64,000 nt of DNA from Spirochaetia bacterium (GTDB lineage: Bacteria > Spirochaetota > Spirochaetia > DSM-2461): the NCBI GenBank assembly GCA_963666985.2, contig CAXXIA010000002.1, positions 2,272,001 through 2,336,000 on the forward strand, written 5' to 3'. The notes under the pieces are model-generated. The model was not told the origin of the DNA and ran no database searches. It worked only from the letters and a program-made list of their open reading frames with translations. A program made the position numbers and the translations under genes. Positions 1-64,000 of the stretch are shown piece after piece; position 1 is the first letter of the stretch; each line of letters starts with the position of its first letter.

Positions 1-1130
1 TCGTCGAATGCTCGGGAAACATCATCAAGAACGTAAAGGGTGTTATCGTTCCCACCACCGAGAACCTCAGAGGGGTTGAGGCCGGCGCCATCCTGGGTGC
101 CGTAGGAGGAGACGCCGGTAAAAAGCTTGAGGTGCTCTCTTCCGTTAAGGCCGAGGATGTGGAAGAAACCAGGCGGCTGTTGAGCGGGAATCTCTGTACC
201 GTCGTCCTGAAGAAGAATGTCGAGAACCTGTACATCAACGTAGCAATGAAGAGCGGGGATTCCACCGCATCGGTGCTTATTGTCGATGCTCATACAAATA
301 TTGTGGAAGTTAAGAAGAACGGAGAAGTTCTCTTCCAGGATGATTATGATCTTTCTTCGGCGGCCGAGCTTTCGAAAGAGGACTTCAACATTGAACGCAT
401 TTACGAGTTTGCCAATACTGTTCGTATCGAAGATATCGAAAAGATCATCAATGCGCAGATAGAATTGAACTCGGCTATTGCGAATGAAGGACTCAGCCGG
501 AATTATGGAGCGAACGTCGGAAAAATACTTATCCTCAACGGCAAAAATGATGTTAAGACTTTGGCCAAAGCCTATTCGGCCGCGGGATCGGATGCCAGAA
601 TGGCCGGATGCACTATGCCGGTTATTATCAACTCCGGCAGCGGGAATCAGGGAATTACCCTTACAATGCCCGTTGTGAAGTACGCCGAGTTTTTGAAGAC
701 TCCCAGGGAAAAACAGCTCCGGGCACTGGTCTTCGCCAATCTGCTTGCCATTTACCAGAAATCCGGAATCGGGAAATTGTCCGCCTACTGCGGTGCCGTC
801 AGTGCGGCATGCGGTGCCGGCGCGGCCATTTCCTACCTTTACGATTTGCCTTTGGACACCATAAGAATGACTATCAAGAATGTTCTCGGCAATGTCTCCG
901 GCATCGTCTGCGACGGGGCCAAGTCCTCTTGCGCAGCGAAAATCGCGTCTTCGGTGGATGCGGCCATCATGGGACACGAGATGGCCATGAGCGGCCAGGT
1001 GTATTCCGGCTGCGAAGGACTTAACGACGAAGATGCCGACATGACTATCGAAAATATCTCACACCTGGCGAAAGAGGGCATGCGGGAAACGGATTACAGC
1101 ATACTGGAGATGATGATCCGGAATAAATAA
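1..1130 (+). CDS. L-cysteine desulfidase-like protein (CdsB/YhaM, UPF0597; serine dehydratase alpha-like), 5'-truncated by the window
   Basis: Frame is open from position 3 (VECSGNIIKNVKGVIVP...). Motifs AAGSDARMAGC, INSGSGNQG, LSAYCG and GIVCDGAKSSCAAK are typical of the family. Confidence 0.85.
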   Translation, partial: VECSGNIIKNVKGVIVPTTENLRGVEAGAILGAVGGDAGKKLEVLSSVKAEDVEETRRLLSGNLCTVVLKKNVENLYINVAMKSGDSTASVLIVDAHTNIVEVKKNGEVLFQDDYDLSSAAELSKEDFNIERIYEFANTVRIEDIEKIINAQIELNSAIANEGLSRNYGANVGKILILNGKNDVKTLAKAYSAAGSDARMAGCTMPVIINSGSGNQGITLTMPVVKYAEFLKTPREKQLRALVFANLLAIYQKSGIGKLSAYCGAVSAACGAGAAISYLYDLPLDTIRMTIKNVLGNVSGIVCDGAKSSCAAKIASSVDAAIMGHEMAMSGQVYSGCEGLNDEDADMTIENISHLAKEGMRETDYSILEMMIRNK

Positions 1131-1271
1131 CACAGCCGGCCGAAGGAAGCGGATGAATGGTATTTTGCGGGTATCTGAACTGGAATCGAATTTAATGCAT
1201 TCTTTTGTGCCGTCTCTTCATGGAATCCATTTTCCGGCGGCCGGATATTCCATCTGCAAGGAATCGGCATA

Positions 1272-2999
1272 ATGCAGCTGAAGAAACTGATACTGACGAA
1301 TATCCTCATTATCGTTATCGCCCTTCTGATTCTATGGCTCCTGGTTTTTACCACAATCAATTCTACGTTGAAGGACCAATTTATCTTTTCGAACCAGCTG
1401 GTTCTGAGAAACGGAATGGATCTCATCGAGAATTTCATCAAAGAAGGGAAGGACTTGGTTCTGGATATCGCCGTCGATCCCGATATTCAGGACGGTTTGG
1501 ATCGGTTTCAAGCGGAGCAGAATGCAGGAGAGAGGATAGAAAAAATACTGGAACAGAACACCGGATATCTCGGAAAAATGCGTGATTTCGCCGGTTTCGT
1601 CGAATTCTTTCCTTACAAGGATTCCTCTCTGTTCGAGTTCGACGAGGAACGGGATGCGTATGTTCTTATTGAAGCCGCCGATTGGATGAACGAGGTTATC
1701 GCTGCGGACGGCTCATTCATTATCGAGAAAACCGATTTCGGCGGCAATTCTTATATCAGGGTGGCCATGCTCGTTCGGAGTATTAACCATTGGCCTCGGA
1801 AAAGCGCGGTGATGGTTTTCTATATTCGTTTGGAGACACTGCTTTCGCTGTTCTATCAAATCCGTTTGGAAAACTCCAATCAACCCTATCTGGTGAACGA
1901 ATCGGGGGAAATTATACTGCCTTACGAGAACGTGTACCGGATTTCCGAGAACGATTTATTGAGCCGGCAGGAAGGTTGGTTCATTCGGAACGATAGAATA
2001 ATAATCAACGAAGCCTTTCGCATGACGGATTGGAAGCTGATGGGCATCTTCCCCGAGAATAAGCTGATGGAGAAGAGCCGGGATATTCGAAGAACCTTCT
2101 TCATCGTCGGCGGATTGGTCGTGTCTCTGCTTATTCTGGTATCCGTCCTCTTTTCCGTTTGGATTACCAAGCCCATTACGGAGCTCGCCGAAGCTATGTC
2201 GAAGGTTGAGAAGGACGATTTTAAGGAAATCGACCTTGAATTCAGTCGATCATACGGACGTGAAACCCGGCAGCTGTATAGTCAGTACAATTATATGATC
2301 CGACGGATCAACAGTCTCATCGAAGAGATGTATTTGGCGCAGATTCGGGAGAAGGAAGCGGAGCTGCTTGCTCTTCAGCAGCAGATTAACCCCCATTTTC
2401 TGTACAACACCCTCGATTCCATCGCCTGGATGAGTCTTGCTTATAAGGCCGAAGACATCAGGCATATGGTTCTCTCCCTCGCATCCATGATGCGCTACTC
2501 CCTGAACGAAGGGAACAATCTCATACTTGTCAGAGACGAACTGGAGCAGGTAAGGAACTATGTCGGCATCCAGGAAATTCGGTACGACAACAAGTTTTCC
2601 ACGATGATTAAGTGTGATCCTCAAGCTCTCGATTACAAGATCATCAAACTTATCATTCAACCCTTGGTAGAGAATGCCATTGTCCACGGTTTCAAGGATA
2701 CGGGACGATTCGGTAAAATCGATATCAATGTCGTCGTTCAGGAGAAGAATCTCGTCATCGAGGTTATCAACGACGGCGTCGAAATCGATCTTAAGAAGAT
2801 CCGCGATATCTTCAATCCGGATTCGGAATACCGCCCAAGACATTACGGGCTGAAAAACGTGAATGACCGCTTGGTGAAGCGATTCGGAAAGCAGAGCGCC
2901 ATCGTATTTTCGATAGATCAAGAGAGAACCATCGCGCGTATCGTCATTCCTCTGGTAAAGATAGACAATTCCGGTGGGGAGGTCGGTATACGTGGATAG
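1272..2999 (+). CDS. Sensor histidine kinase, YesM/LytS-type (2 TM, HAMP, His_kinase, HATPase)
   Basis: Two hydrophobic segments, QINPHFLYNTL H-box, QPLVENAIVHG N-box, HYGLKNV. Confidence 0.92.
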   Translation: MQLKKLILTNILIIVIALLILWLLVFTTINSTLKDQFIFSNQLVLRNGMDLIENFIKEGKDLVLDIAVDPDIQDGLDRFQAEQNAGERIEKILEQNTGYLGKMRDFAGFVEFFPYKDSSLFEFDEERDAYVLIEAADWMNEVIAADGSFIIEKTDFGGNSYIRVAMLVRSINHWPRKSAVMVFYIRLETLLSLFYQIRLENSNQPYLVNESGEIILPYENVYRISENDLLSRQEGWFIRNDRIIINEAFRMTDWKLMGIFPENKLMEKSRDIRRTFFIVGGLVVSLLILVSVLFSVWITKPITELAEAMSKVEKDDFKEIDLEFSRSYGRETRQLYSQYNYMIRRINSLIEEMYLAQIREKEAELLALQQQINPHFLYNTLDSIAWMSLAYKAEDIRHMVLSLASMMRYSLNEGNNLILVRDELEQVRNYVGIQEIRYDNKFSTMIKCDPQALDYKIIKLIIQPLVENAIVHGFKDTGRFGKIDINVVVQEKNLVIEVINDGVEIDLKKIRDIFNPDSEYRPRHYGLKNVNDRLVKRFGKQSAIVFSIDQERTIARIVIPLVKIDNSGGEVGIRG

Positions 3000-4104
3000 A
3001 ATCCAAGTTCTTATCGTAGACGATGAAAAAATCGTCCGTGAAGGTCTGTTCCGATATATCGATTGGGACGAATATAACATGCACGTTTTCGCGACTGTTG
3101 AAAACGGCGTTGAAGCACTGGAAATTGTTAACAATCATCCTATTGATTTAGTTATCGCCGATATCCATATGCCTATCATGAACGGAATGGAACTTATCGG
3201 TCGTCTGGAGGGCTTCGAAAAGCCGCCTCTGGTTATATTGATCAGCGGCTTCAGCGATTTTTCTTATGCTCAGGAAGCCGTACGCAGCAACATTGCGCAG
3301 GATTATATCCTCAAGCCCCTTAATTTCGAGCAGATGGACATCGTGCTAACGAAGGTGGGACAGAAAATTGCCCGGGATTATTCCTACGTCTCATTCCCGA
3401 TACTCGATGAAGAAGAATGGAAACTGTTCACCAAAACATACGCCAAGGCCGTTAAAAAGTCCCAGAATGAAATTATCGAGAGGATTAAAGCCGGGGATTT
3501 CGGACAGGCCGTTCTGTTTTTTGAGGACGGTATTCGGGAATGCCGGTGTAATCTTCGCTCCATCAACTATATCTCCCGGTATTGTATCGACATCGCTCTT
3601 GGAATTTGTGAAATTGCTCTTGATGGAATGGACTCTCTGGAACTTCTGGAAAACGATCCGGTCCAATCGATTTCCAGATTGTCTACGGAAATGGAGATTT
3701 TTGATTACGTTAAGGATTTGATGGAGAAGGCCGTCGGCGCGATTAATCGGATAGACCGGATGAAATACTCGCCGCTTATTCATTCGGTAATCAACCGGGT
3801 GAACGACCATTATGACGACAGTTTGCTTTCTCTGAACCTTATTGCCGACGAACACTCCGTTTCTCCAAGCTACCTTTCGATGAAATTCAAAGAAGAAGTA
3901 AAGGTTAATTTCAACAAGTACTTGAACGGCTTACGCATCAAAAGAGCGAAGGAACTCCTGATGGATTTTTCGCTGAAGGTGTATATGGTTTCGGAACGGG
4001 TGGGTTACGGCGATGTCCGTTACTTTTCAAGGATTTTTCGGAAATGCACGGGGTATTCGCCTACCGAATATCAAAAGAATTTCTCGCCGTTTCTTTTCTC
4101 TTGA
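2992..4104 (+). CDS. Response regulator, YesN-type (REC + AraC HTH)
   Basis: LIVDDE, DIHMP, ISGF and YILKP receiver motifs; C-terminal YLS...F, VGY...YFSRIF AraC HTH. GTG at 2992 follows the SD GGAGG and overlaps the kinase end. Confidence 0.92.
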   Translation: MDRIQVLIVDDEKIVREGLFRYIDWDEYNMHVFATVENGVEALEIVNNHPIDLVIADIHMPIMNGMELIGRLEGFEKPPLVILISGFSDFSYAQEAVRSNIAQDYILKPLNFEQMDIVLTKVGQKIARDYSYVSFPILDEEEWKLFTKTYAKAVKKSQNEIIERIKAGDFGQAVLFFEDGIRECRCNLRSINYISRYCIDIALGICEIALDGMDSLELLENDPVQSISRLSTEMEIFDYVKDLMEKAVGAINRIDRMKYSPLIHSVINRVNDHYDDSLLSLNLIADEHSVSPSYLSMKFKEEVKVNFNKYLNGLRIKRAKELLMDFSLKVYMVSERVGYGDVRYFSRIFRKCTGYSPTEYQKNFSPFLFS

Positions 4105-4353
4105 TTCATGGAAGGCCGCCGGTCTTATGGATAATCTTCAGGCTATAAAAGTGTTTCCCGCGGTGGCCTGCGGAGCTGTCTGTGGAACGGCGCGGATGCG
4201 TTCCGATCCAAATTGATGATTCCGAGAGAGACTTGAGGCGCGACTCTGGGCATAAGTGGTTCCTTTACTAACTTGATAAATGGATCTTGTTTGGTCCAAT
4301 TATACTCTCGACAATCATAAACATAATCCATCCGTCATACGAGGAGAATTACC

Positions 4354-5691
4354 ATGTCCGCTAACGGAAGAATGGAATCGATCCAGAAGCTGGATCGTGA
4401 ACATGTAGTTTACAGCTGGAAGGCTCAGAAGGGCTTTAAGCCCATCATTATGGATAGGGCCGAGGGCGTATATCAGTGGGATGTCGACGGGAATCGCTTT
4501 ATCGATTTTTCCGCCGGTCTGCTCTGCGTGAACATCGGTCACGGCAACAAGCATGTTCTGGACGCGATGAAGAGCCAAATGGACAAGCTCTGCTACGTCG
4601 GAACATCATTCGGAACCGAGCCCAAGGCCGAACTGGCCCGCATGATCTCGGAAGTCACCCCGGGTGATTTAGACTATGTTTTCTATACCAACGGCGGCGC
4701 CGAAGCGGTTGAGAACGCCATCAAGGCGGCCCGTCTGTACACGGGACGTCATAAAATCTACGCCCGATGGCGCGGTTACCACGGTGCTACCGCCGGCGCG
4801 ATCACCCTCTCCGGCGATCCCCGGCGCTGGGCCGCCGAACCGGGCATTCCCGGCGTGGTTCATTACTTCGGACCTTATCCTTATCACGATCCTTTCGGAA
4901 CGGTGGACGATCCGGAAGAATGCGGAAAGAGAACCCTGGAGGTTCTCAAGACTCAAATCATGCTGGACGGCGCGCATACCGTCGCGGCCATCTTCATGGA
5001 ACCCATCGTGGGAACCAACGGCATCATCATTCCGCCCAAGAGCTATGTTCAGGGCGTCCGCCAGCTTTGCGATGAGAACGGCATTCTGATGATTTCCGAC
5101 GAAGTGATGGCCGGATGGGGACGGACCGGAAAGTGGTTCGGTATTGAAAACTTCGACGTGGTGCCCGATATCATCACCACCGCCAAGGGGCTTACCTCGG
5201 GTTACATTCCCCTGGGCGCCATGATTTGGAACAAGAAGCTCTGGGATTACTTCGGGGATCATCCTTTTGTCGGCGGACTTACCTACGGCGGACATGCTTT
5301 GGCCTGCGCCGCGGGAATCGCCAACATCGAGGTGTATAAGAACGACGGACTGATTGAAAACTCCCGTGTTTTGGGCGAGCATTTTTCCAAGAAGCTTGAG
5401 GAAGTGAAAGAAAAACATCCGAGCGTCGGTGATGTACGGAACAAGGGTCTGTGGGGCTGCATCGAGCTTACCTCCGACAAGAAAACCCATGCGCCGCTGG
5501 CCGGATTCAATAACTCCATCCGCAACGTGGCGCCGGAGTTGAGCAAGCGCATGCAGGACATGGGGCTGACTCTGTTCGCCAAATGGGACTTTATCTTCAT
5601 GGCGCCGCCGCTGTGCATCAACAAGGATCAGCTGGACGAGTCCGTCGCGATTATCGACAAGGCTTTGGAGTACACCGATTCGCTGCTGTAG
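4354..5691 (+). CDS. Class III PLP aminotransferase (omega-amine; taurine/beta-alanine transaminase Toa/PydD-like)
   Basis: GGAEAVENA, GYHG, EPIVGTNG, DEVMAGWGRTG and TTAKGLTSGY motifs; N-terminal HVVYSWKAQ resembles the HSWxAQ subgroup; SD GAGGAG. Confidence 0.88.
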   Translation: MSANGRMESIQKLDREHVVYSWKAQKGFKPIIMDRAEGVYQWDVDGNRFIDFSAGLLCVNIGHGNKHVLDAMKSQMDKLCYVGTSFGTEPKAELARMISEVTPGDLDYVFYTNGGAEAVENAIKAARLYTGRHKIYARWRGYHGATAGAITLSGDPRRWAAEPGIPGVVHYFGPYPYHDPFGTVDDPEECGKRTLEVLKTQIMLDGAHTVAAIFMEPIVGTNGIIIPPKSYVQGVRQLCDENGILMISDEVMAGWGRTGKWFGIENFDVVPDIITTAKGLTSGYIPLGAMIWNKKLWDYFGDHPFVGGLTYGGHALACAAGIANIEVYKNDGLIENSRVLGEHFSKKLEEVKEKHPSVGDVRNKGLWGCIELTSDKKTHAPLAGFNNSIRNVAPELSKRMQDMGLTLFAKWDFIFMAPPLCINKDQLDESVAIIDKALEYTDSLL

Positions 5692-5862
5692 CCTGCGATT
5701 GCGTTAGGGTGATTTCCCGCTTTACGGCGCGGCCGTTTCGGCTGCGAATGTGGAGCGGGATATTCGTTATTAAGGCCGGCGTGAGCCGGCCGCCGATCTC
5801 CGGAGGGGATTGGTGAAGAACTCGCCGGCAGGCGAGATCAACAAAAAAGAAGAGGGAAAACA

Positions 5863-7263
5863 ATGAGTATCGACGCGAAAACGTATATCGCCGATTTGGT
5901 GGCGAAAGCCCGGGCCGCCCAGGCCCAGATTGAGTTTAAAAGCCAGGAAGAAGTGGATGATATCTGCGCACGGCTGACCCGCGCGGGAACCACGGACGCC
6001 TTTGCGAAGAAAATCGCGGAGTTGGCGGTTGAAGAATCCAAAATGGGCCGCGTGGATTCCAAAATCGGCAAGATGATGGTGAAGGTGAAGGGTGTGTATG
6101 CCCAGCTGAAAGACGCGAAGACCGTCGGCATTATCGAGCGCGACGAGGCGAAGGGCCTTGTGAAAATCGCCAAGCCCGTGGGTGTTATCGGCGCCCTGAT
6201 TCCCGTAACCAACTGTGAAGCCACGCCTTTCGGCAAGGCCATCAGCGCCATTAAAACCAGGAACGCCATCATTCTGGCGCCCCATCCCCGTTCCGTGGCC
6301 ACCGGCAAGCTGGCTTCGGACCGCATGAGGGAGGTTCTCAAGCGTCACGGCTGGCCGGTCGATCTGATTCAGACCTTGGATGAAATCTCCGTGGATATCA
6401 CCGGCGAACTGATGAAGCAGAGCGACTTGGTTCTGGCGACCGGAGGAACTCCGATGGTTCGGGCCGCTTATTCCTCGGGTAAGCCCGCTCTGGGCGTGGG
6501 AACCGGCAACGCCGTTACCGTGGTGGACACAACCGCAAATACGGACGAAGTGGCCGATAAAATTATGCGGTCCAATACCTTCGATCATGGAACAAGCTGT
6601 TCCACGGAGAACGAGTGTCTGGTTCACGAGAGCATGCTGGACCGGATGAAAGCCAGCTTCGAAAAAGCCGGGGCCTATATCGTTCCCGCTTCGGAGAAGG
6701 ATAAGCTTCAGAAGACTTACTGGCCCGACGGCGTTCATATCAATAAGGACGTCGTGGCTCAGGATCCCCATAAGATCGCGTCCATGGCGGGCATCAATAT
6801 GCCGGCGGACAAGACCTTCCTGGTTGTGGAAGAAACCGGATACGGCGAGGGCTATCCCTTCTCCGGCGAGAAACTTTCGGCATGTGTGGCTCTCTACACC
6901 TATAAAACTCTTGATCAGGCCATCGAAATGGTCAACGCGATGACGACCTTCTGCGGTCCGGGGCACAGCTGCGGTATTCACACCACCGATAAAGAGAAGG
7001 CCATCAAGCTGGCGACGGCCGTGAAGGTTTCCCGCGTAATGGTGAATCAGCCGCAGGCTTTGGCCAACAGCGGCGCCTGGACCAACGGCATGCCGATGTC
7101 GTTGACTCTGGGATGCGGTACCTGGGGGTATAACAGTGTTTCGGAGAACGTCACGTACAAGTTCCTGATGAACACCACTTGGGTGGCCTGGCCGATTCCC
7201 AGCACCGAGCCGAAAGATGAGGTATTGTTCAGCAAGGACGTTCTTGAGGAAAAGTGGGACTGA
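5863..7263 (+). CDS. CoA-acylating aldehyde dehydrogenase (SauS/SucD/EutE-like)
   Basis: PVGVIGALIPVTN, ATGG, GKPALGVGTGN, FDHGTSCSTEN (catalytic Cys), SGEKLS, SLTLGCGTWG. Confidence 0.9.
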   Translation: MSIDAKTYIADLVAKARAAQAQIEFKSQEEVDDICARLTRAGTTDAFAKKIAELAVEESKMGRVDSKIGKMMVKVKGVYAQLKDAKTVGIIERDEAKGLVKIAKPVGVIGALIPVTNCEATPFGKAISAIKTRNAIILAPHPRSVATGKLASDRMREVLKRHGWPVDLIQTLDEISVDITGELMKQSDLVLATGGTPMVRAAYSSGKPALGVGTGNAVTVVDTTANTDEVADKIMRSNTFDHGTSCSTENECLVHESMLDRMKASFEKAGAYIVPASEKDKLQKTYWPDGVHINKDVVAQDPHKIASMAGINMPADKTFLVVEETGYGEGYPFSGEKLSACVALYTYKTLDQAIEMVNAMTTFCGPGHSCGIHTTDKEKAIKLATAVKVSRVMVNQPQALANSGAWTNGMPMSLTLGCGTWGYNSVSENVTYKFLMNTTWVAWPIPSTEPKDEVLFSKDVLEEKWD

Positions 7264-7346
7264 TTACCAAGTGACGCTTGAGAAGGGGAGGATTTCCGCC
7301 GTCTCTCAAGCGTTCAGGGAAAGAAAGGTGTTCGGTTTTGTTTTTA

Positions 7347-7378
7347 TAAGTCCCCGCCCTTTGGGCGGGGACGGCTTA
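7347..7378 (+). terminator. GC-rich hairpin downstream of the aldehyde dehydrogenase (terminator or repeat)
   Basis: GTCCCCGCCC-TTT-GGGCGGGGAC perfect 10-bp stem at 7350-7372; no clean U-tract. Confidence 0.4.
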
Positions 7379-7656
7379 ATGCCTTTCTGTTTTAAGATGT
7401 CGGGATCTGTTCCCGGCAGGACTGTTTACTTAAGCGAGGCGCCGCGGCTTCGGTAGGTCCTTGCCGCCGCGGTGTTCTTCGGGCGATAGGCGTTTTCGGC
7501 AAACTATTAAGGAAATGGAGCCGGAGAAATCCGTATTCGGAGATTTCAGGCAAAAGAACGACGATCTTTATGGACAAAAAGTGTTAATTTGTCTAAAAAG
7601 ATATGGTTAAGCGATCGGCTCAACGAAAAATACCCGATATGGTGGTGGATTAAGAT

Positions 7657-9210
7657 ATGTGGAAAAGCTCGTCATCAACGGAAAACACGGAACTGAAGGG
7701 AAAAATCGAAACGGCTCTGGAAGGCGGCGGGAAAGCCCGGATCGATAAACAGCACGGCCAGGGAAAGCTGACGGCCAGGGAACGTATCGACGAGCTGCTG
7801 GACGAAGGCAGCTTCGAGGAATACGACATGTTCCGAATGCATGTGAATAAGGATTTCGGCGAAACCGAGCAGTATTACGGCGACGGCGTTGTTACCGGCA
7901 GCGGCAAAATCGACGGTCGTCCCGTTTTTCTTTACGCCCAGGATTTCACCATCAACGGAGGCTCTCTTTCCCGCACCCATGCGGAGAAAATCTGCAAGGT
8001 GATGGACATGGCCAAGAAGGCCGGGGTTCCGATTATCGGTCTGAACGACTCGGGCGGTGCGCGCGTGCAGGACGGCATCGACTCTTTGGCCGGTTACGGA
8101 GAAATCTTTCAGCGCAACGTGATGTGTTCCGGAGTTGTTCCGCAGATTACGGCCATCCTCGGTCCCTGCGCGGGGGGGGCCGTCTATTCTCCCGCCATCC
8201 AGGACTTTGTGGTGATGAGCAAAGCCAACAGCTATATGTTCGTTACCGGTCCGAAAGTCGTGAAGCAGGTGATTTACGAAGATGTCACTTCGGCGCAGCT
8301 CGGCGGCGCGGCGGTGCATGCTTCCAAGAGCGGTGTGGCGCATTTTACGGCCGACGACGATAAGCATGCTTTGGCCATTATTCGCCGCATTCTCTCTTAC
8401 ATTCCGTCGAACAACCAAAAGAAGGCGCCGAGCGTTCCGGTGGACAGGAAGGATCGTAACGGTAAGAAAATCGCGACGATCGTGCCCGATGAGAGCAACA
8501 AGCCGTACGATGTGCGTGATGTGGTTGCCGAGGTGGTGGACGCCGGGGATTTCTTCGAGATCGCGGAGGCGTTTGCGCCGAACATCGTTATCGGTTTCGC
8601 GCGGATGAACGGGGATTCGGTCGGTATCGTGGCCAATCAGCCGAAGGTGAAAGCCGGAGTGCTGGATATCGATGCCTCGGTGAAAGCGGCGCGGTTCATT
8701 CGTTTCTGTGATGCGTTCAATATTCCTCTGATAACCTTCGTGGATGTTCCCGGCTTCATGCCCGGAACGCAGCAGGAGCATGGTGGAATCATCCGGAACG
8801 GGGCGAAGATGCTTTATGCCTACGCCGAGGCGACGGTGCCCAAGGTAACGGTGATTCTTCGCAAGGCTTACGGCGGGGCTTATATCATCATGAACTCGCG
8901 TCATTTGCGCGGCGATGTGGTGTACGCGTGGCCGAACGCGGAAATAGCGGTTATGGGAGCTCAGGGCGCGGCGGAAATCATTTTCCGTAAGGATGCGGAT
9001 GCTTCGGCCGACCCGGATCAGTTCCTTCGCGGGAAAGTGAAGGAATACGAGGATCATTTTTCGAATCCGTACCGGGCCGCGGAAAAGGGTTATGCGGATC
9101 ATGTAATTACGCCGGAAGAAACCCGCTCGAAACTCATCCACGCCCTTGAGATGCTCGCCGAGAAAAAGGACGAGGAACCGGTCCGTAAACACGGATGTAT
9201 GCCGTTATAG
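7657..9210 (+). CDS. Acyl-CoA carboxyltransferase subunit (propionyl-CoA carboxylase beta / methylmalonyl-CoA decarboxylase alpha)
   Basis: GKLTARERI, QDFTINGGSL, DSGGARVQDG, GPCAGGAVYSPA, DVPGFMPG, RKAYGGAY, C-terminal RKHGCMPL. Confidence 0.93.
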   Translation: MWKSSSSTENTELKGKIETALEGGGKARIDKQHGQGKLTARERIDELLDEGSFEEYDMFRMHVNKDFGETEQYYGDGVVTGSGKIDGRPVFLYAQDFTINGGSLSRTHAEKICKVMDMAKKAGVPIIGLNDSGGARVQDGIDSLAGYGEIFQRNVMCSGVVPQITAILGPCAGGAVYSPAIQDFVVMSKANSYMFVTGPKVVKQVIYEDVTSAQLGGAAVHASKSGVAHFTADDDKHALAIIRRILSYIPSNNQKKAPSVPVDRKDRNGKKIATIVPDESNKPYDVRDVVAEVVDAGDFFEIAEAFAPNIVIGFARMNGDSVGIVANQPKVKAGVLDIDASVKAARFIRFCDAFNIPLITFVDVPGFMPGTQQEHGGIIRNGAKMLYAYAEATVPKVTVILRKAYGGAYIIMNSRHLRGDVVYAWPNAEIAVMGAQGAAEIIFRKDADASADPDQFLRGKVKEYEDHFSNPYRAAEKGYADHVITPEETRSKLIHALEMLAEKKDEEPVRKHGCMPL

Positions 9211-9387
9211 AAGGTGTAATTCGACTCGACAATTTCTTGAAGTTTCATGGATTAGACCGAAGACCGAGGAGAATGAGGGTGATGGCCGGGTAAATCTGGA
9301 CATCACCGAATCGATAACCGACGAAGTCGAGAGGCGTGTCCAAGGACACTTGGCACTCCCGAGACAAGGAAGGGTAAAGCAACGCTA

Positions 9388-9566
9388 CGAAGGGCGCCGC
9401 CGAAGGCGAAGCCCGCATCCAGCTTTCGCGAAGGTCCTTTCAGTTGAAATCGCAGGATATGCAAACATAGTGTGAGAGAAGCGGACAAGTTTTGACTTGA
9501 TTGCTTCCGAACCGAGGAAGGTCGCAGTAAATAACTCCGAAGGGCGCCGCCGCAGGCGAAGCCCGC
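9388..9566. repeat. Two 29-bp direct repeats (9388-9416 and 9538-9566) in the intergenic region between convergent genes
   Basis: CGAAGGGCGCCGCCG(A/C)AGGCGAAGCCCGC, one mismatch, 150 bp apart. Confidence 0.8.
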
Positions 9567-9615
9567 CTTCGGCCCCCTGCGAAAGATGCCGCCGAAACCG
9601 ATTCGGCATCCCCCC

Positions 9616-10521
9616 TCAGTTCCGTTTTTTCTTAAGGGCCTCCAGTTCCTCCGGCGTCCGAGGCCAGTCGCCTTTTAGAAGTCGAGACAGAGATCGATCG
9701 GCCAGGAGGCGTCCTTCGGTCTGACAGGCTGGGCAGTAGTCCGTTTCGTTGGTGGCGTATCGGATTCGCTGCACGGTCGTGCCGCAGAGAGGACATGGTT
9801 TGCCGAACTTACCATGAACCGCCATCTCCGGTCTGAAGGCCGTGATTTTCGTTGGAAACCGATCCCCCGCTTCGCTGAGAAGCCTTTCGGTCCATTCGTT
9901 CAAGACCGTTCGGCAGGCATCATATAGTCGGCGGATTTCATCTTCGGTCGTTTTTGACGACAGTTTCACCGGAGAAAGACCGGCACGATGAAGTATTTCA
10001 TCGGAATACGTGTTCCCGATGCCGCTTAGGATGGACGGATCGGTCAGAGTTCGTTTGAGCGTATGATTCTCGGCCGTCACCGCGGCGGCAAAAGTATCCG
10101 GGTCGGCCTCAAACACTTCCAATCCTCCTCGATCGAAGTCCGCCAAGGCTTCCGACCCTTTTACCACGTGCAGTGAGGCTCGTTTCTGTGTTGAGGCCTC
10201 GGTGATGAGGAGCGTTCCGTTCGGAAAATCCATTGCCGCCAGCCCCCGTTTCGGAGGAATCTTGCCACCGGGATCGGTCCACTGCAGTCTGCCGCTGATC
10301 ATCAGATGCAGGATGAGATAAAGCCGATTGTCGAAATCGAAAACGATTTGTTTTCCGAGTCGTTCTATTCCGGAGACTTCCAGTCCCTGAAGTTCACCGA
10401 TTGGCGGATTTGCGGTACGCAGCAGGAAAGGGCTTACGATTCGGACGCGGCCGAGCCGCCGGCCGGTCAATCGAATCCGAAGATGCTCGATGTAGACGGT
10501 AATGTCCGGATATTCAGGCAT
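9616..10521 (-). CDS. mutM: Fpg/Nei family DNA glycosylase/AP lyase
   Basis: N-terminal MPE catalytic start, RLGKQ, HLMISGRL, H2TH GIGNTYSDEIL, zinc finger CPLC...CPACQ. Confidence 0.9.
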   Translation of the reverse strand: MPEYPDITVYIEHLRIRLTGRRLGRVRIVSPFLLRTANPPIGELQGLEVSGIERLGKQIVFDFDNRLYLILHLMISGRLQWTDPGGKIPPKRGLAAMDFPNGTLLITEASTQKRASLHVVKGSEALADFDRGGLEVFEADPDTFAAAVTAENHTLKRTLTDPSILSGIGNTYSDEILHRAGLSPVKLSSKTTEDEIRRLYDACRTVLNEWTERLLSEAGDRFPTKITAFRPEMAVHGKFGKPCPLCGTTVQRIRYATNETDYCPACQTEGRLLADRSLSRLLKGDWPRTPEELEALKKKRN

Positions 10522-10666
10522 GGAACCGCTGTCCTCCGGTCATAATACGGATCCGGCCGATACTTCCGGTATTTTGGAGATTTTGTACCGGTAGTGGAGA
10601 GCGATGAGGAATCCCATAATTGAATCATAACTCAGACAGTGCCGATACGGGGAATGGAATCGTTCC

Positions 10667-12697
10667 TCAGAGAGCCAAAGCCGCCTCGTACGCGGCCCTG
10701 ACGGCTTCAAGCATGTTTCTCCTGCCGGAAGATCCTCCGATGACAGATACCTTTTCGCTGTTTATGGTAAGAAGTTCATTAAGATGGTCTTCTTGAGGAA
10801 GAAACCGAGTTTCCACCACAGCGTCGGCGGGGATTTCCATTTGAGATCCGTCTTCCGCCATAACATCGGCCGATCCGCGGCGAATCCGAAGTATGCGATG
10901 CTTCGTCAGAATTTTCACTCCGAGCTGATCCAATCGAGCTTTGTAAACCCATCGGCTGCTGGGACTGATATGTTCTCCCGTTCCGGAACCTTCCTCAACG
11001 ATGGTAATGTCGCTGCAAACGTCCGTAAGGAGATTCGCCGTCAATTCGGGGCTTTCCGCCTGAAAGAGCGTAAGAAAGTGAAATTGCTCGGCATTCAGCG
11101 CTCCTCGGCCGGCCAGCTTAAGGGCCGTCCAGACTCCCGGAGAATCGCCTCCGGCGATCAGAATTCGCCGCCCGGCAACGGACCGGTCCCGCAGAACATC
11201 GGCGGCGTGGATTACGGGAATGCTTCCGTCCGTCTCCAAATCCGATTCGGCCGCGATATCTCCGGCGGCCAGTACCACCCGGTCGAATTCTCCGGCATTT
11301 AAAGCTTCTCCGACGATTTCCGCAGTCGCCGGTTTTTCGGTGAAAATTGGGATTCGGTGGTTTCTGCAGGAACGGATCAGCCAAGAGATGTACTCGGCGA
11401 TATTTTTTCGTTCCCGAATTCCTGCGGCAAGAAGCGCCTGGCCGCCCAACGTGGAATCCCGTTCCCAGACTGTTGGCCTGTGTCCTCGGGATGCGGCGAT
11501 GAGGGCGTATTCCAGTCCCGCGACTCCTCCGCCGATAACCAGGACGGACTGCGGCGGCCGCTTCGATATTTCGTCGTCGGTGATTTCAGGAAATTCGGAT
11601 TCCCGACCGGCTTCCGGATTCACCAGGTAGGAAATGGTCTTTCCGTAGAAAATCCGGTCCATGCAGCCCTGGTTGCAGCCGATACAGGGACGAATTTCTT
11701 TATAGCGGCCCGAGGCGGCTTTCTTCGGGAAATCGGGATCGGCCAGGAAACTTCTGGCAAAGCCGATGAAATCGACCGAACCGGAATCCACGAGTTCTTC
11801 GGCCGTTTTCGGAGTCATTCTGTTGGAGAGAATAACCGGGATTTTTACGGCCTGTTTAATTCTTTTTTCCTGATAGGCAAGAAATCCGTTGGGGACGTCC
11901 ATGGTAAGCTGCGGAACGCCGCTCTCATGCCATCCGCCCGTAATGCCGAGGGCGTCCGCGCCGAAAGTTTCCAATGCGGATGCAATCCGGAGAGATTCCT
12001 CGGATGTGTTTCCGCCCTTCATGAAGTCGTTGGCCCCCATGCGAACGATGAGAGGGAATTCCTCTCCGGCGGTTTTTCGAACCTCGGCGATGATTTCCCT
12101 GAGAAAGGTCAGGCGATTTTCCAACTCCCCTCCGTATCGGTCACCGCGGAGATTGGTCAGGGGAGAGAGAAATTGAGCGGGAAGATACCCCGATGCCGCG
12201 GTGATTTCCACCCCGTCGAAGCCCGCCTGCAGGGCCCGCCGCGCGGCGGCTCCGTAATACCCGATAATGTCGCCGATTTCATCCTCCGTCAGTTCACGGG
12301 GTGTTTCCCGAGTGAATCGGGACGGAACCGCCGATGGGGCAACCGCGACCTGACCTCCGTATTCGGCGGAACGGGCATAACGTCCGGCATGGAAAAGCTG
12401 GAGAAAGCCGCGGCAGTCATATTCGTGAAGAACGTCCGCGAGACGCTTCAGTCCCGGAATAAAGCGATCGTCGTATACCCCGATGACATTATGGGTGTTG
12501 ATTCGAAGCGGATCGATACCGGAGGCTCCTACGATGAGAAGCCCGCATCCGCCGGCGGCCCGGCGGCGGAAATATTCCAGAAGCGTCGGATTCACTTTTC
12601 CGTCATCGCTTAACGCGGTGTGCATCGCCGTCATCAGAATGCGGTTTTTTATTCTCAATCCGCCGATTTGTCCCGGTGTATAGAGATTGGACAACAT
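10667..12697 (-). CDS. NADH:flavin oxidoreductase, 2,4-dienoyl-CoA reductase (FadH)-like OYE
   Basis: AGFDGVE, QFLSP, NLRGDRYGG, GGWHE (FadH-type), CIGCNQGC, GGGVAG Rossmann motif. Start taken at MLSNL after the SD GGAGG. Confidence 0.88.
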   Translation of the reverse strand: MLSNLYTPGQIGGLRIKNRILMTAMHTALSDDGKVNPTLLEYFRRRAAGGCGLLIVGASGIDPLRINTHNVIGVYDDRFIPGLKRLADVLHEYDCRGFLQLFHAGRYARSAEYGGQVAVAPSAVPSRFTRETPRELTEDEIGDIIGYYGAAARRALQAGFDGVEITAASGYLPAQFLSPLTNLRGDRYGGELENRLTFLREIIAEVRKTAGEEFPLIVRMGANDFMKGGNTSEESLRIASALETFGADALGITGGWHESGVPQLTMDVPNGFLAYQEKRIKQAVKIPVILSNRMTPKTAEELVDSGSVDFIGFARSFLADPDFPKKAASGRYKEIRPCIGCNQGCMDRIFYGKTISYLVNPEAGRESEFPEITDDEISKRPPQSVLVIGGGVAGLEYALIAASRGHRPTVWERDSTLGGQALLAAGIRERKNIAEYISWLIRSCRNHRIPIFTEKPATAEIVGEALNAGEFDRVVLAAGDIAAESDLETDGSIPVIHAADVLRDRSVAGRRILIAGGDSPGVWTALKLAGRGALNAEQFHFLTLFQAESPELTANLLTDVCSDITIVEEGSGTGEHISPSSRWVYKARLDQLGVKILTKHRILRIRRGSADVMAEDGSQMEIPADAVVETRFLPQEDHLNELLTINSEKVSVIGGSSGRRNMLEAVRAAYEAALAL

Positions 12698-12811
12698 AGC
12701 TCCTCCCTTTGCATAGCGGTACTCATTCACGAAGCTGAAAAGACAATCGGGAAAATCCTTTTCTTCTTACAAACCGCCGACGATTAACTATGAATTATAT
12801 ACGTGAGGTGA

Positions 12812-12870
12812 TTTCAAAAAACGTTGATTTTTGAAACAAAACCCTTCTAAAACAAAACCGGAAGGATTTC
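12812..12870. repeat. Double-hairpin intergenic element, copy 1
   Basis: TTCAAAAAACG..TTTTTGAA followed by CCTTC..GAAGG; a similar copy lies at 14897-14945. Confidence 0.5.
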
Positions 12871-12935
12871 GGCCATCGGATATCTCACATGAGATAAGAT
12901 TCCGGGACGCCGAATGACGTCCCGGAAGAGAATTG

Positions 12936-13697
12936 TCAGTAAAGAGTCGTCCCGTGATCCACGTAAAGAATCTGACCGGTTATCGCCTTGGAAGCATCAC
13001 TGGCGAAAAAGAGGATGGCTTCGGCCTGATCTTCAACATGAGCTTCGGGAACGGAAAGGTCGATATGTTTGGCGCAGGCGTCGGCGAATTCCTTATTAAA
13101 TGTTTTAAACGCTTCGGGAGCATTCAGCGGAGTGGGTGTTGGGCCGGGGGCTACGGCGTTGCAGCGAATGGCCGTGGGGGAGTATTGAAGAGCGATGTTC
13201 TTCGTCATGCTGTTCACGGCGGCCTTCGCGGCGCTGTAGGAAATCCCCGCCAAACCCTGGCTTCCGATGGAAGAAATGTTCACGATGGAACCTTCTCCGG
13301 CCTTGGTCATGTGTTCCAGGGCGTATTTGCTCATGTAATAGACCGAATACTGATCGATCTTGCAGACGGTGTCGTACCATTCTTCGGTGCAGAGATCGAT
13401 GGGCATGTGCTTGTCGGCGATTCCCGCATTATTCACCAGAACATCGATGCGTCCGTATTTTTCAATGGCCGCATCGACGATTTTATGACAGTCTTCCGAT
13501 TTGGAGACATCCGCCCGCACCGCGATTCCTTCGCCGCCGAGAGCTTCGACTTCAGCCAGAACTTTTTTGTTCTCTTCATCGCGTCTTCCGCAAAGGACGA
13601 CTTTAGCCCCTTCCTTTGCGAACAATTTGGCCGTTGCGCGACCGATGCCGGAATTGCCGCCGGTAATAATGGCGATTTTATTTTCCAATCTTCCCAT
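12936..13697 (-). CDS. Short-chain dehydrogenase/reductase (classical SDR)
   Basis: TGGNSGIG, NNAG, NISS and YSAAK motifs. Start taken at MGRLENK. Confidence 0.93.
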   Translation of the reverse strand: MGRLENKIAIITGGNSGIGRATAKLFAKEGAKVVLCGRRDEENKKVLAEVEALGGEGIAVRADVSKSEDCHKIVDAAIEKYGRIDVLVNNAGIADKHMPIDLCTEEWYDTVCKIDQYSVYYMSKYALEHMTKAGEGSIVNISSIGSQGLAGISYSAAKAAVNSMTKNIALQYSPTAIRCNAVAPGPTPTPLNAPEAFKTFNKEFADACAKHIDLSVPEAHVEDQAEAILFFASDASKAITGQILYVDHGTTLY

Positions 13698-13887
13698 GCT
13701 GTTAAACCTCATTTAATGTAAATTGATATAAATGTATTATATTGGGTGTCCAATTCGACGGACCTATCATTTTTCGACATACCGATATCGTTTTTTGTTA
13801 TGCATCTTGCGGGCTGGAATTTCATCTTCTATCGTAACATCAGATTAATATACGCGATTCAAAACGAATCGGGAGGTTTTATTATTT

Positions 13888-14883
13888 ATGATTAAAGCTA
13901 ATTACGAATCTGATGCCGGCAAGAGGAAGGAAATCTCTCACGAAGAGCTTTACACGATTCCCCACATGCCCTTCGAAGAGTATTCCGAGAAGTTGAAAGA
14001 CTGTATCAAGATGACGAGAAAAAACGGCATTCTTGAAGCAAGAATGCATACCAACGGCGGACCCGTTCAGTGGGGAGCCGAACTTCATCAGGGCCTTCAC
14101 TACTTTTTTGACTGGGCCGGCCGGGACCCCGATAACGAGGTTATCATCCTTGGCGGAATCGGCCCCGATACCTTCAAGGGAATCGGCCGTATCAATAAGA
14201 AAACCGGCGAGTGGATGCCCGCCCGCGAGTTCGGATCCGAACCTGAAGAATCCTGGAAAATGTACGAGTACCAGTACTATGACGGTACCAACGATATTGA
14301 AGGACAGGTCTTCGATCTTGAAGTTCCTACCATCGGCGTATGGACCGGTGCTTCCTACCATACCGACCTGCTTCTTTTCAGCGATATCACCCTGGCCACC
14401 GCGGATGCGTGGACGACCGAAATGCACTTCCGGACGAACATGGTTCCCGGAGACGGCATCCAGATTGCCTGGCGGGAACTCATGGGCCGCAAGCGCTTTG
14501 CGTACGCCGAGCTTACCGGTCAAATCATCACCGCCAAGAAAGCTCTTGAATACGGGATGATCAATGAAATCTGCGATGATGTCGATGCCGCTTACAAACG
14601 AGCTTGGGAAATCGCCGAACTCATCATGCATGCCGCCGGCCGTGTTACCAGAAGAATGACCACTCAGGTTTTGAGAATGCCTTGGAAAGAGGATATTTCC
14701 AAAGAGCTCAGAAGCAGTTTCGCTACCGAGATGTTTGTTACCGCGACCGATCATTCTCCCCATGAGGCCAAATACTGGGACGATGCTCACGAAGAAGCCG
14801 CGCTCGTTATGGAAGCCGAGAAACAGGGCAAGGTTGTTCGGCCGAAAATCGGCGGCGGCCAGTTTGAAAAAGAAATTAAATAA
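13888..14883 (+). CDS. Crotonase-superfamily beta-diketone hydrolase (6-oxocamphor hydrolase CamK-like)
   Basis: ILEARMHTNGGPVQW..ELH, MHFRTNMVPGDG (His/Asp dyad position), LTGQIITAKKALEYGMINE match CamK-type segments as I recall them. Confidence 0.75.
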   Translation: MIKANYESDAGKRKEISHEELYTIPHMPFEEYSEKLKDCIKMTRKNGILEARMHTNGGPVQWGAELHQGLHYFFDWAGRDPDNEVIILGGIGPDTFKGIGRINKKTGEWMPAREFGSEPEESWKMYEYQYYDGTNDIEGQVFDLEVPTIGVWTGASYHTDLLLFSDITLATADAWTTEMHFRTNMVPGDGIQIAWRELMGRKRFAYAELTGQIITAKKALEYGMINEICDDVDAAYKRAWEIAELIMHAAGRVTRRMTTQVLRMPWKEDISKELRSSFATEMFVTATDHSPHEAKYWDDAHEEAALVMEAEKQGKVVRPKIGGGQFEKEIK

Positions 14884-14896
14884 CGCTTAAGGCGAG

Positions 14897-14945
14897 TTCA
14901 AAAAACGGCGTTTTTGAAGAAGCCCTTCTTCAAACGGAAGGGTTC
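14897..14945. repeat. Double-hairpin intergenic element, copy 2
   Basis: TTCAAAAAACGGCGTTTTTGAA..CCCTTC..GAAGGG, similar to 12813-12870. Confidence 0.5.
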
Positions 14946-14974
14946 CCGCCGTCGAATGTGTTTTCGAGATTATT

Positions 14975-15012
14975 AAAGGGCCGTCGATTTTTTTCTCGAC
15001 GGTCTTTTTTTT
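14975..15012 (+). terminator. Rho-independent terminator after the hydrolase gene
   Basis: AAAGGGCCGTCGA / TCGACGGTCTTT stem followed by a T-run. Confidence 0.7.
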
Positions 15013-15082
15013 ATGCGACAATAGAGCCGAAATCGCCGGGCCGTCGGGATTTTTCGGTCCGGTTATCGCCGGGGAGCCGCAA

Positions 15083-16846
15083 ATGTCACGAAGAGCCATT
15101 CATTTGAACGTCCTTACCGTGCCGTCGTTCGCTGTTGTTTCTCTTGTCCCTTTTGGAATACTCGTTTTGATGCGGACAGGATCTTTTTTCGAATCCAGCT
15201 TCTTTCTTAAAGAGCCGGTTTACGGATTTCTTTTCGCGGCCGCCGTTTCACTTCTCATCGGCATCGCGGCAGGGTTGATTTATTCGCGATGCATTTCCCG
15301 CGGCTTGCACCGTGTTGAAAGGCTGGTGGAAGAGGCCGGAAAAAACGAGGCCGGAGAATATGCGAAAACAGTATCCCGTATTGGTGAGATTTCCTCCGTG
15401 GCGCGGAGCCTTCGGGGGAAATTGCTGCCGAGGCTGGCGAAAGTGTTCAATGAAATAGGAAATGCCGTGACGCTGAACTCAAAGACTTCGATTGTCGCTA
15501 AGGATTACGCCGGTGATGTTTGGAACATTGCCGACGGAATCTCGCGTGATGTCGGCGGGATTCTTCAAGAAATGTCGGAATTGAAGAATCAGATCGTCAA
15601 TTCTTCATCGGCCGTAGCCGAAATCCAGGCCACTCTGGAAGCATTGATGGGGCATATGAACAGCCAGGACGGGGCTTTGTCCCGGACTTCGCTTTCCGTC
15701 AGACGCATGGATGCTTCCCTTACCGATATATCCGAGGTTTATACGGAGCAGTCCGTTTCCACCGATTCGCTGCTCGGCACCTTGGATGAGGGGAAAAAGG
15801 CCGTTGCCGAATCAAACGAGTGTATCCGCGAGATTTCCGTAAATATCGACGATATGATGAGCATTATCGGTGTAATCAACAGTATCGCGGATCAAACGAA
15901 TCTGTTGGCTATGAACGCCGCCATAGAAGCGGCTCACGCGGGAACCGCCGGCAAAGGTTTTTCCGTTGTGGCCGATGAAATCAGAAAACTCGCCGAATCC
16001 ACAGCCGAAAACTCCCATGTTATTTCATCTTCGCTGACGGCGGTCAACGGTAAAATGAGCCGCGTTCTTCATTCCGGAAAAGAAAGTGAGAAATCTTTCT
16101 CGGACGTAACGGAGAAAGTTTCTGATTTCGTGGCCGCGTTTAAGCGCATCGCCGAGAGCACGGCGGATATTTCCGCGGGAAGCCGCGAAATCTTGTCTTC
16201 CGTTGAACGGCTCAACGCGATGTCCGGCGAGATAACCGCCGGATCGTCCGAAATCACCCAGAGCGCTCATGAGATAAACGATGCCATGAGTAAGGTTCAG
16301 GATTCCTATAATCGGGTAACGGACGAAGTCGCCGTGGTTAATTCCCGCGCTCAAGACATCGGTAAGGCGCAGCGGGATCTGATGAAGATTATCGATTGGG
16401 ATTCGAAGAATATCGCCGAAATCGGCAAGAGTCTCAATACATGTAATTTCGGTTCTTTCGGTGAAACGGTCGGTGAAACAGATATTGCCGATGCCATCGG
16501 CGATATCATGCTGACGATGCTGGCGCGGGTGGAGAATGCGGGAGATTCCATTCGGAGTCTTACTGTTGCCGAAATGAATATTAAGATTGATGTCGATGAT
16601 GTGCGGAACAGCGAAAACTGCGGCGTCGGGCGCTGGCTTTCGGGCGAGGGAGCCCGCCTTTTGGGCTCGTTTCCCGGGTTTGACGAGATTGTCGCGGATC
16701 ATAAGCATTTTCACGAAAGCATTGTTCAAACGGCTTCCAAGATAGAAAACGCAACCTTTAATGAGGCGTTCGCTTCGTTCCGAGTCGCGAGAGGCTATTA
16801 TAATAGGCTGATAACCGGCTTTATCGACATTATTGATCATCTTTGA
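15083..16846 (+). CDS. Methyl-accepting chemotaxis protein with C-terminal CZB-like domain
   Basis: Two N-terminal TM segments; [33 protein letters not shown] signalling tip; C-terminal CGVGRW...HKHFH. Confidence 0.9.
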
Positions 16847-16862
16847 AAAGAACGGAAAAATT

Positions 16863-18026
16863 ATGACGCATACCGGTCGAGAGAAACTGTGGACCGGGCA
16901 GTTTATCCTTATTTTAACGGCGAATTTCACCGCTTTGATGGTGAACGCCCTGCTTCTTGTCTCAATACCGCTTTATTTAAGGGCGATGGGAGCTTCCAAT
17001 ACGGCGGCCGGACTGTCGACCGGTCTGTATTCTCTGGCCGCGATGACTCTGAGGCCGATCGTCGGGCATTTTCTTGATTATCGGGGAAGAATCCGGCTGA
17101 TGAGAGGCGGCTTGATTCCCATGATTGTCGGCATCATCCTTTCGAATTTTACCGATGCCGTTCCTCTGCATTTGGCCCTTCGCGTTCTTGAGGGAATCGG
17201 TTTTTCCGTTGTATCCACCGCGGGAGCGACGATCGTTTCGGACTTGGTGCCGGAATCAAGAATAACCGAGGGCATAGGATACAACGGCGCGGTGGCGACT
17301 CTTACCAACGCCGTCGGACCTCTTGTCGGTCTTGTTCTAATCGACGGATTCGGATTTGCCGTTCTTTTCACCTGTCTGATTCCGATGTCGCTGCTTCCTC
17401 TTGCCGTTTCTTTGTTCTTGAAGGAGAGCGTCAATCCCTCCGCGGCATCCGGAGAACGGACCGGATTGAAGCATCTTTTTGATTTGGAAAAAGGAGCATT
17501 GCCGGCTTCTGCCATGATGATTTTTTCCGCCGTATCTTACGGGGCCGTTGTAACATTTCTGGCGGCATTTGGAATGGAACGGGGAGTGGAAAACATGCAG
17601 TTCTTTTTTGTTCTGTTTCCGTGTACGGTGGTTGTTTCCCGCTTTTTTTCCGGCAGGCTTATCGACGGATACGGATATTTGCCGGTTGTTGTTCCTTCCC
17701 TTATCATCGGAGCGTCTTCCCTTGTTCTTATTTTCTTTGCCCGCACCGTGGCGATGTTTTCTCTTGTCGCCGTTTTATACGGATTGGGGTACGGCATTCT
17801 GATGCCGGCCTTTAATGCGCTCGCCGTACGGAATTCATCTCCGAACCGCCGGGGAGCCGCGAACGCCACGTTCTACATCGCGTTGGATTTGGGAATCGGC
17901 GGAGGCGCGATTTTTCTGGGATTGTTTTCAAATTGCTGGGGTTTGGCTTCAACTTTTCTTATTTCGGCGTTCTTCATGATTTTCAGCTTCGCCCTTTTTC
18001 CGTTTCTTGAGCGGAAGCGGCGCTGA
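16863..18026 (+). CDS. MFS transporter
   Basis: About 12 hydrophobic segments, motif A (GHFLDYRGR), RVLEGIG, RRGAANATF. Confidence 0.9.
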   Translation: MTHTGREKLWTGQFILILTANFTALMVNALLLVSIPLYLRAMGASNTAAGLSTGLYSLAAMTLRPIVGHFLDYRGRIRLMRGGLIPMIVGIILSNFTDAVPLHLALRVLEGIGFSVVSTAGATIVSDLVPESRITEGIGYNGAVATLTNAVGPLVGLVLIDGFGFAVLFTCLIPMSLLPLAVSLFLKESVNPSAASGERTGLKHLFDLEKGALPASAMMIFSAVSYGAVVTFLAAFGMERGVENMQFFFVLFPCTVVVSRFFSGRLIDGYGYLPVVVPSLIIGASSLVLIFFARTVAMFSLVAVLYGLGYGILMPAFNALAVRNSSPNRRGAANATFYIALDLGIGGGAIFLGLFSNCWGLASTFLISAFFMIFSFALFPFLERKRR

Positions 18027-18160
18027 TCGTTAAAGGCCGGAAAGTGAAAAACAATTTCGGAAATTATCGGAATGCGGAATGTATACGGATTTATTTAAAT
18101 GATTCTTGGAGAAGGATATAGTTCATGATTCAGGCGTTGACGCCGGCAATCGTGATTAAC

Positions 18161-18194
18161 CTATAAAACCGACCTCCGAAAGTACAAATTTGAA
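18161..18194 (+). promoter_or_regulatory. Candidate AraC-type box upstream of the BKACE operon
   Basis: CTATAAAACCGAC is identical to 29231-29243; a weaker half-site (TACAAATTTGAA) lies 21 bp downstream. Confidence 0.5.
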
Positions 18195-18369
18195 CGTTGC
18201 CGCCCACTTGCCGACGCAGCATAGTTAATTTATCACTTCAGTTAGGTTGTGCACCCGGGGTTTTATGTATCCCCGCATTACTTGAATTCCGACTGTTGTT
18301 AACCAAAGACCGATAACGCCTGAAACGGTTGGTCTTTGTTCAAAACTCAAAGAATTAGGAGATATCATT

Positions 18370-19197
18370 ATGAGTGAAAAAGTAATTATTTCCGCGGCGT
18401 TGACCGGCGCCGTCACCCCGAAAGAGAAGAATCCTCATGTTCCCATAACTCCCGAGGAAATCGCCGAAGACGCATATAAATGCTGGCAGGCGGGAGCCGC
18501 GATCGTTCACATTCACATGCGCGACGACGACGCCGTCGGAACCATGGATTTGGCGCGGTTTGAGAAAACCGCGGCGCTTATTCGGGAAAAATGTGATGTT
18601 GTTGTAAACATGACCACCTCCGGCGATCATCGGGCAACCGACGAAGACCGCATGGCGCATATCGCCAAGCTGGCGCCGGAAATTGCTTCTTATGATGCCG
18701 GAACCTTCAACTGGATGCCCGCCGGCGTTTTCATGAATTCGCCTCAGTTCCTGGAAAAGCTGGGCCGAATCATGACGGAGAAGAACGTGAAGCCGGAGGT
18801 TGAGGTCTTTGATTCCGGCATGATTGACGTCGCCCAGTATTACGTTACCCAGGGAGTCATTAAGGCGCCTCTTCATTTTCAGTTCTGCCTCGGCGTTCTG
18901 GGAGGCATGCGGGCCACGGTGAAGAATCTCGTGACCCTCCTCGACATGATTCCGGAGGGATCCACTTGGAGTGCTTTCGGCGTCGGTAAGGACCATCTGC
19001 CCATTCTCTACGCCGCGATTGCACTGGGCGGACATGTTCGAGTCGGTCTGGAAGATAATATTTATTACGCAAAAGGTGAGCTGGCTTCCAACGTATCCCT
19101 GGTGGAACGGGCCGCTCGCGTTATCAAAGAATCCAACAAAGAACCCGCCACTCCCGCCGAGGCCAGAAAAATCCTCGGTCTTAAAGGCATGGCATAA
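18370..19197 (+). CDS. Beta-keto acid cleavage enzyme (BKACE/DUF849, Kce family)
   Basis: IISAALTGA, PITPEEIAEDA, HIHMRD and RVGLED zinc-binding motifs, ATPAEARKIL. Confidence 0.92.
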   Translation: MSEKVIISAALTGAVTPKEKNPHVPITPEEIAEDAYKCWQAGAAIVHIHMRDDDAVGTMDLARFEKTAALIREKCDVVVNMTTSGDHRATDEDRMAHIAKLAPEIASYDAGTFNWMPAGVFMNSPQFLEKLGRIMTEKNVKPEVEVFDSGMIDVAQYYVTQGVIKAPLHFQFCLGVLGGMRATVKNLVTLLDMIPEGSTWSAFGVGKDHLPILYAAIALGGHVRVGLEDNIYYAKGELASNVSLVERAARVIKESNKEPATPAEARKILGLKGMA

Positions 19198-19212
19198 GGA
19201 AGGGGTTGATTT

Positions 19213-20376
19213 ATGAGAGAAGCAGTTATCGTATCCGCCGTCAGGACTCCTGTCGGCCGTGTGGGAGGCGCCCTTGCCTCCGTACCCGCCCAAGATCTCG
19301 GTGCCCTTGTGGTGAAAGAGGCCGTTAAGAGGGCTTCCATCGATCCGAAAGAGATTGACGAGGTGATTTTCAGTAACCTGATGAACACCGACGTGAACAA
19401 TATGGGCCGAATGGTGGCCCTGGGCGCCGGGCTCCCGCTGGAAGTTCCCGGTATCTCCATCGACCGTCAATGCGGCGCTTCCCTTACGGGATTCGCCCAT
19501 GCCGCCATGTCGATTCAGGCCGGTTTCGCCGATATCGTGGTGGCCGGCGGCGTGGAAAGCGATTCCCGACGGAATTACGTTATGGACAAGCCGGAGAAGG
19601 CCTACCAGGTTATGCCGCCGCAATGGTCGACCCTCCGGGTCTGTCCTCCCGAATACGGTCATGATTCCATGGTGGAAACGGCCGAGAATATTGCCCGTCA
19701 GTACGGCATTTCCCGGGAAGAATGCGACGAGTTCGCGGTTTTGAGTCATCAGAAAGCCGCCAAAGCATGGGAAGAAGGGCGTTTCGACGACCAGATCATT
19801 CCCGTCGAGGTGAAAACCCGGAAGGGGATCATTACCGTGGACAGGGATGAGATTGTTCGTCCGGAAACCAGCATGGAAACTCTCGGCCGACTCCGCCCGG
19901 TTATGGGCGAAGGCGTTGTAACGGCCGGAAACAGTTCCCCCATGAGCGACGGCGCCGGTGCGGTGGTTATTGTGGAGAAACAGAAGGCCAAGGATATGGG
20001 GCTGGAAATTCTCGGAACCTTTAAAACGTATGCCGCCGCGGGTGTTGAGCCCCGCATTATGGGAACGGGACCCATCGCCGCCACACGGAGGCTGATGCGG
20101 AAATTCGGCATGACTCTGAAGGATTTCGATCTTATCGAAATGAACGAAGCGTTCGCTTCCCAGTCTCTGGCCTGTATCCGTGAACTGGATATGGGCTATG
20201 ACAATTTGAACGTCAACGGCGGCGCCATTTCCCTGGGGCACCCTCTGGCCGGTACCGGCGCCATTCTTCTTACGAAGATGGTGTACGAACTGGAGCGGCG
20301 GAATCTGAGCACCGGTTTGATTACGTTCTGCTGCGGCGGCGGCCAGGGCGTTTCGGTGGGAATCGAACGCGAGTAG
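19213..20376 (+). CDS. Acetyl-CoA acetyltransferase (thiolase)
   Basis: RTPVG, DRQCGAS catalytic Cys, TAGNSSPMSDGA, NEAFA, GHPLAGTG, CCGGGQG. Confidence 0.95.
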   Translation: MREAVIVSAVRTPVGRVGGALASVPAQDLGALVVKEAVKRASIDPKEIDEVIFSNLMNTDVNNMGRMVALGAGLPLEVPGISIDRQCGASLTGFAHAAMSIQAGFADIVVAGGVESDSRRNYVMDKPEKAYQVMPPQWSTLRVCPPEYGHDSMVETAENIARQYGISREECDEFAVLSHQKAAKAWEEGRFDDQIIPVEVKTRKGIITVDRDEIVRPETSMETLGRLRPVMGEGVVTAGNSSPMSDGAGAVVIVEKQKAKDMGLEILGTFKTYAAAGVEPRIMGTGPIAATRRLMRKFGMTLKDFDLIEMNEAFASQSLACIRELDMGYDNLNVNGGAISLGHPLAGTGAILLTKMVYELERRNLSTGLITFCCGGGQGVSVGIERE

Positions 20377-20386
20377 GGCGGTCGGC

Positions 20387-21295
20387 GTGGTCTATAAGAA
20401 TTTTAAGCAGCTGATCGATACCAACATATCGAAAGCCTCGGCAAAGACGGTCGCCGTAGTATGCGCCGAAGATGATCATTCGGTCGGCGCCGCGATGGAA
20501 GCGGGACGTGAGGGAATAATCCGTCCGCTTCTTATTGCCGGAGAAGAGAAAATTAAACCGCTTCTGGAAACCTATGGTGATTATTGTGATTATGAGCTTC
20601 TTCCGGTTTCCAATCAGGAAGAGGCTGTACAAACCATGGTTGAAGTGGTGAACAGCGGAAAAGCCGACGCCATTATGAAGGGGCTGATTCAAACGGCGGA
20701 CTTCATGAAAGCGGTTGTTTCCAAAGAAAACAACTTGCGAACCGGTCAGCTGATTTCCCACATGGTTGTTATTGAACTGCCCACGTATCACAAGCTTCTC
20801 TGTGTAACCGATCCGGCCATGATGACCTATCCCGATGTCGATCAGAAAAAGCAGATTATCCTTAATGCCGTTGATATGCTTACCCGCATAGGTTTCGACA
20901 CACCCAAAGTCGCGGCGCTGGCTGCCGTTGATTTCATTAATCCCAAGATGCCCGAATCGGTCGATGCCGGTTTGCTGAAAGAGATGTATGAGAGGGGTGA
21001 AATCCCCGGATGTATTCTGGAAGGTCCGATTTCCTACGATTTGGCCGTTCATAAGGAATCGGCGGAGATTAAAGGGTACGATAGTCCGGTTGCCGGTGAC
21101 GCCGATATTCTTCTTGCCCCGAATATTACGGTCGGGAATGTCTTGATTAAAAGTCTGGCGTTTTCGGCGCAAGGGATTCCGGCAAGTATTGTTACCGGCG
21201 CAAAAGTCCCGATTGTATTAACGTCACGAGCGTCCAGCCAGATGGAAAAGTTTCATTCACTTGTTTTAGCCGCATCCCTGAAAGGAGATCACTGA
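20387..21295 (+). CDS. ptb: Phosphate butyryltransferase / phosphate acyltransferase
   Basis: IMKGLIQT, ISH, TDPAM, EGPISYDLA, VAGDADIL, LTSRA. Confidence 0.9.
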   Translation: MVYKNFKQLIDTNISKASAKTVAVVCAEDDHSVGAAMEAGREGIIRPLLIAGEEKIKPLLETYGDYCDYELLPVSNQEEAVQTMVEVVNSGKADAIMKGLIQTADFMKAVVSKENNLRTGQLISHMVVIELPTYHKLLCVTDPAMMTYPDVDQKKQIILNAVDMLTRIGFDTPKVAALAAVDFINPKMPESVDAGLLKEMYERGEIPGCILEGPISYDLAVHKESAEIKGYDSPVAGDADILLAPNITVGNVLIKSLAFSAQGIPASIVTGAKVPIVLTSRASSQMEKFHSLVLAASLKGDH

Positions 21296-22425
21296 TGTCT
21301 TCGATGAAGATTCTGGTGGTAAACCCCGGCTCAACCAGTACGAAAATCGCGGTTTTCGAAGGGGAAGAGAAGGTTTTCGCGGTTGACGTAATCCATGATG
21401 CCGAGACGCTGCAAACCTTTTCCGGGATTCTGGACCAGCTGGAATACCGCAAGGGTATGATTATTGAGAGGCTCAAGGAAGAAGGTTACGCCATCGAGGA
21501 TTTCGATGCCTTTTCCGGCCGCGGCGGCGGGTTGGAGCCCTGTGCGGGCGGTACTTACGGAGTAACTCCCCGGGTTGTCGCCTCCGCCAGGAAGAATGCT
21601 TTTCATCCGGCGATTCTTGGTCCTGTTATCGTGGACTACTTTTCCGGAATTACCGGAAAACCGGCGTTCATCGTGAATCCGCCGGATGTTGATGAACTCC
21701 AGCCGGTGGCGCGGGTAACGGGCCTGGCCGATATCTGCCGGGAAACCCGCACGCATACCTTGAGCCACAAAGAAGTTGCGAAGCGTGTGGCCGCCCAATT
21801 GGGCCGCCGCTACGAAGAGATGAATCTCATCGTGGCCCATATCGGCGGGGGAACCTCCGTGGCGGCCCATCGGGCCGGGCGCATGGTGGATTCCGGCGAT
21901 CTTCTCGGCGGAGACTGCCCCATGGCACCCACCCGGCCGGGTAATTTATCTCCCGGTATTATGGTGGATCTGTGTTTTTCGGGAAAATACGAAAAAAACG
22001 ACATGAAAGATCTTCTTCGAAAGAATGGAGGTTTTGTCAGCCATTTCGGCACCAGCGACGTACTGGAAGTTATGAAGCTGATAGAGAACGGCGATAAACG
22101 GGCCGAACTTGTCTTCAATGGCATGATTTATCAAATAGGAAAATATATCGGCTCCATGGCCGCTGTTCTGCATGGAAAAGTGGACGCCATAGTTCTGACC
22201 GGAGGCATCGCCCGCTCCGAACGTGTCGTTGAGGGTTTGAAGTCGATGGTGGGATTCCTCGCGGACTTTTTCGTGTTCCCGGGGGAACTGGAAATGGAAG
22301 CCCTGGCCGCGGGCGCCCGCCGGGTTCTCAGCGGTGAGGAAGAAATCGCGGTATACACGGGCGAACCCGTATGGAACGGATATGAAGGATATGAAGGATA
22401 TGAAGGAGGCGAGAGTGGAGTTTGA
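21295..22425 (+). CDS. buk: Butyrate kinase
   Basis: NPGSTSTK, GRGG, DE, AHIGGGTS, LTGGIA, PGELEMEALA. Confidence 0.92.
   Translation: MSSMKILVVNPGSTSTKIAVFEGEEKVFAVDVIHDAETLQTFSGILDQLEYRKGMIIERLKEEGYAIEDFDAFSGRGGGLEPCAGGTYGVTPRVVASARKNAFHPAILGPVIVDYFSGITGKPAFIVNPPDVDELQPVARVTGLADICRETRTHTLSHKEVAKRVAAQLGRRYEEMNLIVAHIGGGTSVAAHRAGRMVDSGDLLGGDCPMAPTRPGNLSPGIMVDLCFSGKYEKNDMKDLLRKNGGFVSHFGTSDVLEVMKLIENGDKRAELVFNGMIYQIGKYIGSMAAVLHGKVDAIVLTGGIARSERVVEGLKSMVGFLADFFVFPGELEMEALAAGARRVLSGEEEIAVYTGEPVWNGYEGYEGYEGGESGV
22378..22404 (+). repeat. 9-bp tandem repeat (GGATATGAA)x3 at the buk 3' end
   Basis: Directly visible; encodes GYE x3 and ends in the SD AAGGAGG of the next gene. Confidence 0.9.
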
Positions 22426-23194
22426 AAATATTCTCTATTCGGAAGACGGCGGCATCGTCACGATTACGCTTAATCGTCCCAAGGCCTATAACGCGCTGAA
22501 TACTCGGCTGAACAAGGATTTGGAAGAAGCTCTGAATATAATTGAGGGTAATCCCGACGCCCGAGTGTTGATTATTCAAGGAAGCGAGAAAGTTTTTGCG
22601 GCCGGAGCCGATGTTGCGGAACTTATGGAAGCCGATCCCTGCGGAGCTTACGACAACTGCGGCTTGGCTCATCGGATTTTTCGCCGTTTGGAAAATCTGC
22701 GCATCCCTGTTATCGCCGCTATTTGCGGTCCGGCACTGGGAGGCGGATTGGAATTGGCTTTGAGCTGTGATTTTCGCATCGGCGGGGAAAACGCCGTTTT
22801 CGGACTTCCTGAAATTACCCTGGGCATTATTCCCGGTGCCGGCGGAACGCAGAGACTGGCAAAGCTGATCGGCCTTTCTCGGGCCAAGGAAATGATTTTT
22901 CTCGGGAAGAAGATTAAGTCGGATCAGGCATTGGATTACGGTCTGATAACCGGAAAAGTGCCCGACGCCGAGGTAATGGGTGCCGCCAGAGAACTGGCCG
23001 AAGAGCTCTGCAAACTTTCGGCGCCGGCATTGGCCCGGGCTAAAGAAAGCGTCAATTTCGGATTCTACAGCGGCTTGGATTCCGGTCTGGAGTTTGAAAA
23101 ACGGAATTTTTCCATGGCTTTCGCCACGGAAGATCAGAAAGAGGGAATGAAGGCGTTTTTCGAGAGAAGAAAGCCTGTCTTTACGAATAAATAG
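22415..23194 (+). CDS. crt: Enoyl-CoA hydratase (crotonase)
   Basis: LNRPKAYNAL, FAAGAD, GGGLELA and FGLPE (both catalytic Glu), PGAGGTQRL. GTG start after AAGGAGG. Confidence 0.9.
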   Translation: MEFENILYSEDGGIVTITLNRPKAYNALNTRLNKDLEEALNIIEGNPDARVLIIQGSEKVFAAGADVAELMEADPCGAYDNCGLAHRIFRRLENLRIPVIAAICGPALGGGLELALSCDFRIGGENAVFGLPEITLGIIPGAGGTQRLAKLIGLSRAKEMIFLGKKIKSDQALDYGLITGKVPDAEVMGAARELAEELCKLSAPALARAKESVNFGFYSGLDSGLEFEKRNFSMAFATEDQKEGMKAFFERRKPVFTNK

Positions 23195-23210
23195 GGAAGG
23201 AGAACCTCAA

Positions 23211-24806
23211 ATGGGAATAGGAACTTACGACGAATATAAAGAGCGTCTTCTGAAAATGAAGCCCAACGTGTATCTGAACGGAGAGAAAGTCGACCGTTCA
23301 GGAGACTGGATCGACGGCGGCTGCTATGTTATGAAGCAAACTTATGATGCGGCCAACGATCCGGAATATGAAGATTTATGTACGGCCACGTCTCATCTCA
23401 CCGGGAAAAAGATCAGCCGCTGGACCCACATCCATCAGAGTCAGGACGACCTGATGAAGAAGCAGATGATGACCCGTGTTATGTGTCACCGGGTCGGCGG
23501 CTGTACCCAAAGATGTATGGGCACCGATGCCATGAACGCTTTGGCCGTTGTTACTTACGACATGGATCAGGCCTGCGGAACCAAATATCATGAACGTTTT
23601 AACAAGTATCTGGAGTACGCCCAGGAAAAAGACCTTGTAATCAACTGCGCGCAGACCGATGTTAAAGGGTCGCGAAATCCGAAGTATAAAAGAGCCCACA
23701 TGCAGCCGGATCCGGATCAGTTCCTGCATGTTGTTGAAACCAATGTTGACGGCATCGGAATCGATGGAAAACCCTGTAAGGGAATCATCGTTCGCGGCGC
23801 GAAAATCTGTAACTCCAACGCGCCTTATGTTGATGAAATTATCGCCACGCCGACCAAGTTTATGGGCCCGGGCGACGAGGCCTACGCCGTTTCCTTCGCC
23901 ATTCCCGGAGACTGGGACGGAGTTAAGCTGATGGCTCTTCCCGGAAAGCATCATGAAAGAAAGCATATCAAAGCTCCTTTCGCGGACGTCGGCGATGTTG
24001 AATCCTTAACCATTTTTGATGATACGTTTATTCCCGAAGACCGTGTGTTCATGAACGGTTTCGATCAGGAAGACGTGCTGATGTATGCCGGTTATCTTGC
24101 CCTGATGTTCGCTCACTTTCACAGACATTCTTACACCGGATGTAAAACGGCGGTTTCCGAGTGTATCGCCGCGCAGGCCGCGCTTGTCGCCGATGTGAAC
24201 GATATTGCTCAAGAGCACCATGTCAGAGAGAAAATTTCCGACATCGTCGGTACGGCCGAGCTCGTTTTCGCGGCCGGTCAGGCTTCGGCACTCAGGGCAA
24301 CAAAATTCCCCAACGGCTCGTATGTCCCCGACGAAGTTCTCACCAACGCGGGAAGGAAGCTTGCCGGTCAGAAAATTTATCATGAGTATGAAACCCTCGC
24401 CGATCTCACGGGCGGTATCTGCGCTTCGCTGCCTACCGAGGAATCGTTCTATGATCCGGAAACAGCCGACCTCTGCAACAAGTACATCATGCGGAATCCG
24501 GCCTATACCGCCGAGCAGACGCACCGGGTTATGCGGATGATGGAGAACAAACTGTGCGACGCCTTTGAAAGCGCTCAAGCCGTTGCCGGCGTTCACGGAG
24601 GCGGATCTCCCCTTATGGAAACCATCACCATGATGTCCCGCTACGATTTGGAACCGCTCAAGGATATCGCCAAGTATCTGGCCGGATTTGAAGGCTATGA
24701 AAAATGTCCCCGTTATGAGAGGGCCACGGCAACTCCGAGAGCCATGCTGGACAGATTCGCGGCGATCAAAGCTAAGAAAGCGGCCGCGGAAAAGAAAGAT
24801 AAATAG
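23211..24806 (+). CDS. 4-hydroxybutyryl-CoA dehydratase (AbfD)-like FAD/[4Fe-4S] protein, paralog A
   Basis: CTQRCMGTDA and HRHSYTGCK keep the AbfD-type cluster ligands (3 Cys + His); TDVKG, RGAK, HGGGSP. Confidence 0.82.
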   Translation: MGIGTYDEYKERLLKMKPNVYLNGEKVDRSGDWIDGGCYVMKQTYDAANDPEYEDLCTATSHLTGKKISRWTHIHQSQDDLMKKQMMTRVMCHRVGGCTQRCMGTDAMNALAVVTYDMDQACGTKYHERFNKYLEYAQEKDLVINCAQTDVKGSRNPKYKRAHMQPDPDQFLHVVETNVDGIGIDGKPCKGIIVRGAKICNSNAPYVDEIIATPTKFMGPGDEAYAVSFAIPGDWDGVKLMALPGKHHERKHIKAPFADVGDVESLTIFDDTFIPEDRVFMNGFDQEDVLMYAGYLALMFAHFHRHSYTGCKTAVSECIAAQAALVADVNDIAQEHHVREKISDIVGTAELVFAAGQASALRATKFPNGSYVPDEVLTNAGRKLAGQKIYHEYETLADLTGGICASLPTEESFYDPETADLCNKYIMRNPAYTAEQTHRVMRMMENKLCDAFESAQAVAGVHGGGSPLMETITMMSRYDLEPLKDIAKYLAGFEGYEKCPRYERATATPRAMLDRFAAIKAKKAAAEKKDK

Positions 24807-25064
24807 TCCGATGCATCAAAGCGGCAAGCCGTGCTGAGGCTTGCCGCCGTTATTGAGAAGGACGGAACCATGCTGATAAAAACGATTCTTTCTTGCGCCG
24901 ATGCCGAGGGCGGAGCTTCCGGCGGTTGGGCCTTTCCGTGACGTTTTTAATGGTTCCGAGAAAAGGCGCGGCCGAGGCTGCGGGAAAAAGGACGGCCGAA
25001 GGCGGCGCCGCCGAAGATGAAAGAAATCAGCCGGTTTGAAAGAACCGGCAGGGAAGTGATTATT

Positions 25065-26609
25065 ATGGGTATTGGAACATACGACGAATACAAGAAACGG
25101 CTTGAGGCGATGAAGCCGAACGTCTATATGGAAGGCAAAAAGCATGACCGGAAAGGCGACTATATGCGGGGCGGTCTGTATGTACTCAAGCATACCTACG
25201 ACTGCGCCAACGATCCTAAGTATGAAGATGTCTGTACGGCCACATCGCATCTTACCGGAGAAAAAATCAATCGCTTTACGCACATTCACCAATCCAAGGA
25301 AGATTTGCTGAATAAGCAGAAGATGACCCGGCTTCTTTGCCACCGTGTGGGAGGCTGCATTCAGCGCTGCATGGGCACCGATGCGCTGAACGCTCTGGCC
25401 GTCGTTACTTACGACTGCGATCAGGCAAACGGTACCGGATATTACGACAGATTTTTAAAATACCTGGAATACGTCCAGAAAAACGATATTGCCGCCAACT
25501 GCGCCCAGACCGACGTGAAAGGCATCCGCGGCGTTCGTCCGGCCGATCAGCCCGATCCCGATCAGTACCTTCGCATCGTGGAAACACGCGAGGACGGCGT
25601 GGTGGTTCGGGGAGCCAAGGTCTGTAATTCGGCCGCTCCTTACATGGACGAGATTATCGCTCTGCCCACGCGCTTTATGGGACCCGGCGAGGAGGAATAT
25701 GCTATTGCCTTCGCCCTGCCCGGCGACTGGGAAGGCATTAAGATCATGGGACTCCCGGGACTCCAGGCCAAAAGGAAGCATCTTGATGCGCCGATTGCCA
25801 ACGTCGGCGACGTGGAGTCCATGACCATCTTCGACGATGTGTTCGTTCCCAACGACCGGATTTTCCTCAACGGACTTGAGAATCCCGACAACACGCAGTA
25901 CGCCGGATACCTGGCGCTGATGTTCGCCCACTTCCACCGCCATTCCTACACCGGCTGTAAAACCGCCGTATCCGAAGTTTTGGCGGCTCAGGCCACTTTG
26001 GTTGCCGATGTGAACGGCGTTCTGAAAAAGAGTCATGTTCAGGAGAAGATTTCTCATATCATCGGAACCGCCGAATTGGTTTTTGCCGCCGGGGAAGCTT
26101 CGGCTCATCGCGCGGTCCGGTTTCCCAACGGTTCCTGGGTTCCCGATGAAATTCTTACCAACGCCGGACGCCGTTTGGCGGGACATGAAATCTACAATGA
26201 ATACTCCATCCTCGCGGATTTGGCCGGCGGAATGAGCGCTTCACTGCCTACGGAGGAATCCTACTACGATCCGGAAACGGCGGAACTGGTGGCCAAGTAC
26301 ACCAAAAGGAATCCTTCCTATTCGGCCGAGGATGCTCACCGGTGTTTCCGGATGATGGAAAACAAGCTCTGTTCGCCTTTTTCCGGCGCGGAGATGGTTG
26401 CGGGCGTTCATGGCGGCGGTTCCCCGCTGATGGAGACCATCACGATGATGGCCCGTTACGATTTGGAGCCGCTTAAGGACATTGCCAAGTATCTCGCGGG
26501 CATCAATGAAGATATCCCCCGGTATGAGCGTCCCACCATGACGCCGCGGGCCATGCTGGACAAGTTCAGGAAAGCCAAAGAAGCCGCTGATAAGAAAGGA
26601 AAGGAATAA
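25065..26609 (+). CDS. 4-hydroxybutyryl-CoA dehydratase (AbfD)-like FAD/[4Fe-4S] protein, paralog B
   Basis: Same N-terminus as paralog A (MGIGTYDEYK); CIQRC, HRHSYTGCK, HGGGSP. Confidence 0.82.
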   Translation: MGIGTYDEYKKRLEAMKPNVYMEGKKHDRKGDYMRGGLYVLKHTYDCANDPKYEDVCTATSHLTGEKINRFTHIHQSKEDLLNKQKMTRLLCHRVGGCIQRCMGTDALNALAVVTYDCDQANGTGYYDRFLKYLEYVQKNDIAANCAQTDVKGIRGVRPADQPDPDQYLRIVETREDGVVVRGAKVCNSAAPYMDEIIALPTRFMGPGEEEYAIAFALPGDWEGIKIMGLPGLQAKRKHLDAPIANVGDVESMTIFDDVFVPNDRIFLNGLENPDNTQYAGYLALMFAHFHRHSYTGCKTAVSEVLAAQATLVADVNGVLKKSHVQEKISHIIGTAELVFAAGEASAHRAVRFPNGSWVPDEILTNAGRRLAGHEIYNEYSILADLAGGMSASLPTEESYYDPETAELVAKYTKRNPSYSAEDAHRCFRMMENKLCSPFSGAEMVAGVHGGGSPLMETITMMARYDLEPLKDIAKYLAGINEDIPRYERPTMTPRAMLDKFRKAKEAADKKGKE

Positions 26610-26624
26610 GACGAGGATAACGTT

Positions 26625-27482
26625 ATGGAAATAAAAACGATTGGTGTATTAGGTGCCGGAGCCATGGGCGGAGGTATCGCCCATCAGGCGGCGATGTGCG
26701 GATTTAATGTCATTCTGTGCGATATCGACCAAAAATTTGTCGACGGCGCCGTTGAGCGCGCGGCAAAGCTGATGGACAGAAAGATTGAAAAAGGGAAGAT
26801 GACCGAGGACGAGAAGAAAGACGTTCTCGGCCGCATGACGACAAGCATCGATAAAAAAGATTTTGCCAAGGCCGATTTTATCATTGAGGCAATAATCGAG
26901 GATCTTGAAATTAAGCGGAGTGCGTTCAAGGAACTTGATGAAATTTGCCGGGAAGATGTGATTTTGGCGACCAATTCATCTTCCATGTCCGTAACCACCA
27001 TCGCGGCCGCGACGAAAAGAGCGGACAAAGTCATCGGAATGCATTTCTTTAATCCTCCCCAGGTTATGAAGCTTGTCGAGATTATCAAAGGATATGCCAC
27101 CAGTGACGAAACTCTGGAGAGTGTGAAAAAACTTTCCGAGGCGCTGGGGAAAGTCAGCATTGTCGCTCAGAAGGATACTCCGGGTTTTGTCGTCAACAGA
27201 TTGCTCTTCGCCCTCTTTACGGAAGCCATGAGGATGGTGGATGAAGGTGTTGCGTGTCCGGAGGATATCGATACGGGCCTGAAACTTGGCCTCGGGCATC
27301 CGATGGGTCCCTTTCAGCTTATGGATGAAATCGGCGGATTGGATTTGGCCACCTCCGTTTTGACGTATTTCTATGAAGAAACCAAAGATTCCAAGTGGGC
27401 CATCCCGCATAACATGAAGTCTCTTGTACGCGCGGGAAGATTGGGAAAGAAAACCGGCGCCGGCTGGTACGATTACAGCTGA
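26625..27482 (+). CDS. hbd: 3-hydroxybutyryl/3-hydroxyacyl-CoA dehydrogenase
   Basis: GAGAMGGGIA, IEAIIE, ATNSSS, GMHFFNP, PGFVVNRL, HPMGPF, GKKTGAGWY. Confidence 0.93.
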   Translation: MEIKTIGVLGAGAMGGGIAHQAAMCGFNVILCDIDQKFVDGAVERAAKLMDRKIEKGKMTEDEKKDVLGRMTTSIDKKDFAKADFIIEAIIEDLEIKRSAFKELDEICREDVILATNSSSMSVTTIAAATKRADKVIGMHFFNPPQVMKLVEIIKGYATSDETLESVKKLSEALGKVSIVAQKDTPGFVVNRLLFALFTEAMRMVDEGVACPEDIDTGLKLGLGHPMGPFQLMDEIGGLDLATSVLTYFYEETKDSKWAIPHNMKSLVRAGRLGKKTGAGWYDYS

Positions 27483-27539
27483 CGTTTTTTAACTCGTCCT
27501 CTTGCCGGAGTCGTTGACTCCGGCCTTGTGGGTCTCCGT

Positions 27540-27579
27540 GCCGGCCGTGCGGCCGCGAGCCGCAGCGGCCGGTTTTTTT
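27540..27579 (+). terminator. Rho-independent terminator of the BKACE-hbd operon
   Basis: CCGGCCG-TGCGGC..GCCGCA-G-CGGCCGG stem followed by T7; a second hairpin lies at 27504-27524. Confidence 0.75.
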
Positions 27580-27688
27580 ATCGGACCGTTATCAGTTGAA
27601 ATCTTTACGTACCGCAAATCGGACTTTATCCTTCAAATAACGGGATAGGAGATTGCGGGAATCTGTTATTATATAAAGGGGCTCGCGT

Positions 27689-29203
27689 TTGTTTCGATTG
27701 AATGATAAGGGGAAGTGGACGAATCGATATAAAGCTCTCGGAAGCATCATCGCTGTGTTGGGGGTAGCCGGTATTGCGGGTGTTGTTACCGGAATAATCG
27801 GCCCCGGCGAAACCGGAAATGTTCCGACGGTGGTTTTCGGCGCTTTAACGGCGATTCTCGCCGCCGGCGCTTTATTGCTGCTGATTGAATATCGTAAACT
27901 CGGTTCCCGGGCCCGGGAGCTTGCCAGAAAAGTTAATCTCCACCCCGATATCTCATCCAAACAGGCTTTCTCGGATCTTGACGATGAAATCGGCCGACTC
28001 AATCTCATCGACAGGGACCATTACTTTATCCGGCTGATGAAGGATAGAAGTTCGGATCATCGTCCCATTCTCAAGGAATTGACTTTCTACGGTGTCGATT
28101 TTCCTTATGAGGGATTCATCCTTGTTTCTTTTAATGCCTGCCGCCAGCAGGCAATGAATCCTCCGCAAAACATCAGGACGCGGGATTATCTTGTTCGGGA
28201 TGTTCTTGAAAGGACGCTGCCCGAGGATTTTGTTTCGTATGTTCTGGATTTGGAAGATCTTTATATCTGTCTGTTCAACGTTCCCTATGAAGCGGAGCCC
28301 GCGGGTGTCCGAAAAATAAAGAAAGAAATGGAGGTTTATGCCCTTCGTGTCATAAAGAGGATTGATGAAAGTTTTGACCTTCACACAAGTGCTTCAGTTA
28401 GTGAGCTCCACCGGGGTTTGGAGTCACTTCCGGATGCTTTTCTTGAAGTTCAGGGATTATTTAAATACAGAAACATTACCGGCAACAACGCTTCGGTTCT
28501 GCATTATATGGCTTACTATATCAGCTTCGAGAGCTGGTATGAGTTCGGCAGCACGTATAATAAATTCGACGAAGTTCGTCAGCTGATCACCAGTATTCAG
28601 GTTGGAGACTTTGCGAATGCCAAATTGCTTATCAATGATTTATTCGAGAACGACTACTCCCGCAAATATCCTACGCTGATTCTTGCCCGCTGCAGGCTCT
28701 ACGGCGTTATCGATGCGGCCATCAATGCCATGGGACTATTGAAGGAAGAACTTGACGAGGATTTCTTAAGAGAACTGAATCCGGCAACACGGATTGTAAA
28801 CTGCAATACGTATACCGAGCTTCAGGCGGAACTTGATTCCATTTTTGACGCCATAATCGAATACTATTCCCGGAAGAAGAAGGACAGTCCCCCCGAATGG
28901 TTCGAGACCATTCAGACGTATATTGATAAACACTACAACGACATGGACATCAACGTGGCGACGATTGCGGATCATTTTAAGATCAGTTCGGCCTATTATG
29001 CCCGTGTCTTCAAGAAATACACGGGGATGTCGCCTCTGGATTATATTCATAAGCTCAGAATGCGCAGCGCGAAGCGGCTGATGGGAAAAGGCGTGAGCGT
29101 CAAAGACGCCGCCACCATCGTCGGATACGGCAGTCCCATTACGATGAGCCGTGCTTTTAAGCGTTATGAAGGCGTTACTCCGGGAAGCTACATCAAACGC
29201 TAG
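27689..29203 (+). CDS. AraC-family regulator with two N-terminal transmembrane helices
   Basis: Two hydrophobic stretches joined by a short loop; C-terminal IADHF..AYYARVFKKYTG..YI..LR..AK..VGY..F AraC HTH. Start uncertain (TTG). Confidence 0.85.
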   Translation: MFRLNDKGKWTNRYKALGSIIAVLGVAGIAGVVTGIIGPGETGNVPTVVFGALTAILAAGALLLLIEYRKLGSRARELARKVNLHPDISSKQAFSDLDDEIGRLNLIDRDHYFIRLMKDRSSDHRPILKELTFYGVDFPYEGFILVSFNACRQQAMNPPQNIRTRDYLVRDVLERTLPEDFVSYVLDLEDLYICLFNVPYEAEPAGVRKIKKEMEVYALRVIKRIDESFDLHTSASVSELHRGLESLPDAFLEVQGLFKYRNITGNNASVLHYMAYYISFESWYEFGSTYNKFDEVRQLITSIQVGDFANAKLLINDLFENDYSRKYPTLILARCRLYGVIDAAINAMGLLKEELDEDFLRELNPATRIVNCNTYTELQAELDSIFDAIIEYYSRKKKDSPPEWFETIQTYIDKHYNDMDINVATIADHFKISSAYYARVFKKYTGMSPLDYIHKLRMRSAKRLMGKGVSVKDAATIVGYGSPITMSRAFKRYEGVTPGSYIKR

Positions 29204-29210
29204 CCGAACG

Positions 29211-29243
29211 TATTAAACCGACCTTCCCATCTATAAAACCGAC
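29211..29243 (+). promoter_or_regulatory. Tandem direct repeat with 21-bp period, candidate AraC-type operator
   Basis: TATTAAACCGAC (29211) and TATAAAACCGAC (29232) upstream of the redox operon. Confidence 0.6.
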
Positions 29244-29297
29244 TCTTAAAGAAAGATCTGTATTCCAGTAGTATTTCACTTAGATAACAGGAGTTAG

Positions 29298-31394
29298 GTG
29301 TTGGACGAAATTGTATTGAGCATCGACGGCGTCGAAGTGCCATCACGGAAAGGCCAAAGCATTCTTGATGCGTCCTTGGAAGCCGGAATTTATATTCCTC
29401 ATATTTGTTCTCATCCCGATTTGTCCTCTCAGGGCGAATGCAAGCTTTGCGTGGTGGAAGTCGACGGAGAAACGAAACTCTCGTGTCGGACCGAAGTTCG
29501 GCAGGGTCTGTCGGTTACGACGAAGTCGGATCATCTGCAGCATCTGCGTGTTACGGCGCTGGAACTGATGCTGGCCGGTCATCCTCATGACTGTACGTCC
29601 TGCGTGGTGTATCTCAACTGCGAGCTCCAGGCGATGATGCAGTATCTGGGAGCCGTTCATGCCCGGATGCGGAGTGTTCACAAGAAGAATAACGCGGTTA
29701 ATACGAGAAACCCCATTATCATCCGTGAATTGGAGCGGTGCATTCAGTGCGGACGATGCGTTCGGGCCTGCGAAGAGCTTCGCGGCGTCGGAATTCTTGA
29801 ATACCGAAACAGAGACGGTGAAAGCTACATCGGAACGGCGGACGACAAGCCTTTTATGGAAGCGGATTGCCGGTTTTGCGGGGCCTGTATCGCCGTTTGC
29901 CCGACCGGCGCCCTCAGAATGGATACAAAACTCAGTTCCGAGGCCGTGCCCTGCCGTTCGGAATGCCCCGCTCACGTGGATATCCCCCGTTATGTCCGTT
30001 TCGTGAAGGAAGGCCGTTACGGCGAGGCCGCTGCCGTTGTGCGGGAAAAGGCGCCGCTGCCGCTTTCTCTCGGCTATGTCTGCAGTCATCCCTGCGAAGA
30101 GGTCTGCCGCCGGGAAGAGTTGAATCGGGCCGTTTCCATACGTGAAATCAAGCGTTTCGCCGCCGAGAACGATACGCGGGGATTCTGGAAAGAACACCAT
30201 GTGAAAAAGAGCCCGACCGGAAAAAAAGCCGCGATTATCGGCAGCGGCGCGGCCGGTCTGACGGCGGCCTATTATTTAAGTACGGCCGGACACGATGTGA
30301 CGATTTTTGAACGGCTTCCGGTTGCGGGCGGCATGATGTCCACCGGAATCCCCGAGTATCGTCTGCCGAGAAATGTCGTTCAATCCGAAATCGATGTTAT
30401 TCTTGAAAATGGCGCCCGGCTGGTTACATCGCGGAATATTGAAACGGTTGATGAGCTTTTTAACGAAGGCTTCGATGCCGTTTTGGTTGCCGTCGGCGCT
30501 TCGGTCGGTAAAAAACTCGGTTTCCCCGGTGCGGAGAACGAACAAGTTTATTCCGCCGTTGATGTTCTTCGGGCGGCATCTCTGGGAGAAAAAGTTGCTC
30601 TGGGCAATCGCGTAACCGTTCTCGGCGGAGGGAATGTGGCTTTTGATGCGGCCCGTGTCTGTGTTCGCCTCGGCGTGGAAGAGGTGAATCTTGTCTGCCT
30701 GGAACCCGAGGGGGGGATGCTGGCCGATGAAGAAGAAATCATTCAGGGAAAGGAAGAAGGCATCAACATTCTTAATTCCAAAACGACTTTGGAACTTGAA
30801 ACCGAAAACGGGAACCTGAAAGGTGTTCGGGTTATTGATGTGGCGGAATTTTCCTTCGGTCCGGGAGGAAAACTCGATTTAAAAACCGTGGAAGGTTCGG
30901 AAACCCTGATTCCTTCCGATACGGTGATTTTCGCGGTCGGCCAGAAAACGGACTTGTCGGATGATTTCGGCGTTGAATTAACGCCGTTCGGATATGCGCA
31001 AGTCGCCGAAGGTGCGTTCGCCGCAAGCCGGGAAGGCGTTTTTGCCGCCGGCGATGCCGTTACCGGAACAAAATTCGTTATTTCGGCCATAGCCGGCGGC
31101 CGGAGCGCCGCGGCGGAAATGGATCAGTTCCTGGGCGGAACGGGAGAGATCGACGAGGTGCTGGCTCCTGTTGAAATCCCCGATGGAAAAATCGGAATAC
31201 TCGAAGGTTTTTCCGCATTGCGGCGGGAAGATGTTGATTATATCGGAGCGGACGAACGGAAGGCGGGATTCGCAGAAATCAGCTGCGGCTATGATGAATG
31301 CCGGGCTCGCGATGAAGCTTCGCGATGTCTTCAGTGTGATTTGCGTCTGAATATATCAAAAACCAAGTTATGGACGGACTATATCAAGACATGA
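29298..31394 (+). CDS. Fe-S flavoprotein: NuoG/HydA-type N-terminal cluster module fused to a GltD-like NAD(P)H oxidoreductase
   Basis: IPHIC..CKLC..SC ([2Fe-2S]), HPHDCTSC..C, CIQCGRCVRAC, CRFCGACIAVCP, then PCRSECP, VCSHPCE..C, GSGAAG, GIPEYRLP, GGGNVA, GD. Start is GTG 29298 or TTG 29301. Confidence 0.85.
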   Translation: MLDEIVLSIDGVEVPSRKGQSILDASLEAGIYIPHICSHPDLSSQGECKLCVVEVDGETKLSCRTEVRQGLSVTTKSDHLQHLRVTALELMLAGHPHDCTSCVVYLNCELQAMMQYLGAVHARMRSVHKKNNAVNTRNPIIIRELERCIQCGRCVRACEELRGVGILEYRNRDGESYIGTADDKPFMEADCRFCGACIAVCPTGALRMDTKLSSEAVPCRSECPAHVDIPRYVRFVKEGRYGEAAAVVREKAPLPLSLGYVCSHPCEEVCRREELNRAVSIREIKRFAAENDTRGFWKEHHVKKSPTGKKAAIIGSGAAGLTAAYYLSTAGHDVTIFERLPVAGGMMSTGIPEYRLPRNVVQSEIDVILENGARLVTSRNIETVDELFNEGFDAVLVAVGASVGKKLGFPGAENEQVYSAVDVLRAASLGEKVALGNRVTVLGGGNVAFDAARVCVRLGVEEVNLVCLEPEGGMLADEEEIIQGKEEGINILNSKTTLELETENGNLKGVRVIDVAEFSFGPGGKLDLKTVEGSETLIPSDTVIFAVGQKTDLSDDFGVELTPFGYAQVAEGAFAASREGVFAAGDAVTGTKFVISAIAGGRSAAAEMDQFLGGTGEIDEVLAPVEIPDGKIGILEGFSALRREDVDYIGADERKAGFAEISCGYDECRARDEASRCLQCDLRLNISKTKLWTDYIKT

Positions 31395-32032
31395 TTCAGT
31401 GCGAGAAAGAAAAAATCGATTTACCCGATACATCGGAAATCCTCGAAAAGGCCGAAACGGTTTGTCCGGTGGATTGGGCCCTTGCCGTCGCGGATAAAGC
31501 ACGGCGGGAATCCTGCGGGAAATGCGTCATGTGCCGGGAAGGAACTCTTCAGCTGTATACGATCATTTCCGACATCGTGAGCGGTAAAGGTGAATCGGAC
31601 GATCCGGATTTAATCCTCGATTTGTGCGGAGTAATCGGGGAGGCGGCCGATTGTGAAATGGCCCGAGAGGCATCATCGCTGATTCGATTGTCTTTGGAAA
31701 CGCACAGAGACGATTGGAACGCGCATATTCTGCGCAAGCGCTGCCCCGCTCTGGTTTGTTCCGCGTATATCACCATCGCCGTTAAGCCCGATCTCTGTAA
31801 AGGTTCCGGAGAGTGTGCCAAGGTTTGTCCGGAAAATGCCATAGCCGGTTCCGAGGGATTGATTCATGTGGTGGATGCGGCCCTCTGTACGCGGTGCGGG
31901 GCCTGTATCGAGGCGTGTCCCCATGGAGCGGTGGGAAAATTCGGAGTCGTTGTTCCGAAAACACCGGATAAACCTGTTCCGGTCGGTTCTTTCGAGGGGG
32001 CTCCCGCGGGACGCCGAAGGCGGCGGGGGTAA
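31391..32032 (+). CDS. NuoF/HydB C-terminal [4Fe-4S] domain plus dicluster ferredoxin-type domain
   Basis: ESCGKCVMCREG..C, then CKGSGECAKVCP and CTRCGACIEACP. ATGA overlap with the upstream gene. Confidence 0.85.
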   Translation: MIQCEKEKIDLPDTSEILEKAETVCPVDWALAVADKARRESCGKCVMCREGTLQLYTIISDIVSGKGESDDPDLILDLCGVIGEAADCEMAREASSLIRLSLETHRDDWNAHILRKRCPALVCSAYITIAVKPDLCKGSGECAKVCPENAIAGSEGLIHVVDAALCTRCGACIEACPHGAVGKFGVVVPKTPDKPVPVGSFEGAPAGRRRRRG

Positions 32033-32150
32033 TGGTTTTCGGACTTCGTCGGCAGCGTGCAATTCTGACCGTTGGATGTACAATTTTGACGGTTGCGGCT
32101 TTTTTCAGCACCTGCTGAGATAGATATTACACATTACAAGGAATAAAAAT

Positions 32151-33668
32151 ATGAAGATGGAAGCAGATGTCGTCGTTATCGCCGCAGGAGCCTCCGGCAT
32201 CGCCGCGGCGGTAGCCGCCGCGGAAAAAGAGGCCAGTGTCGTTGTTTTTGAAAAAGGAAGCACCACAGGCGGCGCCGCCAGCATGGGAATGGGCTTCTTC
32301 GCGGTTGAATCGAAATATCAGAAGAATCAAATGATTCCCCTCACGGTGGACGAAGCCTTTAAAACATTCATGGAATATACCCATTGGCAGGTTGACGGCC
32401 GTCTGGTGCGCAAGTACTTCGGTCAATCGGCCGGCACCGTCGAATGGGTGGAAAGCATGGGCGTGGAATTCCTGGGTGCCTATAAGTATTTCAAGGATTC
32501 CCTCCAAACATGGCATGTCATCAAAGCGTTCGGCAGCAATAGGCCTTCCGAGCGCGGAGCCTCGGTTATGTTCAAAGCCCTGACCGACAGGGCCGTGGAA
32601 TTGGGTGTGGAAATCAAATTCCACACTCCGGCCCATAAGATTCTGACCAATCCCGATACCGGCCGGGTAACCGGTGTTCTGGCCAAAGACGCCGACGGTA
32701 ACGAGATTGAATGCGAGTGCGATACCGTTATCGTCTGCACAGGCGGTTTCGGAGACAATCCGAAGCTGATTAAGGATAAGATCGGTTTTGATTGGGGAAA
32801 GGATCTTTTCTCCTTCCGTATCCCCGGAAACGTGGGCGACGGCCTGAACATGATGTGGAACATCGGCGGCGGAAAAACACCGGTCAATATCGAAATGACC
32901 TACAACAGCCCCGGACTGACCGACATTTTCAAAACCCTGAGCGAAACCATGCGTCAGCCCAACCTTCTGGTGAACCTGGAAGGAAAGAGATTCTGCAACG
33001 AAGAAATCATGAACAACACAACCTTTACGGGAAATGCCGTCAGCCGGCAGACTCAGAGAAAGGGCTTCACGATTATCACCGATGAGATTCTTGATGATTA
33101 CCGAAAGAACGGTCTGGATTTCATTACCGTGCACCACAACATTAAAACCGTGGACAAATGGGACGAGGAACTGAAAACATACCTGAGCGGCGAGAAAGCC
33201 GAAGCCTCGGGACTCAGCCTTCTTCATGACGAGGAAGAGAATGAATCGGTTCTTTGGGAAGCCGACAGTCTTGAAGAACTGTGTGAAAAAACCGGTATCA
33301 ATCTTAAGAATCTGAAAGCCACCATCGAGGAATACAATTCTTATGCCGGTACCCGGGATATGCAGTTCAACAAGCATCCCAAATACATGCGGGCCATCAA
33401 GGGGAAGAAATTCTACGCCGTGGCCCACAGGCCCTGCGGATACGGAACTCTCGGCGGCATCAAAGTGAATGACGATCTTCAGGTTCTCCGCGACGACGGG
33501 AGTCCGATTCCCGGACTCTATTCCGCCGGAACCGACGCCTGTAATATTTTCGGCGACAGCTACTGTTTCATCATGCCGGGAAACACCATGGGCTGGGCGA
33601 TCAATTCCGGAAGAATGGCCGGATACAACGCCGTAGATTATCTCGATTCCGATGATTTTGTAGAGTAG
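32151..33668 (+). CDS. FAD-dependent oxidoreductase, flavocytochrome c / fumarate reductase / 3-ketosteroid dehydrogenase superfamily
   Basis: DVVVIAAGASG, EK..TTGG, CTGGFG, GDG, VNLEGKRFCNE, GTLGGI, IPGLYSAG, WAINSGRMAG. Confidence 0.88.
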   Translation: MKMEADVVVIAAGASGIAAAVAAAEKEASVVVFEKGSTTGGAASMGMGFFAVESKYQKNQMIPLTVDEAFKTFMEYTHWQVDGRLVRKYFGQSAGTVEWVESMGVEFLGAYKYFKDSLQTWHVIKAFGSNRPSERGASVMFKALTDRAVELGVEIKFHTPAHKILTNPDTGRVTGVLAKDADGNEIECECDTVIVCTGGFGDNPKLIKDKIGFDWGKDLFSFRIPGNVGDGLNMMWNIGGGKTPVNIEMTYNSPGLTDIFKTLSETMRQPNLLVNLEGKRFCNEEIMNNTTFTGNAVSRQTQRKGFTIITDEILDDYRKNGLDFITVHHNIKTVDKWDEELKTYLSGEKAEASGLSLLHDEEENESVLWEADSLEELCEKTGINLKNLKATIEEYNSYAGTRDMQFNKHPKYMRAIKGKKFYAVAHRPCGYGTLGGIKVNDDLQVLRDDGSPIPGLYSAGTDACNIFGDSYCFIMPGNTMGWAINSGRMAGYNAVDYLDSDDFVE

Positions 33669-33676
33669 GAACGCTG

Positions 33677-35611
33677 ATGAAAGCATACCGCTATCCCAAT
33701 CTTCTGAAGCCCATCAAGATAGGAAAAGTGACATTCCGGAATCGGATTTTCACCGCGCCGACGGGTCTGCACGCCGTTCAGGCGGAAGAACCGTATCCCA
33801 CCGAAGCGGCCATCGTTCATTTCGCCAACAGGGCCAAGGGCGGCGCAGGCTGTGTTACCTGCGGCGGCGTCAGTATTTTCCCCAGGAAAAAAGACGACGG
33901 TCACGCCACTTGGGATGTGTATGAGAAGTCGAATGTCCATGTCTTGGCCCAGTTGGCCGAGAGTATTCATTTCCACGGCGCCAAGGCTTCCATGGAGCTC
34001 GGAGTGGCGGGAGTCGTCGGCGGTGAGTACGGCGCCAGCGACGGCATTATTCTCATGGCGGGAAATCCCGCCAAGGAAATGCCCGTATCCGAAATGAATC
34101 GGATTGCCGACGGCTATGCCGCGTCCGCCTCCGGCTGCAGGGCCGCCGGATTCGACATGATTATGCTCCATTTCGGTCACGGGCTCCTGGTGGGGCAATT
34201 CATCTCTCCGCTGACCAACCGCCGAACCGACGAATACGGGGGAAGCGCCGAGAACCGCGCCCGATTCCCGATGATGATTATCGATCGGATTCGGGAGAAA
34301 GTCGGCCGGGATCTGCTGATCGAAGTCCGCATCAGCGGAGCCGAACACGTCCCCGGCGGGATTACAATTGAGGATGCCATTGAATTCACGAAGCTGATCG
34401 AGGATAAGGTGGACCTTATTCACGTGTCCGCCGGTGTTCACAATCCGGACTATATGACCGTGGTGCATCCCTGCGGATTCCGTCCGCATATGCCCAATCT
34501 TCCTTTGGCCGAAGCCATGAAAAAATCGGGAGTGAAAATCCCCGTGGTAACGATCGGCGGTATCCAGGAACTCGGCAGCGCCGAGGCCGCATTGGCCGAC
34601 GGCAAGGCGGATATCGTCTCCGTCGCCCGCGGATTCATCGCGGATACGAATTTGGGCAACAAAGCCTACCGCGGCGAGGGTGAGGATGTGCGGCCCTGCA
34701 TCAAGTGCATGCGGTGCCATGACAGCGTTGTTTGGGAATATCACTATTCCTGTACGGTGAACCCGGAAATCGGATTCGAACATCGGCTTCCGCTGTTGGT
34801 GGAACCGCCCAAAGCGAAAAGGAATATCGCCGTCGTCGGCGGAGGTCCCGCCGGAATGCAGGCGGTTCTGACGCTGATTTCCAGGGGACATGAGGTAACT
34901 CTTTATGAAGCCGAAGATGTTCTCGGCGGAACCTTGAACTTTTCCGAAAAGGTCGATTTTAAAAGGGATTTAAGGCGCTATAAAGATTACATGGCGGACC
35001 GGGTTCTTCAATCCGGCGCGACCGTGAAGCTGAACACCCGCGTCGACGCGAAATTTTTGAACGCCGCGGGTCATGATGTGGTTATCGGAGCCTTGGGATC
35101 GTCTCCTCTTGTTCCTCCCATCCCCGGTATCGATAATGACCATGTGGTTATGGCGCTGGATTCCTATGGTGCCGAAGATCGGCTCGGGGACGAGGTTCTC
35201 GTATTGGGAGGCGGACAGGTCGGCAGTGAGACGGCCCTCCATCTTGCCCGCATGGGTAGAAAGGTAACCTTGCTGGAAATGAGAAGCGGTATTGTTCTGG
35301 ACGCTTCCGAAACCCACAAGGGAGAGATGATCTTTGAAATTAAAAACAATGAGAATATTACCGTTTTAACCTCGGCCCGCTGTACTTCCATCGGTAAGGA
35401 TTCGGTTACGTATGCCGATGCGGAAGGAGAGGAGAAAACCGTCTTCGCGCCGAGCGTTATTGTCGCCGTTGGAATGGTTTCCGCCGAAAAGGATGCCGAA
35501 GCCTTAAGGCAGGCTCTTGATTGCGAGTTTTATTCCATAGGTGATTGTCAAAGGGTCGGAACCGTGGAGAGCGCCACAAAGAGCGCTTACTATTTGGCGG
35601 TCCGACTTTAA
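33677..35611 (+). CDS. NADH:flavin oxidoreductase (OYE + [4Fe-4S] + FAD; BaiCD/H-like architecture)
   Basis: AGFDMIMLHFGHG, QFISP, NRRTDEYGGS, CIKCMRC..CTVNP, GGGPAG, GGGQVGSE. Confidence 0.9.
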   Translation: MKAYRYPNLLKPIKIGKVTFRNRIFTAPTGLHAVQAEEPYPTEAAIVHFANRAKGGAGCVTCGGVSIFPRKKDDGHATWDVYEKSNVHVLAQLAESIHFHGAKASMELGVAGVVGGEYGASDGIILMAGNPAKEMPVSEMNRIADGYAASASGCRAAGFDMIMLHFGHGLLVGQFISPLTNRRTDEYGGSAENRARFPMMIIDRIREKVGRDLLIEVRISGAEHVPGGITIEDAIEFTKLIEDKVDLIHVSAGVHNPDYMTVVHPCGFRPHMPNLPLAEAMKKSGVKIPVVTIGGIQELGSAEAALADGKADIVSVARGFIADTNLGNKAYRGEGEDVRPCIKCMRCHDSVVWEYHYSCTVNPEIGFEHRLPLLVEPPKAKRNIAVVGGGPAGMQAVLTLISRGHEVTLYEAEDVLGGTLNFSEKVDFKRDLRRYKDYMADRVLQSGATVKLNTRVDAKFLNAAGHDVVIGALGSSPLVPPIPGIDNDHVVMALDSYGAEDRLGDEVLVLGGGQVGSETALHLARMGRKVTLLEMRSGIVLDASETHKGEMIFEIKNNENITVLTSARCTSIGKDSVTYADAEGEEKTVFAPSVIVAVGMVSAEKDAEALRQALDCEFYSIGDCQRVGTVESATKSAYYLAVRL

Positions 35612-35633
35612 TAGAAGAAGGAGTTTTATTAGT

Positions 35634-36836
35634 ATGATATCTCAATCACGCCGGGGCTGGATTGTGCTCTGGGCGGCGGTGATCCTTAATTTTTTCATCG
35701 GTCTGGGGTATATCTGGAGCATTATCGCCAAGCAGCTTATTGAACAGCTGCATTGGACGAGCGTTCAGGCATCCCTTCCGTATACCGTTTTTTCCATTAT
35801 GTTCGCCGTTTCCATGATGCTTTCGGGCCCCATCCAAGATAGAAAAGGACCGCGTTTCAGCTCGACGCTCGGCGGTCTTCTGATCGGCGGCGGACTTATT
35901 CTTACCGGATTCGCCCTGAAGCCTTCCCTGATGGTTCTGACTTTCGGACTGATCACCGGAACCGGTTTGGGCTCGATGTATTCCGCGACGGTTCCGCCGG
36001 CTTTGAAGTGGTTCCCGCCCGAGAAGAAAGGCACCATTAACGGAGCTATCGTGGCGGTTTTGGCTTTGGCGTCCATTATGTATTCTCCCGTTGCCAAGAC
36101 GCTCATGGAGAATATGGGCATCGCTCCCACCTTCTGGATTATAGGCGGAGTGCTTATTGTTATTCTTACAGGGACTTCACAGCTGCTCTGTAATCCTCCC
36201 GAAGGGTATCAATTCGCTTCCGAATCCGGATCGCCGGCCGCCGTTACCGCCGTTGTGGAGCAGGGACCGCGGGAAATGCTCAAAAGCGGCGACTTCTATA
36301 AGATTTGGTTCATGTTCGCCCTTTCCGCGTCTTCCAGTCTCATGGTTGTCGGGCATATCGCGAACATTGCCAAGAGTCAGGCCGGCTGGAACGGCGGGTT
36401 CATCCTGGTGATTCTTCTGGCGCTGTGCAACGGCGCCGGTCGCTTTTTTCTCGGCGGATATCTTTCCGACAAACTGGGCCGCGGAAATCTGATGCGGCTG
36501 ACGTTTATTCTTCAGGCCGTCAACATGCTCCTGTTCATGTTCTACAGAAGTCCGCTTCTGCTGATTATCGGCGTCGCCGTGGCCGGACTGTGCTACGGCT
36601 CCACGATGGTTGTCTTCTCGGCGGCCACCGCGGATAAATGGGGCATGAAGAACTTCGGCGCGAATTACGGAATCGTCTTCATGGCCTGGGGACTCGCCGG
36701 GGTTGTCGGGCCTTTGCCGAGTGCGTTCATCTTCGACGCAACCGGCAGCTATACGGGCGCCTTTTTGATCTCCGGCGTTCTGGTGATTGTCTCTTTGATT
36801 CTGGCTTTTACCTATAAAGCATCCGATAAAGGTTAA
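35634..36836 (+). CDS. MFS transporter, oxalate:formate antiporter (OFA)/monocarboxylate type
   Basis: GLGYIWS, GPIQDRKGPR, KWFP..KG, NGAGR, SDKLGR, FGANYG. Confidence 0.88.
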   Translation: MISQSRRGWIVLWAAVILNFFIGLGYIWSIIAKQLIEQLHWTSVQASLPYTVFSIMFAVSMMLSGPIQDRKGPRFSSTLGGLLIGGGLILTGFALKPSLMVLTFGLITGTGLGSMYSATVPPALKWFPPEKKGTINGAIVAVLALASIMYSPVAKTLMENMGIAPTFWIIGGVLIVILTGTSQLLCNPPEGYQFASESGSPAAVTAVVEQGPREMLKSGDFYKIWFMFALSASSSLMVVGHIANIAKSQAGWNGGFILVILLALCNGAGRFFLGGYLSDKLGRGNLMRLTFILQAVNMLLFMFYRSPLLLIIGVAVAGLCYGSTMVVFSAATADKWGMKNFGANYGIVFMAWGLAGVVGPLPSAFIFDATGSYTGAFLISGVLVIVSLILAFTYKASDKG

Positions 36837-36865
36837 AAATCCCGTTTCCCGATTCGCCGAATAAG

Positions 36866-36900
36866 CCTGCGGGACCCGAATGGGTCCCGCGGGTGTTTAT
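36866..36900 (+). terminator. Terminator hairpin after the OFA transporter
   Basis: CCTGCGGGACCC-GAAT-GGGTCCCGCGGG followed by TGTTTAT. Confidence 0.65.
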
Positions 36901-36905
36901 AACCC

Positions 36906-36966
36906 TTGACATCGGGTTATTCTCGATTGTATACATAGTATAACGTTATACTAAAACGTTATACTA
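36906..36966 (+). promoter_or_regulatory. Sigma70-like promoter with LacI-type operator
   Basis: TTGACA at 36906; perfect palindrome TAGTATAACGTTATACTA (36936-36953, central CG); repeated AACGTTATACTA at 36955-36966. Confidence 0.7.
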
Positions 36967-36969
36967 ACA

Positions 36970-38010
36970 ATGAAGATGACAATAAAAGACATCGCGCGTC
37001 TGTGTGATGTTTCCGTGACAACCGTTTCTCGCGTGCTGAATAATAAAACCGACTCCATAGGCCGGGAAACCGTTGCGCGCATCCGTGAAAAAATTGAGGA
37101 AGTCGGCTATCGGCCCAACAGCGTGGCCAGGAGTATGATAACCGGCCAATCCCATACGATAGGACTTGTTGTTCCCGATAATTCCAATCCTTTTTTTGCC
37201 GAGCTGGCGCGGAGTATCGAGGATATCGGTTACGCCGAGGGATACAGCGTTATTCTCTGCAATTCCGATTACAGCGTGAAGAAAGAATTGGCCTATGTCG
37301 ATGCGCTTATCGCCCGCCAAATTGACGGCATAATTTATATTTCAACGGGTCAATCCGGCGATACCTCCCGGAAAATGCAGGGGAATGGGGTTGCGTTCGT
37401 TGAAGTGGGCCATAACATCGTCGGTTCCAGTTTCGGAGTCGTGTCAATCGATTACGCGAAGGGCGGTTTTCTGGCCACATCTCATCTGATTGGGCTGGGA
37501 CATAAAAGAATCGGGTGTATCGCGGGGGGGATTGTCTATACCCATAGCGAACAGAGACTGGACGGATACAAAAACGCGCTGGAGACGGCGGGAATGGAAT
37601 CCGATCCCCGCCTTATCGTATCGGGTGATTTTCGTCTGGAAGGCGGAGAACGCGCGATGCAAGAACTCTTGGCGCTTAAGGAACCACCCTCGGCCGTTTT
37701 CGCGTTCAACGACATGATGGCATTGGGCGCCATCCGCGCCGTGAAGGCGAGCGGTTTCAGAGTTCCTGAGGACATTTCGATCGTGGGTTACGACAATATC
37801 GGCTTCGGCCGGGTTATCGATCCTCCTTTAACGACAATCGATCATCCCGTCGCCGCCGTTGCCGATGCCGTAATGAATTTACTCTTCAGAAATATCATGA
37901 AAAAAAGCGGTCTTCCTGAAAACCGGTCTGAATTTCAGGGTATCGAACCTCGGCTGATAATCCGGGAATCCGCGACAAGGCGGAATCCGGATATCGAACA
38001 GGAAGCATAG
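36970..38010 (+). CDS. LacI-family transcriptional regulator
   Basis: TIKDIARLCDVSVTTVSRVLN, YRPN..AR, NPFF, NDMMALG, VPEDISIVGYD, LTTI. Confidence 0.95.
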   Translation: MKMTIKDIARLCDVSVTTVSRVLNNKTDSIGRETVARIREKIEEVGYRPNSVARSMITGQSHTIGLVVPDNSNPFFAELARSIEDIGYAEGYSVILCNSDYSVKKELAYVDALIARQIDGIIYISTGQSGDTSRKMQGNGVAFVEVGHNIVGSSFGVVSIDYAKGGFLATSHLIGLGHKRIGCIAGGIVYTHSEQRLDGYKNALETAGMESDPRLIVSGDFRLEGGERAMQELLALKEPPSAVFAFNDMMALGAIRAVKASGFRVPEDISIVGYDNIGFGRVIDPPLTTIDHPVAAVADAVMNLLFRNIMKKSGLPENRSEFQGIEPRLIIRESATRRNPDIEQEA

Positions 38011-38164
38011 GAGGTTCTTATAGAGAAAAGTGCAGTAATCGGAGAATCAAATTGGATAGCCGGAAGAGAGTGTGGACGGGAGACCACGGCACGATCCCCC
38101 GCCCACGATGAGTCGACTCTGCAGTCACAAACTCTCTTTGATTGTACCAAACCTGGAGTAATCA

Positions 38165-39442
38165 ATGAAACGAATTTTAACACTCGGCATCGCGGCGGCT
38201 CTTCTTATCACCGCGCTGCCGCTCTTTGCCAACGGCGCCGGTTCCGGAGAATCGTCCGAAGAAAAGCCGGTTAATCTTACATGGCTGATCCTGGAATTCT
38301 GGAATCCCGATACCGTTATCGCGGCTTATCAGGAGCTTCATCCCAATGTCACGATAGAAGCGGAGAAAGTGGGCTGGGGCGACTTTTTCCAGCAGAACCA
38401 AATCAGACTGATGTCGGGAGAGGGCGATCCGGATATCGTGAGTATCGATCTTCCCTTGGTCGCATCTTATGGGGCTCGCGGTTGGCTTGAACCTTTGGAT
38501 GATGTTATAAGCTCCGAAGATAAATCCCGCTGGATTCCGGCGGCCGTCGAATCGGGAACATACAACGGAGCATTGCTGGCCGCGCCTCAGCATACCTCCA
38601 CTCAGCTGCTTTTCGTTAATAAGGATCTTCTTGAATCAAAAGGAATTACCCCTCCCGGAACGGATGATCGCCTAACCTGGGAAGAGGTTCTCGCCGCGGC
38701 GCAAGCTGTTTCCGAAGGGGATATTCGAGGATTCAATTGGGAACAAAACACCGCGATTTATCAGCTGCAGCCCCTGCCTGTTTCCTTGGGCGGGAAATGC
38801 ATCGGAGAGGACGGTTTAACCGTCGAGGGTTTTATCAATTCCCCCGAGTGGATTGAAGCTTTCACGTTTTACAAAGATGTCTACAACAAGTATGGAGTCG
38901 CACCCAAAGGCGATACTCCTGCCGCGGATCTGTTCGCGTCGGGAAAGCTGGCGATGTTCGTCGGCGGTCCCTGGAATATCCGCCGTTTCGCGGCCGAAGC
39001 GCTCCTTTTCGACTGGACTGTGTCCCGGCATCCTTATTTTGAACAAGGAGAGATTGTTACTCCCACGGGAAGCTGGCATTTCGGCGTAAACGCGGCCGGT
39101 GAAGATAAAAAGGCGGCCGCCGAATTCGTCCGTTGGCTGACCGCCGGAGAAGGCGCCGGTCTTTGGTGGAGTAAAGACAGTTATGACATGCCCGCGCAGA
39201 TAGCGCTGCTTGAGTCTTTCAATACGATTGAGGATTTCCAAAAACCGCCTCTTTCTTTCATGAAAGTCGCCGCCGCCGAAGCGCGGGTCAATCCGGTTCC
39301 TCGGCCCGTTACGCCGGGATTCCTGGAGTACGATCAGCTGCTTCAGGCGGCGTTCAGCGATATTCGCAACGGGGCGGATCCGAAAAAAACCCTTGATACC
39401 GCCGCCGGACGCATTTCTTCGGAAATGAATAAATATCGATAG
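38165..39442 (+). CDS. Carbohydrate/nucleoside ABC transporter substrate-binding protein (CUT1)
   Basis: Signal peptide ending PLFANG; HPNVTI, PDI, NKDLL, FASGKLAM, GPW. Confidence 0.88.
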   Translation: MKRILTLGIAAALLITALPLFANGAGSGESSEEKPVNLTWLILEFWNPDTVIAAYQELHPNVTIEAEKVGWGDFFQQNQIRLMSGEGDPDIVSIDLPLVASYGARGWLEPLDDVISSEDKSRWIPAAVESGTYNGALLAAPQHTSTQLLFVNKDLLESKGITPPGTDDRLTWEEVLAAAQAVSEGDIRGFNWEQNTAIYQLQPLPVSLGGKCIGEDGLTVEGFINSPEWIEAFTFYKDVYNKYGVAPKGDTPAADLFASGKLAMFVGGPWNIRRFAAEALLFDWTVSRHPYFEQGEIVTPTGSWHFGVNAAGEDKKAAAEFVRWLTAGEGAGLWWSKDSYDMPAQIALLESFNTIEDFQKPPLSFMKVAAAEARVNPVPRPVTPGFLEYDQLLQAAFSDIRNGADPKKTLDTAAGRISSEMNKYR

Positions 39443-39482
39443 GAGATGATCCATCGGGACCCGGCCCCGATGGATCGATCAA

Positions 39483-40343
39483 ATGAATAAAGATAAAATC
39501 GTTCCGTATACGCTGATTGCACCGGCTCTGCTGTTACTGATTCTCTATAGGTTCTGGCCTACGGTTCTGGGACTTCATGAAAGTCTGTTTACCACGTCTT
39601 TCGCCCAGGGCGGAAAAAAGATTTTCATTGGTCCGGGAAACTTTATCCATTTGTGGAATGATCCGGTTTTCTGGAGTTCGGTAATCGCGACAGTCTTATT
39701 TAACGTGATAGCGAATCCTCTTCAAATCTTTCTTGCTTATATCCTTGCGGCTTTGCTGAACCGAAAGGTGAAGGGAATTAATTTGTTTCGAGGCCTCTTT
39801 CTTATTCCGGTGGCCATATCCATCAATGTTTCTTCCATCATCTGGAAGCTGATGCTGGATTCCGGAGGACTGGTGAATGGAATCTTGGATCGGATGGGAC
39901 TGGCGCCTCAGCCCTTTCTGCTGTCCGTCGATCAGGCGCTTTGGTCCGTTATCTGGATTTCTTCCTGGATCGGCGTGCCTTTTTGGTCGCTGTTTATATT
40001 AGCCGGGTTTCAGAGCATTCCGCGGCAAGTTTATGAAGCCGCCGCCATTGATGGTGTTTCCTCTCCACAGAGAACTTTTCGAATCACTCTTCCTTTGATG
40101 AAAAACTCCCTGGCCTTTGTTCTTATCGCGGACACCGTCGCGAATTTTTTATTGTTCACCCCCGTGCTGCTTTTAACCGGAGGAGGACCGGAGCTGTCGA
40201 CCAATGTCGCGATGTTTGAAGCCTATAGAAGAGGGATGATATACGGAGATTTGGGAACGGCTTCGGGTATTGTCATGATGCTGCTTTGCTTAATCATTAT
40301 CGTCGTCGGACTTCAGTCGCTTTTATTCCGGGAAAAGAAATGA
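39483..40343 (+). CDS. ABC transporter permease (CUT1)
   Basis: Hydrophobic; EAA loop AGFQSIPRQVYEAAAIDG..FRITLP. Confidence 0.92.
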   Translation: MNKDKIVPYTLIAPALLLLILYRFWPTVLGLHESLFTTSFAQGGKKIFIGPGNFIHLWNDPVFWSSVIATVLFNVIANPLQIFLAYILAALLNRKVKGINLFRGLFLIPVAISINVSSIIWKLMLDSGGLVNGILDRMGLAPQPFLLSVDQALWSVIWISSWIGVPFWSLFILAGFQSIPRQVYEAAAIDGVSSPQRTFRITLPLMKNSLAFVLIADTVANFLLFTPVLLLTGGGPELSTNVAMFEAYRRGMIYGDLGTASGIVMMLLCLIIIVVGLQSLLFREKK

Positions 40344-41191
40344 AAAAAAACGGAACTTATTCGGTTTCTCACCGGATATTGACCTATGCCTTTCTCTTTA
40401 TCGTATTCATCATCGTGTTTATCCCTTTGTTATGGTCGCTTTCCGCTTCGTTCACGCCAAATAATCGAATCTATGAATATGTCGCGCCATTTTCCTGGAA
40501 AGCCTTTGTTCCGGTGGACTTTACCCCGGAAGCGTATGGGATTCTCTTCGGTGAAAGAGGATTCGGAATCGTTGTTTTAAGAACGCTGGTTATATCTCTG
40601 CTGACGGTCGTGTTCGGGGGAGTCGTCGCTTTTGCCGCCGGCTTCGGTTTCGCGAGATTCCGTTTCCGGGGCAGAAATCTTCTGTTCGGTTTGGTGATGG
40701 TTTCCTTCATGGTTCCCATCGAGGTTACCGTATTGCCCCTTTATATCATGATTGTTCACTCCGGCTGGGTGAACACATGGCGGGGGGTTGTTATTCCGGG
40801 ACTGGCCAACGGGCTGGTTATTTTCCTTTTTCGGCAGTTCTTTATGGAAATCCCGGGAAGTATGCTGGAAGCGGCCCGCGTCGACGGAACCTCCTGGCTC
40901 AGAATCCTGAGAAGTATTGTCTTGCCCGTTTCTCTCCCGGTAACGATAGGCGCGAGTCTTATTCTGTTTTTGTCGGCGTGGAATAACTATTTCTGGCCTC
41001 TTCTTGTGGCGACCAAACCCCGTTTTCGGCTCGTGCAGGTGGCCATTTCCATGGCCATTCAGCAGCAGCAGATTTATTGGAACGAACTTTTTGCCGGGGC
41101 TCTTATTGCCGCCTTGGTACCGATCGTTATCGTTTTGCCCCTGCAGAAATACTACGTTCAGAGCGTCGTTTCTTCGGGAATTAAGGGATAG
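40340..41191 (+). CDS. ABC transporter permease (CUT1)
   Basis: FLFRQFF.EIP..MLEAARVDG, WNNYFWPL. ATGA overlap with the upstream gene. Confidence 0.92.
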   Translation: MKKNGTYSVSHRILTYAFLFIVFIIVFIPLLWSLSASFTPNNRIYEYVAPFSWKAFVPVDFTPEAYGILFGERGFGIVVLRTLVISLLTVVFGGVVAFAAGFGFARFRFRGRNLLFGLVMVSFMVPIEVTVLPLYIMIVHSGWVNTWRGVVIPGLANGLVIFLFRQFFMEIPGSMLEAARVDGTSWLRILRSIVLPVSLPVTIGASLILFLSAWNNYFWPLLVATKPRFRLVQVAISMAIQQQQIYWNELFAGALIAALVPIVIVLPLQKYYVQSVVSSGIKG

Positions 41192-41199
41192 GTTCCGGA

Positions 41200-42108
41200 A
41201 TGAAAAGAATCCCCGTGATTATCGACACGGATATCGGTACGGATATAGACGATACCTGGGCCGTTCTGATGGCCCTTAATTCGCCCGAACTGGATATTAA
41301 ACTCATCGTTTCTTCCACCGGAGATACAATTCTTCGGGCGGCTCTTCTGGCGAAATTTCTGGATCGCTGCGGCCGTACGGATATTCCGATAGGCATCGGG
41401 ATTCCCTTGGAAGTCAGCGGACATTACCAGAAAGGATGGATTGGAGATTACTCGATAGAGCGCTATCCGGGAAGGATTTTGGAAGACGGTGTTGGAGGCA
41501 TCATTGAAACCATTATGTCTTCATCGGAAGAAGTAACCGTTATCGGAATGGCGCCTCTTCCCAATATCGGTTCGGCATTGAGACGGGAACCGGGCATCGC
41601 GAAGAAATCCCGGTTTGTCGGAATGCACGGAAGTCTCTTTAAAGGATATTTTGGAGCGGATGAGGCCGTCGCGGAATTTAATGTGCTGAAGTACCCTTAT
41701 TCCTGCAGGGATGTTTTCGCCGCTTCATGGGATGTTACGATTACGCCTCTCGACACATGCGGTTTGGTGCAGCTTAAAGGCGATCGCTACCGGCAAGTGT
41801 CTCGAAGCGGATCGGCCGGGCCGGTCTCGGTTATGGAAAATTACAGGATTTGGACGGAGTGCAACGATCATCCCAAGTACCACGGATTCAATCCCGAGAT
41901 TGAGAGTTCCATACTCTACGATTCGGTCGCGGTGTATTTGGCCTTCAGCGAGGAACTGCTTGATATCGAGGAGTATGGGATTTTCGTTACGGATGACGGT
42001 TATACGCGGATTGATTCCGGCCGGAAAAAGATACGCTGCGCAACGGGCTGGAAAGACCAATCCCGCTTTGAAGATCTTCTTGTTCGGAGGCTGCTGGGAA
42101 ATCCGTAA
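41200..42108 (+). CDS. Nucleoside hydrolase (IU-NH/Rih family)
   Basis: DTDIGTDIDD Ca2+-binding motif, APLPN, AEFN, PLD. Confidence 0.88.
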   Translation: MKRIPVIIDTDIGTDIDDTWAVLMALNSPELDIKLIVSSTGDTILRAALLAKFLDRCGRTDIPIGIGIPLEVSGHYQKGWIGDYSIERYPGRILEDGVGGIIETIMSSSEEVTVIGMAPLPNIGSALRREPGIAKKSRFVGMHGSLFKGYFGADEAVAEFNVLKYPYSCRDVFAASWDVTITPLDTCGLVQLKGDRYRQVSRSGSAGPVSVMENYRIWTECNDHPKYHGFNPEIESSILYDSVAVYLAFSEELLDIEEYGIFVTDDGYTRIDSGRKKIRCATGWKDQSRFEDLLVRRLLGNP

Positions 42109-42190
42109 TGCAATCATAGGAAACAAGGCCGCGAAGAGACTCCGTTCGCTTCTCATGTTGCAAGGGAATGTTCGCATGGTATGATCAGTC

Positions 42191-43042
42191 ATGCTGCGAA
42201 CCTACGTTGAGATTACCGGTAACCGGGAACTTCGAGATTTCTGCAAGAGCCTCGCCGATCGAGGTATAACGCGTCTTGCCGTGGATTTCGAGGGCGAGTT
42301 TAATTTGCACGTTTACGGCGAGAAACTCTGCCTGATTCAGGTTTACGATGGACGGGATTTTTATCTTATCGATCCTCTCGGTATTTCCAAAGATGCCCTG
42401 TTCGATTTCTTTTCCATTAAGGACATGGTGTACTTTTTCTATTCCGCCGATTCGGATATGAGCCTGATTTACAAGCAGTATGGAATTAAGATGCGTTCGG
42501 TTTACGATATCCAGCTTATGGTTGAGGTGCTGAATCTTCCGAGCAGGGGACTGGACGGCGTTTTATCCTCGGAGCTGGGAATCGTCGTGGAGAAAAAGAG
42601 CCGGTTCCAGCGTCATAACTGGACTTTAAGACCCATCGATGAAGACGCGAAACAGTACGCCCTGAACGACGTGGCGTATCTTTTCGAACTGCATAAAAAG
42701 CTTATGGTGAAAATAAAGGACCGCGATCTCTTCGAAGCGTTGGTGTTGAAGCTTGTCGCTTCGGCAAAGGATTTCGATAAGAAGAGTGTTCCCGGGATTT
42801 TTAAAACCCAGGCATATAAACAGATGAGCAGGGCAAGAAAAGCCGTTTATAAGAAGATTGTCGAAATCAGGGAATCGTACGCGAAAGAACTCGACGTTCC
42901 GGCTCATCTGGTTATTCCCAAGCACGATTTACCCGATTTGGCCGAAAATCCCGGAAAGATTCGGAACATACGTTTCCATAATCGGGTTCCCGGGGAGATG
43001 AAGGAACGGATCGTAAAGGACGTCTCCGCGATAAAACCGTAA
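42191..43042 (+). CDS. rnd: RNase D-like 3'-5' exonuclease with HRDC domain
   Basis: AVDFEGE (ExoI), LCLIQ, YD.Q, NW..RP, YALNDV (ExoIII), RE..AKELDVP HRDC segment. Confidence 0.8.
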   Translation: MLRTYVEITGNRELRDFCKSLADRGITRLAVDFEGEFNLHVYGEKLCLIQVYDGRDFYLIDPLGISKDALFDFFSIKDMVYFFYSADSDMSLIYKQYGIKMRSVYDIQLMVEVLNLPSRGLDGVLSSELGIVVEKKSRFQRHNWTLRPIDEDAKQYALNDVAYLFELHKKLMVKIKDRDLFEALVLKLVASAKDFDKKSVPGIFKTQAYKQMSRARKAVYKKIVEIRESYAKELDVPAHLVIPKHDLPDLAENPGKIRNIRFHNRVPGEMKERIVKDVSAIKP

Positions 43043-43123
43043 AGCATCTTTTTAGCGTGGTGTTCCGGAAATTCTAAGACGGCGAAACGGCGGTTTAATG
43101 GAACGAATTGAGGCCGCGGATAG

Positions 43124-43315
43124 GAAAGGAACGGCGCGGCGGCCGGTATCGGCACTACCTCCAATGATATTGCTGCCGCGGAAAGTAAATTTGCAGTTGG
43201 CTTAGATCCCCTTGTTGATCCTCGTTAGTTCAGCGGCAGGATTAATGAGGTAAGATTGTTCAAGTATCAGCTGACCGCCGATGAGATTTCTGATATCTAC
43301 GATTCGGAGAAGTGA
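43124..43315 (+). pseudogene. Remnant of a LamG/concanavalin A-like domain gene
   Basis: Manual translation gives NG...FAVG..PR*FSGRINEVRLFKYQLTADEISDIY, matching the LamG C-terminal pattern; in-frame TAG at 43226, no start codon. Confidence 0.6.
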
Positions 43316-43478
43316 TGCGCAGCCAATAACGGCCGTCACTTACGTTGCTTGTTCTCCCCTCCTTCCACCGAGGGATGGGCCGGCTTCGCTTAATCTATGG
43401 GATTTGAAGCTTCGGGATCTGATGATTTCGCGATTGGCTTCCACGCGGGGATGGGTGGAAGCATGTAATCATCTATCA

Positions 43479-44822
43479 TCAAAATATCAGGCTCCACCAT
43501 CCTCGATAAACAACGATGATGCTAAAAAGAACAATAAGAGTCAGAATTTTCGCATAGCGCAGGATTATGCCGCTTTTAAAATACTCGTTTCCCTCGCCAA
43601 TAATGATAATGACATGGTGAAAAGGAAAAAAAAAATGGGAACAGATACTGGTATAAATTAGGAATATCAGTATCTTCGGATCAATAATCCCCGAAGTGAT
43701 TGACGCGAGCCCCGGTACCACGATGGACATTGTTGTGATATTACTCCCAAGAATCATGTGCAGAAACATTGATATCCCTGTTACGGCGACAATCGGCATC
43801 AGTGTTCCGTTTCGCGGGATAAGGTTTGAAAATTTGGAGAAGAGTATAGAAGAAACTCCGCTTGCTTCCAGAGCAGGTCCAATGGCGAATGCCGCCGTTA
43901 AGAAAACCATCAATTCGAAATTTACGGATTTAATATCTTTTTTACCCAGCATACCGACTGCGAACATCAGCGCCGTACCTGCTGTTACGATAATGGCACC
44001 ATGTATTTTGTGGAAATCTTCCACCGCCCATAGAACAATAACCGCCAGTATAATTATGAGATTTGTTTTTTCTTTCGCCGTAAGGCGCAATTTTTTCGGT
44101 TTATTACTTGGAGGCTCTTTAAGAGGGCTAAAATCAGACAACTTTTTCCTGAAGGTGAAGAGAAATCCCGCAGCCGCCAAAAGGTAGAAAACAAAGGAAG
44201 GAACAGTCATTGCTTTTATCCATTCAAACTCCGTGATATCAAGGTTTCCCATAATCAGTATGGCGTTGTTTAAGATGATATCTCCCCGGATTAAGAACAT
44301 ATTAACGAAGGCCGAAGAGGCAAAAATCCAGAAGAGCAGAATTGACTTCAGTTCGGCATTTATTCTTTTTCGTTCAAGAAATTCGGAGAAAATCATTGCA
44401 AGCAGAATCACTCTGGAAAATGGCTGAGGAATAATAAAAATAAAAAGAATCTCCGCAAGGAATAAAACCGCCATGAAACGATGGGTATTGAGGGTATATT
44501 TTTCTATCAGCGGCTGTACCAGTTTTGCGGAGAGTCCGCTGTTGAGAATTCCTTGTGAGAACAGAAAAGAAAAAAGAATAGTCACAAAATTGGCTGATAA
44601 AGGGAAATGAAAAACCTTGTTAACAGGCAGTTCACTGAAGATTAAAAAAGCAAGCAGTAAAAAAAGAGAAGAGTAGAGTTTCCTTACCGCACCGGTAACC
44701 CATAGGATTATCGTTGCCGCCGTTGAAGAAAGAATAACAGTTTGTTCGACTGAAAGGCCGATCCAGAAAGCCATAGTCATAACGATAAGGACCATGAGAA
44801 TTGAAAGTGTATGCTTCAGCAT
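43479..44822 (-). CDS. SLC13/DASS-like anion permease (ion transporter superfamily)
   Basis: Very hydrophobic 447 aa with IPQPFSR, N..NA, W..AM.VP and H..LGS helical-hairpin-type segments. Confidence 0.7.
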   Translation of the reverse strand: MLKHTLSILMVLIVMTMAFWIGLSVEQTVILSSTAATIILWVTGAVRKLYSSLFLLLAFLIFSELPVNKVFHFPLSANFVTILFSFLFSQGILNSGLSAKLVQPLIEKYTLNTHRFMAVLFLAEILFIFIIPQPFSRVILLAMIFSEFLERKRINAELKSILLFWIFASSAFVNMFLIRGDIILNNAILIMGNLDITEFEWIKAMTVPSFVFYLLAAAGFLFTFRKKLSDFSPLKEPPSNKPKKLRLTAKEKTNLIIILAVIVLWAVEDFHKIHGAIIVTAGTALMFAVGMLGKKDIKSVNFELMVFLTAAFAIGPALEASGVSSILFSKFSNLIPRNGTLMPIVAVTGISMFLHMILGSNITTMSIVVPGLASITSGIIDPKILIFLIYTSICSHFFFPFHHVIIIIGEGNEYFKSGIILRYAKILTLIVLFSIIVVYRGWWSLIF

Positions 44823-44932
44823 CTATAAGTTACCTAATTTTTTTTGTCGAAAATGATTCTTGTATATAAAGCGGAAATTTGCCGAAATGTTAAGTGAGAT
44901 CTTCGTGTTTTCACACGAAGATTCTCGTTCTA

Positions 44933-45826
44933 TTAAGCTATTAGGCAGGTTAGTGCCACAGCCAGAATCTTATTCCGGGCGGAATCCGTTCGTGAGGTCA
45001 TTACTATTGGAACTTCCGCACCCATAACAGCGGCGCCTACATCTTTTTGAGCGATGAATGTAATCGCTTTATGGAGGATATTTCCAACTTGAATATCCGG
45101 AACAATCAGTATGTCTGCATTTCCGGCAACTTCACTTGATATCCCTTTTCTCTCTGCGGCTTCTCTTGATATAGCATTGTCCAGAGCAAGAGGACCGTCG
45201 AATGTCGCTCCGGAAATTTGTCCCCTATCCCCCATCTTGCTGAGGATCGCGGCGTCCAGCGTTGCGGGCATTGCCGGATTAACATTTTCAAGTGCTGAGA
45301 GAAAAGCCACTTTGGGGTTATCCAATCCAAGCTTATGTGCAAGTTCGATGCAGTTTTCGGTTATCTGCTTCTTTTCCTGTAATCCCGGATTGATATTCAT
45401 GGCGCAGTCTGAAACAAGAAGCAGCCCGTCTCCGTTCGGTTTGTTTAATACCGATATTTGAGATATCAGTTTTCCCGTGTTTAGTCCTCTTTCTTTATCA
45501 ACAACGGCTTTCAAGAACGTCCCGGTATGGAGGAGTCCTTTCATAACGGAGTGAGCCTCGCCCGTCCTGACGAGTTCTACCGCTTTATAGGCCGCTTTAG
45601 CATGGTTCGGTTCATCAATTATCCGATAGCTGCAGTCTTTATTGTATTTCCCGGCGATATCTTCAATTTTCGATTTGTCTCCGACAAGAATAAAATCGGC
45701 AATACCTCTCTTTACGGCTTCCTCGGCGACTTCGAGCACCTCAATATCCTCTGCGGCAGCAACGGAGAGGGTTTTTGGGGGAGATTCAATAACAATATCC
45801 AATATATGGTTAAGGTTTTTAATCAT
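44933..45826 (-). CDS. ptb: Phosphate butyryltransferase (second copy)
   Basis: MKGLLHT, DCAMNI, DGPLALDNA, VAGNADIL, TSRTDS. Confidence 0.92.
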   Translation of the reverse strand: MIKNLNHILDIVIESPPKTLSVAAAEDIEVLEVAEEAVKRGIADFILVGDKSKIEDIAGKYNKDCSYRIIDEPNHAKAAYKAVELVRTGEAHSVMKGLLHTGTFLKAVVDKERGLNTGKLISQISVLNKPNGDGLLLVSDCAMNINPGLQEKKQITENCIELAHKLGLDNPKVAFLSALENVNPAMPATLDAAILSKMGDRGQISGATFDGPLALDNAISREAAERKGISSEVAGNADILIVPDIQVGNILHKAITFIAQKDVGAAVMGAEVPIVMTSRTDSARNKILAVALTCLIA

Positions 45827-45843
45827 TTTTTTTCCTTTTGTAC

Positions 45844-46911
45844 TTAGTAAGTTTTAGCCGCTTCTTTCCCATGGAGATACCGGAGTGCGTTCTCCGCTAA
45901 CGAAAGCATTTCGTTTTCACCGGCTCTGATATACATTGGGGCAATAAACTCGGTTCTTTTTTTTATCCAGGAAACAATCCTTTCGGAATGAGCAAGACTT
46001 CCGGTAAGGATAATGGCATCTATATATCCCTCGAGCACACAGGCGCAGGCTCCAATTTCCTTGCATATCTGATACGTCATGGATTCCAGAACCTCAAGAG
46101 CATACTCATCCCCATTTATGATTTTTTCTTGCACTTCCAAAACGCTGTTTGTTCCGAGGTATGACATCAGTCCACCTTCACCTTTGATTTTTTTTACCAT
46201 TTCCTGTTCGGAAAACTTTCCGGAGAAGCACATCTTGATTAAATCTCCCGCTGGAACAGTCCCCGCTCGTTCAGGTGAAAACGGTCCGTCGCCGTCAAGT
46301 GCATTATTTACATCAATAACCTTTCCCATTCTGTGGGCGGCTACGGAAATTCCTCCTCCCAGATGAGCGACAATCAGGTTCAATTTTTCATAAGGAATCC
46401 CAAGTGTCTCGGAAACATTCCTTGCGGTTCTCTTTTGATTCAAAGCATGAAAAGAACTGATTCTTGGGATTTCCTTCATGCCTGAATAACGCGCCAAAGG
46501 TATAAACTCATCGGTAACGGGAGGATCGGCCACAATTACGGGTATCTTGTATTCCTGACCAATTTCATAGGAAATTATGTTTCCAACACTGGTCGGATGG
46601 GATCCGTATCGTTCGCTTTTCATATCTTCAACCATCTCTTCATTAAGAATGTAGATACCTCCTTCTACCGGTTTTAGAAGACCTCCCCGACAAGAAATGG
46701 CATCCAGAGTGGAAAGACTGATGTTATTTTTTTTCAGAACCTCAAGGATTTTGCTTTTTCTGAAATCCGTTTGTTCCCAGATTGTAATAAAGGGCTTGAG
46801 TTCATCTTGAGAGTGCGAGATGGATTCAGAGAAAACTTCCGCCATCTCGGAATAGAGGGACACCTTCGTAGAGGTGGAGCCCAGATTTATAATGAGAATA
46901 TTTTTTTTCAT
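45844..46911 (-). CDS. buk: Butyrate kinase (second copy)
   Basis: NLGSTSTK, RGGLLKP, FHALNQK, AHLGGGISV, GPFSPERAG, GENEM. Start at MKKNIL. Confidence 0.93.
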   Translation of the reverse strand: MKKNILIINLGSTSTKVSLYSEMAEVFSESISHSQDELKPFITIWEQTDFRKSKILEVLKKNNISLSTLDAISCRGGLLKPVEGGIYILNEEMVEDMKSERYGSHPTSVGNIISYEIGQEYKIPVIVADPPVTDEFIPLARYSGMKEIPRISSFHALNQKRTARNVSETLGIPYEKLNLIVAHLGGGISVAAHRMGKVIDVNNALDGDGPFSPERAGTVPAGDLIKMCFSGKFSEQEMVKKIKGEGGLMSYLGTNSVLEVQEKIINGDEYALEVLESMTYQICKEIGACACVLEGYIDAIILTGSLAHSERIVSWIKKRTEFIAPMYIRAGENEMLSLAENALRYLHGKEAAKTY

Positions 46912-47001
46912 GGCTGCTCCATTTGTGAACGAATAGAACACTGCAGGGATGATTCCCTGCAGATCAATTAGTACGAATTTCTTATGGTGTTTTTTTTGTT
47001 T

Positions 47002-48489
47002 TTAGCTGTTTATTGTTACAGCTTCTTTCCCGAATTTCTCAAAGTATCCTTTTGTTCTGAAGAACGCCGGACGCTTATCGACGAGCATTACAATCAAGAA
47101 AACAATCGGACAAGTTATCAGATGGAGAAAAACAACATGAGGTAAGCCTGATGAGATTCCCGGAATTGCATACCATGCAACTATGTCGAGAAAACTCATA
47201 AGAATTATTGCGTTGGCCGTACTCTTTCGGCAGGCTTTCGGGATGTAGAGTGAAGCGATAAGAATGATGAAATAGCCCACACTTAGTGATAATCCCATTG
47301 TTGTGAACTTAAGGAGGGAATCAATATAGAATGCCGTGAAAAGGGCAATAAGGGAGAAAATAATACAAGCAGTCTTTGATAAGAGTATTTCCTTTTTATT
47401 GTTGGTTTTTTTACCTTTCTGCAATGGTCTGTAGACATCGTTAATAAAAAGGGCTGAGCCTCCAAGGATGTAAGTAGTTGCCGAAGAGACAACCGCTGCC
47501 CAGAGCCCCGCAAGAACGATACCTCCGATAATGCCGGGGAATGTCGTTACAACCATGGGAAGTGCCGCCGCGGTATTTTCAAGACCGGGGAAAAGATTGG
47601 TTGCGGCCATGCCCAGAAGGGCAGTAAAAAAACCGAAAGGCAGTACAAGCAGTCCGGCGATTAAGAATCCCCAGAATGCCGCTTTTTCATTTTTTGCGGA
47701 GAAAGCCGGCTGAATTGAGGCTGTGCCCGTCGGAACGTTAACCAGAAAAAGAAGGAGATAAGATATTGTTACTCCAAGTGTAAGTCCCTTAACCGGATGA
47801 AGATATAAACTTCGATCGGGAAGATTATTCACCATGGTGGTCAATCCCCCCGCTTGGGTTATCGAAAAGATAACCGCAATTGCTATACTGATATATAAAA
47901 GAACGATGTTGATTATGTTTGTTACACCGGCGGAAGATAATCCGCCGATCATCGCAATTGATATAAAGAGAAATGCCGACAAGATCATTCCTCCATTCAT
48001 GGAGAAGAACTGCGGCAACAGGCTGTTGAGGATGGCTCCTCCGGCAATATACTGGGATACCATGATCGTATAGATCATGAAAATTTGCCCAATAGATACA
48101 AGAGTTCGAGTCAACTCGCCGTAATAATCGCCATAGATTTCGGTTATTGTCGTAAGATTAAGTTTTCTTAGCTTCCTTACAAAAAGAAGTGCCGTAATGA
48201 TTATTCCAATACCGAAAGCACCGTCGTACCATCCGGCCGAGATACCGAACTTGTATCCGTTCTGGGCGATTCCAACGGTTCCATTTGCGCCAATGGCGGA
48301 ACCGACCAGGGTGAACATAACCAGAAAGGGACCAAATGATTTTCCCGCAAGCAGGAATCCTTCGGCGTTAGCCTCGGAATTGTTGATCCGTTCCAATCGC
48401 TTTTGTCTTATCTTTGCATAGAATGCAAAGATGAACAAAGCGAGCATGTATACTATTACAACTGATAGTGCTATTAGCTTACTATTCAT
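47002..48489 (-). CDS. Sodium:solute symporter (SSS family)
   Basis: FLLAGK, IGA..TVG, YG, GG..S...T, AA..SS motifs; about 13 TM segments. Confidence 0.9.
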   Translation of the reverse strand: MNSKLIALSVVIVYMLALFIFAFYAKIRQKRLERINNSEANAEGFLLAGKSFGPFLVMFTLVGSAIGANGTVGIAQNGYKFGISAGWYDGAFGIGIIITALLFVRKLRKLNLTTITEIYGDYYGELTRTLVSIGQIFMIYTIMVSQYIAGGAILNSLLPQFFSMNGGMILSAFLFISIAMIGGLSSAGVTNIINIVLLYISIAIAVIFSITQAGGLTTMVNNLPDRSLYLHPVKGLTLGVTISYLLLFLVNVPTGTASIQPAFSAKNEKAAFWGFLIAGLLVLPFGFFTALLGMAATNLFPGLENTAAALPMVVTTFPGIIGGIVLAGLWAAVVSSATTYILGGSALFINDVYRPLQKGKKTNNKKEILLSKTACIIFSLIALFTAFYIDSLLKFTTMGLSLSVGYFIILIASLYIPKACRKSTANAIILMSFLDIVAWYAIPGISSGLPHVVFLHLITCPIVFLIVMLVDKRPAFFRTKGYFEKFGKEAVTINS

Positions 48490-48701
48490 TATCTATAATC
48501 CTTTGATTTATTAATCTGATACCCGCAAGAACCGGCTTTCCAGGGAAATTGCTAAATGCTTTCCCTTTGCTACACGATGACAACAGTTTCACCATTCCAT
48601 TGAATTCGTGTGAAAGATTAAGCCGCATTCCGAATGTCCTTTTATGGAGACTCGCTATGAAGCTCAATCGTCCTTGATTCAAGGTATCCGTGAATCTTAA
48701 C

Positions 48702-48717
48702 AGCAATTCCTGTGCCA
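48702..48717 (-). promoter_or_regulatory. Sigma54 (-24/-12) promoter for the SSS-buk-ptb-DASS operon
   Basis: Minus strand reads TGGCAC-AGGAA-TTGCT, an exact consensus match. Confidence 0.8.
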
Positions 48718-48949
48718 ATAAAAATAATTCCACGCTGTTTTATTAAGATGATTTTTTAAGCCTACGAATGAAAAGCTCCGTGTTGGGAAATAGAGAATTA
48801 TGTCTTGAATTCCCTACACTTTCCTGGGGAATCACTCTGTTCGATATCGGGCTTTAAAAGAGGACGGTGTGATCTTATTTTAACGGCTGCTGTTGTATAA
48901 GCTCGATTATCGGGATATTCCAAAGATTGTTTTTTTTAAATTATCCGGA

Positions 48950-48965
48950 TGGCATATAAATTGCA
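48950..48965 (+). promoter_or_regulatory. Sigma54 (-24/-12) promoter for BKACE 2
   Basis: TGGCAT-ATAAA-TTGCA, ending 57 bp before the ATG. Confidence 0.75.
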
Positions 48966-49022
48966 AAAACATTAAGTCAACAGTTTCACCGAATTAAACA
49001 GAAAAACCAAGGAGACTTAATA

Positions 49023-49904
49023 ATGGCAAGGAAAGTAATTATTACGGCGGCTCTCACCGGGGCGTTTCATGGAAAAGAAGTCAATCCCAATCTTCCGGAA
49101 CAGCCCGATGAAATTGCCCAGCAGGTACAAGATTGCTGCAATGCGGGAGCATCAATTGCCCACATCCATGCAAGAGACAAGAACGGGAAATCCAGTGTTG
49201 ATCCGGCCATATTCAGTGAGATAAACAGTAAAGTCAGAGCCAGATGTCCGATTATTATTCAGAATTCAACGGCTCCGGCCACTCGCGACGGAGCTGTGGC
49301 TGATGACGGATTGGCTCTTCTGAATGCGAAAGATGTTGTTCTCCCTGAGATGTGCTCTCTTGACTGTTCTCTCATTGCCACTACCTGGCAAGATCGTACA
49401 TGGATTTATGAGTGGACCAGAGAATGGCTGATAAAAGCATCAAAACTTATGCATGAAAAGAAGATTAAGCCGGAATTGGAGATTTTTAATCCCACATCAA
49501 TTGAAGATGTGGTTAATTATGTCTATCCCTCGGGTTATCTTAAGGAACCGCTTTCTTTCAGCTTTGTTATGGGTATGGATAAAGCCAGTCAGCAGGCGAT
49601 GGAATTTTCGATTGATAATCTAATGTATATGATTAATAAAATTCCTAAAGGCAGTTTTTTTTCCTGTCTGGCTATTGCTCAGCACCAGCTCCCCGGCACA
49701 GGACTGGCCATGCTTCTAGGCGGAAATATTCGGGTTGGAATGGAAGATAATGTGTTTTATCGAAAGGGAGAGCTTGCCAAAAGCAATGCTCAACTGGTTG
49801 AACGAGCAGCCGGAATTGTCAGGGAATTTGGTTTTGAAGTGGCTACTCCGGAAGAAGCCAGATCGATGTTGGGTATTCCTCAGCTTGCTGAGAGCGGCAG
49901 ATAA
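49023..49904 (+). CDS. Beta-keto acid cleavage enzyme (BKACE/DUF849), second copy
   Basis: ITAALTGA, PEQPDEIA, HIHARD, KPELE, RVGMEDN, ATPEEAR. Confidence 0.92.
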   Translation: MARKVIITAALTGAFHGKEVNPNLPEQPDEIAQQVQDCCNAGASIAHIHARDKNGKSSVDPAIFSEINSKVRARCPIIIQNSTAPATRDGAVADDGLALLNAKDVVLPEMCSLDCSLIATTWQDRTWIYEWTREWLIKASKLMHEKKIKPELEIFNPTSIEDVVNYVYPSGYLKEPLSFSFVMGMDKASQQAMEFSIDNLMYMINKIPKGSFFSCLAIAQHQLPGTGLAMLLGGNIRVGMEDNVFYRKGELAKSNAQLVERAAGIVREFGFEVATPEEARSMLGIPQLAESGR

Positions 49905-49935
49905 ACAAATCTGATTTTCAAGTCCTGCATGTCGT

Positions 49936-49968
49936 CGGAGAGATGAAAAAGTTCATTTCTCCGCTTTG
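49936..49968 (+). terminator. Probable terminator after BKACE 2
   Basis: CGGAGAGATGAA / TTCATTTCTCCG stem with a weak U-tract. Confidence 0.4.
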
Positions 49969-50318
49969 CATTCAATTTATGATGATTACTGATTCCGATT
50001 GATTAGAAAAGATCGAATGTTTATTAAATCACTTTTTTAAAATTCTGAAAACAAAACGGAACGGCGCAATCCAACTGTTTGAATTAAATGCCGAAGACTG
50101 TGGAATCGGAACAGTTTTTGTTTTTAAAGTTTCTTGCGATCTGGTAATTCCGGCTTTACAATAATGTGCGATTCAATTCGGCGGTTTTTAAATATCTTCG
50201 GAAATACGGGATTCGGCTGTCGGGAATAATTTGTAAATGGTGACTATTCACAGCTTAAGAGAAAAAACATATTTTTACAGCATGATTTATAAGCTTCTAT
50301 GTTGGAGATCGGAATCAT

Positions 50319-51734
50319 ATGTGCCTAAGCAACTGGCTTGAAGATGGAACCCTGGATTTGGAAACGAAGGCTTTTTTAGCCAATACCAGTATGGAGATTC
50401 TCGGTGGTATTGTAATTATTGATGAAAATGGCCGGATTGTTTATATGAATGATAAGTATGCCGATTCCATGCAGATTGATAAGAGTACGGCACTCGGAAG
50501 AAATATCGGTGAAATCATTGAGAATACCGAGATGCTCAGTGTTCTTAATTCAGGAAGAACGGATATCGGAGTGCTTTACTCAAGGAATGACAACAATTTT
50601 ATTGTTAATCGTTTTCCTATAATAAAGGATAATAAAATAGTTGGAGAAATCGGGCATTCCACATTTGCTGATATATACGAACATGAGAAATTGAAAAAAA
50701 AGATCAATTATATAAAACGAGAGCTTAACTATTACAAATCCCGAGTAAAAGCGTCGACAACCGCCAAGTATAGCCTTGATGATATTGTTACTGAAAATGA
50801 AGATATGCTGGAACTGAAAAGATTGACGGCGAAAATTGCCTCTACAAGATCCACTGTATTGATTTCGGGGGAGAGCGGTACGGGAAAGGAACTCTTTGCT
50901 CATGCTGTCCATGCATTGAGCCCTCGTTCTCAGAATCCTTTCATTCGGATCAACTGTGCCGCAATACCCGATAATCTATTGGAATCGGAGCTTTTCGGTT
51001 ATGAAGAGGGCTCCTTTACCGGAGCTGTTAAAGGGGGTAAAAAGGGTCTCTTTGAGGAAGCTCACGGAGGTACGATCCTTTTGGATGAGGTTGATTCTCT
51101 GTCGGTCAATCTGCAATCAAAACTTCTTCGAACAATACAGGAACGCGAAATAAAGAAGATCGGAGGCATCAATACAATAAATATCGATATCAGATTTATC
51201 TTTACTACGAATAAAAGTCTTCAGGATATGGTTGATAAAGGGACTTTCCGAGAGGATCTGTATTATCGAATAAATGTTGTTAACCTTAAAATACCTCCTC
51301 TCCGCGAAAGGATGGATGATCTTTTATTGCTGGTGGATCGTTTAATTGAGAAACTGAACCATGAACTTGGAATGAATATCGTCGGTATTGAAAAAGAAGC
51401 GTTCAAACTGCTTTGCGGCTGGCGGTGGCCGGGAAATATCAGAGAACTGGAAAACTGTCTTGAGAGGGCCTTTAATTATGCTTTATGTGGTTCTTTAAAA
51501 AAGGATCATTTTGAATATCTGGTCAATCAGGATTCGGGACGTTTGCCCGCCGAAGAGGAGTCTGATAACTGCCTTTCTTTACGGGGAGTTAGAGCTTCTG
51601 CTGAAAGGGATACCATTATTCGGGTTTTGGAGCTGGTGAGGGGAAATAAAAAAAGGGCGGCTTCGATTCTTGAGATTGATCGAAGTGTTCTTTACGACAA
51701 AATCCATAAATATCGTATTGGCAAAATTGCTTAA
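50319..51734 (+). CDS. Sigma54-dependent transcriptional activator (PAS-AAA+-Fis HTH)
   Basis: PAS-like N-terminus, GESGTGKE, NCAAIP, ESELFG, GSFTGA, FREDLYYR, WPGNIREL, GNKKRAA HTH. Confidence 0.93.
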   Translation: MCLSNWLEDGTLDLETKAFLANTSMEILGGIVIIDENGRIVYMNDKYADSMQIDKSTALGRNIGEIIENTEMLSVLNSGRTDIGVLYSRNDNNFIVNRFPIIKDNKIVGEIGHSTFADIYEHEKLKKKINYIKRELNYYKSRVKASTTAKYSLDDIVTENEDMLELKRLTAKIASTRSTVLISGESGTGKELFAHAVHALSPRSQNPFIRINCAAIPDNLLESELFGYEEGSFTGAVKGGKKGLFEEAHGGTILLDEVDSLSVNLQSKLLRTIQEREIKKIGGINTINIDIRFIFTTNKSLQDMVDKGTFREDLYYRINVVNLKIPPLRERMDDLLLLVDRLIEKLNHELGMNIVGIEKEAFKLLCGWRWPGNIRELENCLERAFNYALCGSLKKDHFEYLVNQDSGRLPAEEESDNCLSLRGVRASAERDTIIRVLELVRGNKKRAASILEIDRSVLYDKIHKYRIGKIA

Positions 51735-51864
51735 TTCCGCCTTTGGGAAAAACGCTCTTATCGAACAGGGCCTTTTCGTTTATTTCCTTCCCGATAATCG
51801 GCCCGATTCGTTCGGAATGATTATCGAAGAGATCCCGGAGAAAACCGAGATCTCTTCGCAGGGA

Positions 51865-52338
51865 TCAGTTTTCCGTTAAGCTGACGATTTCGTCGACCGA
51901 AATAATCGCATCCAGATTCAAGATCATCGTCATGTCTTCTTTCATCCGCGCAATTCCCAGAAGATACTGCGACTTCATCTTTAAGCCCAAACGCGGTGTT
52001 TCTTCCATATCCTTATGAGTGATATCCACCACCTCACGAACCGAATCCACGGCAAGACCGAGATTATAGACTCCGGACTTCCCGATAACGTCCACGATAA
52101 TGAAAACCGTTTTGTCGTCGTAATCCACCTCGGGAAGCCCGAACTTACTACGAAGATCCAGCACCGGGATAATCTTTCCCCTGAGATTAATCACACCTTT
52201 GATATAATCCAGAGTCTTGCGCACCGGCGTAATCTTCTCGTGTCGGATGATTTCCCGCACCTTGATGATGGGAATCGCATACGATTCGGAAAGAATGGTG
52301 AAAATTAAATGTTTTTCGCTCTTCTGTATGTCACTCAT
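51865..52338 (-). CDS. cheW: Chemotaxis coupling protein CheW
   Basis: VREII, GVINLRGKIIPVLDLR, GLAVDSV. Confidence 0.95.
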   Translation of the reverse strand: MSDIQKSEKHLIFTILSESYAIPIIKVREIIRHEKITPVRKTLDYIKGVINLRGKIIPVLDLRSKFGLPEVDYDDKTVFIIVDVIGKSGVYNLGLAVDSVREVVDITHKDMEETPRLGLKMKSQYLLGIARMKEDMTMILNLDAIISVDEIVSLTEN

Positions 52339-52340
52339 TT

Positions 52341-54263
52341 TTAAAACTCGCTGAATTCTTTTTCGAGAGGGATTTGTTCTTCCGCGCTGCCAAGATCGAT
52401 TCCGGTTCCGCCGACCGGGACTTTGAGTTTTTCTTTCTTCGGCTCTTTAACCTCCCGCTTATCGGACGGGCGGAGTGCACTTTCCCTTGAATATTCCGCG
52501 TTTTTTTCCGCCGCCCCCTGCCGTTCCGAACTTCCTTTAACGATGATGTTCAGCCGATCCACCACTCCGTTGAGGCCTTCGGCCTGGGCCAGCAGCTCCT
52601 CGCTGGCCGCGGCCGTCTCTTCGGCGCCGGCCGCCGTCTGCTGTACAACGGAGTTGGTTTGGGTAATCGCGCCCGTGATTTGATTGATGCCCTTCATCTG
52701 TTCCTTGGAAGCCCGATTCACCTCGTCGAGGAGCACGCTGACTTTTCCGGCCAGTTCACCCGCGGCGGCCTGGACTTCCAGAACTTCACTGCCGAGAGTC
52801 TCGCCTTTAACGGCGCTGTCGAGAGCATTCTCAATCAGTGAAGATGTTTCCTTCGCCGCTTCCGAACTTTTATGGGCCAATTCCTTCACTTGGTCGGCGA
52901 CTACCGCGAATCCCCGGCCGGCTTCTCCGGCCCGGGCGGCTTCCACGGCGGCGTTCAGCGCAAGGATGTTCGTCTGAAAGGCGATGTCCTCGATTACCTT
53001 GATGATCTTTTCTATTTTCCGGCTGTTCTCGCCGATTTCGTTGATCGCCGTCTTCAGTTCCACCATCTGAGCGGTTACTTTCTGGGCTCCCTCGTTGGTT
53101 TCTTTCATCATCAGTTCGCTCTGATTGATGTTTTTGGTGTTCAACTCAACCACGGACTGGAGTTCCTCCAGTGAGGAAGTAATTTCCTCGATGCTCGATG
53201 CCAGCGCCGAAGAGCCGCTGGAGAGTTCCTGGCTGGAAGAGGAAATCTGATAAGAGGCCGCTTCCAGGTTGTTCGATCCCGAGGCGAGGTTGTTGGTAAT
53301 CTTTGAAATAGGCCGGCCCACCATCAGCATGATTCCAAAGATCATGATGATTATGAGCGCCGCCAAAGACACGGCGCTGATGATCAGGATTTGGTTCCTC
53401 ATTCGGAGAGAAAGACCGACCAAATCCTTTTCGTCGATAGTGGCTGTGACAATCCAGGGCATGGATTCCAATTTCTGGAAAAACTGATACCTCATCAGTC
53501 CCTTTTGGCGATCGCTTTCATAGTAGACGAATCCGGACGTTTCCGAACTGGTAATGATGTCATGGATATAGGATGTGTTGCTGATATCTTTTCCGCATTC
53601 GTCGAGGGCTATCTCTTTTGCGATAAGATTCCCTCTGTCGTCGAACAGATACGCGTATCCAGATTCACCGTATTTTTCCGGAAAAATGTAGTCTTCGGAG
53701 AGTGCGATCATATCGAGGCTTGCAATCATGATTCCCGCGAACTTTCCGTTCACAACCACAGGCGCATATAAACTGAGAATGAAGGTTCCGTCATTCACCA
53801 TGTGCGGATACGGATCGATATAGCATGATGTACTCAGGGATGAAATCGGCTGCCAGCCGTCGTCTCCCGTTACGTTCATGCCGATGTATTTCTTCTTCGG
53901 ATAGCTTGCCACGATATTCCCATCGGCGTCGGCAAATTTCAAATTGTCGGCATTCACCAGGCCGCCAAAACTTGCTTCCGCAATCACCTGCAGCGCCGCT
54001 GCGGGATTCTTGTCCCGGTAAGCGCCGAGTATGGCCGTCTGCTGTGCCGCATGAGCTAAGCGGAGCTTGTAGACTTCGATAACCTGATCCATCTCCGCCC
54101 GCAGCAGTCGTGAGGACTGTTCCATATTCGCCCTCTGAGTTTCGGTGACTCCTTCCCTGATTTGACGGCTAACCAGCACCGTAATCAAACCCAGAACGAT
54201 AACGAACAGAATTACAACAATACCGATAATCTTTATCGACAATCCCATCGAACGTTTTTTCAT
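52341..54263 (-). CDS. Methyl-accepting chemotaxis protein with Cache-like periplasmic domain
   Basis: 2 TM segments, PY and GYAY Cache hallmarks, [30 protein letters not shown]. Confidence 0.93.
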
Positions 54264-54270
54264 CTTACCG

Positions 54271-54633
54271 CTACTCCTTAATGATCATTTTGATGACATT
54301 CATCAATTGCTTTTCGTTGAATGGTTTAATCATCCAGCCCGTTGCTCCGAGGCTCTTCGCCTTGGCCATCTTCGATTTGTCCGTTTCGGTTGTCAGCATT
54401 ACCACCGGTGTGGATGCGTCGAACTTCCGCAATTCTTCCAGCATCGTCAGACCGTCCATTACAGGCATGTTGATATCCAGGATGTACAGCCGAATCCCGC
54501 CCGACATCTCTTTGGCCTTTTCCAGCCCCGCCGCTCCGTTTTCGGCCTCCGCCACGTCGGTGTAGCTGTTCATTGTCAAAGCTTTCTTGATGACGTCCCG
54601 GCCGATCGCCGAATCGTCCACGATCAATATCAT
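54271..54633 (-). CDS. cheY: CheY-like single-domain response regulator
   Basis: IVDD, DINMP.MDG, MLTTE, KPF; 120 aa. Confidence 0.9.
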
Positions 54634-54645
54634 CCTTATTTCCCC

Positions 54646-56811
54646 CTACTGACTTGACTGCGCCTTTTTAATGAACTCGTCGATATCAACCACGAACCCT
54701 ATCGTTCCGTCGCCGAAAATCGTTCCCCCCGAAAACAGGTTCATCTCCCTGAGCACCTCGTTCAGACTCTTAATTACGATCTCCTGTTTCCCAATCACCT
54801 CGTCCACGGCGATTCCGTACAGCGAATCTTCATAGCTGATCAGAAGGATCACATACTCCCCGGCTTTCTTTTCCGTCATCCGGCCGCCGACGAGTTCTTC
54901 GGTGAAAATCACCGGGATATGACGTTCCTGGTCGTATAGGATTACTTCACCGTCTTCCATCCGGCGCACGTTTTCCCTGTTCGGCACCACGATGCCTTTG
55001 ATCAGATTGAACGAGAAGATATAGCGTTCTTCACCGACTCGGGTTACGAAGCCGTCGATAATCGCCAGAGTCAGAGGAAGACGAATCCGGAATGAAGTTC
55101 CTTCTTTTTCCTTGGAACGCACTTCCACCTTTCCGTGGATCTTCTCAAGGTTCATCTTCACAACATCCAGACCGACACCCCGGCCGGAAAGTTCGGTTAC
55201 CTTCTTTGCCGTGGAAAAACCGGGATTGAACATCAGCTCATAGCACAGCTTCTCGTCGGCCAGGTAACGCGTCTCGTCTTCTTTTTTTACAAGTTTTTTC
55301 TCTAGCGCTTTCTTCACGATTTCGCGGCGGTCGATGCCTTTCCCGTCGTCCCTCACGGTTACTTCGATTCCGTTACCCTTGTGCTCCGCCGTGATTGCAA
55401 TCCGTCCTACGGGATTCTTTCCCGAGACCTCCCTCTCTTCGGTTCCCTCCAGACCGTGATCCACCGCGTTGCGAACGATGTGCACCAGCGGATCGTGAAT
55501 CGCTTCGATGAGGTTTCGATCCAGCTCCGTATCCTCGCCCGTTATCGCCGTTTCCACCATTTTCCCCGTGTCTCTCGAAGCGTTGCGGATTACAACCCGG
55601 AGCTTGTTGAACACCTCCGCGATCGGAACCATGCCCATCGACAGCACGATGTTCTTGATGTTCGTCGTTATCTGATTCAGCTGATGAAGTTCCCTCTCCT
55701 GGACCTGAATCCCCGAGAGCACTTCCTCACGGATCATCGACTGGTTCACCACCAGTTCCCCGACCATGTCCACAAGGTCGTTCAGCCTTGCCGCGGCCAC
55801 CTTCACGTACGAAAACCGGTTCTTTTGCGCCGTCTGAACTCGAACCGCCCGCTCTATGTCTTCCTCGGCGAGCTCCTCTTCTTCTTCCAGGGCGATCTCG
55901 CCGAACCGGCGGTTCTCCGTTTTCTGCCGACTCAGGATTTCCCGGATTTTTCCGTTGTCGATTTTTCCCAGGTCGCTCAGGATTTCGCCGATTTTCTTCG
56001 TTCGCCGTTCGGCCGTGATTTTTCTGATTACCCGGACGATCGGACGGATGTCGATTCCGAGGAAGCTTTTAATAATCCTCTCCCTGTCGTAATCCGCCCC
56101 GTCGAACACCGCCGCCATGTCTTTGACGAAGCCGATGCTGTAGAACACGATGTCCACAAGCTCCGGGCTCACCGGAATCTCACCGTCCCGAACCAGGGCC
56201 AGCATGTTTTCGATGTAATGCGCCGTTTCCTCAAGGTTTTTTACCCCGAGGAACGCCGAGGAGCTTTTGATCGTATGGAAGCCTCGGAATATCGTGTTGA
56301 TGTTCTCCTGATTGTTCGGGTCGTATTCCAGCTCCAGCAGCGCGATCTGCACGTTTTCAAGGTGTTCGTGGATTTCCGATACGAACTTCCGGAGCATCTC
56401 AACATCTTCAATCAGTCCCTCGAACCATTCGGGCGTTACGATCAGTTCCGCGTCTTTCTCATCTTCTTTCGTATCTTCCTCCGCCTCTTTCTCCGATGTC
56501 GGGAAGAACTTACTCAGAACGGCGGCGGCATCTTCGGGATTGATGTTGTTTTTTTGCGACGCCCGAAGCAGGCGTTCTATTTCCGCGATGAATTCTTTCT
56601 GTGATTTCAGGACGACGAGGTTATTGAAGAAAGGGAGAATTATTTCGGAGATTTGCCCGAGAAGATCGTCTTTATGCGTTTCCGCAATGGATTGCAATCG
56701 AACCCCGATTGTTGAAAGAACGATGAGATTCCCTTCTTCGAAATTTTCAAGAAGAGGCCATAATTCCGCGATATCTCCGACTGTTTCCGAAACGTTTTTT
56801 GACTTTTTCAT
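54646..56811 (-). CDS. cheA: Chemotaxis histidine kinase CheA with MshEN-like insert
   Basis: Hpt FRGFHTIKS, DLVDMVGELV, HIVRNAVDHG, DDGKG, PGFSTA, SGRGVGLDVV, LPLTL, CheW-like C-terminus. Start taken after AGGAG (alternative 56850). Confidence 0.93.
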   Translation of the reverse strand: MKKSKNVSETVGDIAELWPLLENFEEGNLIVLSTIGVRLQSIAETHKDDLLGQISEIILPFFNNLVVLKSQKEFIAEIERLLRASQKNNINPEDAAAVLSKFFPTSEKEAEEDTKEDEKDAELIVTPEWFEGLIEDVEMLRKFVSEIHEHLENVQIALLELEYDPNNQENINTIFRGFHTIKSSSAFLGVKNLEETAHYIENMLALVRDGEIPVSPELVDIVFYSIGFVKDMAAVFDGADYDRERIIKSFLGIDIRPIVRVIRKITAERRTKKIGEILSDLGKIDNGKIREILSRQKTENRRFGEIALEEEEELAEEDIERAVRVQTAQKNRFSYVKVAAARLNDLVDMVGELVVNQSMIREEVLSGIQVQERELHQLNQITTNIKNIVLSMGMVPIAEVFNKLRVVIRNASRDTGKMVETAITGEDTELDRNLIEAIHDPLVHIVRNAVDHGLEGTEEREVSGKNPVGRIAITAEHKGNGIEVTVRDDGKGIDRREIVKKALEKKLVKKEDETRYLADEKLCYELMFNPGFSTAKKVTELSGRGVGLDVVKMNLEKIHGKVEVRSKEKEGTSFRIRLPLTLAIIDGFVTRVGEERYIFSFNLIKGIVVPNRENVRRMEDGEVILYDQERHIPVIFTEELVGGRMTEKKAGEYVILLISYEDSLYGIAVDEVIGKQEIVIKSLNEVLREMNLFSGGTIFGDGTIGFVVDIDEFIKKAQSSQ

Positions 56812-56896
56812 GCTACGGAACTCCTGTTGTTTCGCTTTTCTTATCGTCATGAACCATCAGGAGATCAATAATTTTTTACGTCCGCTATCTCGTTAT

Positions 56897-56905
56897 ATTA
56901 TAACA
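56897..56905 (-). promoter_or_regulatory. Extended -10 element upstream of cheA
   Basis: Minus strand reads TGTTATAAT; the region is AT-rich, so a chance match is possible. Confidence 0.4.
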
Positions 56906-57510
56906 AATTGCAAAAATTGAACGAATGTTTTAGAAGCAAGTGATTGCTAATGGATTAAAGGATTTTTTTTATATATATTACGATTGTATATTCATCGGAA
57001 TATCAAATTAAGTTATTCATTTTTCTTTCAAGAATAATCTTAATTCGTCTAAACATTTATATTATAAAAGTTTATCTTTTCATGAATTTAAATAGAAGGA
57101 TATGTGATAAAATAGTGCTTGATTATTATTTTATCCGCCTGCCGTATGATTCATGAAGGAATATCCGGATGGAATTAATAAAAAAACCATTTTCGAATAA
57201 GAAATCAAACGAACAATATTAAGCCTTTTCTTGAAAATATTTTTGTATTTTTTCAGATTATAGAAAGTTGGAAAATTCAAAAATGTCGCAGTTTTCGTCC
57301 GAAAAGACGGGCGGTGAGGATGAGATTTCCTGTGAATATCGGCCTCTTTTCATCGAACGGATCGGTTTTCTCATCAGCCCGAATCGATGGCGAGGACCTT
57401 TTTTAATCCGCGGCGGACGGAAGAAGCCTTAGGCTAAGAAAAAAACTTTCGGGTCGGTCCTATTGGGGGGGGGCGGAGAAAAATGGAGTCCGTATCATTA
57501 TCTTTATATT

Positions 57511-58224
57511 ATGAGAATCTGGGACATCTCTCCGGGGTACTTAAACAGGCAGAGCCTTCTGGGAGAGCATCGGGAATTGCACGGGCTGATGAACATCATC
57601 GTTCTAGGGAAGAAAGGGTATTCGCGGCATCCGGAAACCCTTCGGTGGATTTCTTATCCGGCCGCGCTCGCCTTCAGGCACCGTCAGCTTGCCGCGGAGA
57701 TGGCTCTGCGGGGGTACACGGACCAATCACCGGTTCCTGATTTTCCGATGCCGGAAGGTCCGCGGGAATGGCCGCCTGGTTACATCGACTCGCCGGGAGA
57801 TCAATACCGAATCCTTAAAGAGAAATACCGGGACAAGGAAGAAGGGCGAATTCCCCTGCCGGAGAACGCTCAGCAGATGTGGGCGCAGCATAAATACTCC
57901 ATCCTCGCAAGAGATCAGGAAGAATACCGGAGGCTTGGCCGCATGGTTTCAGAGCCGGAAGATGAGGATACATGGATGGAACTCGCCGAAACTTTGGTAA
58001 CCCTGATGCGCGTTCCTCCTTCAGCCGGCGGTATTCGTAATGCGCTTTTTCATATGTGGGGATACGTGAATGATTCGGACGGGAACGGCGGCCGTGAGGA
58101 GATATTGGATTCGCCGAACCTCCTTCTTGGTGAAATCCAACGCCGGATAAGGCTTCAGCCCCAGGAATATCTTTTGGCTTCGACGGCGCTCAGCGATCTG
58201 GGTACCTGGAATGAGCGAACATAA
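57511..58224 (+). CDS. Pyrimidine-dimer DNA glycosylase (T4 endonuclease V-like) fused to a DUF1722-like domain
   Basis: MRIWD..L.RQ.LLGEHRE, HPET.RW, EM..RGY; C-terminal W..HKY and NALFHMWGY. Confidence 0.72.
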   Translation: MRIWDISPGYLNRQSLLGEHRELHGLMNIIVLGKKGYSRHPETLRWISYPAALAFRHRQLAAEMALRGYTDQSPVPDFPMPEGPREWPPGYIDSPGDQYRILKEKYRDKEEGRIPLPENAQQMWAQHKYSILARDQEEYRRLGRMVSEPEDEDTWMELAETLVTLMRVPPSAGGIRNALFHMWGYVNDSDGNGGREEILDSPNLLLGEIQRRIRLQPQEYLLASTALSDLGTWNERT

Positions 58225-58271
58225 TAAGCACCGAAAGAGTAAAAAAATTCGATTAACGATATAATTCCGCC

Positions 58272-58739
58272 ATGGGAAAAACGAACGCGGTAAGAATGCT
58301 GGAACACGGCAATATTCCTTTCAAGCTGAAAGAGTATGAAGCGGACGAATCGGATCTGAGCGCCGTCGCCGTCGCGTCCAAAGCGGGAATCGATATAGAC
58401 CGGGTTTTTAAAACGCTGGTGCTGCGAAGTTCCTCCGGTGATATCTTCGTGTGCGTGATTCCCGGGGCCTGCGAGCTGAATCTGAAGAAAGCCGCCCTGG
58501 CCGCGGGAGCCAAGAAGGCCGATTTGGTTCCGGTTAAGGAAATCCTATCTTTGACCGGCTATATCCGGGGCGGCTGTTCCCCGGTGGGCATGAAGAAGAG
58601 TTACCCCACTTACTTTGATGAAACCTGCCTGCTTTTCGAGGAGATTTACGTCAGCGCCGGAATCCGGGGACTGCAGCTTATCATTTCTCCCGATGATCTG
58701 CTAAAAGCCGTCGGGGGCCGGGCCGCCGATTTGGTGTAG
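58272..58739 (+). CDS. ybaK: Cys-tRNA(Pro) deacylase YbaK/EbsC
   Basis: KTNA.R, VFKTLV, TGYIRGGCSPVGMK, SAG.RG. Confidence 0.92.
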   Translation: MGKTNAVRMLEHGNIPFKLKEYEADESDLSAVAVASKAGIDIDRVFKTLVLRSSSGDIFVCVIPGACELNLKKAALAAGAKKADLVPVKEILSLTGYIRGGCSPVGMKKSYPTYFDETCLLFEEIYVSAGIRGLQLIISPDDLLKAVGGRAADLV

Positions 58740-58754
58740 AGGGTTAAAACGACT

Positions 58755-59960
58755 TTAAGAGATGTTTTTCTTTCGCTGAAAGAACGTAAAGAAAACGATA
58801 GTCACCGCCGCAAGAGAGAGAAAAACGAACATGGCGAAGAATACGGCATTGATGCTGAAGTGATTACTGATGAAGGAACCCGCCAAGGGAGCCGCGAACC
58901 AGCCGAGATTCCCTACCGTTGTTTGGATTCCGAACATCAAACCTTGCTTTTTCGCCGGAACATTGCCGATGATTTCCGACTGAAGAAGAGGTTCTATTCC
59001 GCCCATGAAAAATGTGGCCAAGATAAAAAAAGCCGAGAAGCCGAAAAGACTTTGCATTAAGAAAACCGGGAATGTGATGATTGCGGAAATCGCCACCAAT
59101 ATGGAAATCATCTTTAATTTGTTATACCGATCTCCCAATCGGACAATGGTAACCGAAGCCAATGCCGTAACGGCTCCCCGTGCGAAGGAAATGAAACCCG
59201 TGGTTGAGGCCGCCCCATCAACCGTTCCTAAGAAATCTTGGATATACAGCGGGATGAACGGAATGGGCAGAATTCGGGAAAAGCGAAGAATCAGTATGAT
59301 GAAAAGAGCACCGACTATTGAGAATGTGACCAGACGTCCGTTTTCATTACCGGAAGCTTCATTATTTATGTTCCGTCCATCTTCGGAAACCTTGTTTTCC
59401 TTGATTGTGAACAGCACCAGGAAGAAACCGGCCGCGAGAATGGCCGCTCCAATCATGAAGCTCGGACGATATCCCAAATACTCCGCGGCGATTCCGCCGA
59501 ATAAGGGGCCGATTGAAATCCCGATGAAATTGGATGATGAGAGTATGCCCAGCGCATAGCTGAGTTTGTCTTTCGGTGTTCCGGCGGAAACGAGTGCGGC
59601 CGCGGCGGTAATCGTTCCCGTAAGAAATCCTTGAAGCAGCCGTAAGATAAAAACAAAGGTTACCGAATGGGCGAAGCTCAGGCATGCAAGAATAATCGCT
59701 CCGAAAAACATGGCCCGCAAAAGCATGATTTTCTTTCCGATATGGTCGGCAAGGTTTCCCCAAATGGGAGCCATGACGGCCATGCTTAAAGCCGGGGCGC
59801 TGGCCATAATCCCCGTCCATAAGTTAATCCTCGACGTATCCGTTACGCCCAGTTCCTGAATGAAATAAGGGAGGAACGGCAGACCGAAATTAAATCCCGA
59901 CAGGCTGAGAATTTGTGCGATCCAGATAATCCAGAGATTTCGGCGCCAGTTGTTGCTCAT
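58755..59960 (-). CDS. MFS efflux transporter (DHA1/MdtG-like)
   Basis: WRRNL, PFLP, PIWGNLADHIGKK.M.LRA, RLLQG, GPLFGG. SD AGGAG. Confidence 0.9.
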   Translation of the reverse strand: MSNNWRRNLWIIWIAQILSLSGFNFGLPFLPYFIQELGVTDTSRINLWTGIMASAPALSMAVMAPIWGNLADHIGKKIMLLRAMFFGAIILACLSFAHSVTFVFILRLLQGFLTGTITAAAALVSAGTPKDKLSYALGILSSSNFIGISIGPLFGGIAAEYLGYRPSFMIGAAILAAGFFLVLFTIKENKVSEDGRNINNEASGNENGRLVTFSIVGALFIILILRFSRILPIPFIPLYIQDFLGTVDGAASTTGFISFARGAVTALASVTIVRLGDRYNKLKMISILVAISAIITFPVFLMQSLFGFSAFFILATFFMGGIEPLLQSEIIGNVPAKKQGLMFGIQTTVGNLGWFAAPLAGSFISNHFSINAVFFAMFVFLSLAAVTIVFFTFFQRKKNIS

Positions 59961-60233
59961 GCTATCTCCTATGGTTTTCGGCCCGTATTTTTTTATAAGA
60001 GACACAACCAAGGATGAAGCGAGGTAACAAAATGTGCCTTAATACAAATAACGGAAGTGGAAAATTACTTAATTCTGAATGAAATAACCATATTCTTTCA
60101 AGCCGCCGGCTGTTCGGATCCTATCGGGAAGAATGAAAATATCCTTATTTCTGTAAACGGCCGTGAGTTGAGTGTATTTTATGTCCGCCTCTTGTATCTT
60201 TGAGAAGACTTCCATCGAATCCGGAGCCTGCTT

Positions 60234-60878
60234 ATGACGCGAAAAGTCTTCTGGGACAATCCCTACCTTACAACCTTAACAACTCGGATCGCCCATGTTG
60301 ACGGATCGGATGTTTTTCTTGAAGAAACAATCTTCTTCGCGTTCTCGGGCGGTCAGGAAAGTGATGCCGGCTCCATCGCCGGGAAGTCCGTAATCCGCGC
60401 GGAAGTCCGGGACCGGGAGATTGCCTACACACTTTCGGATAACCATGGACTGAGTGCGGGAGACTCGGTTGTTATTCTGATTGACCGGGAGAGACGATAC
60501 CGCCTGATGAAGCTTCATTTTGCGGCGGAACTCGTTCTGGAAACGGTTTATCGAACTTTTCCCGGAATTGAAAAGATTGGGGCTCATATTTCGGAGCACA
60601 AAGCACGGCTGGACTTTCTCCTGAATGAGAGTATTACTCCGTATCTTCAAAAGATTTCCGATAACGTAACGGCTTTGATTCAATCGGATTATCCGATAAT
60701 AAGCGATTATGAGGACAAAGACACCGAACGAAGATACTGGAAAATCGATGGATTTGCCCAAGTCCCCTGCGGCGGAACACATCTGAAAACAACAGGAGAA
60801 ATCGGACCAATTCGACTGAAACGCAATAACATCGGAAAAGGGAAAGAACGTATTGAAATCGAATTGAGTTCGATTTGA
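60234..60878 (+). CDS. alaX: AlaX-family stand-alone tRNA editing protein
   Basis: F..DNPY, TIFF..SGGQESD.G, R..LMKLHFAAE, CGGTH..TGEIG, GKGKERIEI. Confidence 0.85.
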   Translation: MTRKVFWDNPYLTTLTTRIAHVDGSDVFLEETIFFAFSGGQESDAGSIAGKSVIRAEVRDREIAYTLSDNHGLSAGDSVVILIDRERRYRLMKLHFAAELVLETVYRTFPGIEKIGAHISEHKARLDFLLNESITPYLQKISDNVTALIQSDYPIISDYEDKDTERRYWKIDGFAQVPCGGTHLKTTGEIGPIRLKRNNIGKGKERIEIELSSI

Positions 60879-61135
60879 CTTCTTTTATGAGAATTACGTT
60901 CGGTTGAGGCAATTTCATAATTCTTGAAATTGTTTATATTCGATGGCCGAAATCCCTTAAAATCGCTGATTTTAAAGCCGCTTCGGTTAATAAACCGGAT
61001 AAGAATGGGACTGAAATATCGCCGGTTCATTGAAGTCCGTTTATATGTGTTTCTATATTATGCCGTAGTTAATGGATGCAAAGTTCGATATCTTAGGAAA
61101 TAGAGAAATATTTTTATAAAACTTACCGAACTTAT

Positions 61136-62497
61136 TTAAAATGATCTCCTTAATTCTTGGGGTGATTCAATACTATAAAGTGACTGTTTGATTAAGTCTT
61201 TCCTCTTTGCGTTTCTGAGTAAGAAGAAAGCAATAATTAATGTTAAAAACTCTGCCGTTCCTACTGTATACCAGATAATCCCGTTGCCAAATATTATCGG
61301 CATAATAAATATGGCCAATGGAGTTATTAGTAGACATCTGGAGCATGCGATAATTACTGCGTATTTTGTTTGCTTGGTTGAATAGAAAAATGTCGTTGTC
61401 AGAAGATTTGCAGACATAATCATAAACGCCCAGCTGAAAGAAGTTAAGGCCTTTGTCGTTGTTTGTATCAGTAATAGATCTGAATTAAACAGCATGGTTA
61501 TGCTTTTTTTGAAAATAAAAAGGAGGGAAAAAACTGTAAAGGCGCTTGAAACGTTGATGACCATACCTGAATTGAAATAGTACTTTAAATCATTTTCATT
61601 CCGTCGGCCATAACTTTGTCCCAATAAAGGTTGCAATCCTTCAGATACACCCATAAATATACCTAAAGAGAAAGAAGTCAAATATGTTATAATGGAAAAA
61701 GCGGATACTGAAATATCTCCTATTTGACGAATTAGAATGTAATTCATACAAAGTGTCATGATTGGCATACCCATTTGTGAAATCATTTCCGGAAGACCGC
61801 GAAGAATTATTTTTTTTATAAGAGTCGAAGATATTGAAAACTGTTTAATCCGTATCCGCAATCTGCCTTTATGGTGAATAAAATGATTTATCAAGATTAA
61901 AAAGCTGATTGCCTGTCCTAATCCGGATGCTATTGCTGCTCCTTTTACACCCATCTTAAAAGGGAAAACAAAAAGCCAGTCAAAAAATATATTTATGACT
62001 GCTCCCGAAATAACAGCAGCGCTAACAAGAATGGGAGCACCATCATTCCTAACAAATCCTTGCAATATGATGTTGCATAGAAGAGGGAGCGAAAAAGCGC
62101 TTACATAGAAAAGGTATTCTTCTGTCATTTTAGAGAATGTATTATTTGCACCGCTTAATTCAGCTATCTTTTTTGCGAAAATCATTCCCATTGTCATAAA
62201 TATGATTCCCAGTAAAAAGGCCATTGTGGCTGAATGCATAAATGCATTGTTTGCACCTTCTACATCTTCTCTACCGAGGCGTATCGCAGTGACTGTAGTT
62301 CCTCCGATAGTTAGTAAAATAGCAAAGGCATTTGCCATTAGTGTAAATGGTACTGCAAGGTTGACTGCTCCTAGAGCGTCTACACCTATACCTCGGCCTA
62401 CGAATATACCATCCACTATTACGTATAAAAATGTTGTTGTGGATCCTGCTACGGTGGGTAGAATATATCGATAGAGATTTTGAGTTTGTTTTTTCAT
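61136..62497 (-). CDS. MATE family efflux transporter
   Basis: VDGIFVG, ALGAVN, RNDG.P, NIFFD, GVKGAAIA, QP..GQSYG. Confidence 0.92.
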   Translation of the reverse strand: MKKQTQNLYRYILPTVAGSTTTFLYVIVDGIFVGRGIGVDALGAVNLAVPFTLMANAFAILLTIGGTTVTAIRLGREDVEGANNAFMHSATMAFLLGIIFMTMGMIFAKKIAELSGANNTFSKMTEEYLFYVSAFSLPLLCNIILQGFVRNDGAPILVSAAVISGAVINIFFDWLFVFPFKMGVKGAAIASGLGQAISFLILINHFIHHKGRLRIRIKQFSISSTLIKKIILRGLPEMISQMGMPIMTLCMNYILIRQIGDISVSAFSIITYLTSFSLGIFMGVSEGLQPLLGQSYGRRNENDLKYYFNSGMVINVSSAFTVFSLLFIFKKSITMLFNSDLLLIQTTTKALTSFSWAFMIMSANLLTTTFFYSTKQTKYAVIIACSRCLLITPLAIFIMPIIFGNGIIWYTVGTAEFLTLIIAFFLLRNAKRKDLIKQSLYSIESPQELRRSF

Positions 62498-62514
62498 TTA
62501 AACTTTTTTCCAAT

Positions 62515-62961
62515 TTAACAAAGATATGCAGTCTCTTCTTTGAATAGATCTAAATATTTTTTTGAATATTGAAGCATTCCGGCACGTTCTTCTTTTGTCA
62601 TTCGTTTCCATGTTTGTTCTTCCGCTTGGAAAACAGTCTCTATAAATTCACAAGAGAAATTGTATCCAGATTGTGTTATTTCTATGATTTTGCTTCTTCT
62701 GTCATTTTCTGATTCCTTGAGAATTATAAATCCATTCTTCTCAATTTCTTTAAGAGCGCTATTGACTGTTTGCTTGCTCATTGACCATTGATCGCAGATG
62801 TCTTTTTGAGTGCAGTGATTACTCATCTCGTAAATTGCATAAAGAACCCAATATCCGCTTTCCGATAGTTTGCTTCTTCTTGCCAATTTTTTATAGATTG
62901 CATCAGTTTGCTTCCAAATTGAATAGTATTCTTGCAATTGAGTATGCAGTTTATTTTGCAT
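62515..62961 (-). CDS. MarR-family transcriptional regulator
   Basis: TQKDI..SKQTVNSALK.I...G.I..DRRSK.I..T..G winged HTH. Confidence 0.92.
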   Translation of the reverse strand: MQNKLHTQLQEYYSIWKQTDAIYKKLARRSKLSESGYWVLYAIYEMSNHCTQKDICDQWSMSKQTVNSALKEIEKNGFIILKESENDRRSKIIEITQSGYNFSCEFIETVFQAEEQTWKRMTKEERAGMLQYSKKYLDLFKEETAYLC

Positions 62962-62962
62962 C

Positions 62963-63024
62963 TTATCTGCCTTATATTAGTCCGATATCGGACTAATATA
63001 AGGCAGATAATGAAAAAATGTCAA
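62963..63024 (-). promoter_or_regulatory. marR promoter with perfect 48-bp palindromic operator
   Basis: Minus strand TTGACA (63024-63019), 18-bp spacer, TATATT; the palindrome at 62963-63010 covers the -10 element and the leader. Confidence 0.75.
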
Positions 63025-63190
63025 TGCGATGAATCAAAAAAATATTACTATTGGGAACTCATTGTTATATATCGGAATAGAACATGGGGAGGACCAAGTG
63101 TGTATGCTGAGCTGACATTGGCATATTATTATTGCAAATGCATGGAGGCTGGAGTTTTATTTCCTGCGAAACGATCATCTCTAGTCACAA

Positions 63191-63358
63191 TGATGTGAGC
63201 CGAATGCCCCCCTCACAAAATCGTAGATTACGCTTTTGTGAGACACACAGCAGCGCAGAGCTACATACGAGGGGGGCACTATGAAGGTTAGCACGAAGGT
63301 CGGGCGGTTTGTAGTTTTGGACGTTCACGCTGAGACCATCGCGGCAGCAGGGTGTTGA
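63191..63358 (+). mobile_element. IS110-family remnant (structured leader + 25-aa transposase N-terminus)
   Basis: 63281-63358 encodes MKVSTKVGRFVVLDVHAETIAAAGC*, resembling the IS110 FVGLDVH.ETI motif, with an SD-containing stem upstream. Confidence 0.6.
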
Positions 63359-63396
63359 AATCCCCACCCCATGCCCCCTCCATGGCAAAATAACGA

Positions 63397-63564
63397 TAGC
63401 AGTCTGTTGAAAAAAAAGAGATTTGGTTCGGAGATAGCGAGCGAGACTTGCAGCTCGATGCTGCCGGAGCACAGAAAGCGCAGTGTAGTGGAGCTACATA
63501 AGCATTCCGAGCACCGCCGAACGGCCGTATACGGGCTATAAGATTCTTTTTCAACAGTCTGCTA
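63397..63564. mobile_element. MITE-like non-autonomous element (168 bp)
   Basis: 18-bp terminal inverted repeats TAGCAG(T/A)CTGTTGAAAAA with one mismatch; no ORF contained. Confidence 0.7.
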
Positions 63565-63600
63565 GAAACGTCTGCGGATTCTTCAAACCGATTATTTTTT

Positions 63601-64000
63601 TTAAATACCTATTCCTTCTGTAGCCGAAGGAGGACTTAACCTTTGAATCAATATGGGATGCGCTTCCTCTTCCAGATGGTATTGGGCCCACTGTGAAGGT
63701 GGGACACCTGTCTTTTTTTTGAATAATCGTGAAAAGTAATATTGATCCTCGAAAGCCAACTTATGTGCGATTTCCTTGATGCTGAGTTTTCCGATTTCAA
63801 GCAATTCCTTAGCTTTGTTAACCTTAAGGTGTAGGTAAAATTGATAGGGAGTCATCCCCGTGTACGATTTGAATACTTCTCCGAGGTATGACGTACTGAG
63901 ATGAAGTTTTCCTGCGACTTCCTCTAATTCAATATTCCCATATAGATTTTCCTGTAGAATGAATTTCGTCTTTTCTACCAGCGTATCTGAATTACGGCCG
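63601..64000 (-). CDS. AraC-family regulator, C-terminal part (5'-truncated by the window)
   Basis: Frame is open to the window edge: ..LEEVAGKLHLSTSYLGEVFKSYTGMTP..AKELL..SIKEIA..YYFSRLFKKKTG. Confidence 0.9.
   Translation of the reverse strand, partial: GRNSDTLVEKTKFILQENLYGNIELEEVAGKLHLSTSYLGEVFKSYTGMTPYQFYLHLKVNKAKELLEIGKLSIKEIAHKLAFEDQYYFSRLFKKKTGVPPSQWAQYHLEEEAHPILIQRLSPPSATEGIGI

Follow-up and report, generated by a model that had tools for sequence, protein, structure and literature searches.

Catechins occur in tea and cocoa and as the units of bark tannins, and phenyl-valerolactones are major human polyphenol metabolites. When people take epicatechin orally, ~42% of the dose ends up as five-carbon ring-fission products. 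Flavonifractor plautii is reported to degrade the catechin A-ring to 4-hydroxy-5-arylvaleric acid (PMC11887054), and a 2026 review still lists the enzymes of gut A-ring breakdown as unassigned. In E. lenta, the top two catechin-induced genes are annotated as fumarate reductase/succinate dehydrogenase (PMC7028382, supplement 2b).

The window analyzed here, a 64,000-nucleotide stretch of DNA from an anaerobic spirochete, carries at positions 10667 to 36836 a 19-gene block in which every gene named in an initial annotation is present as an intact ORF (families from NCBIfam/Pfam; Table 1). From gene content, families, conserved residues, synteny, and co-occurrence, we infer each reaction of a pathway by which this cluster probably ferments flavan-3-ols (catechin, epicatechin, or C-ring-opened diarylpropan-2-ols, the substrate itself being deduced) to 3-arylpropionate and acetate, the A-ring being opened by water.

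Table 1. Genes of the cluster, with positions in the window, strand, and predicted role or supporting match
Feature	Position	Strand	Remarks
OYE/FadH-family Fe-S flavoenzyme 1 (OYE1)	10667..12730	-	Accessory reductase; 54% orthologue at same position in Spirochaeta UBA5339
SDR, divergent from hydrolase	12936..13712	-	Candidate for ring reduction or side-chain carbinol redox
6-Oxocamphor-hydrolase-like beta-diketone hydrolase	13888..14883	+	Predicted A-ring opening; PDB best match 1o8u
Methyl-accepting chemotaxis protein (MCP)	15083..16846	+	Weak C-terminal CZB match; retained in spirochete loci L007, L008, L009, L010
MFS transporter 1	16833..18026	+	50-54% in loci L008, L050
BKACE	18370..19197	+	PF05853; predicted 3,5-dioxo acid -> acetoacetate + 3-oxoacyl-CoA
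Thiolase, dedicated subfamily	19213..20376	+	~60% to BKACE-adjacent thiolases, ~42% to AtoB-type
Phosphotransacylase (Ptb-like)	20387..21295	+	308.8 bits vs TIGR02706 cut-off 410.5
Butyrate-kinase-family kinase (Buk)	21295..22425	+	411.9 bits vs cut-off 289.1
Enoyl-CoA hydratase (crotonase)	22334..23194	+	NCBIfam
AbfD-like FAD/[4Fe-4S] dehydratase variant 1	23211..24806	+	E455->A459, T190->S202
AbfD-like dehydratase variant 2	25017..26609	+	Substitutions as in variant 1; likely start 25065
3-Hydroxyacyl-CoA dehydrogenase (Hbd)	26625..27482	+	NCBIfam
AraC-family regulator	27689..29203	+	59% orthologue at same position in UBA5339
2Fe-2S/4Fe-4S GltD-like NAD(P)H oxidoreductase	29298..31394	+	Predicted electron input to reductases
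NuoF C-terminal 4Fe-4S domain + ferredoxin protein	31370..32032	+	Pfam
FAD_binding_2 (fumarate-reductase-like) reductase	32151..33668	+	Candidate C-ring benzyl-ether reductase or arylpentenoate reductase
OYE/FadH-family Fe-S flavoenzyme 2 (OYE2)	33677..35611	+	62-75% in four spirochete loci
MFS monocarboxylate transporter	35541..36836	+	Predicted acid export; 371.7 bits vs NF049980 (L-lactate MFS) cut-off 320

The block is real, coherent, and beyond chance: 18 of the 19 genes keep their order in Spirochaeta sp. UBA5339, at 43 to 92% identity, the differences being a single AbfD rather than two and extra AtoB/AtoD/AtoA genes; the PccB, ALDH, aminotransferase, and LacI genes that flank the cluster in the window are outside the syntenic block. 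BKACE through Hbd form a single tight run of overlapping or closely spaced genes, with a strong terminator-like hairpin (27550-27571) 3' of Hbd. The cluster is accessory, since a close BKACE (E <= 1e-110) was found in none of 40 relatives, 13 of them from the same genus, and a search of 400 further genomes from this phylum gave no hydrolase match (E <= 1e-20). Its core (hydrolase, BKACE, thiolase, acetoacetate CoA-transferase) is also present in Pasteurellaceae, Brenneria, Alphaproteobacteria, and Actinomycetota; named hosts include Pasteurellaceae of koala and rodent guts and Brenneria/Acerihabitans, which are tree associated. The steadiest neighbors of the hydrolase are BKACE and AtoDA (48, 40, and 39 of 73 loci), with BKACE (48) ahead. 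Orthologues of at least 50% identity were found at 39 of these loci for the thiolase and at 23 for the SDR, an aromatic-compound porin was nearby at 16, and an AbfD variant at only 5, all spirochetal. Core loci also bring PTE-family genes resembling lactonases, along with thioesterases and flavocytochromes of periplasmic type; like the porin and the host habitats, these speak for the flavan-3-ol reading. Against it stand the small number of loci with a nearby AbfD variant, the presence of the hydrolase in only 2 of 20 genomes of the genus Kosakonia, and a tannin-soil metaproteome in which no BKACE row, among those listed, was assigned to the dominant Kosakonia MAG.

The reading of the putative ring opener as a CamK-like beta-diketone hydrolase was borne out. 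By sequence its best PDB match is 1o8u (E 1e-29, versus 2.7e-9 for the next, a hydratase), and its model superimposes on 1o8u with Z 31.6 and rmsd 2.0 over 245 residues, versus Z 27.7 for the next-best fold, an enoyl-CoA hydratase. In both fold and sequence the enzyme is closer to OCH/ABDH than to enoyl-CoA hydratases. The OCH residues that we take to be catalytic (the H145/D154 dyad, H45, H122, and W40) are all conserved, W40/H45/H122/H145/D154 corresponding to W62/H67/H158/H180/D189, and H180, D189, H67, and H158 are invariant in 10 of 10 aligned hydrolase rows; the OCH alignment stops at 241, short of E244, leaving the invariant E281 as a candidate equivalent only. Hydrolases of this kind fall into several subfamilies. 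Five genomes with the window type have neither phloroglucinol-reductase-like nor acid-dehydrogenase orthologues, which hints at direct ring hydrolysis. However, 6-oxocamphor hydrolase prefers non-enolisable diketones, and a direct attack on an aromatic ring fits poorly with this preference.

The two AbfD-like proteins are 70% identical to each other and have the HpaB/AbfD fold. The [4Fe-4S] ligands C99, C103, C299, and H292 correspond to C98, C102, C311, and H304 in variant 1 and are kept in variant 2, and AbfD E257 and Y296 to E264 and Y308. What does not carry over is a known catalytic residue, E455, which is reported to be important for 4-hydroxybutyryl-CoA dehydratase activity (key residues as in bioRxiv 10.1101/2020.02.05.935528): both substitutions listed in Table 1 are found in 5 of 5 variant rows, with E and T in the two canonical-type rows. 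Judged by their residues, the pair would lie outside AbfD proper and probably work like AbfD.

Among 401 Oscillospiraceae genomes, the AbfD variant was detected in 34 and the hydrolase in 51, with both in 26 versus 4.3 expected, counts that are overstated because related genomes are not independent. At loci L223/L224, L227, and L228 the variant adjoins a Flavonifractor-type BKACE, HAD, crotonase, and Hbd. The remaining 8 of the 34 variant-bearing genomes have no hydrolase match; this, the different arrangement of modules at L007, L010/L050, and L046, and the presence of 11 OYE2-like loci plus three paralogues of the hydrolase in the window genome would suit a mosaic in which the ring-opening core, the 4-hydroxyacyl-CoA tail, and the reductase block, as two or three modules, act on different polyphenol products and cluster only through shared regulation and horizontal transfer. 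We consider this improbable, given the full gene order retained in UBA5339, the unbroken BKACE-to-Hbd run, the independent joining of tail to core in Oscillospiraceae, and the redox balance of the combined pathway.

More improbable still is the route proposed in the initial annotation, in which ring opening of a cyclic enone or 1,3-dione yields a 4- or 5-oxo acid and SDR reduction, Buk/Ptb activation, AbfD dehydration, and beta-oxidation follow, with levulinate entering midway. It would give plausible successive roles to the SDR, OYEs, Buk/Ptb, AbfD, crotonase, Hbd, and thiolase, and the E455->A change could make space for a C4 methyl or ethyl. But neither of its examples (cyclopentane-1,3-dione to a 4-oxo acid, dihydroresorcinol to 5-oxohexanoate) gives a 3-oxo acid, so that BKACE is left idle; there is no acyl-CoA dehydrogenase in the cluster to take 5-oxohexanoate to one. 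BKACE and AtoDA thus go unexplained despite being the steadiest neighbors, and the SDR and AbfD are dispensable parts.

The Fe-S/flavin redox module noted earlier is present, except that the FAD_binding_2 protein is better set apart as a separate reductase candidate. It scores below the cut-off of its best model, VprA (NF053717; 314.2 versus 600 bits). Orthologues (54-62%) occur in the dehydratase-bearing Oscillospiraceae G401, G422, and G527, and none was found at E <= 1e-40 in F. plautii, L. koalarum, or B. rubrifaciens. The catechin-induced E. lenta pair belongs to the same family, a family-level hint at a role as C-ring reductase.

Taken with known BKACE and thiolase reactions, the combination of hydrolase, BKACE, non-AtoB thiolase, and 4-hydroxyacyl-CoA dehydratase requires a substrate whose phloroglucinol ring is substituted with CH2-CH(OH)-R, which fits the C-ring-opened catechin skeleton. 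In the proposed pathway, the C-ring benzyl ether would first be cleaved to 1-aryl-3-(2,4,6-trihydroxyphenyl)propan-2-ol by a flavin reductase, for which the FAD_binding_2 protein, supplied with electrons by the Fe-S/GltD pair, is the likeliest candidate. The hydrolase would then break the A-ring bond beside the substituted carbon, giving HOOC-CH2-CO-CH2-CO-CH2-CH2-CH(OH)-CH2-Ar, either directly on the triketo tautomer, the mode favored for the window-type enzyme, or through a loop of reduction, hydrolysis, and reoxidation, favored for the versions in Firmicutes, whose PGR-like and HAD-like genes are absent from the window. BKACE with acetyl-CoA would yield acetoacetate and 6-hydroxy-3-oxo-7-arylheptanoyl-CoA, from which the thiolase would release acetyl-CoA and 4-hydroxy-5-arylvaleryl-CoA, its hydroxyl being the C3-OH of the flavan-3-ol; organisms stopping here would release the hydroxy acid or gamma-valerolactone. 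The AbfD variants, perhaps one per enantiomer, would dehydrate this intermediate, and crotonase, Hbd, and thiolase would convert it to 3-arylpropionyl-CoA and acetyl-CoA. Acetoacetate would be processed by AtoDA/AtoB, encoded elsewhere in the window genome. Buk is predicted to form ATP from arylacyl-phosphate or to reactivate free acid; Ptb/Buk would mainly serve ATP harvest at the pathway end. The step order thus departs from the initial one, the 4-hydroxyacyl-CoA now being read as a thiolase product. The predicted net reaction, catechin + 4 H2O -> 3-(3,4-dihydroxyphenyl)propionate + 3 acetate, is redox-balanced because Hbd NADH would pay for the first step. The earlier general picture is supported: a single anaerobic pathway in which a ring is opened by hydrolytic C-C cleavage and radical-type dehydration and beta-oxidation also take part, a polyphenol having been one of the guessed substrates. 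No description of this gene combination was found in the literature searched.

The BKACE exceeds the PF05853 gathering score (360 versus 24.8 bits) and falls below the NCBIfam cut-offs of Kce and other named BKACE models, including the lysine-fermentation model (328.6 versus 382 bits), and the block has no lysine-fermentation genes. Its clade (21 rows; support 94/92, not starred) includes the hydrolase-linked BKACE of F. plautii, which shares a subclade of support 100/99 with those of Brenneria, Tolumonas, R. palustris, and Telmatospirillum and is the only one to join among the seven F. plautii BKACEs placed in one tree and six in another. In F. plautii ATCC 29863 this BKACE (57% to the window) is in one block with two tandem hydrolases, a thiolase, AtoA/D, MFS, a HAD-like dehydrogenase, and DUF362, which we infer to be its catechin locus, although the hydrolase is found in only 9 of 24 genomes of the genus. 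As the hydrolases (30% identity) and thiolases (39%) belong to different subfamilies, the two sets of enzymes may take different substrates; the window MFS at 35541..36836 is 28 to 31% identical to those of Flavonifractor clusters. F. plautii has no AbfD variant, its only AbfD being canonical (39%), and this and the missing FAD reductase orthologue fit its need for C-ring cleavage by E. lenta and its stop at the C5 acid.

The same chemistry could serve another phloroglucinol, either unsubstituted (cyclase-free, with the extra thiolase acting on triacetyl-CoA) or of acyl/alkyl type (dihydrochalcone, plant beta-triketone), with the AbfD tail meant for a separate 4-hydroxy acid. The minimal core (hydrolase, BKACE, thiolase, AtoDA, AtoB, MFS) fits a triacetate or polyketo acid too, 25 of 38 BKACE-thiolase loci have no nearby SDR or HAD, and the hydrolases span several subfamilies. 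Against this, plain phloroglucinol is already served by a separate transhydroxylase/PGR-like/cyclase/HAD/BKACE locus of the same genome (C2:2690-2708 kb); no cyclase-family (PF04199) ring hydrolase is encoded in the window, the one found being ~400 kb away in that other locus. The F. plautii cyclase is 41% identical to this cyclase, and the canonical cluster is reported there (PMC10470551). BKACE would moreover make a second thiolase needless for plain phloroglucinol, and the AbfD variant is physically linked to the BKACE/hydrolase module in two phyla. We therefore hold another phloroglucinol to be unlikely, if less so than the mosaic, and retain the flavan-3-ol reading.

If correct, this reading would mean that the related F. 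plautii block supplies the enzymes that make phenyl-valerolactones, naming candidate genes in a cultured gut species with a stepwise mechanism; hydrolase/BKACE would mark valerolactone makers and the AbfD variant further degraders. With the core present in bacteria associated with trees and in those of herbivore guts, soil, and marine sites, it would also bear on anoxic condensed-tannin turnover. Two of the enzymes may offer new chemistry, one by possibly hydrolyzing an aromatic ring that has not been reduced, the other by radical dehydration despite its lack of Glu455. Less likely than not is that everything holds jointly: a complete single-organism catechin fermentation; the Flavonifractor counterpart (EHM41172.1, EHM41173.1, and neighbors) as the missing phenyl-gamma-valerolactone locus; a window-type hydrolase opening unreduced phloroglucinol with water and no oxygen, reductant, or CoA; and an E455A pair whose members are the first radical dehydratases to act on enantiomeric 4-hydroxyacyl-CoAs substituted at C4.

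Compared with OCH (CamK, PDB 1o8u) and the Anabaena beta-diketone hydrolase (2j5g), the window hydrolase shares the fold and W40, H45, H122, H145, and D154 but is only ~31% identical, has 331 aa with an inserted loop and C-terminal extension, and belongs to an anaerobic, BKACE context rather than camphor catabolism. With C. aminobutyricum AbfD (PDB 1u8v) the variants have in common the ligands C99, C103, C299, and H292 and residues E257, Y296, and K300, but they form a separate subfamily, often in tandem pairs, with 62 to 92% internal identity and 36 to 41% to canonical-type proteins. The C. scatologenes phloroglucinol pathway (PGR, DPGC, TfD, TAL; PMC10470551) was compared by families and proxies, TAL being represented by the cyclase-linked BKACE of the window's own genome in place of the CsTAL sequence. 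Both would include retro-Claisen opening to a 3,5-dioxo-type acid followed by BKACE to acetoacetate and acyl-CoA, and both have thiolase, CoA-transferase, and kinase-linked ATP. However, the ring opener is a crotonase-fold enzyme in the window and a Mn2+ cyclase in C. scatologenes; the window BKACE clade differs from that of cyclase-linked BKACEs, the proxy falling outside it; and the window adds a dedicated thiolase and a 4-hydroxyacyl-CoA dehydration/beta-oxidation tail. Judged against the proxies P0251 and P0252 rather than characterized sequences, the cluster has no PGR-type SDR (the SDR is only 29% identical to PGR-like P0251) and no TfD-type free-acid dehydrogenase (Hbd is 32% identical to HAD-like P0252); at E <= 1e-45 the SDR was found in R. 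palustris and not in B. rubrifaciens, Sodalis RH21, K. sacchari, or F. plautii. For gut flavan-3-ol catabolism (E. lenta Cber/Cadh, F. plautii; PMC11887054, PMC13515148), the known metabolites, namely, diarylpropanol, 4-hydroxy-5-arylvalerate, valerolactone, and arylpropionate, match the predicted intermediates and products; in the gut, the route is split among species, whereas in the window, one organism would carry it whole.

All 19 genes that the initial annotation had listed for the cluster were present and intact, with families assigned from NCBIfam and Pfam. Two of them, an OYE-family flavoenzyme and an SDR, are read leftward, and the other 17, beginning with the hydrolase and ending with the second MFS carrier, rightward. 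GC content in the block (0.49 to 0.55) resembles that of the left flank, and a promoter scan (14 sites versus 15.8 expected) was uninformative. No close BKACE was found in 40 relatives, nor any hydrolase match when 400 further genomes from the phylum were searched, indicating that the block is accessory to its host (assembly of 4.86 Mb, 93% complete), which its nearest named homologues, at 89 to 92%, place among the spirochetes. The gene-neighborhood co-occurrence analysis proposed in the same annotation showed the block to be conserved as a whole in Spirochaeta sp. UBA5339, with 18 of the 19 genes in identical order, and recovered its core across the hydrolase loci. The UBA5339 version has a single AbfD, against two in the window, an additional MFS carrier and, immediately upstream, AtoB, AtoD, AtoA, and a further OYE; reshuffled versions occur at the numbered loci L007, L010/L050, and L046. 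Elsewhere in the window lie a second catabolic unit and, to the left, what is likely an omega-amino-acid or taurine-type unit.

Features of the window, of its own genome (G000; contigs C1 and C2), and of compared loci (L numbers)
Feature	Location	Content or remarks
Cluster	window 10667-36836	19 genes
Hydrolase	window 13888-14883	6-oxocamphor-hydrolase-like
FAD reductase	window 32151-33668	FAD_binding_2 protein
Left unit	window 1272-7263	two-component system, class III aminotransferase, CoA-acylating-type aldehyde dehydrogenase; outside syntenic block
Second catabolic unit	window 43479-51734	GC low (0.40-0.47); BKACE (39% to first), Buk, Ptb, SSF and CitMHS-type transporters, PAS sigma-54 activator
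Second window-type hydrolase (L002/L004)	G000:C2:2261421-2262410	72% identity; ~10 kb before window, alone among unrelated genes
Third own-genome hydrolase	C2:528897	different subfamily (40%)
Trihydroxybenzene locus (L184)	G000:C2:2690000-2708000	two pyrogallol-transhydroxylase-like Mo enzymes, PGR-like SDR, cyclase, HAD, BKACE, thiolase, AtoDA, TRAP transporter
F. plautii ATCC 29863-type block		BKACE, two tandem hydrolases, thiolase, AtoA, AtoD, MFS, HAD, DUF362, MFS, LysR-type regulator
DUF362 protein	L185:903-2183; L166:2594-3871	constant in F. plautii-type block where PGR-like SDR is absent
Acyl-CoA dehydrogenase and ETF	L046:12882-16018	after AbfD variant
HpaB/AbfD-fold protein, anaerobe	L006:3324-4814	no Fe-S cysteines; near hydrolase gene
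HpaB/AbfD-fold protein, Chloroflexota MAG	L047:4029-5543	no Fe-S cysteines; near hydrolase gene
HpaB/AbfD-fold protein, deltaproteobacterial MAG	L036:13869-15362	no Fe-S cysteines; near hydrolase gene

A hydrolase scan of species genomes gave 73 loci (a few sharing one genome), 51 of them at least 18 kb long, in which neighbors were counted within about 10 kb of the hydrolase, at a threshold of at least 50% identity for BKACE and thiolase. BKACE stood beside the hydrolase in 48 of the 73 and thiolase in 39, the two together in 38, of which 32 belong to the 51 long loci, with AtoD in 40, AtoA in 39, and the shared MFS carrier in 39. The SDR (23/73), an aromatic-type porin (16/73), a periplasmic flavocytochrome (16/73), and the AbfD variant (5/73) were less frequent. 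Most loci have two thiolases, one about 60% identical to that of the window and the other about 42%. These frequencies define a constant unit of hydrolase, BKACE, special thiolase, and acetoacetate disposal, with the SDR, OYEs, and dehydratases as optional additions. At five deltaproteobacterial and Chloroflexota loci (L033, L036, L037, L066, and L068), an HMGL-like enzyme accompanies the hydrolase in place of BKACE, mostly with a second hydrolase and sometimes with a Mo enzyme, a pairing that may serve a different downstream route.

The hydrolase is nearest to 6-oxocamphor hydrolase both by sequence and by predicted fold (model pLDDT, 78.5; Z, 31.6; rmsd, 2.0 over 245 residues) and retains W40, H45, H122, H145, and D154 of that enzyme; the E244 position could not be placed. 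BKACE scores above the Pfam cutoff and below every named equivalog. Such a lyase would require a free 3-oxo acid and release acetoacetate plus an acyl-CoA, and a ring hydrolase would yield a 3-oxo acid solely from a ring oxygenated at positions 1, 3, and 5. The cyclopentane-1,3-dione and dihydroresorcinol offered as example substrates in the initial annotation would instead give 4- or 5-oxo acids, leaving BKACE without a role. With plain phloroglucinol, the acyl-CoA would be acetoacetyl-CoA, for which an ordinary thiolase would be enough; the second, dedicated thiolase thus points to a substituted ring. From a ring bearing a group R, BKACE and thiolase would produce R-CH2-CO-CoA, which is a 4-hydroxyacyl-CoA exactly if R is CH2-CH(OH)-X. 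In C-ring-opened catechin, R is CH2-CH(OH)-CH2-aryl, and the product would be 4-hydroxy-5-arylvaleryl-CoA, the thioester of a known gut metabolite. Dehydration and a single round of beta-oxidation would then lead to 3-arylpropionate, the sum (C15H14O6 + 4 H2O = C9H10O4 + 3 C2H4O2) balancing without external electrons, so that no acyl-CoA dehydrogenase would be needed. On this reasoning from gene content, a flavan-3-ol is, on balance, the probable substrate of the cluster. Hydrolase paralogue pairs recur at L007, L010/L050, L011/L052, and L055/L062 and in Flavonifractor, possibly one each per enantiomer or B-ring type.

In both AbfD-like proteins the four cluster ligands are conserved, as are E257, Y296, and K300, but Ser replaces T190 and Ala replaces E455, substitutions that set them apart as a distinct subfamily; T190, E257, Y296, and E455 are reported as important in the clostridial enzyme (10.1101/2020.02.05.935528). 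The absence of E455 counts against the proposed route. The variants may accept a larger substrate at C4. Among 401 Oscillospiraceae genomes, 34 carry the AbfD variant, of which 26 are also among the 51 hydrolase-bearing genomes (4.3 expected, an excess inflated by kinship). At L223/L224, L227, and L228 the variant lies in a single run with crotonase, Hbd, HAD, and a Flavonifractor-type BKACE, and L223 has a hydrolase 80% identical to that of F. plautii 11 kb from this tail; of the other five stretches examined, four have the tail with no BKACE in view and the fifth merely extends L223. These associations argue that the AbfD tail is part of the pathway. AbfD-like proteins of 31 to 34% identity from Chloroflexota and deltaproteobacterial loci and from the host's own genome (C2:522 kb) lack the Fe-S cysteines and were rejected as tail evidence. 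The acyl-CoA dehydrogenase and ETF at L046 could convert 5-arylpentenoyl-CoA to 5-arylvaleryl-CoA.

Orthologues of the FAD reductase (54 to 62%) were found in three tail-bearing genomes. By analogy with E. lenta, in which the two top catechin-induced genes are annotated as fumarate reductase (PMC7028382), it could be the C-ring reductase; alternatively, it could reduce an arylpentenoate to 5-arylvalerate, a known metabolite (PMC10516121). The host genome also has 11 OYE/FadH-family flavoenzyme loci on C1 and C2, several adjoining TRAP transporters, which suggests a specialist in reducing plant aromatics.

Flavonifractor plautii breaks the A-ring once the C-ring is cleaved and, with E. lenta, converts (+)-catechin and (-)-epicatechin to (S)- and (R)-4-hydroxy-5-arylvalerate (PMC11887054). 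Hydrolase homologues are present in 51 of 401 Oscillospiraceae genomes, many in a block with BKACE, thiolase, an HAD-like dehydrogenase (the TfD-type acid dehydrogenase proxy), AtoAD or Buk/Ptb, and MFS, often with a phloroglucinol reductase (PGR)-like SDR or a PTE-family lactonase-like gene. The genus Flavonifractor has a match in 9 of 24 genomes, and proteins of one block are identical to EHM41172.1 and EHM41173.1 of F. plautii ATCC 29863, which we take to be DSM 4000, the strain of the A-ring study cited for this species. No SDR lies inside the F. plautii block, in which the DUF362 protein is a candidate ring reductase. BKACE trees were built from 35, 36, and 30 selected rows (87 distinct sequences being available for the first). 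The F. plautii genome has eight full BKACE genes and one fragment, and only the hydrolase-linked one joined the window clade, in trees with seven and with six F. plautii rows. In the latter tree this clade of 21 rows had support of 94/92, just under threshold, and the inner clade uniting the F. plautii BKACE with proteobacterial core BKACEs had 100/99. AbfD identity in F. plautii reaches only 39%, and the window FAD reductase lacks an orthologue there; both points fit a bacterium that neither opens the C-ring nor passes the C5 acid. Counting against a shared substrate, hydrolases of the window and F. plautii are only 30% identical and thiolases 39%; the F. plautii hydrolase belongs to a different subfamily that surfaced only in the family-wide genome search, no Flavonifractor-named match being among the best 120 in the first two window-type hydrolase searches. 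Flavonifractor-type hydrolases also occur in Coprococcus catus (P0439, representing a cluster of 1764 members), a candidate additional human-gut A-ring degrader, and in Vescimonas coprocola (P0276).

In a tannin-soil metaproteome, eight unique proteins from one Sporomusales scaffold (thiolase, BKACE, two dehydrogenases, SDR, MCP, S-layer protein, and a K00656-labelled protein) were detected solely in tannin-amended samples, the BKACE having its reciprocal best hit in Pasteurellaceae (PMC8084988). Among the rows listed, no hydrolase was seen and no BKACE was assigned to the dominant Kosakonia (PMC8084988). We give this confounded hint little weight because the whole MAG was tannin enriched, several rows represent one peptide, annotations come without sequences, and no hydrolase was seen among the rows listed. 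Against the flavan-3-ol reading, catechin loss in peat has been ascribed to flavanone-type routes via free phloroglucinol, the available text not mentioning valerolactones (PMC12203004); a text search of the catechin-peat supplements gave no matches. The available literature on catechin and Brenneria apparently includes none on degradation.

Whether the ring is reduced before hydrolysis may differ between lineages. HAD-like and often PGR-like genes in Firmicutes hydrolase blocks suggest a sequence of reduction, hydrolysis, and reoxidation. Neither type was found in the five genomes with a window-type hydrolase that were checked (L. koalarum, B. rubrifaciens, Sodalis RH21, R. palustris BisB18, and Spirochaeta UBA5339), best matches being 28 to 31% and 33 to 37%, respectively, or none; the cyclase was found in none of the four such genomes tested, and the window SDR is missing from three enterobacteria. 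The simplest reading of these absences is that the window-type hydrolase opens the triketo tautomer directly by hydrolysis; if a flavan-3-ol is the substrate, we give this about an even chance, the alternative being ring redox by nonhomologous enzymes. The separate, canonical-looking trihydroxybenzene locus of the host genome indicates that it is equipped for polyphenols and handles plain trihydroxybenzenes elsewhere.

No account of the pathway was found in the literature searched, from which subscription journals were mostly absent, so that a recent description could be missed; every protein family in the cluster is already known. The ring opener of C. scatologenes is a cyclase-family enzyme (PMC10470551), whereas the window has no such ring opener. 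Judged from gene content and conservation, the pathway is a real and conserved variant of BKACE-type phloroglucinol catabolism.
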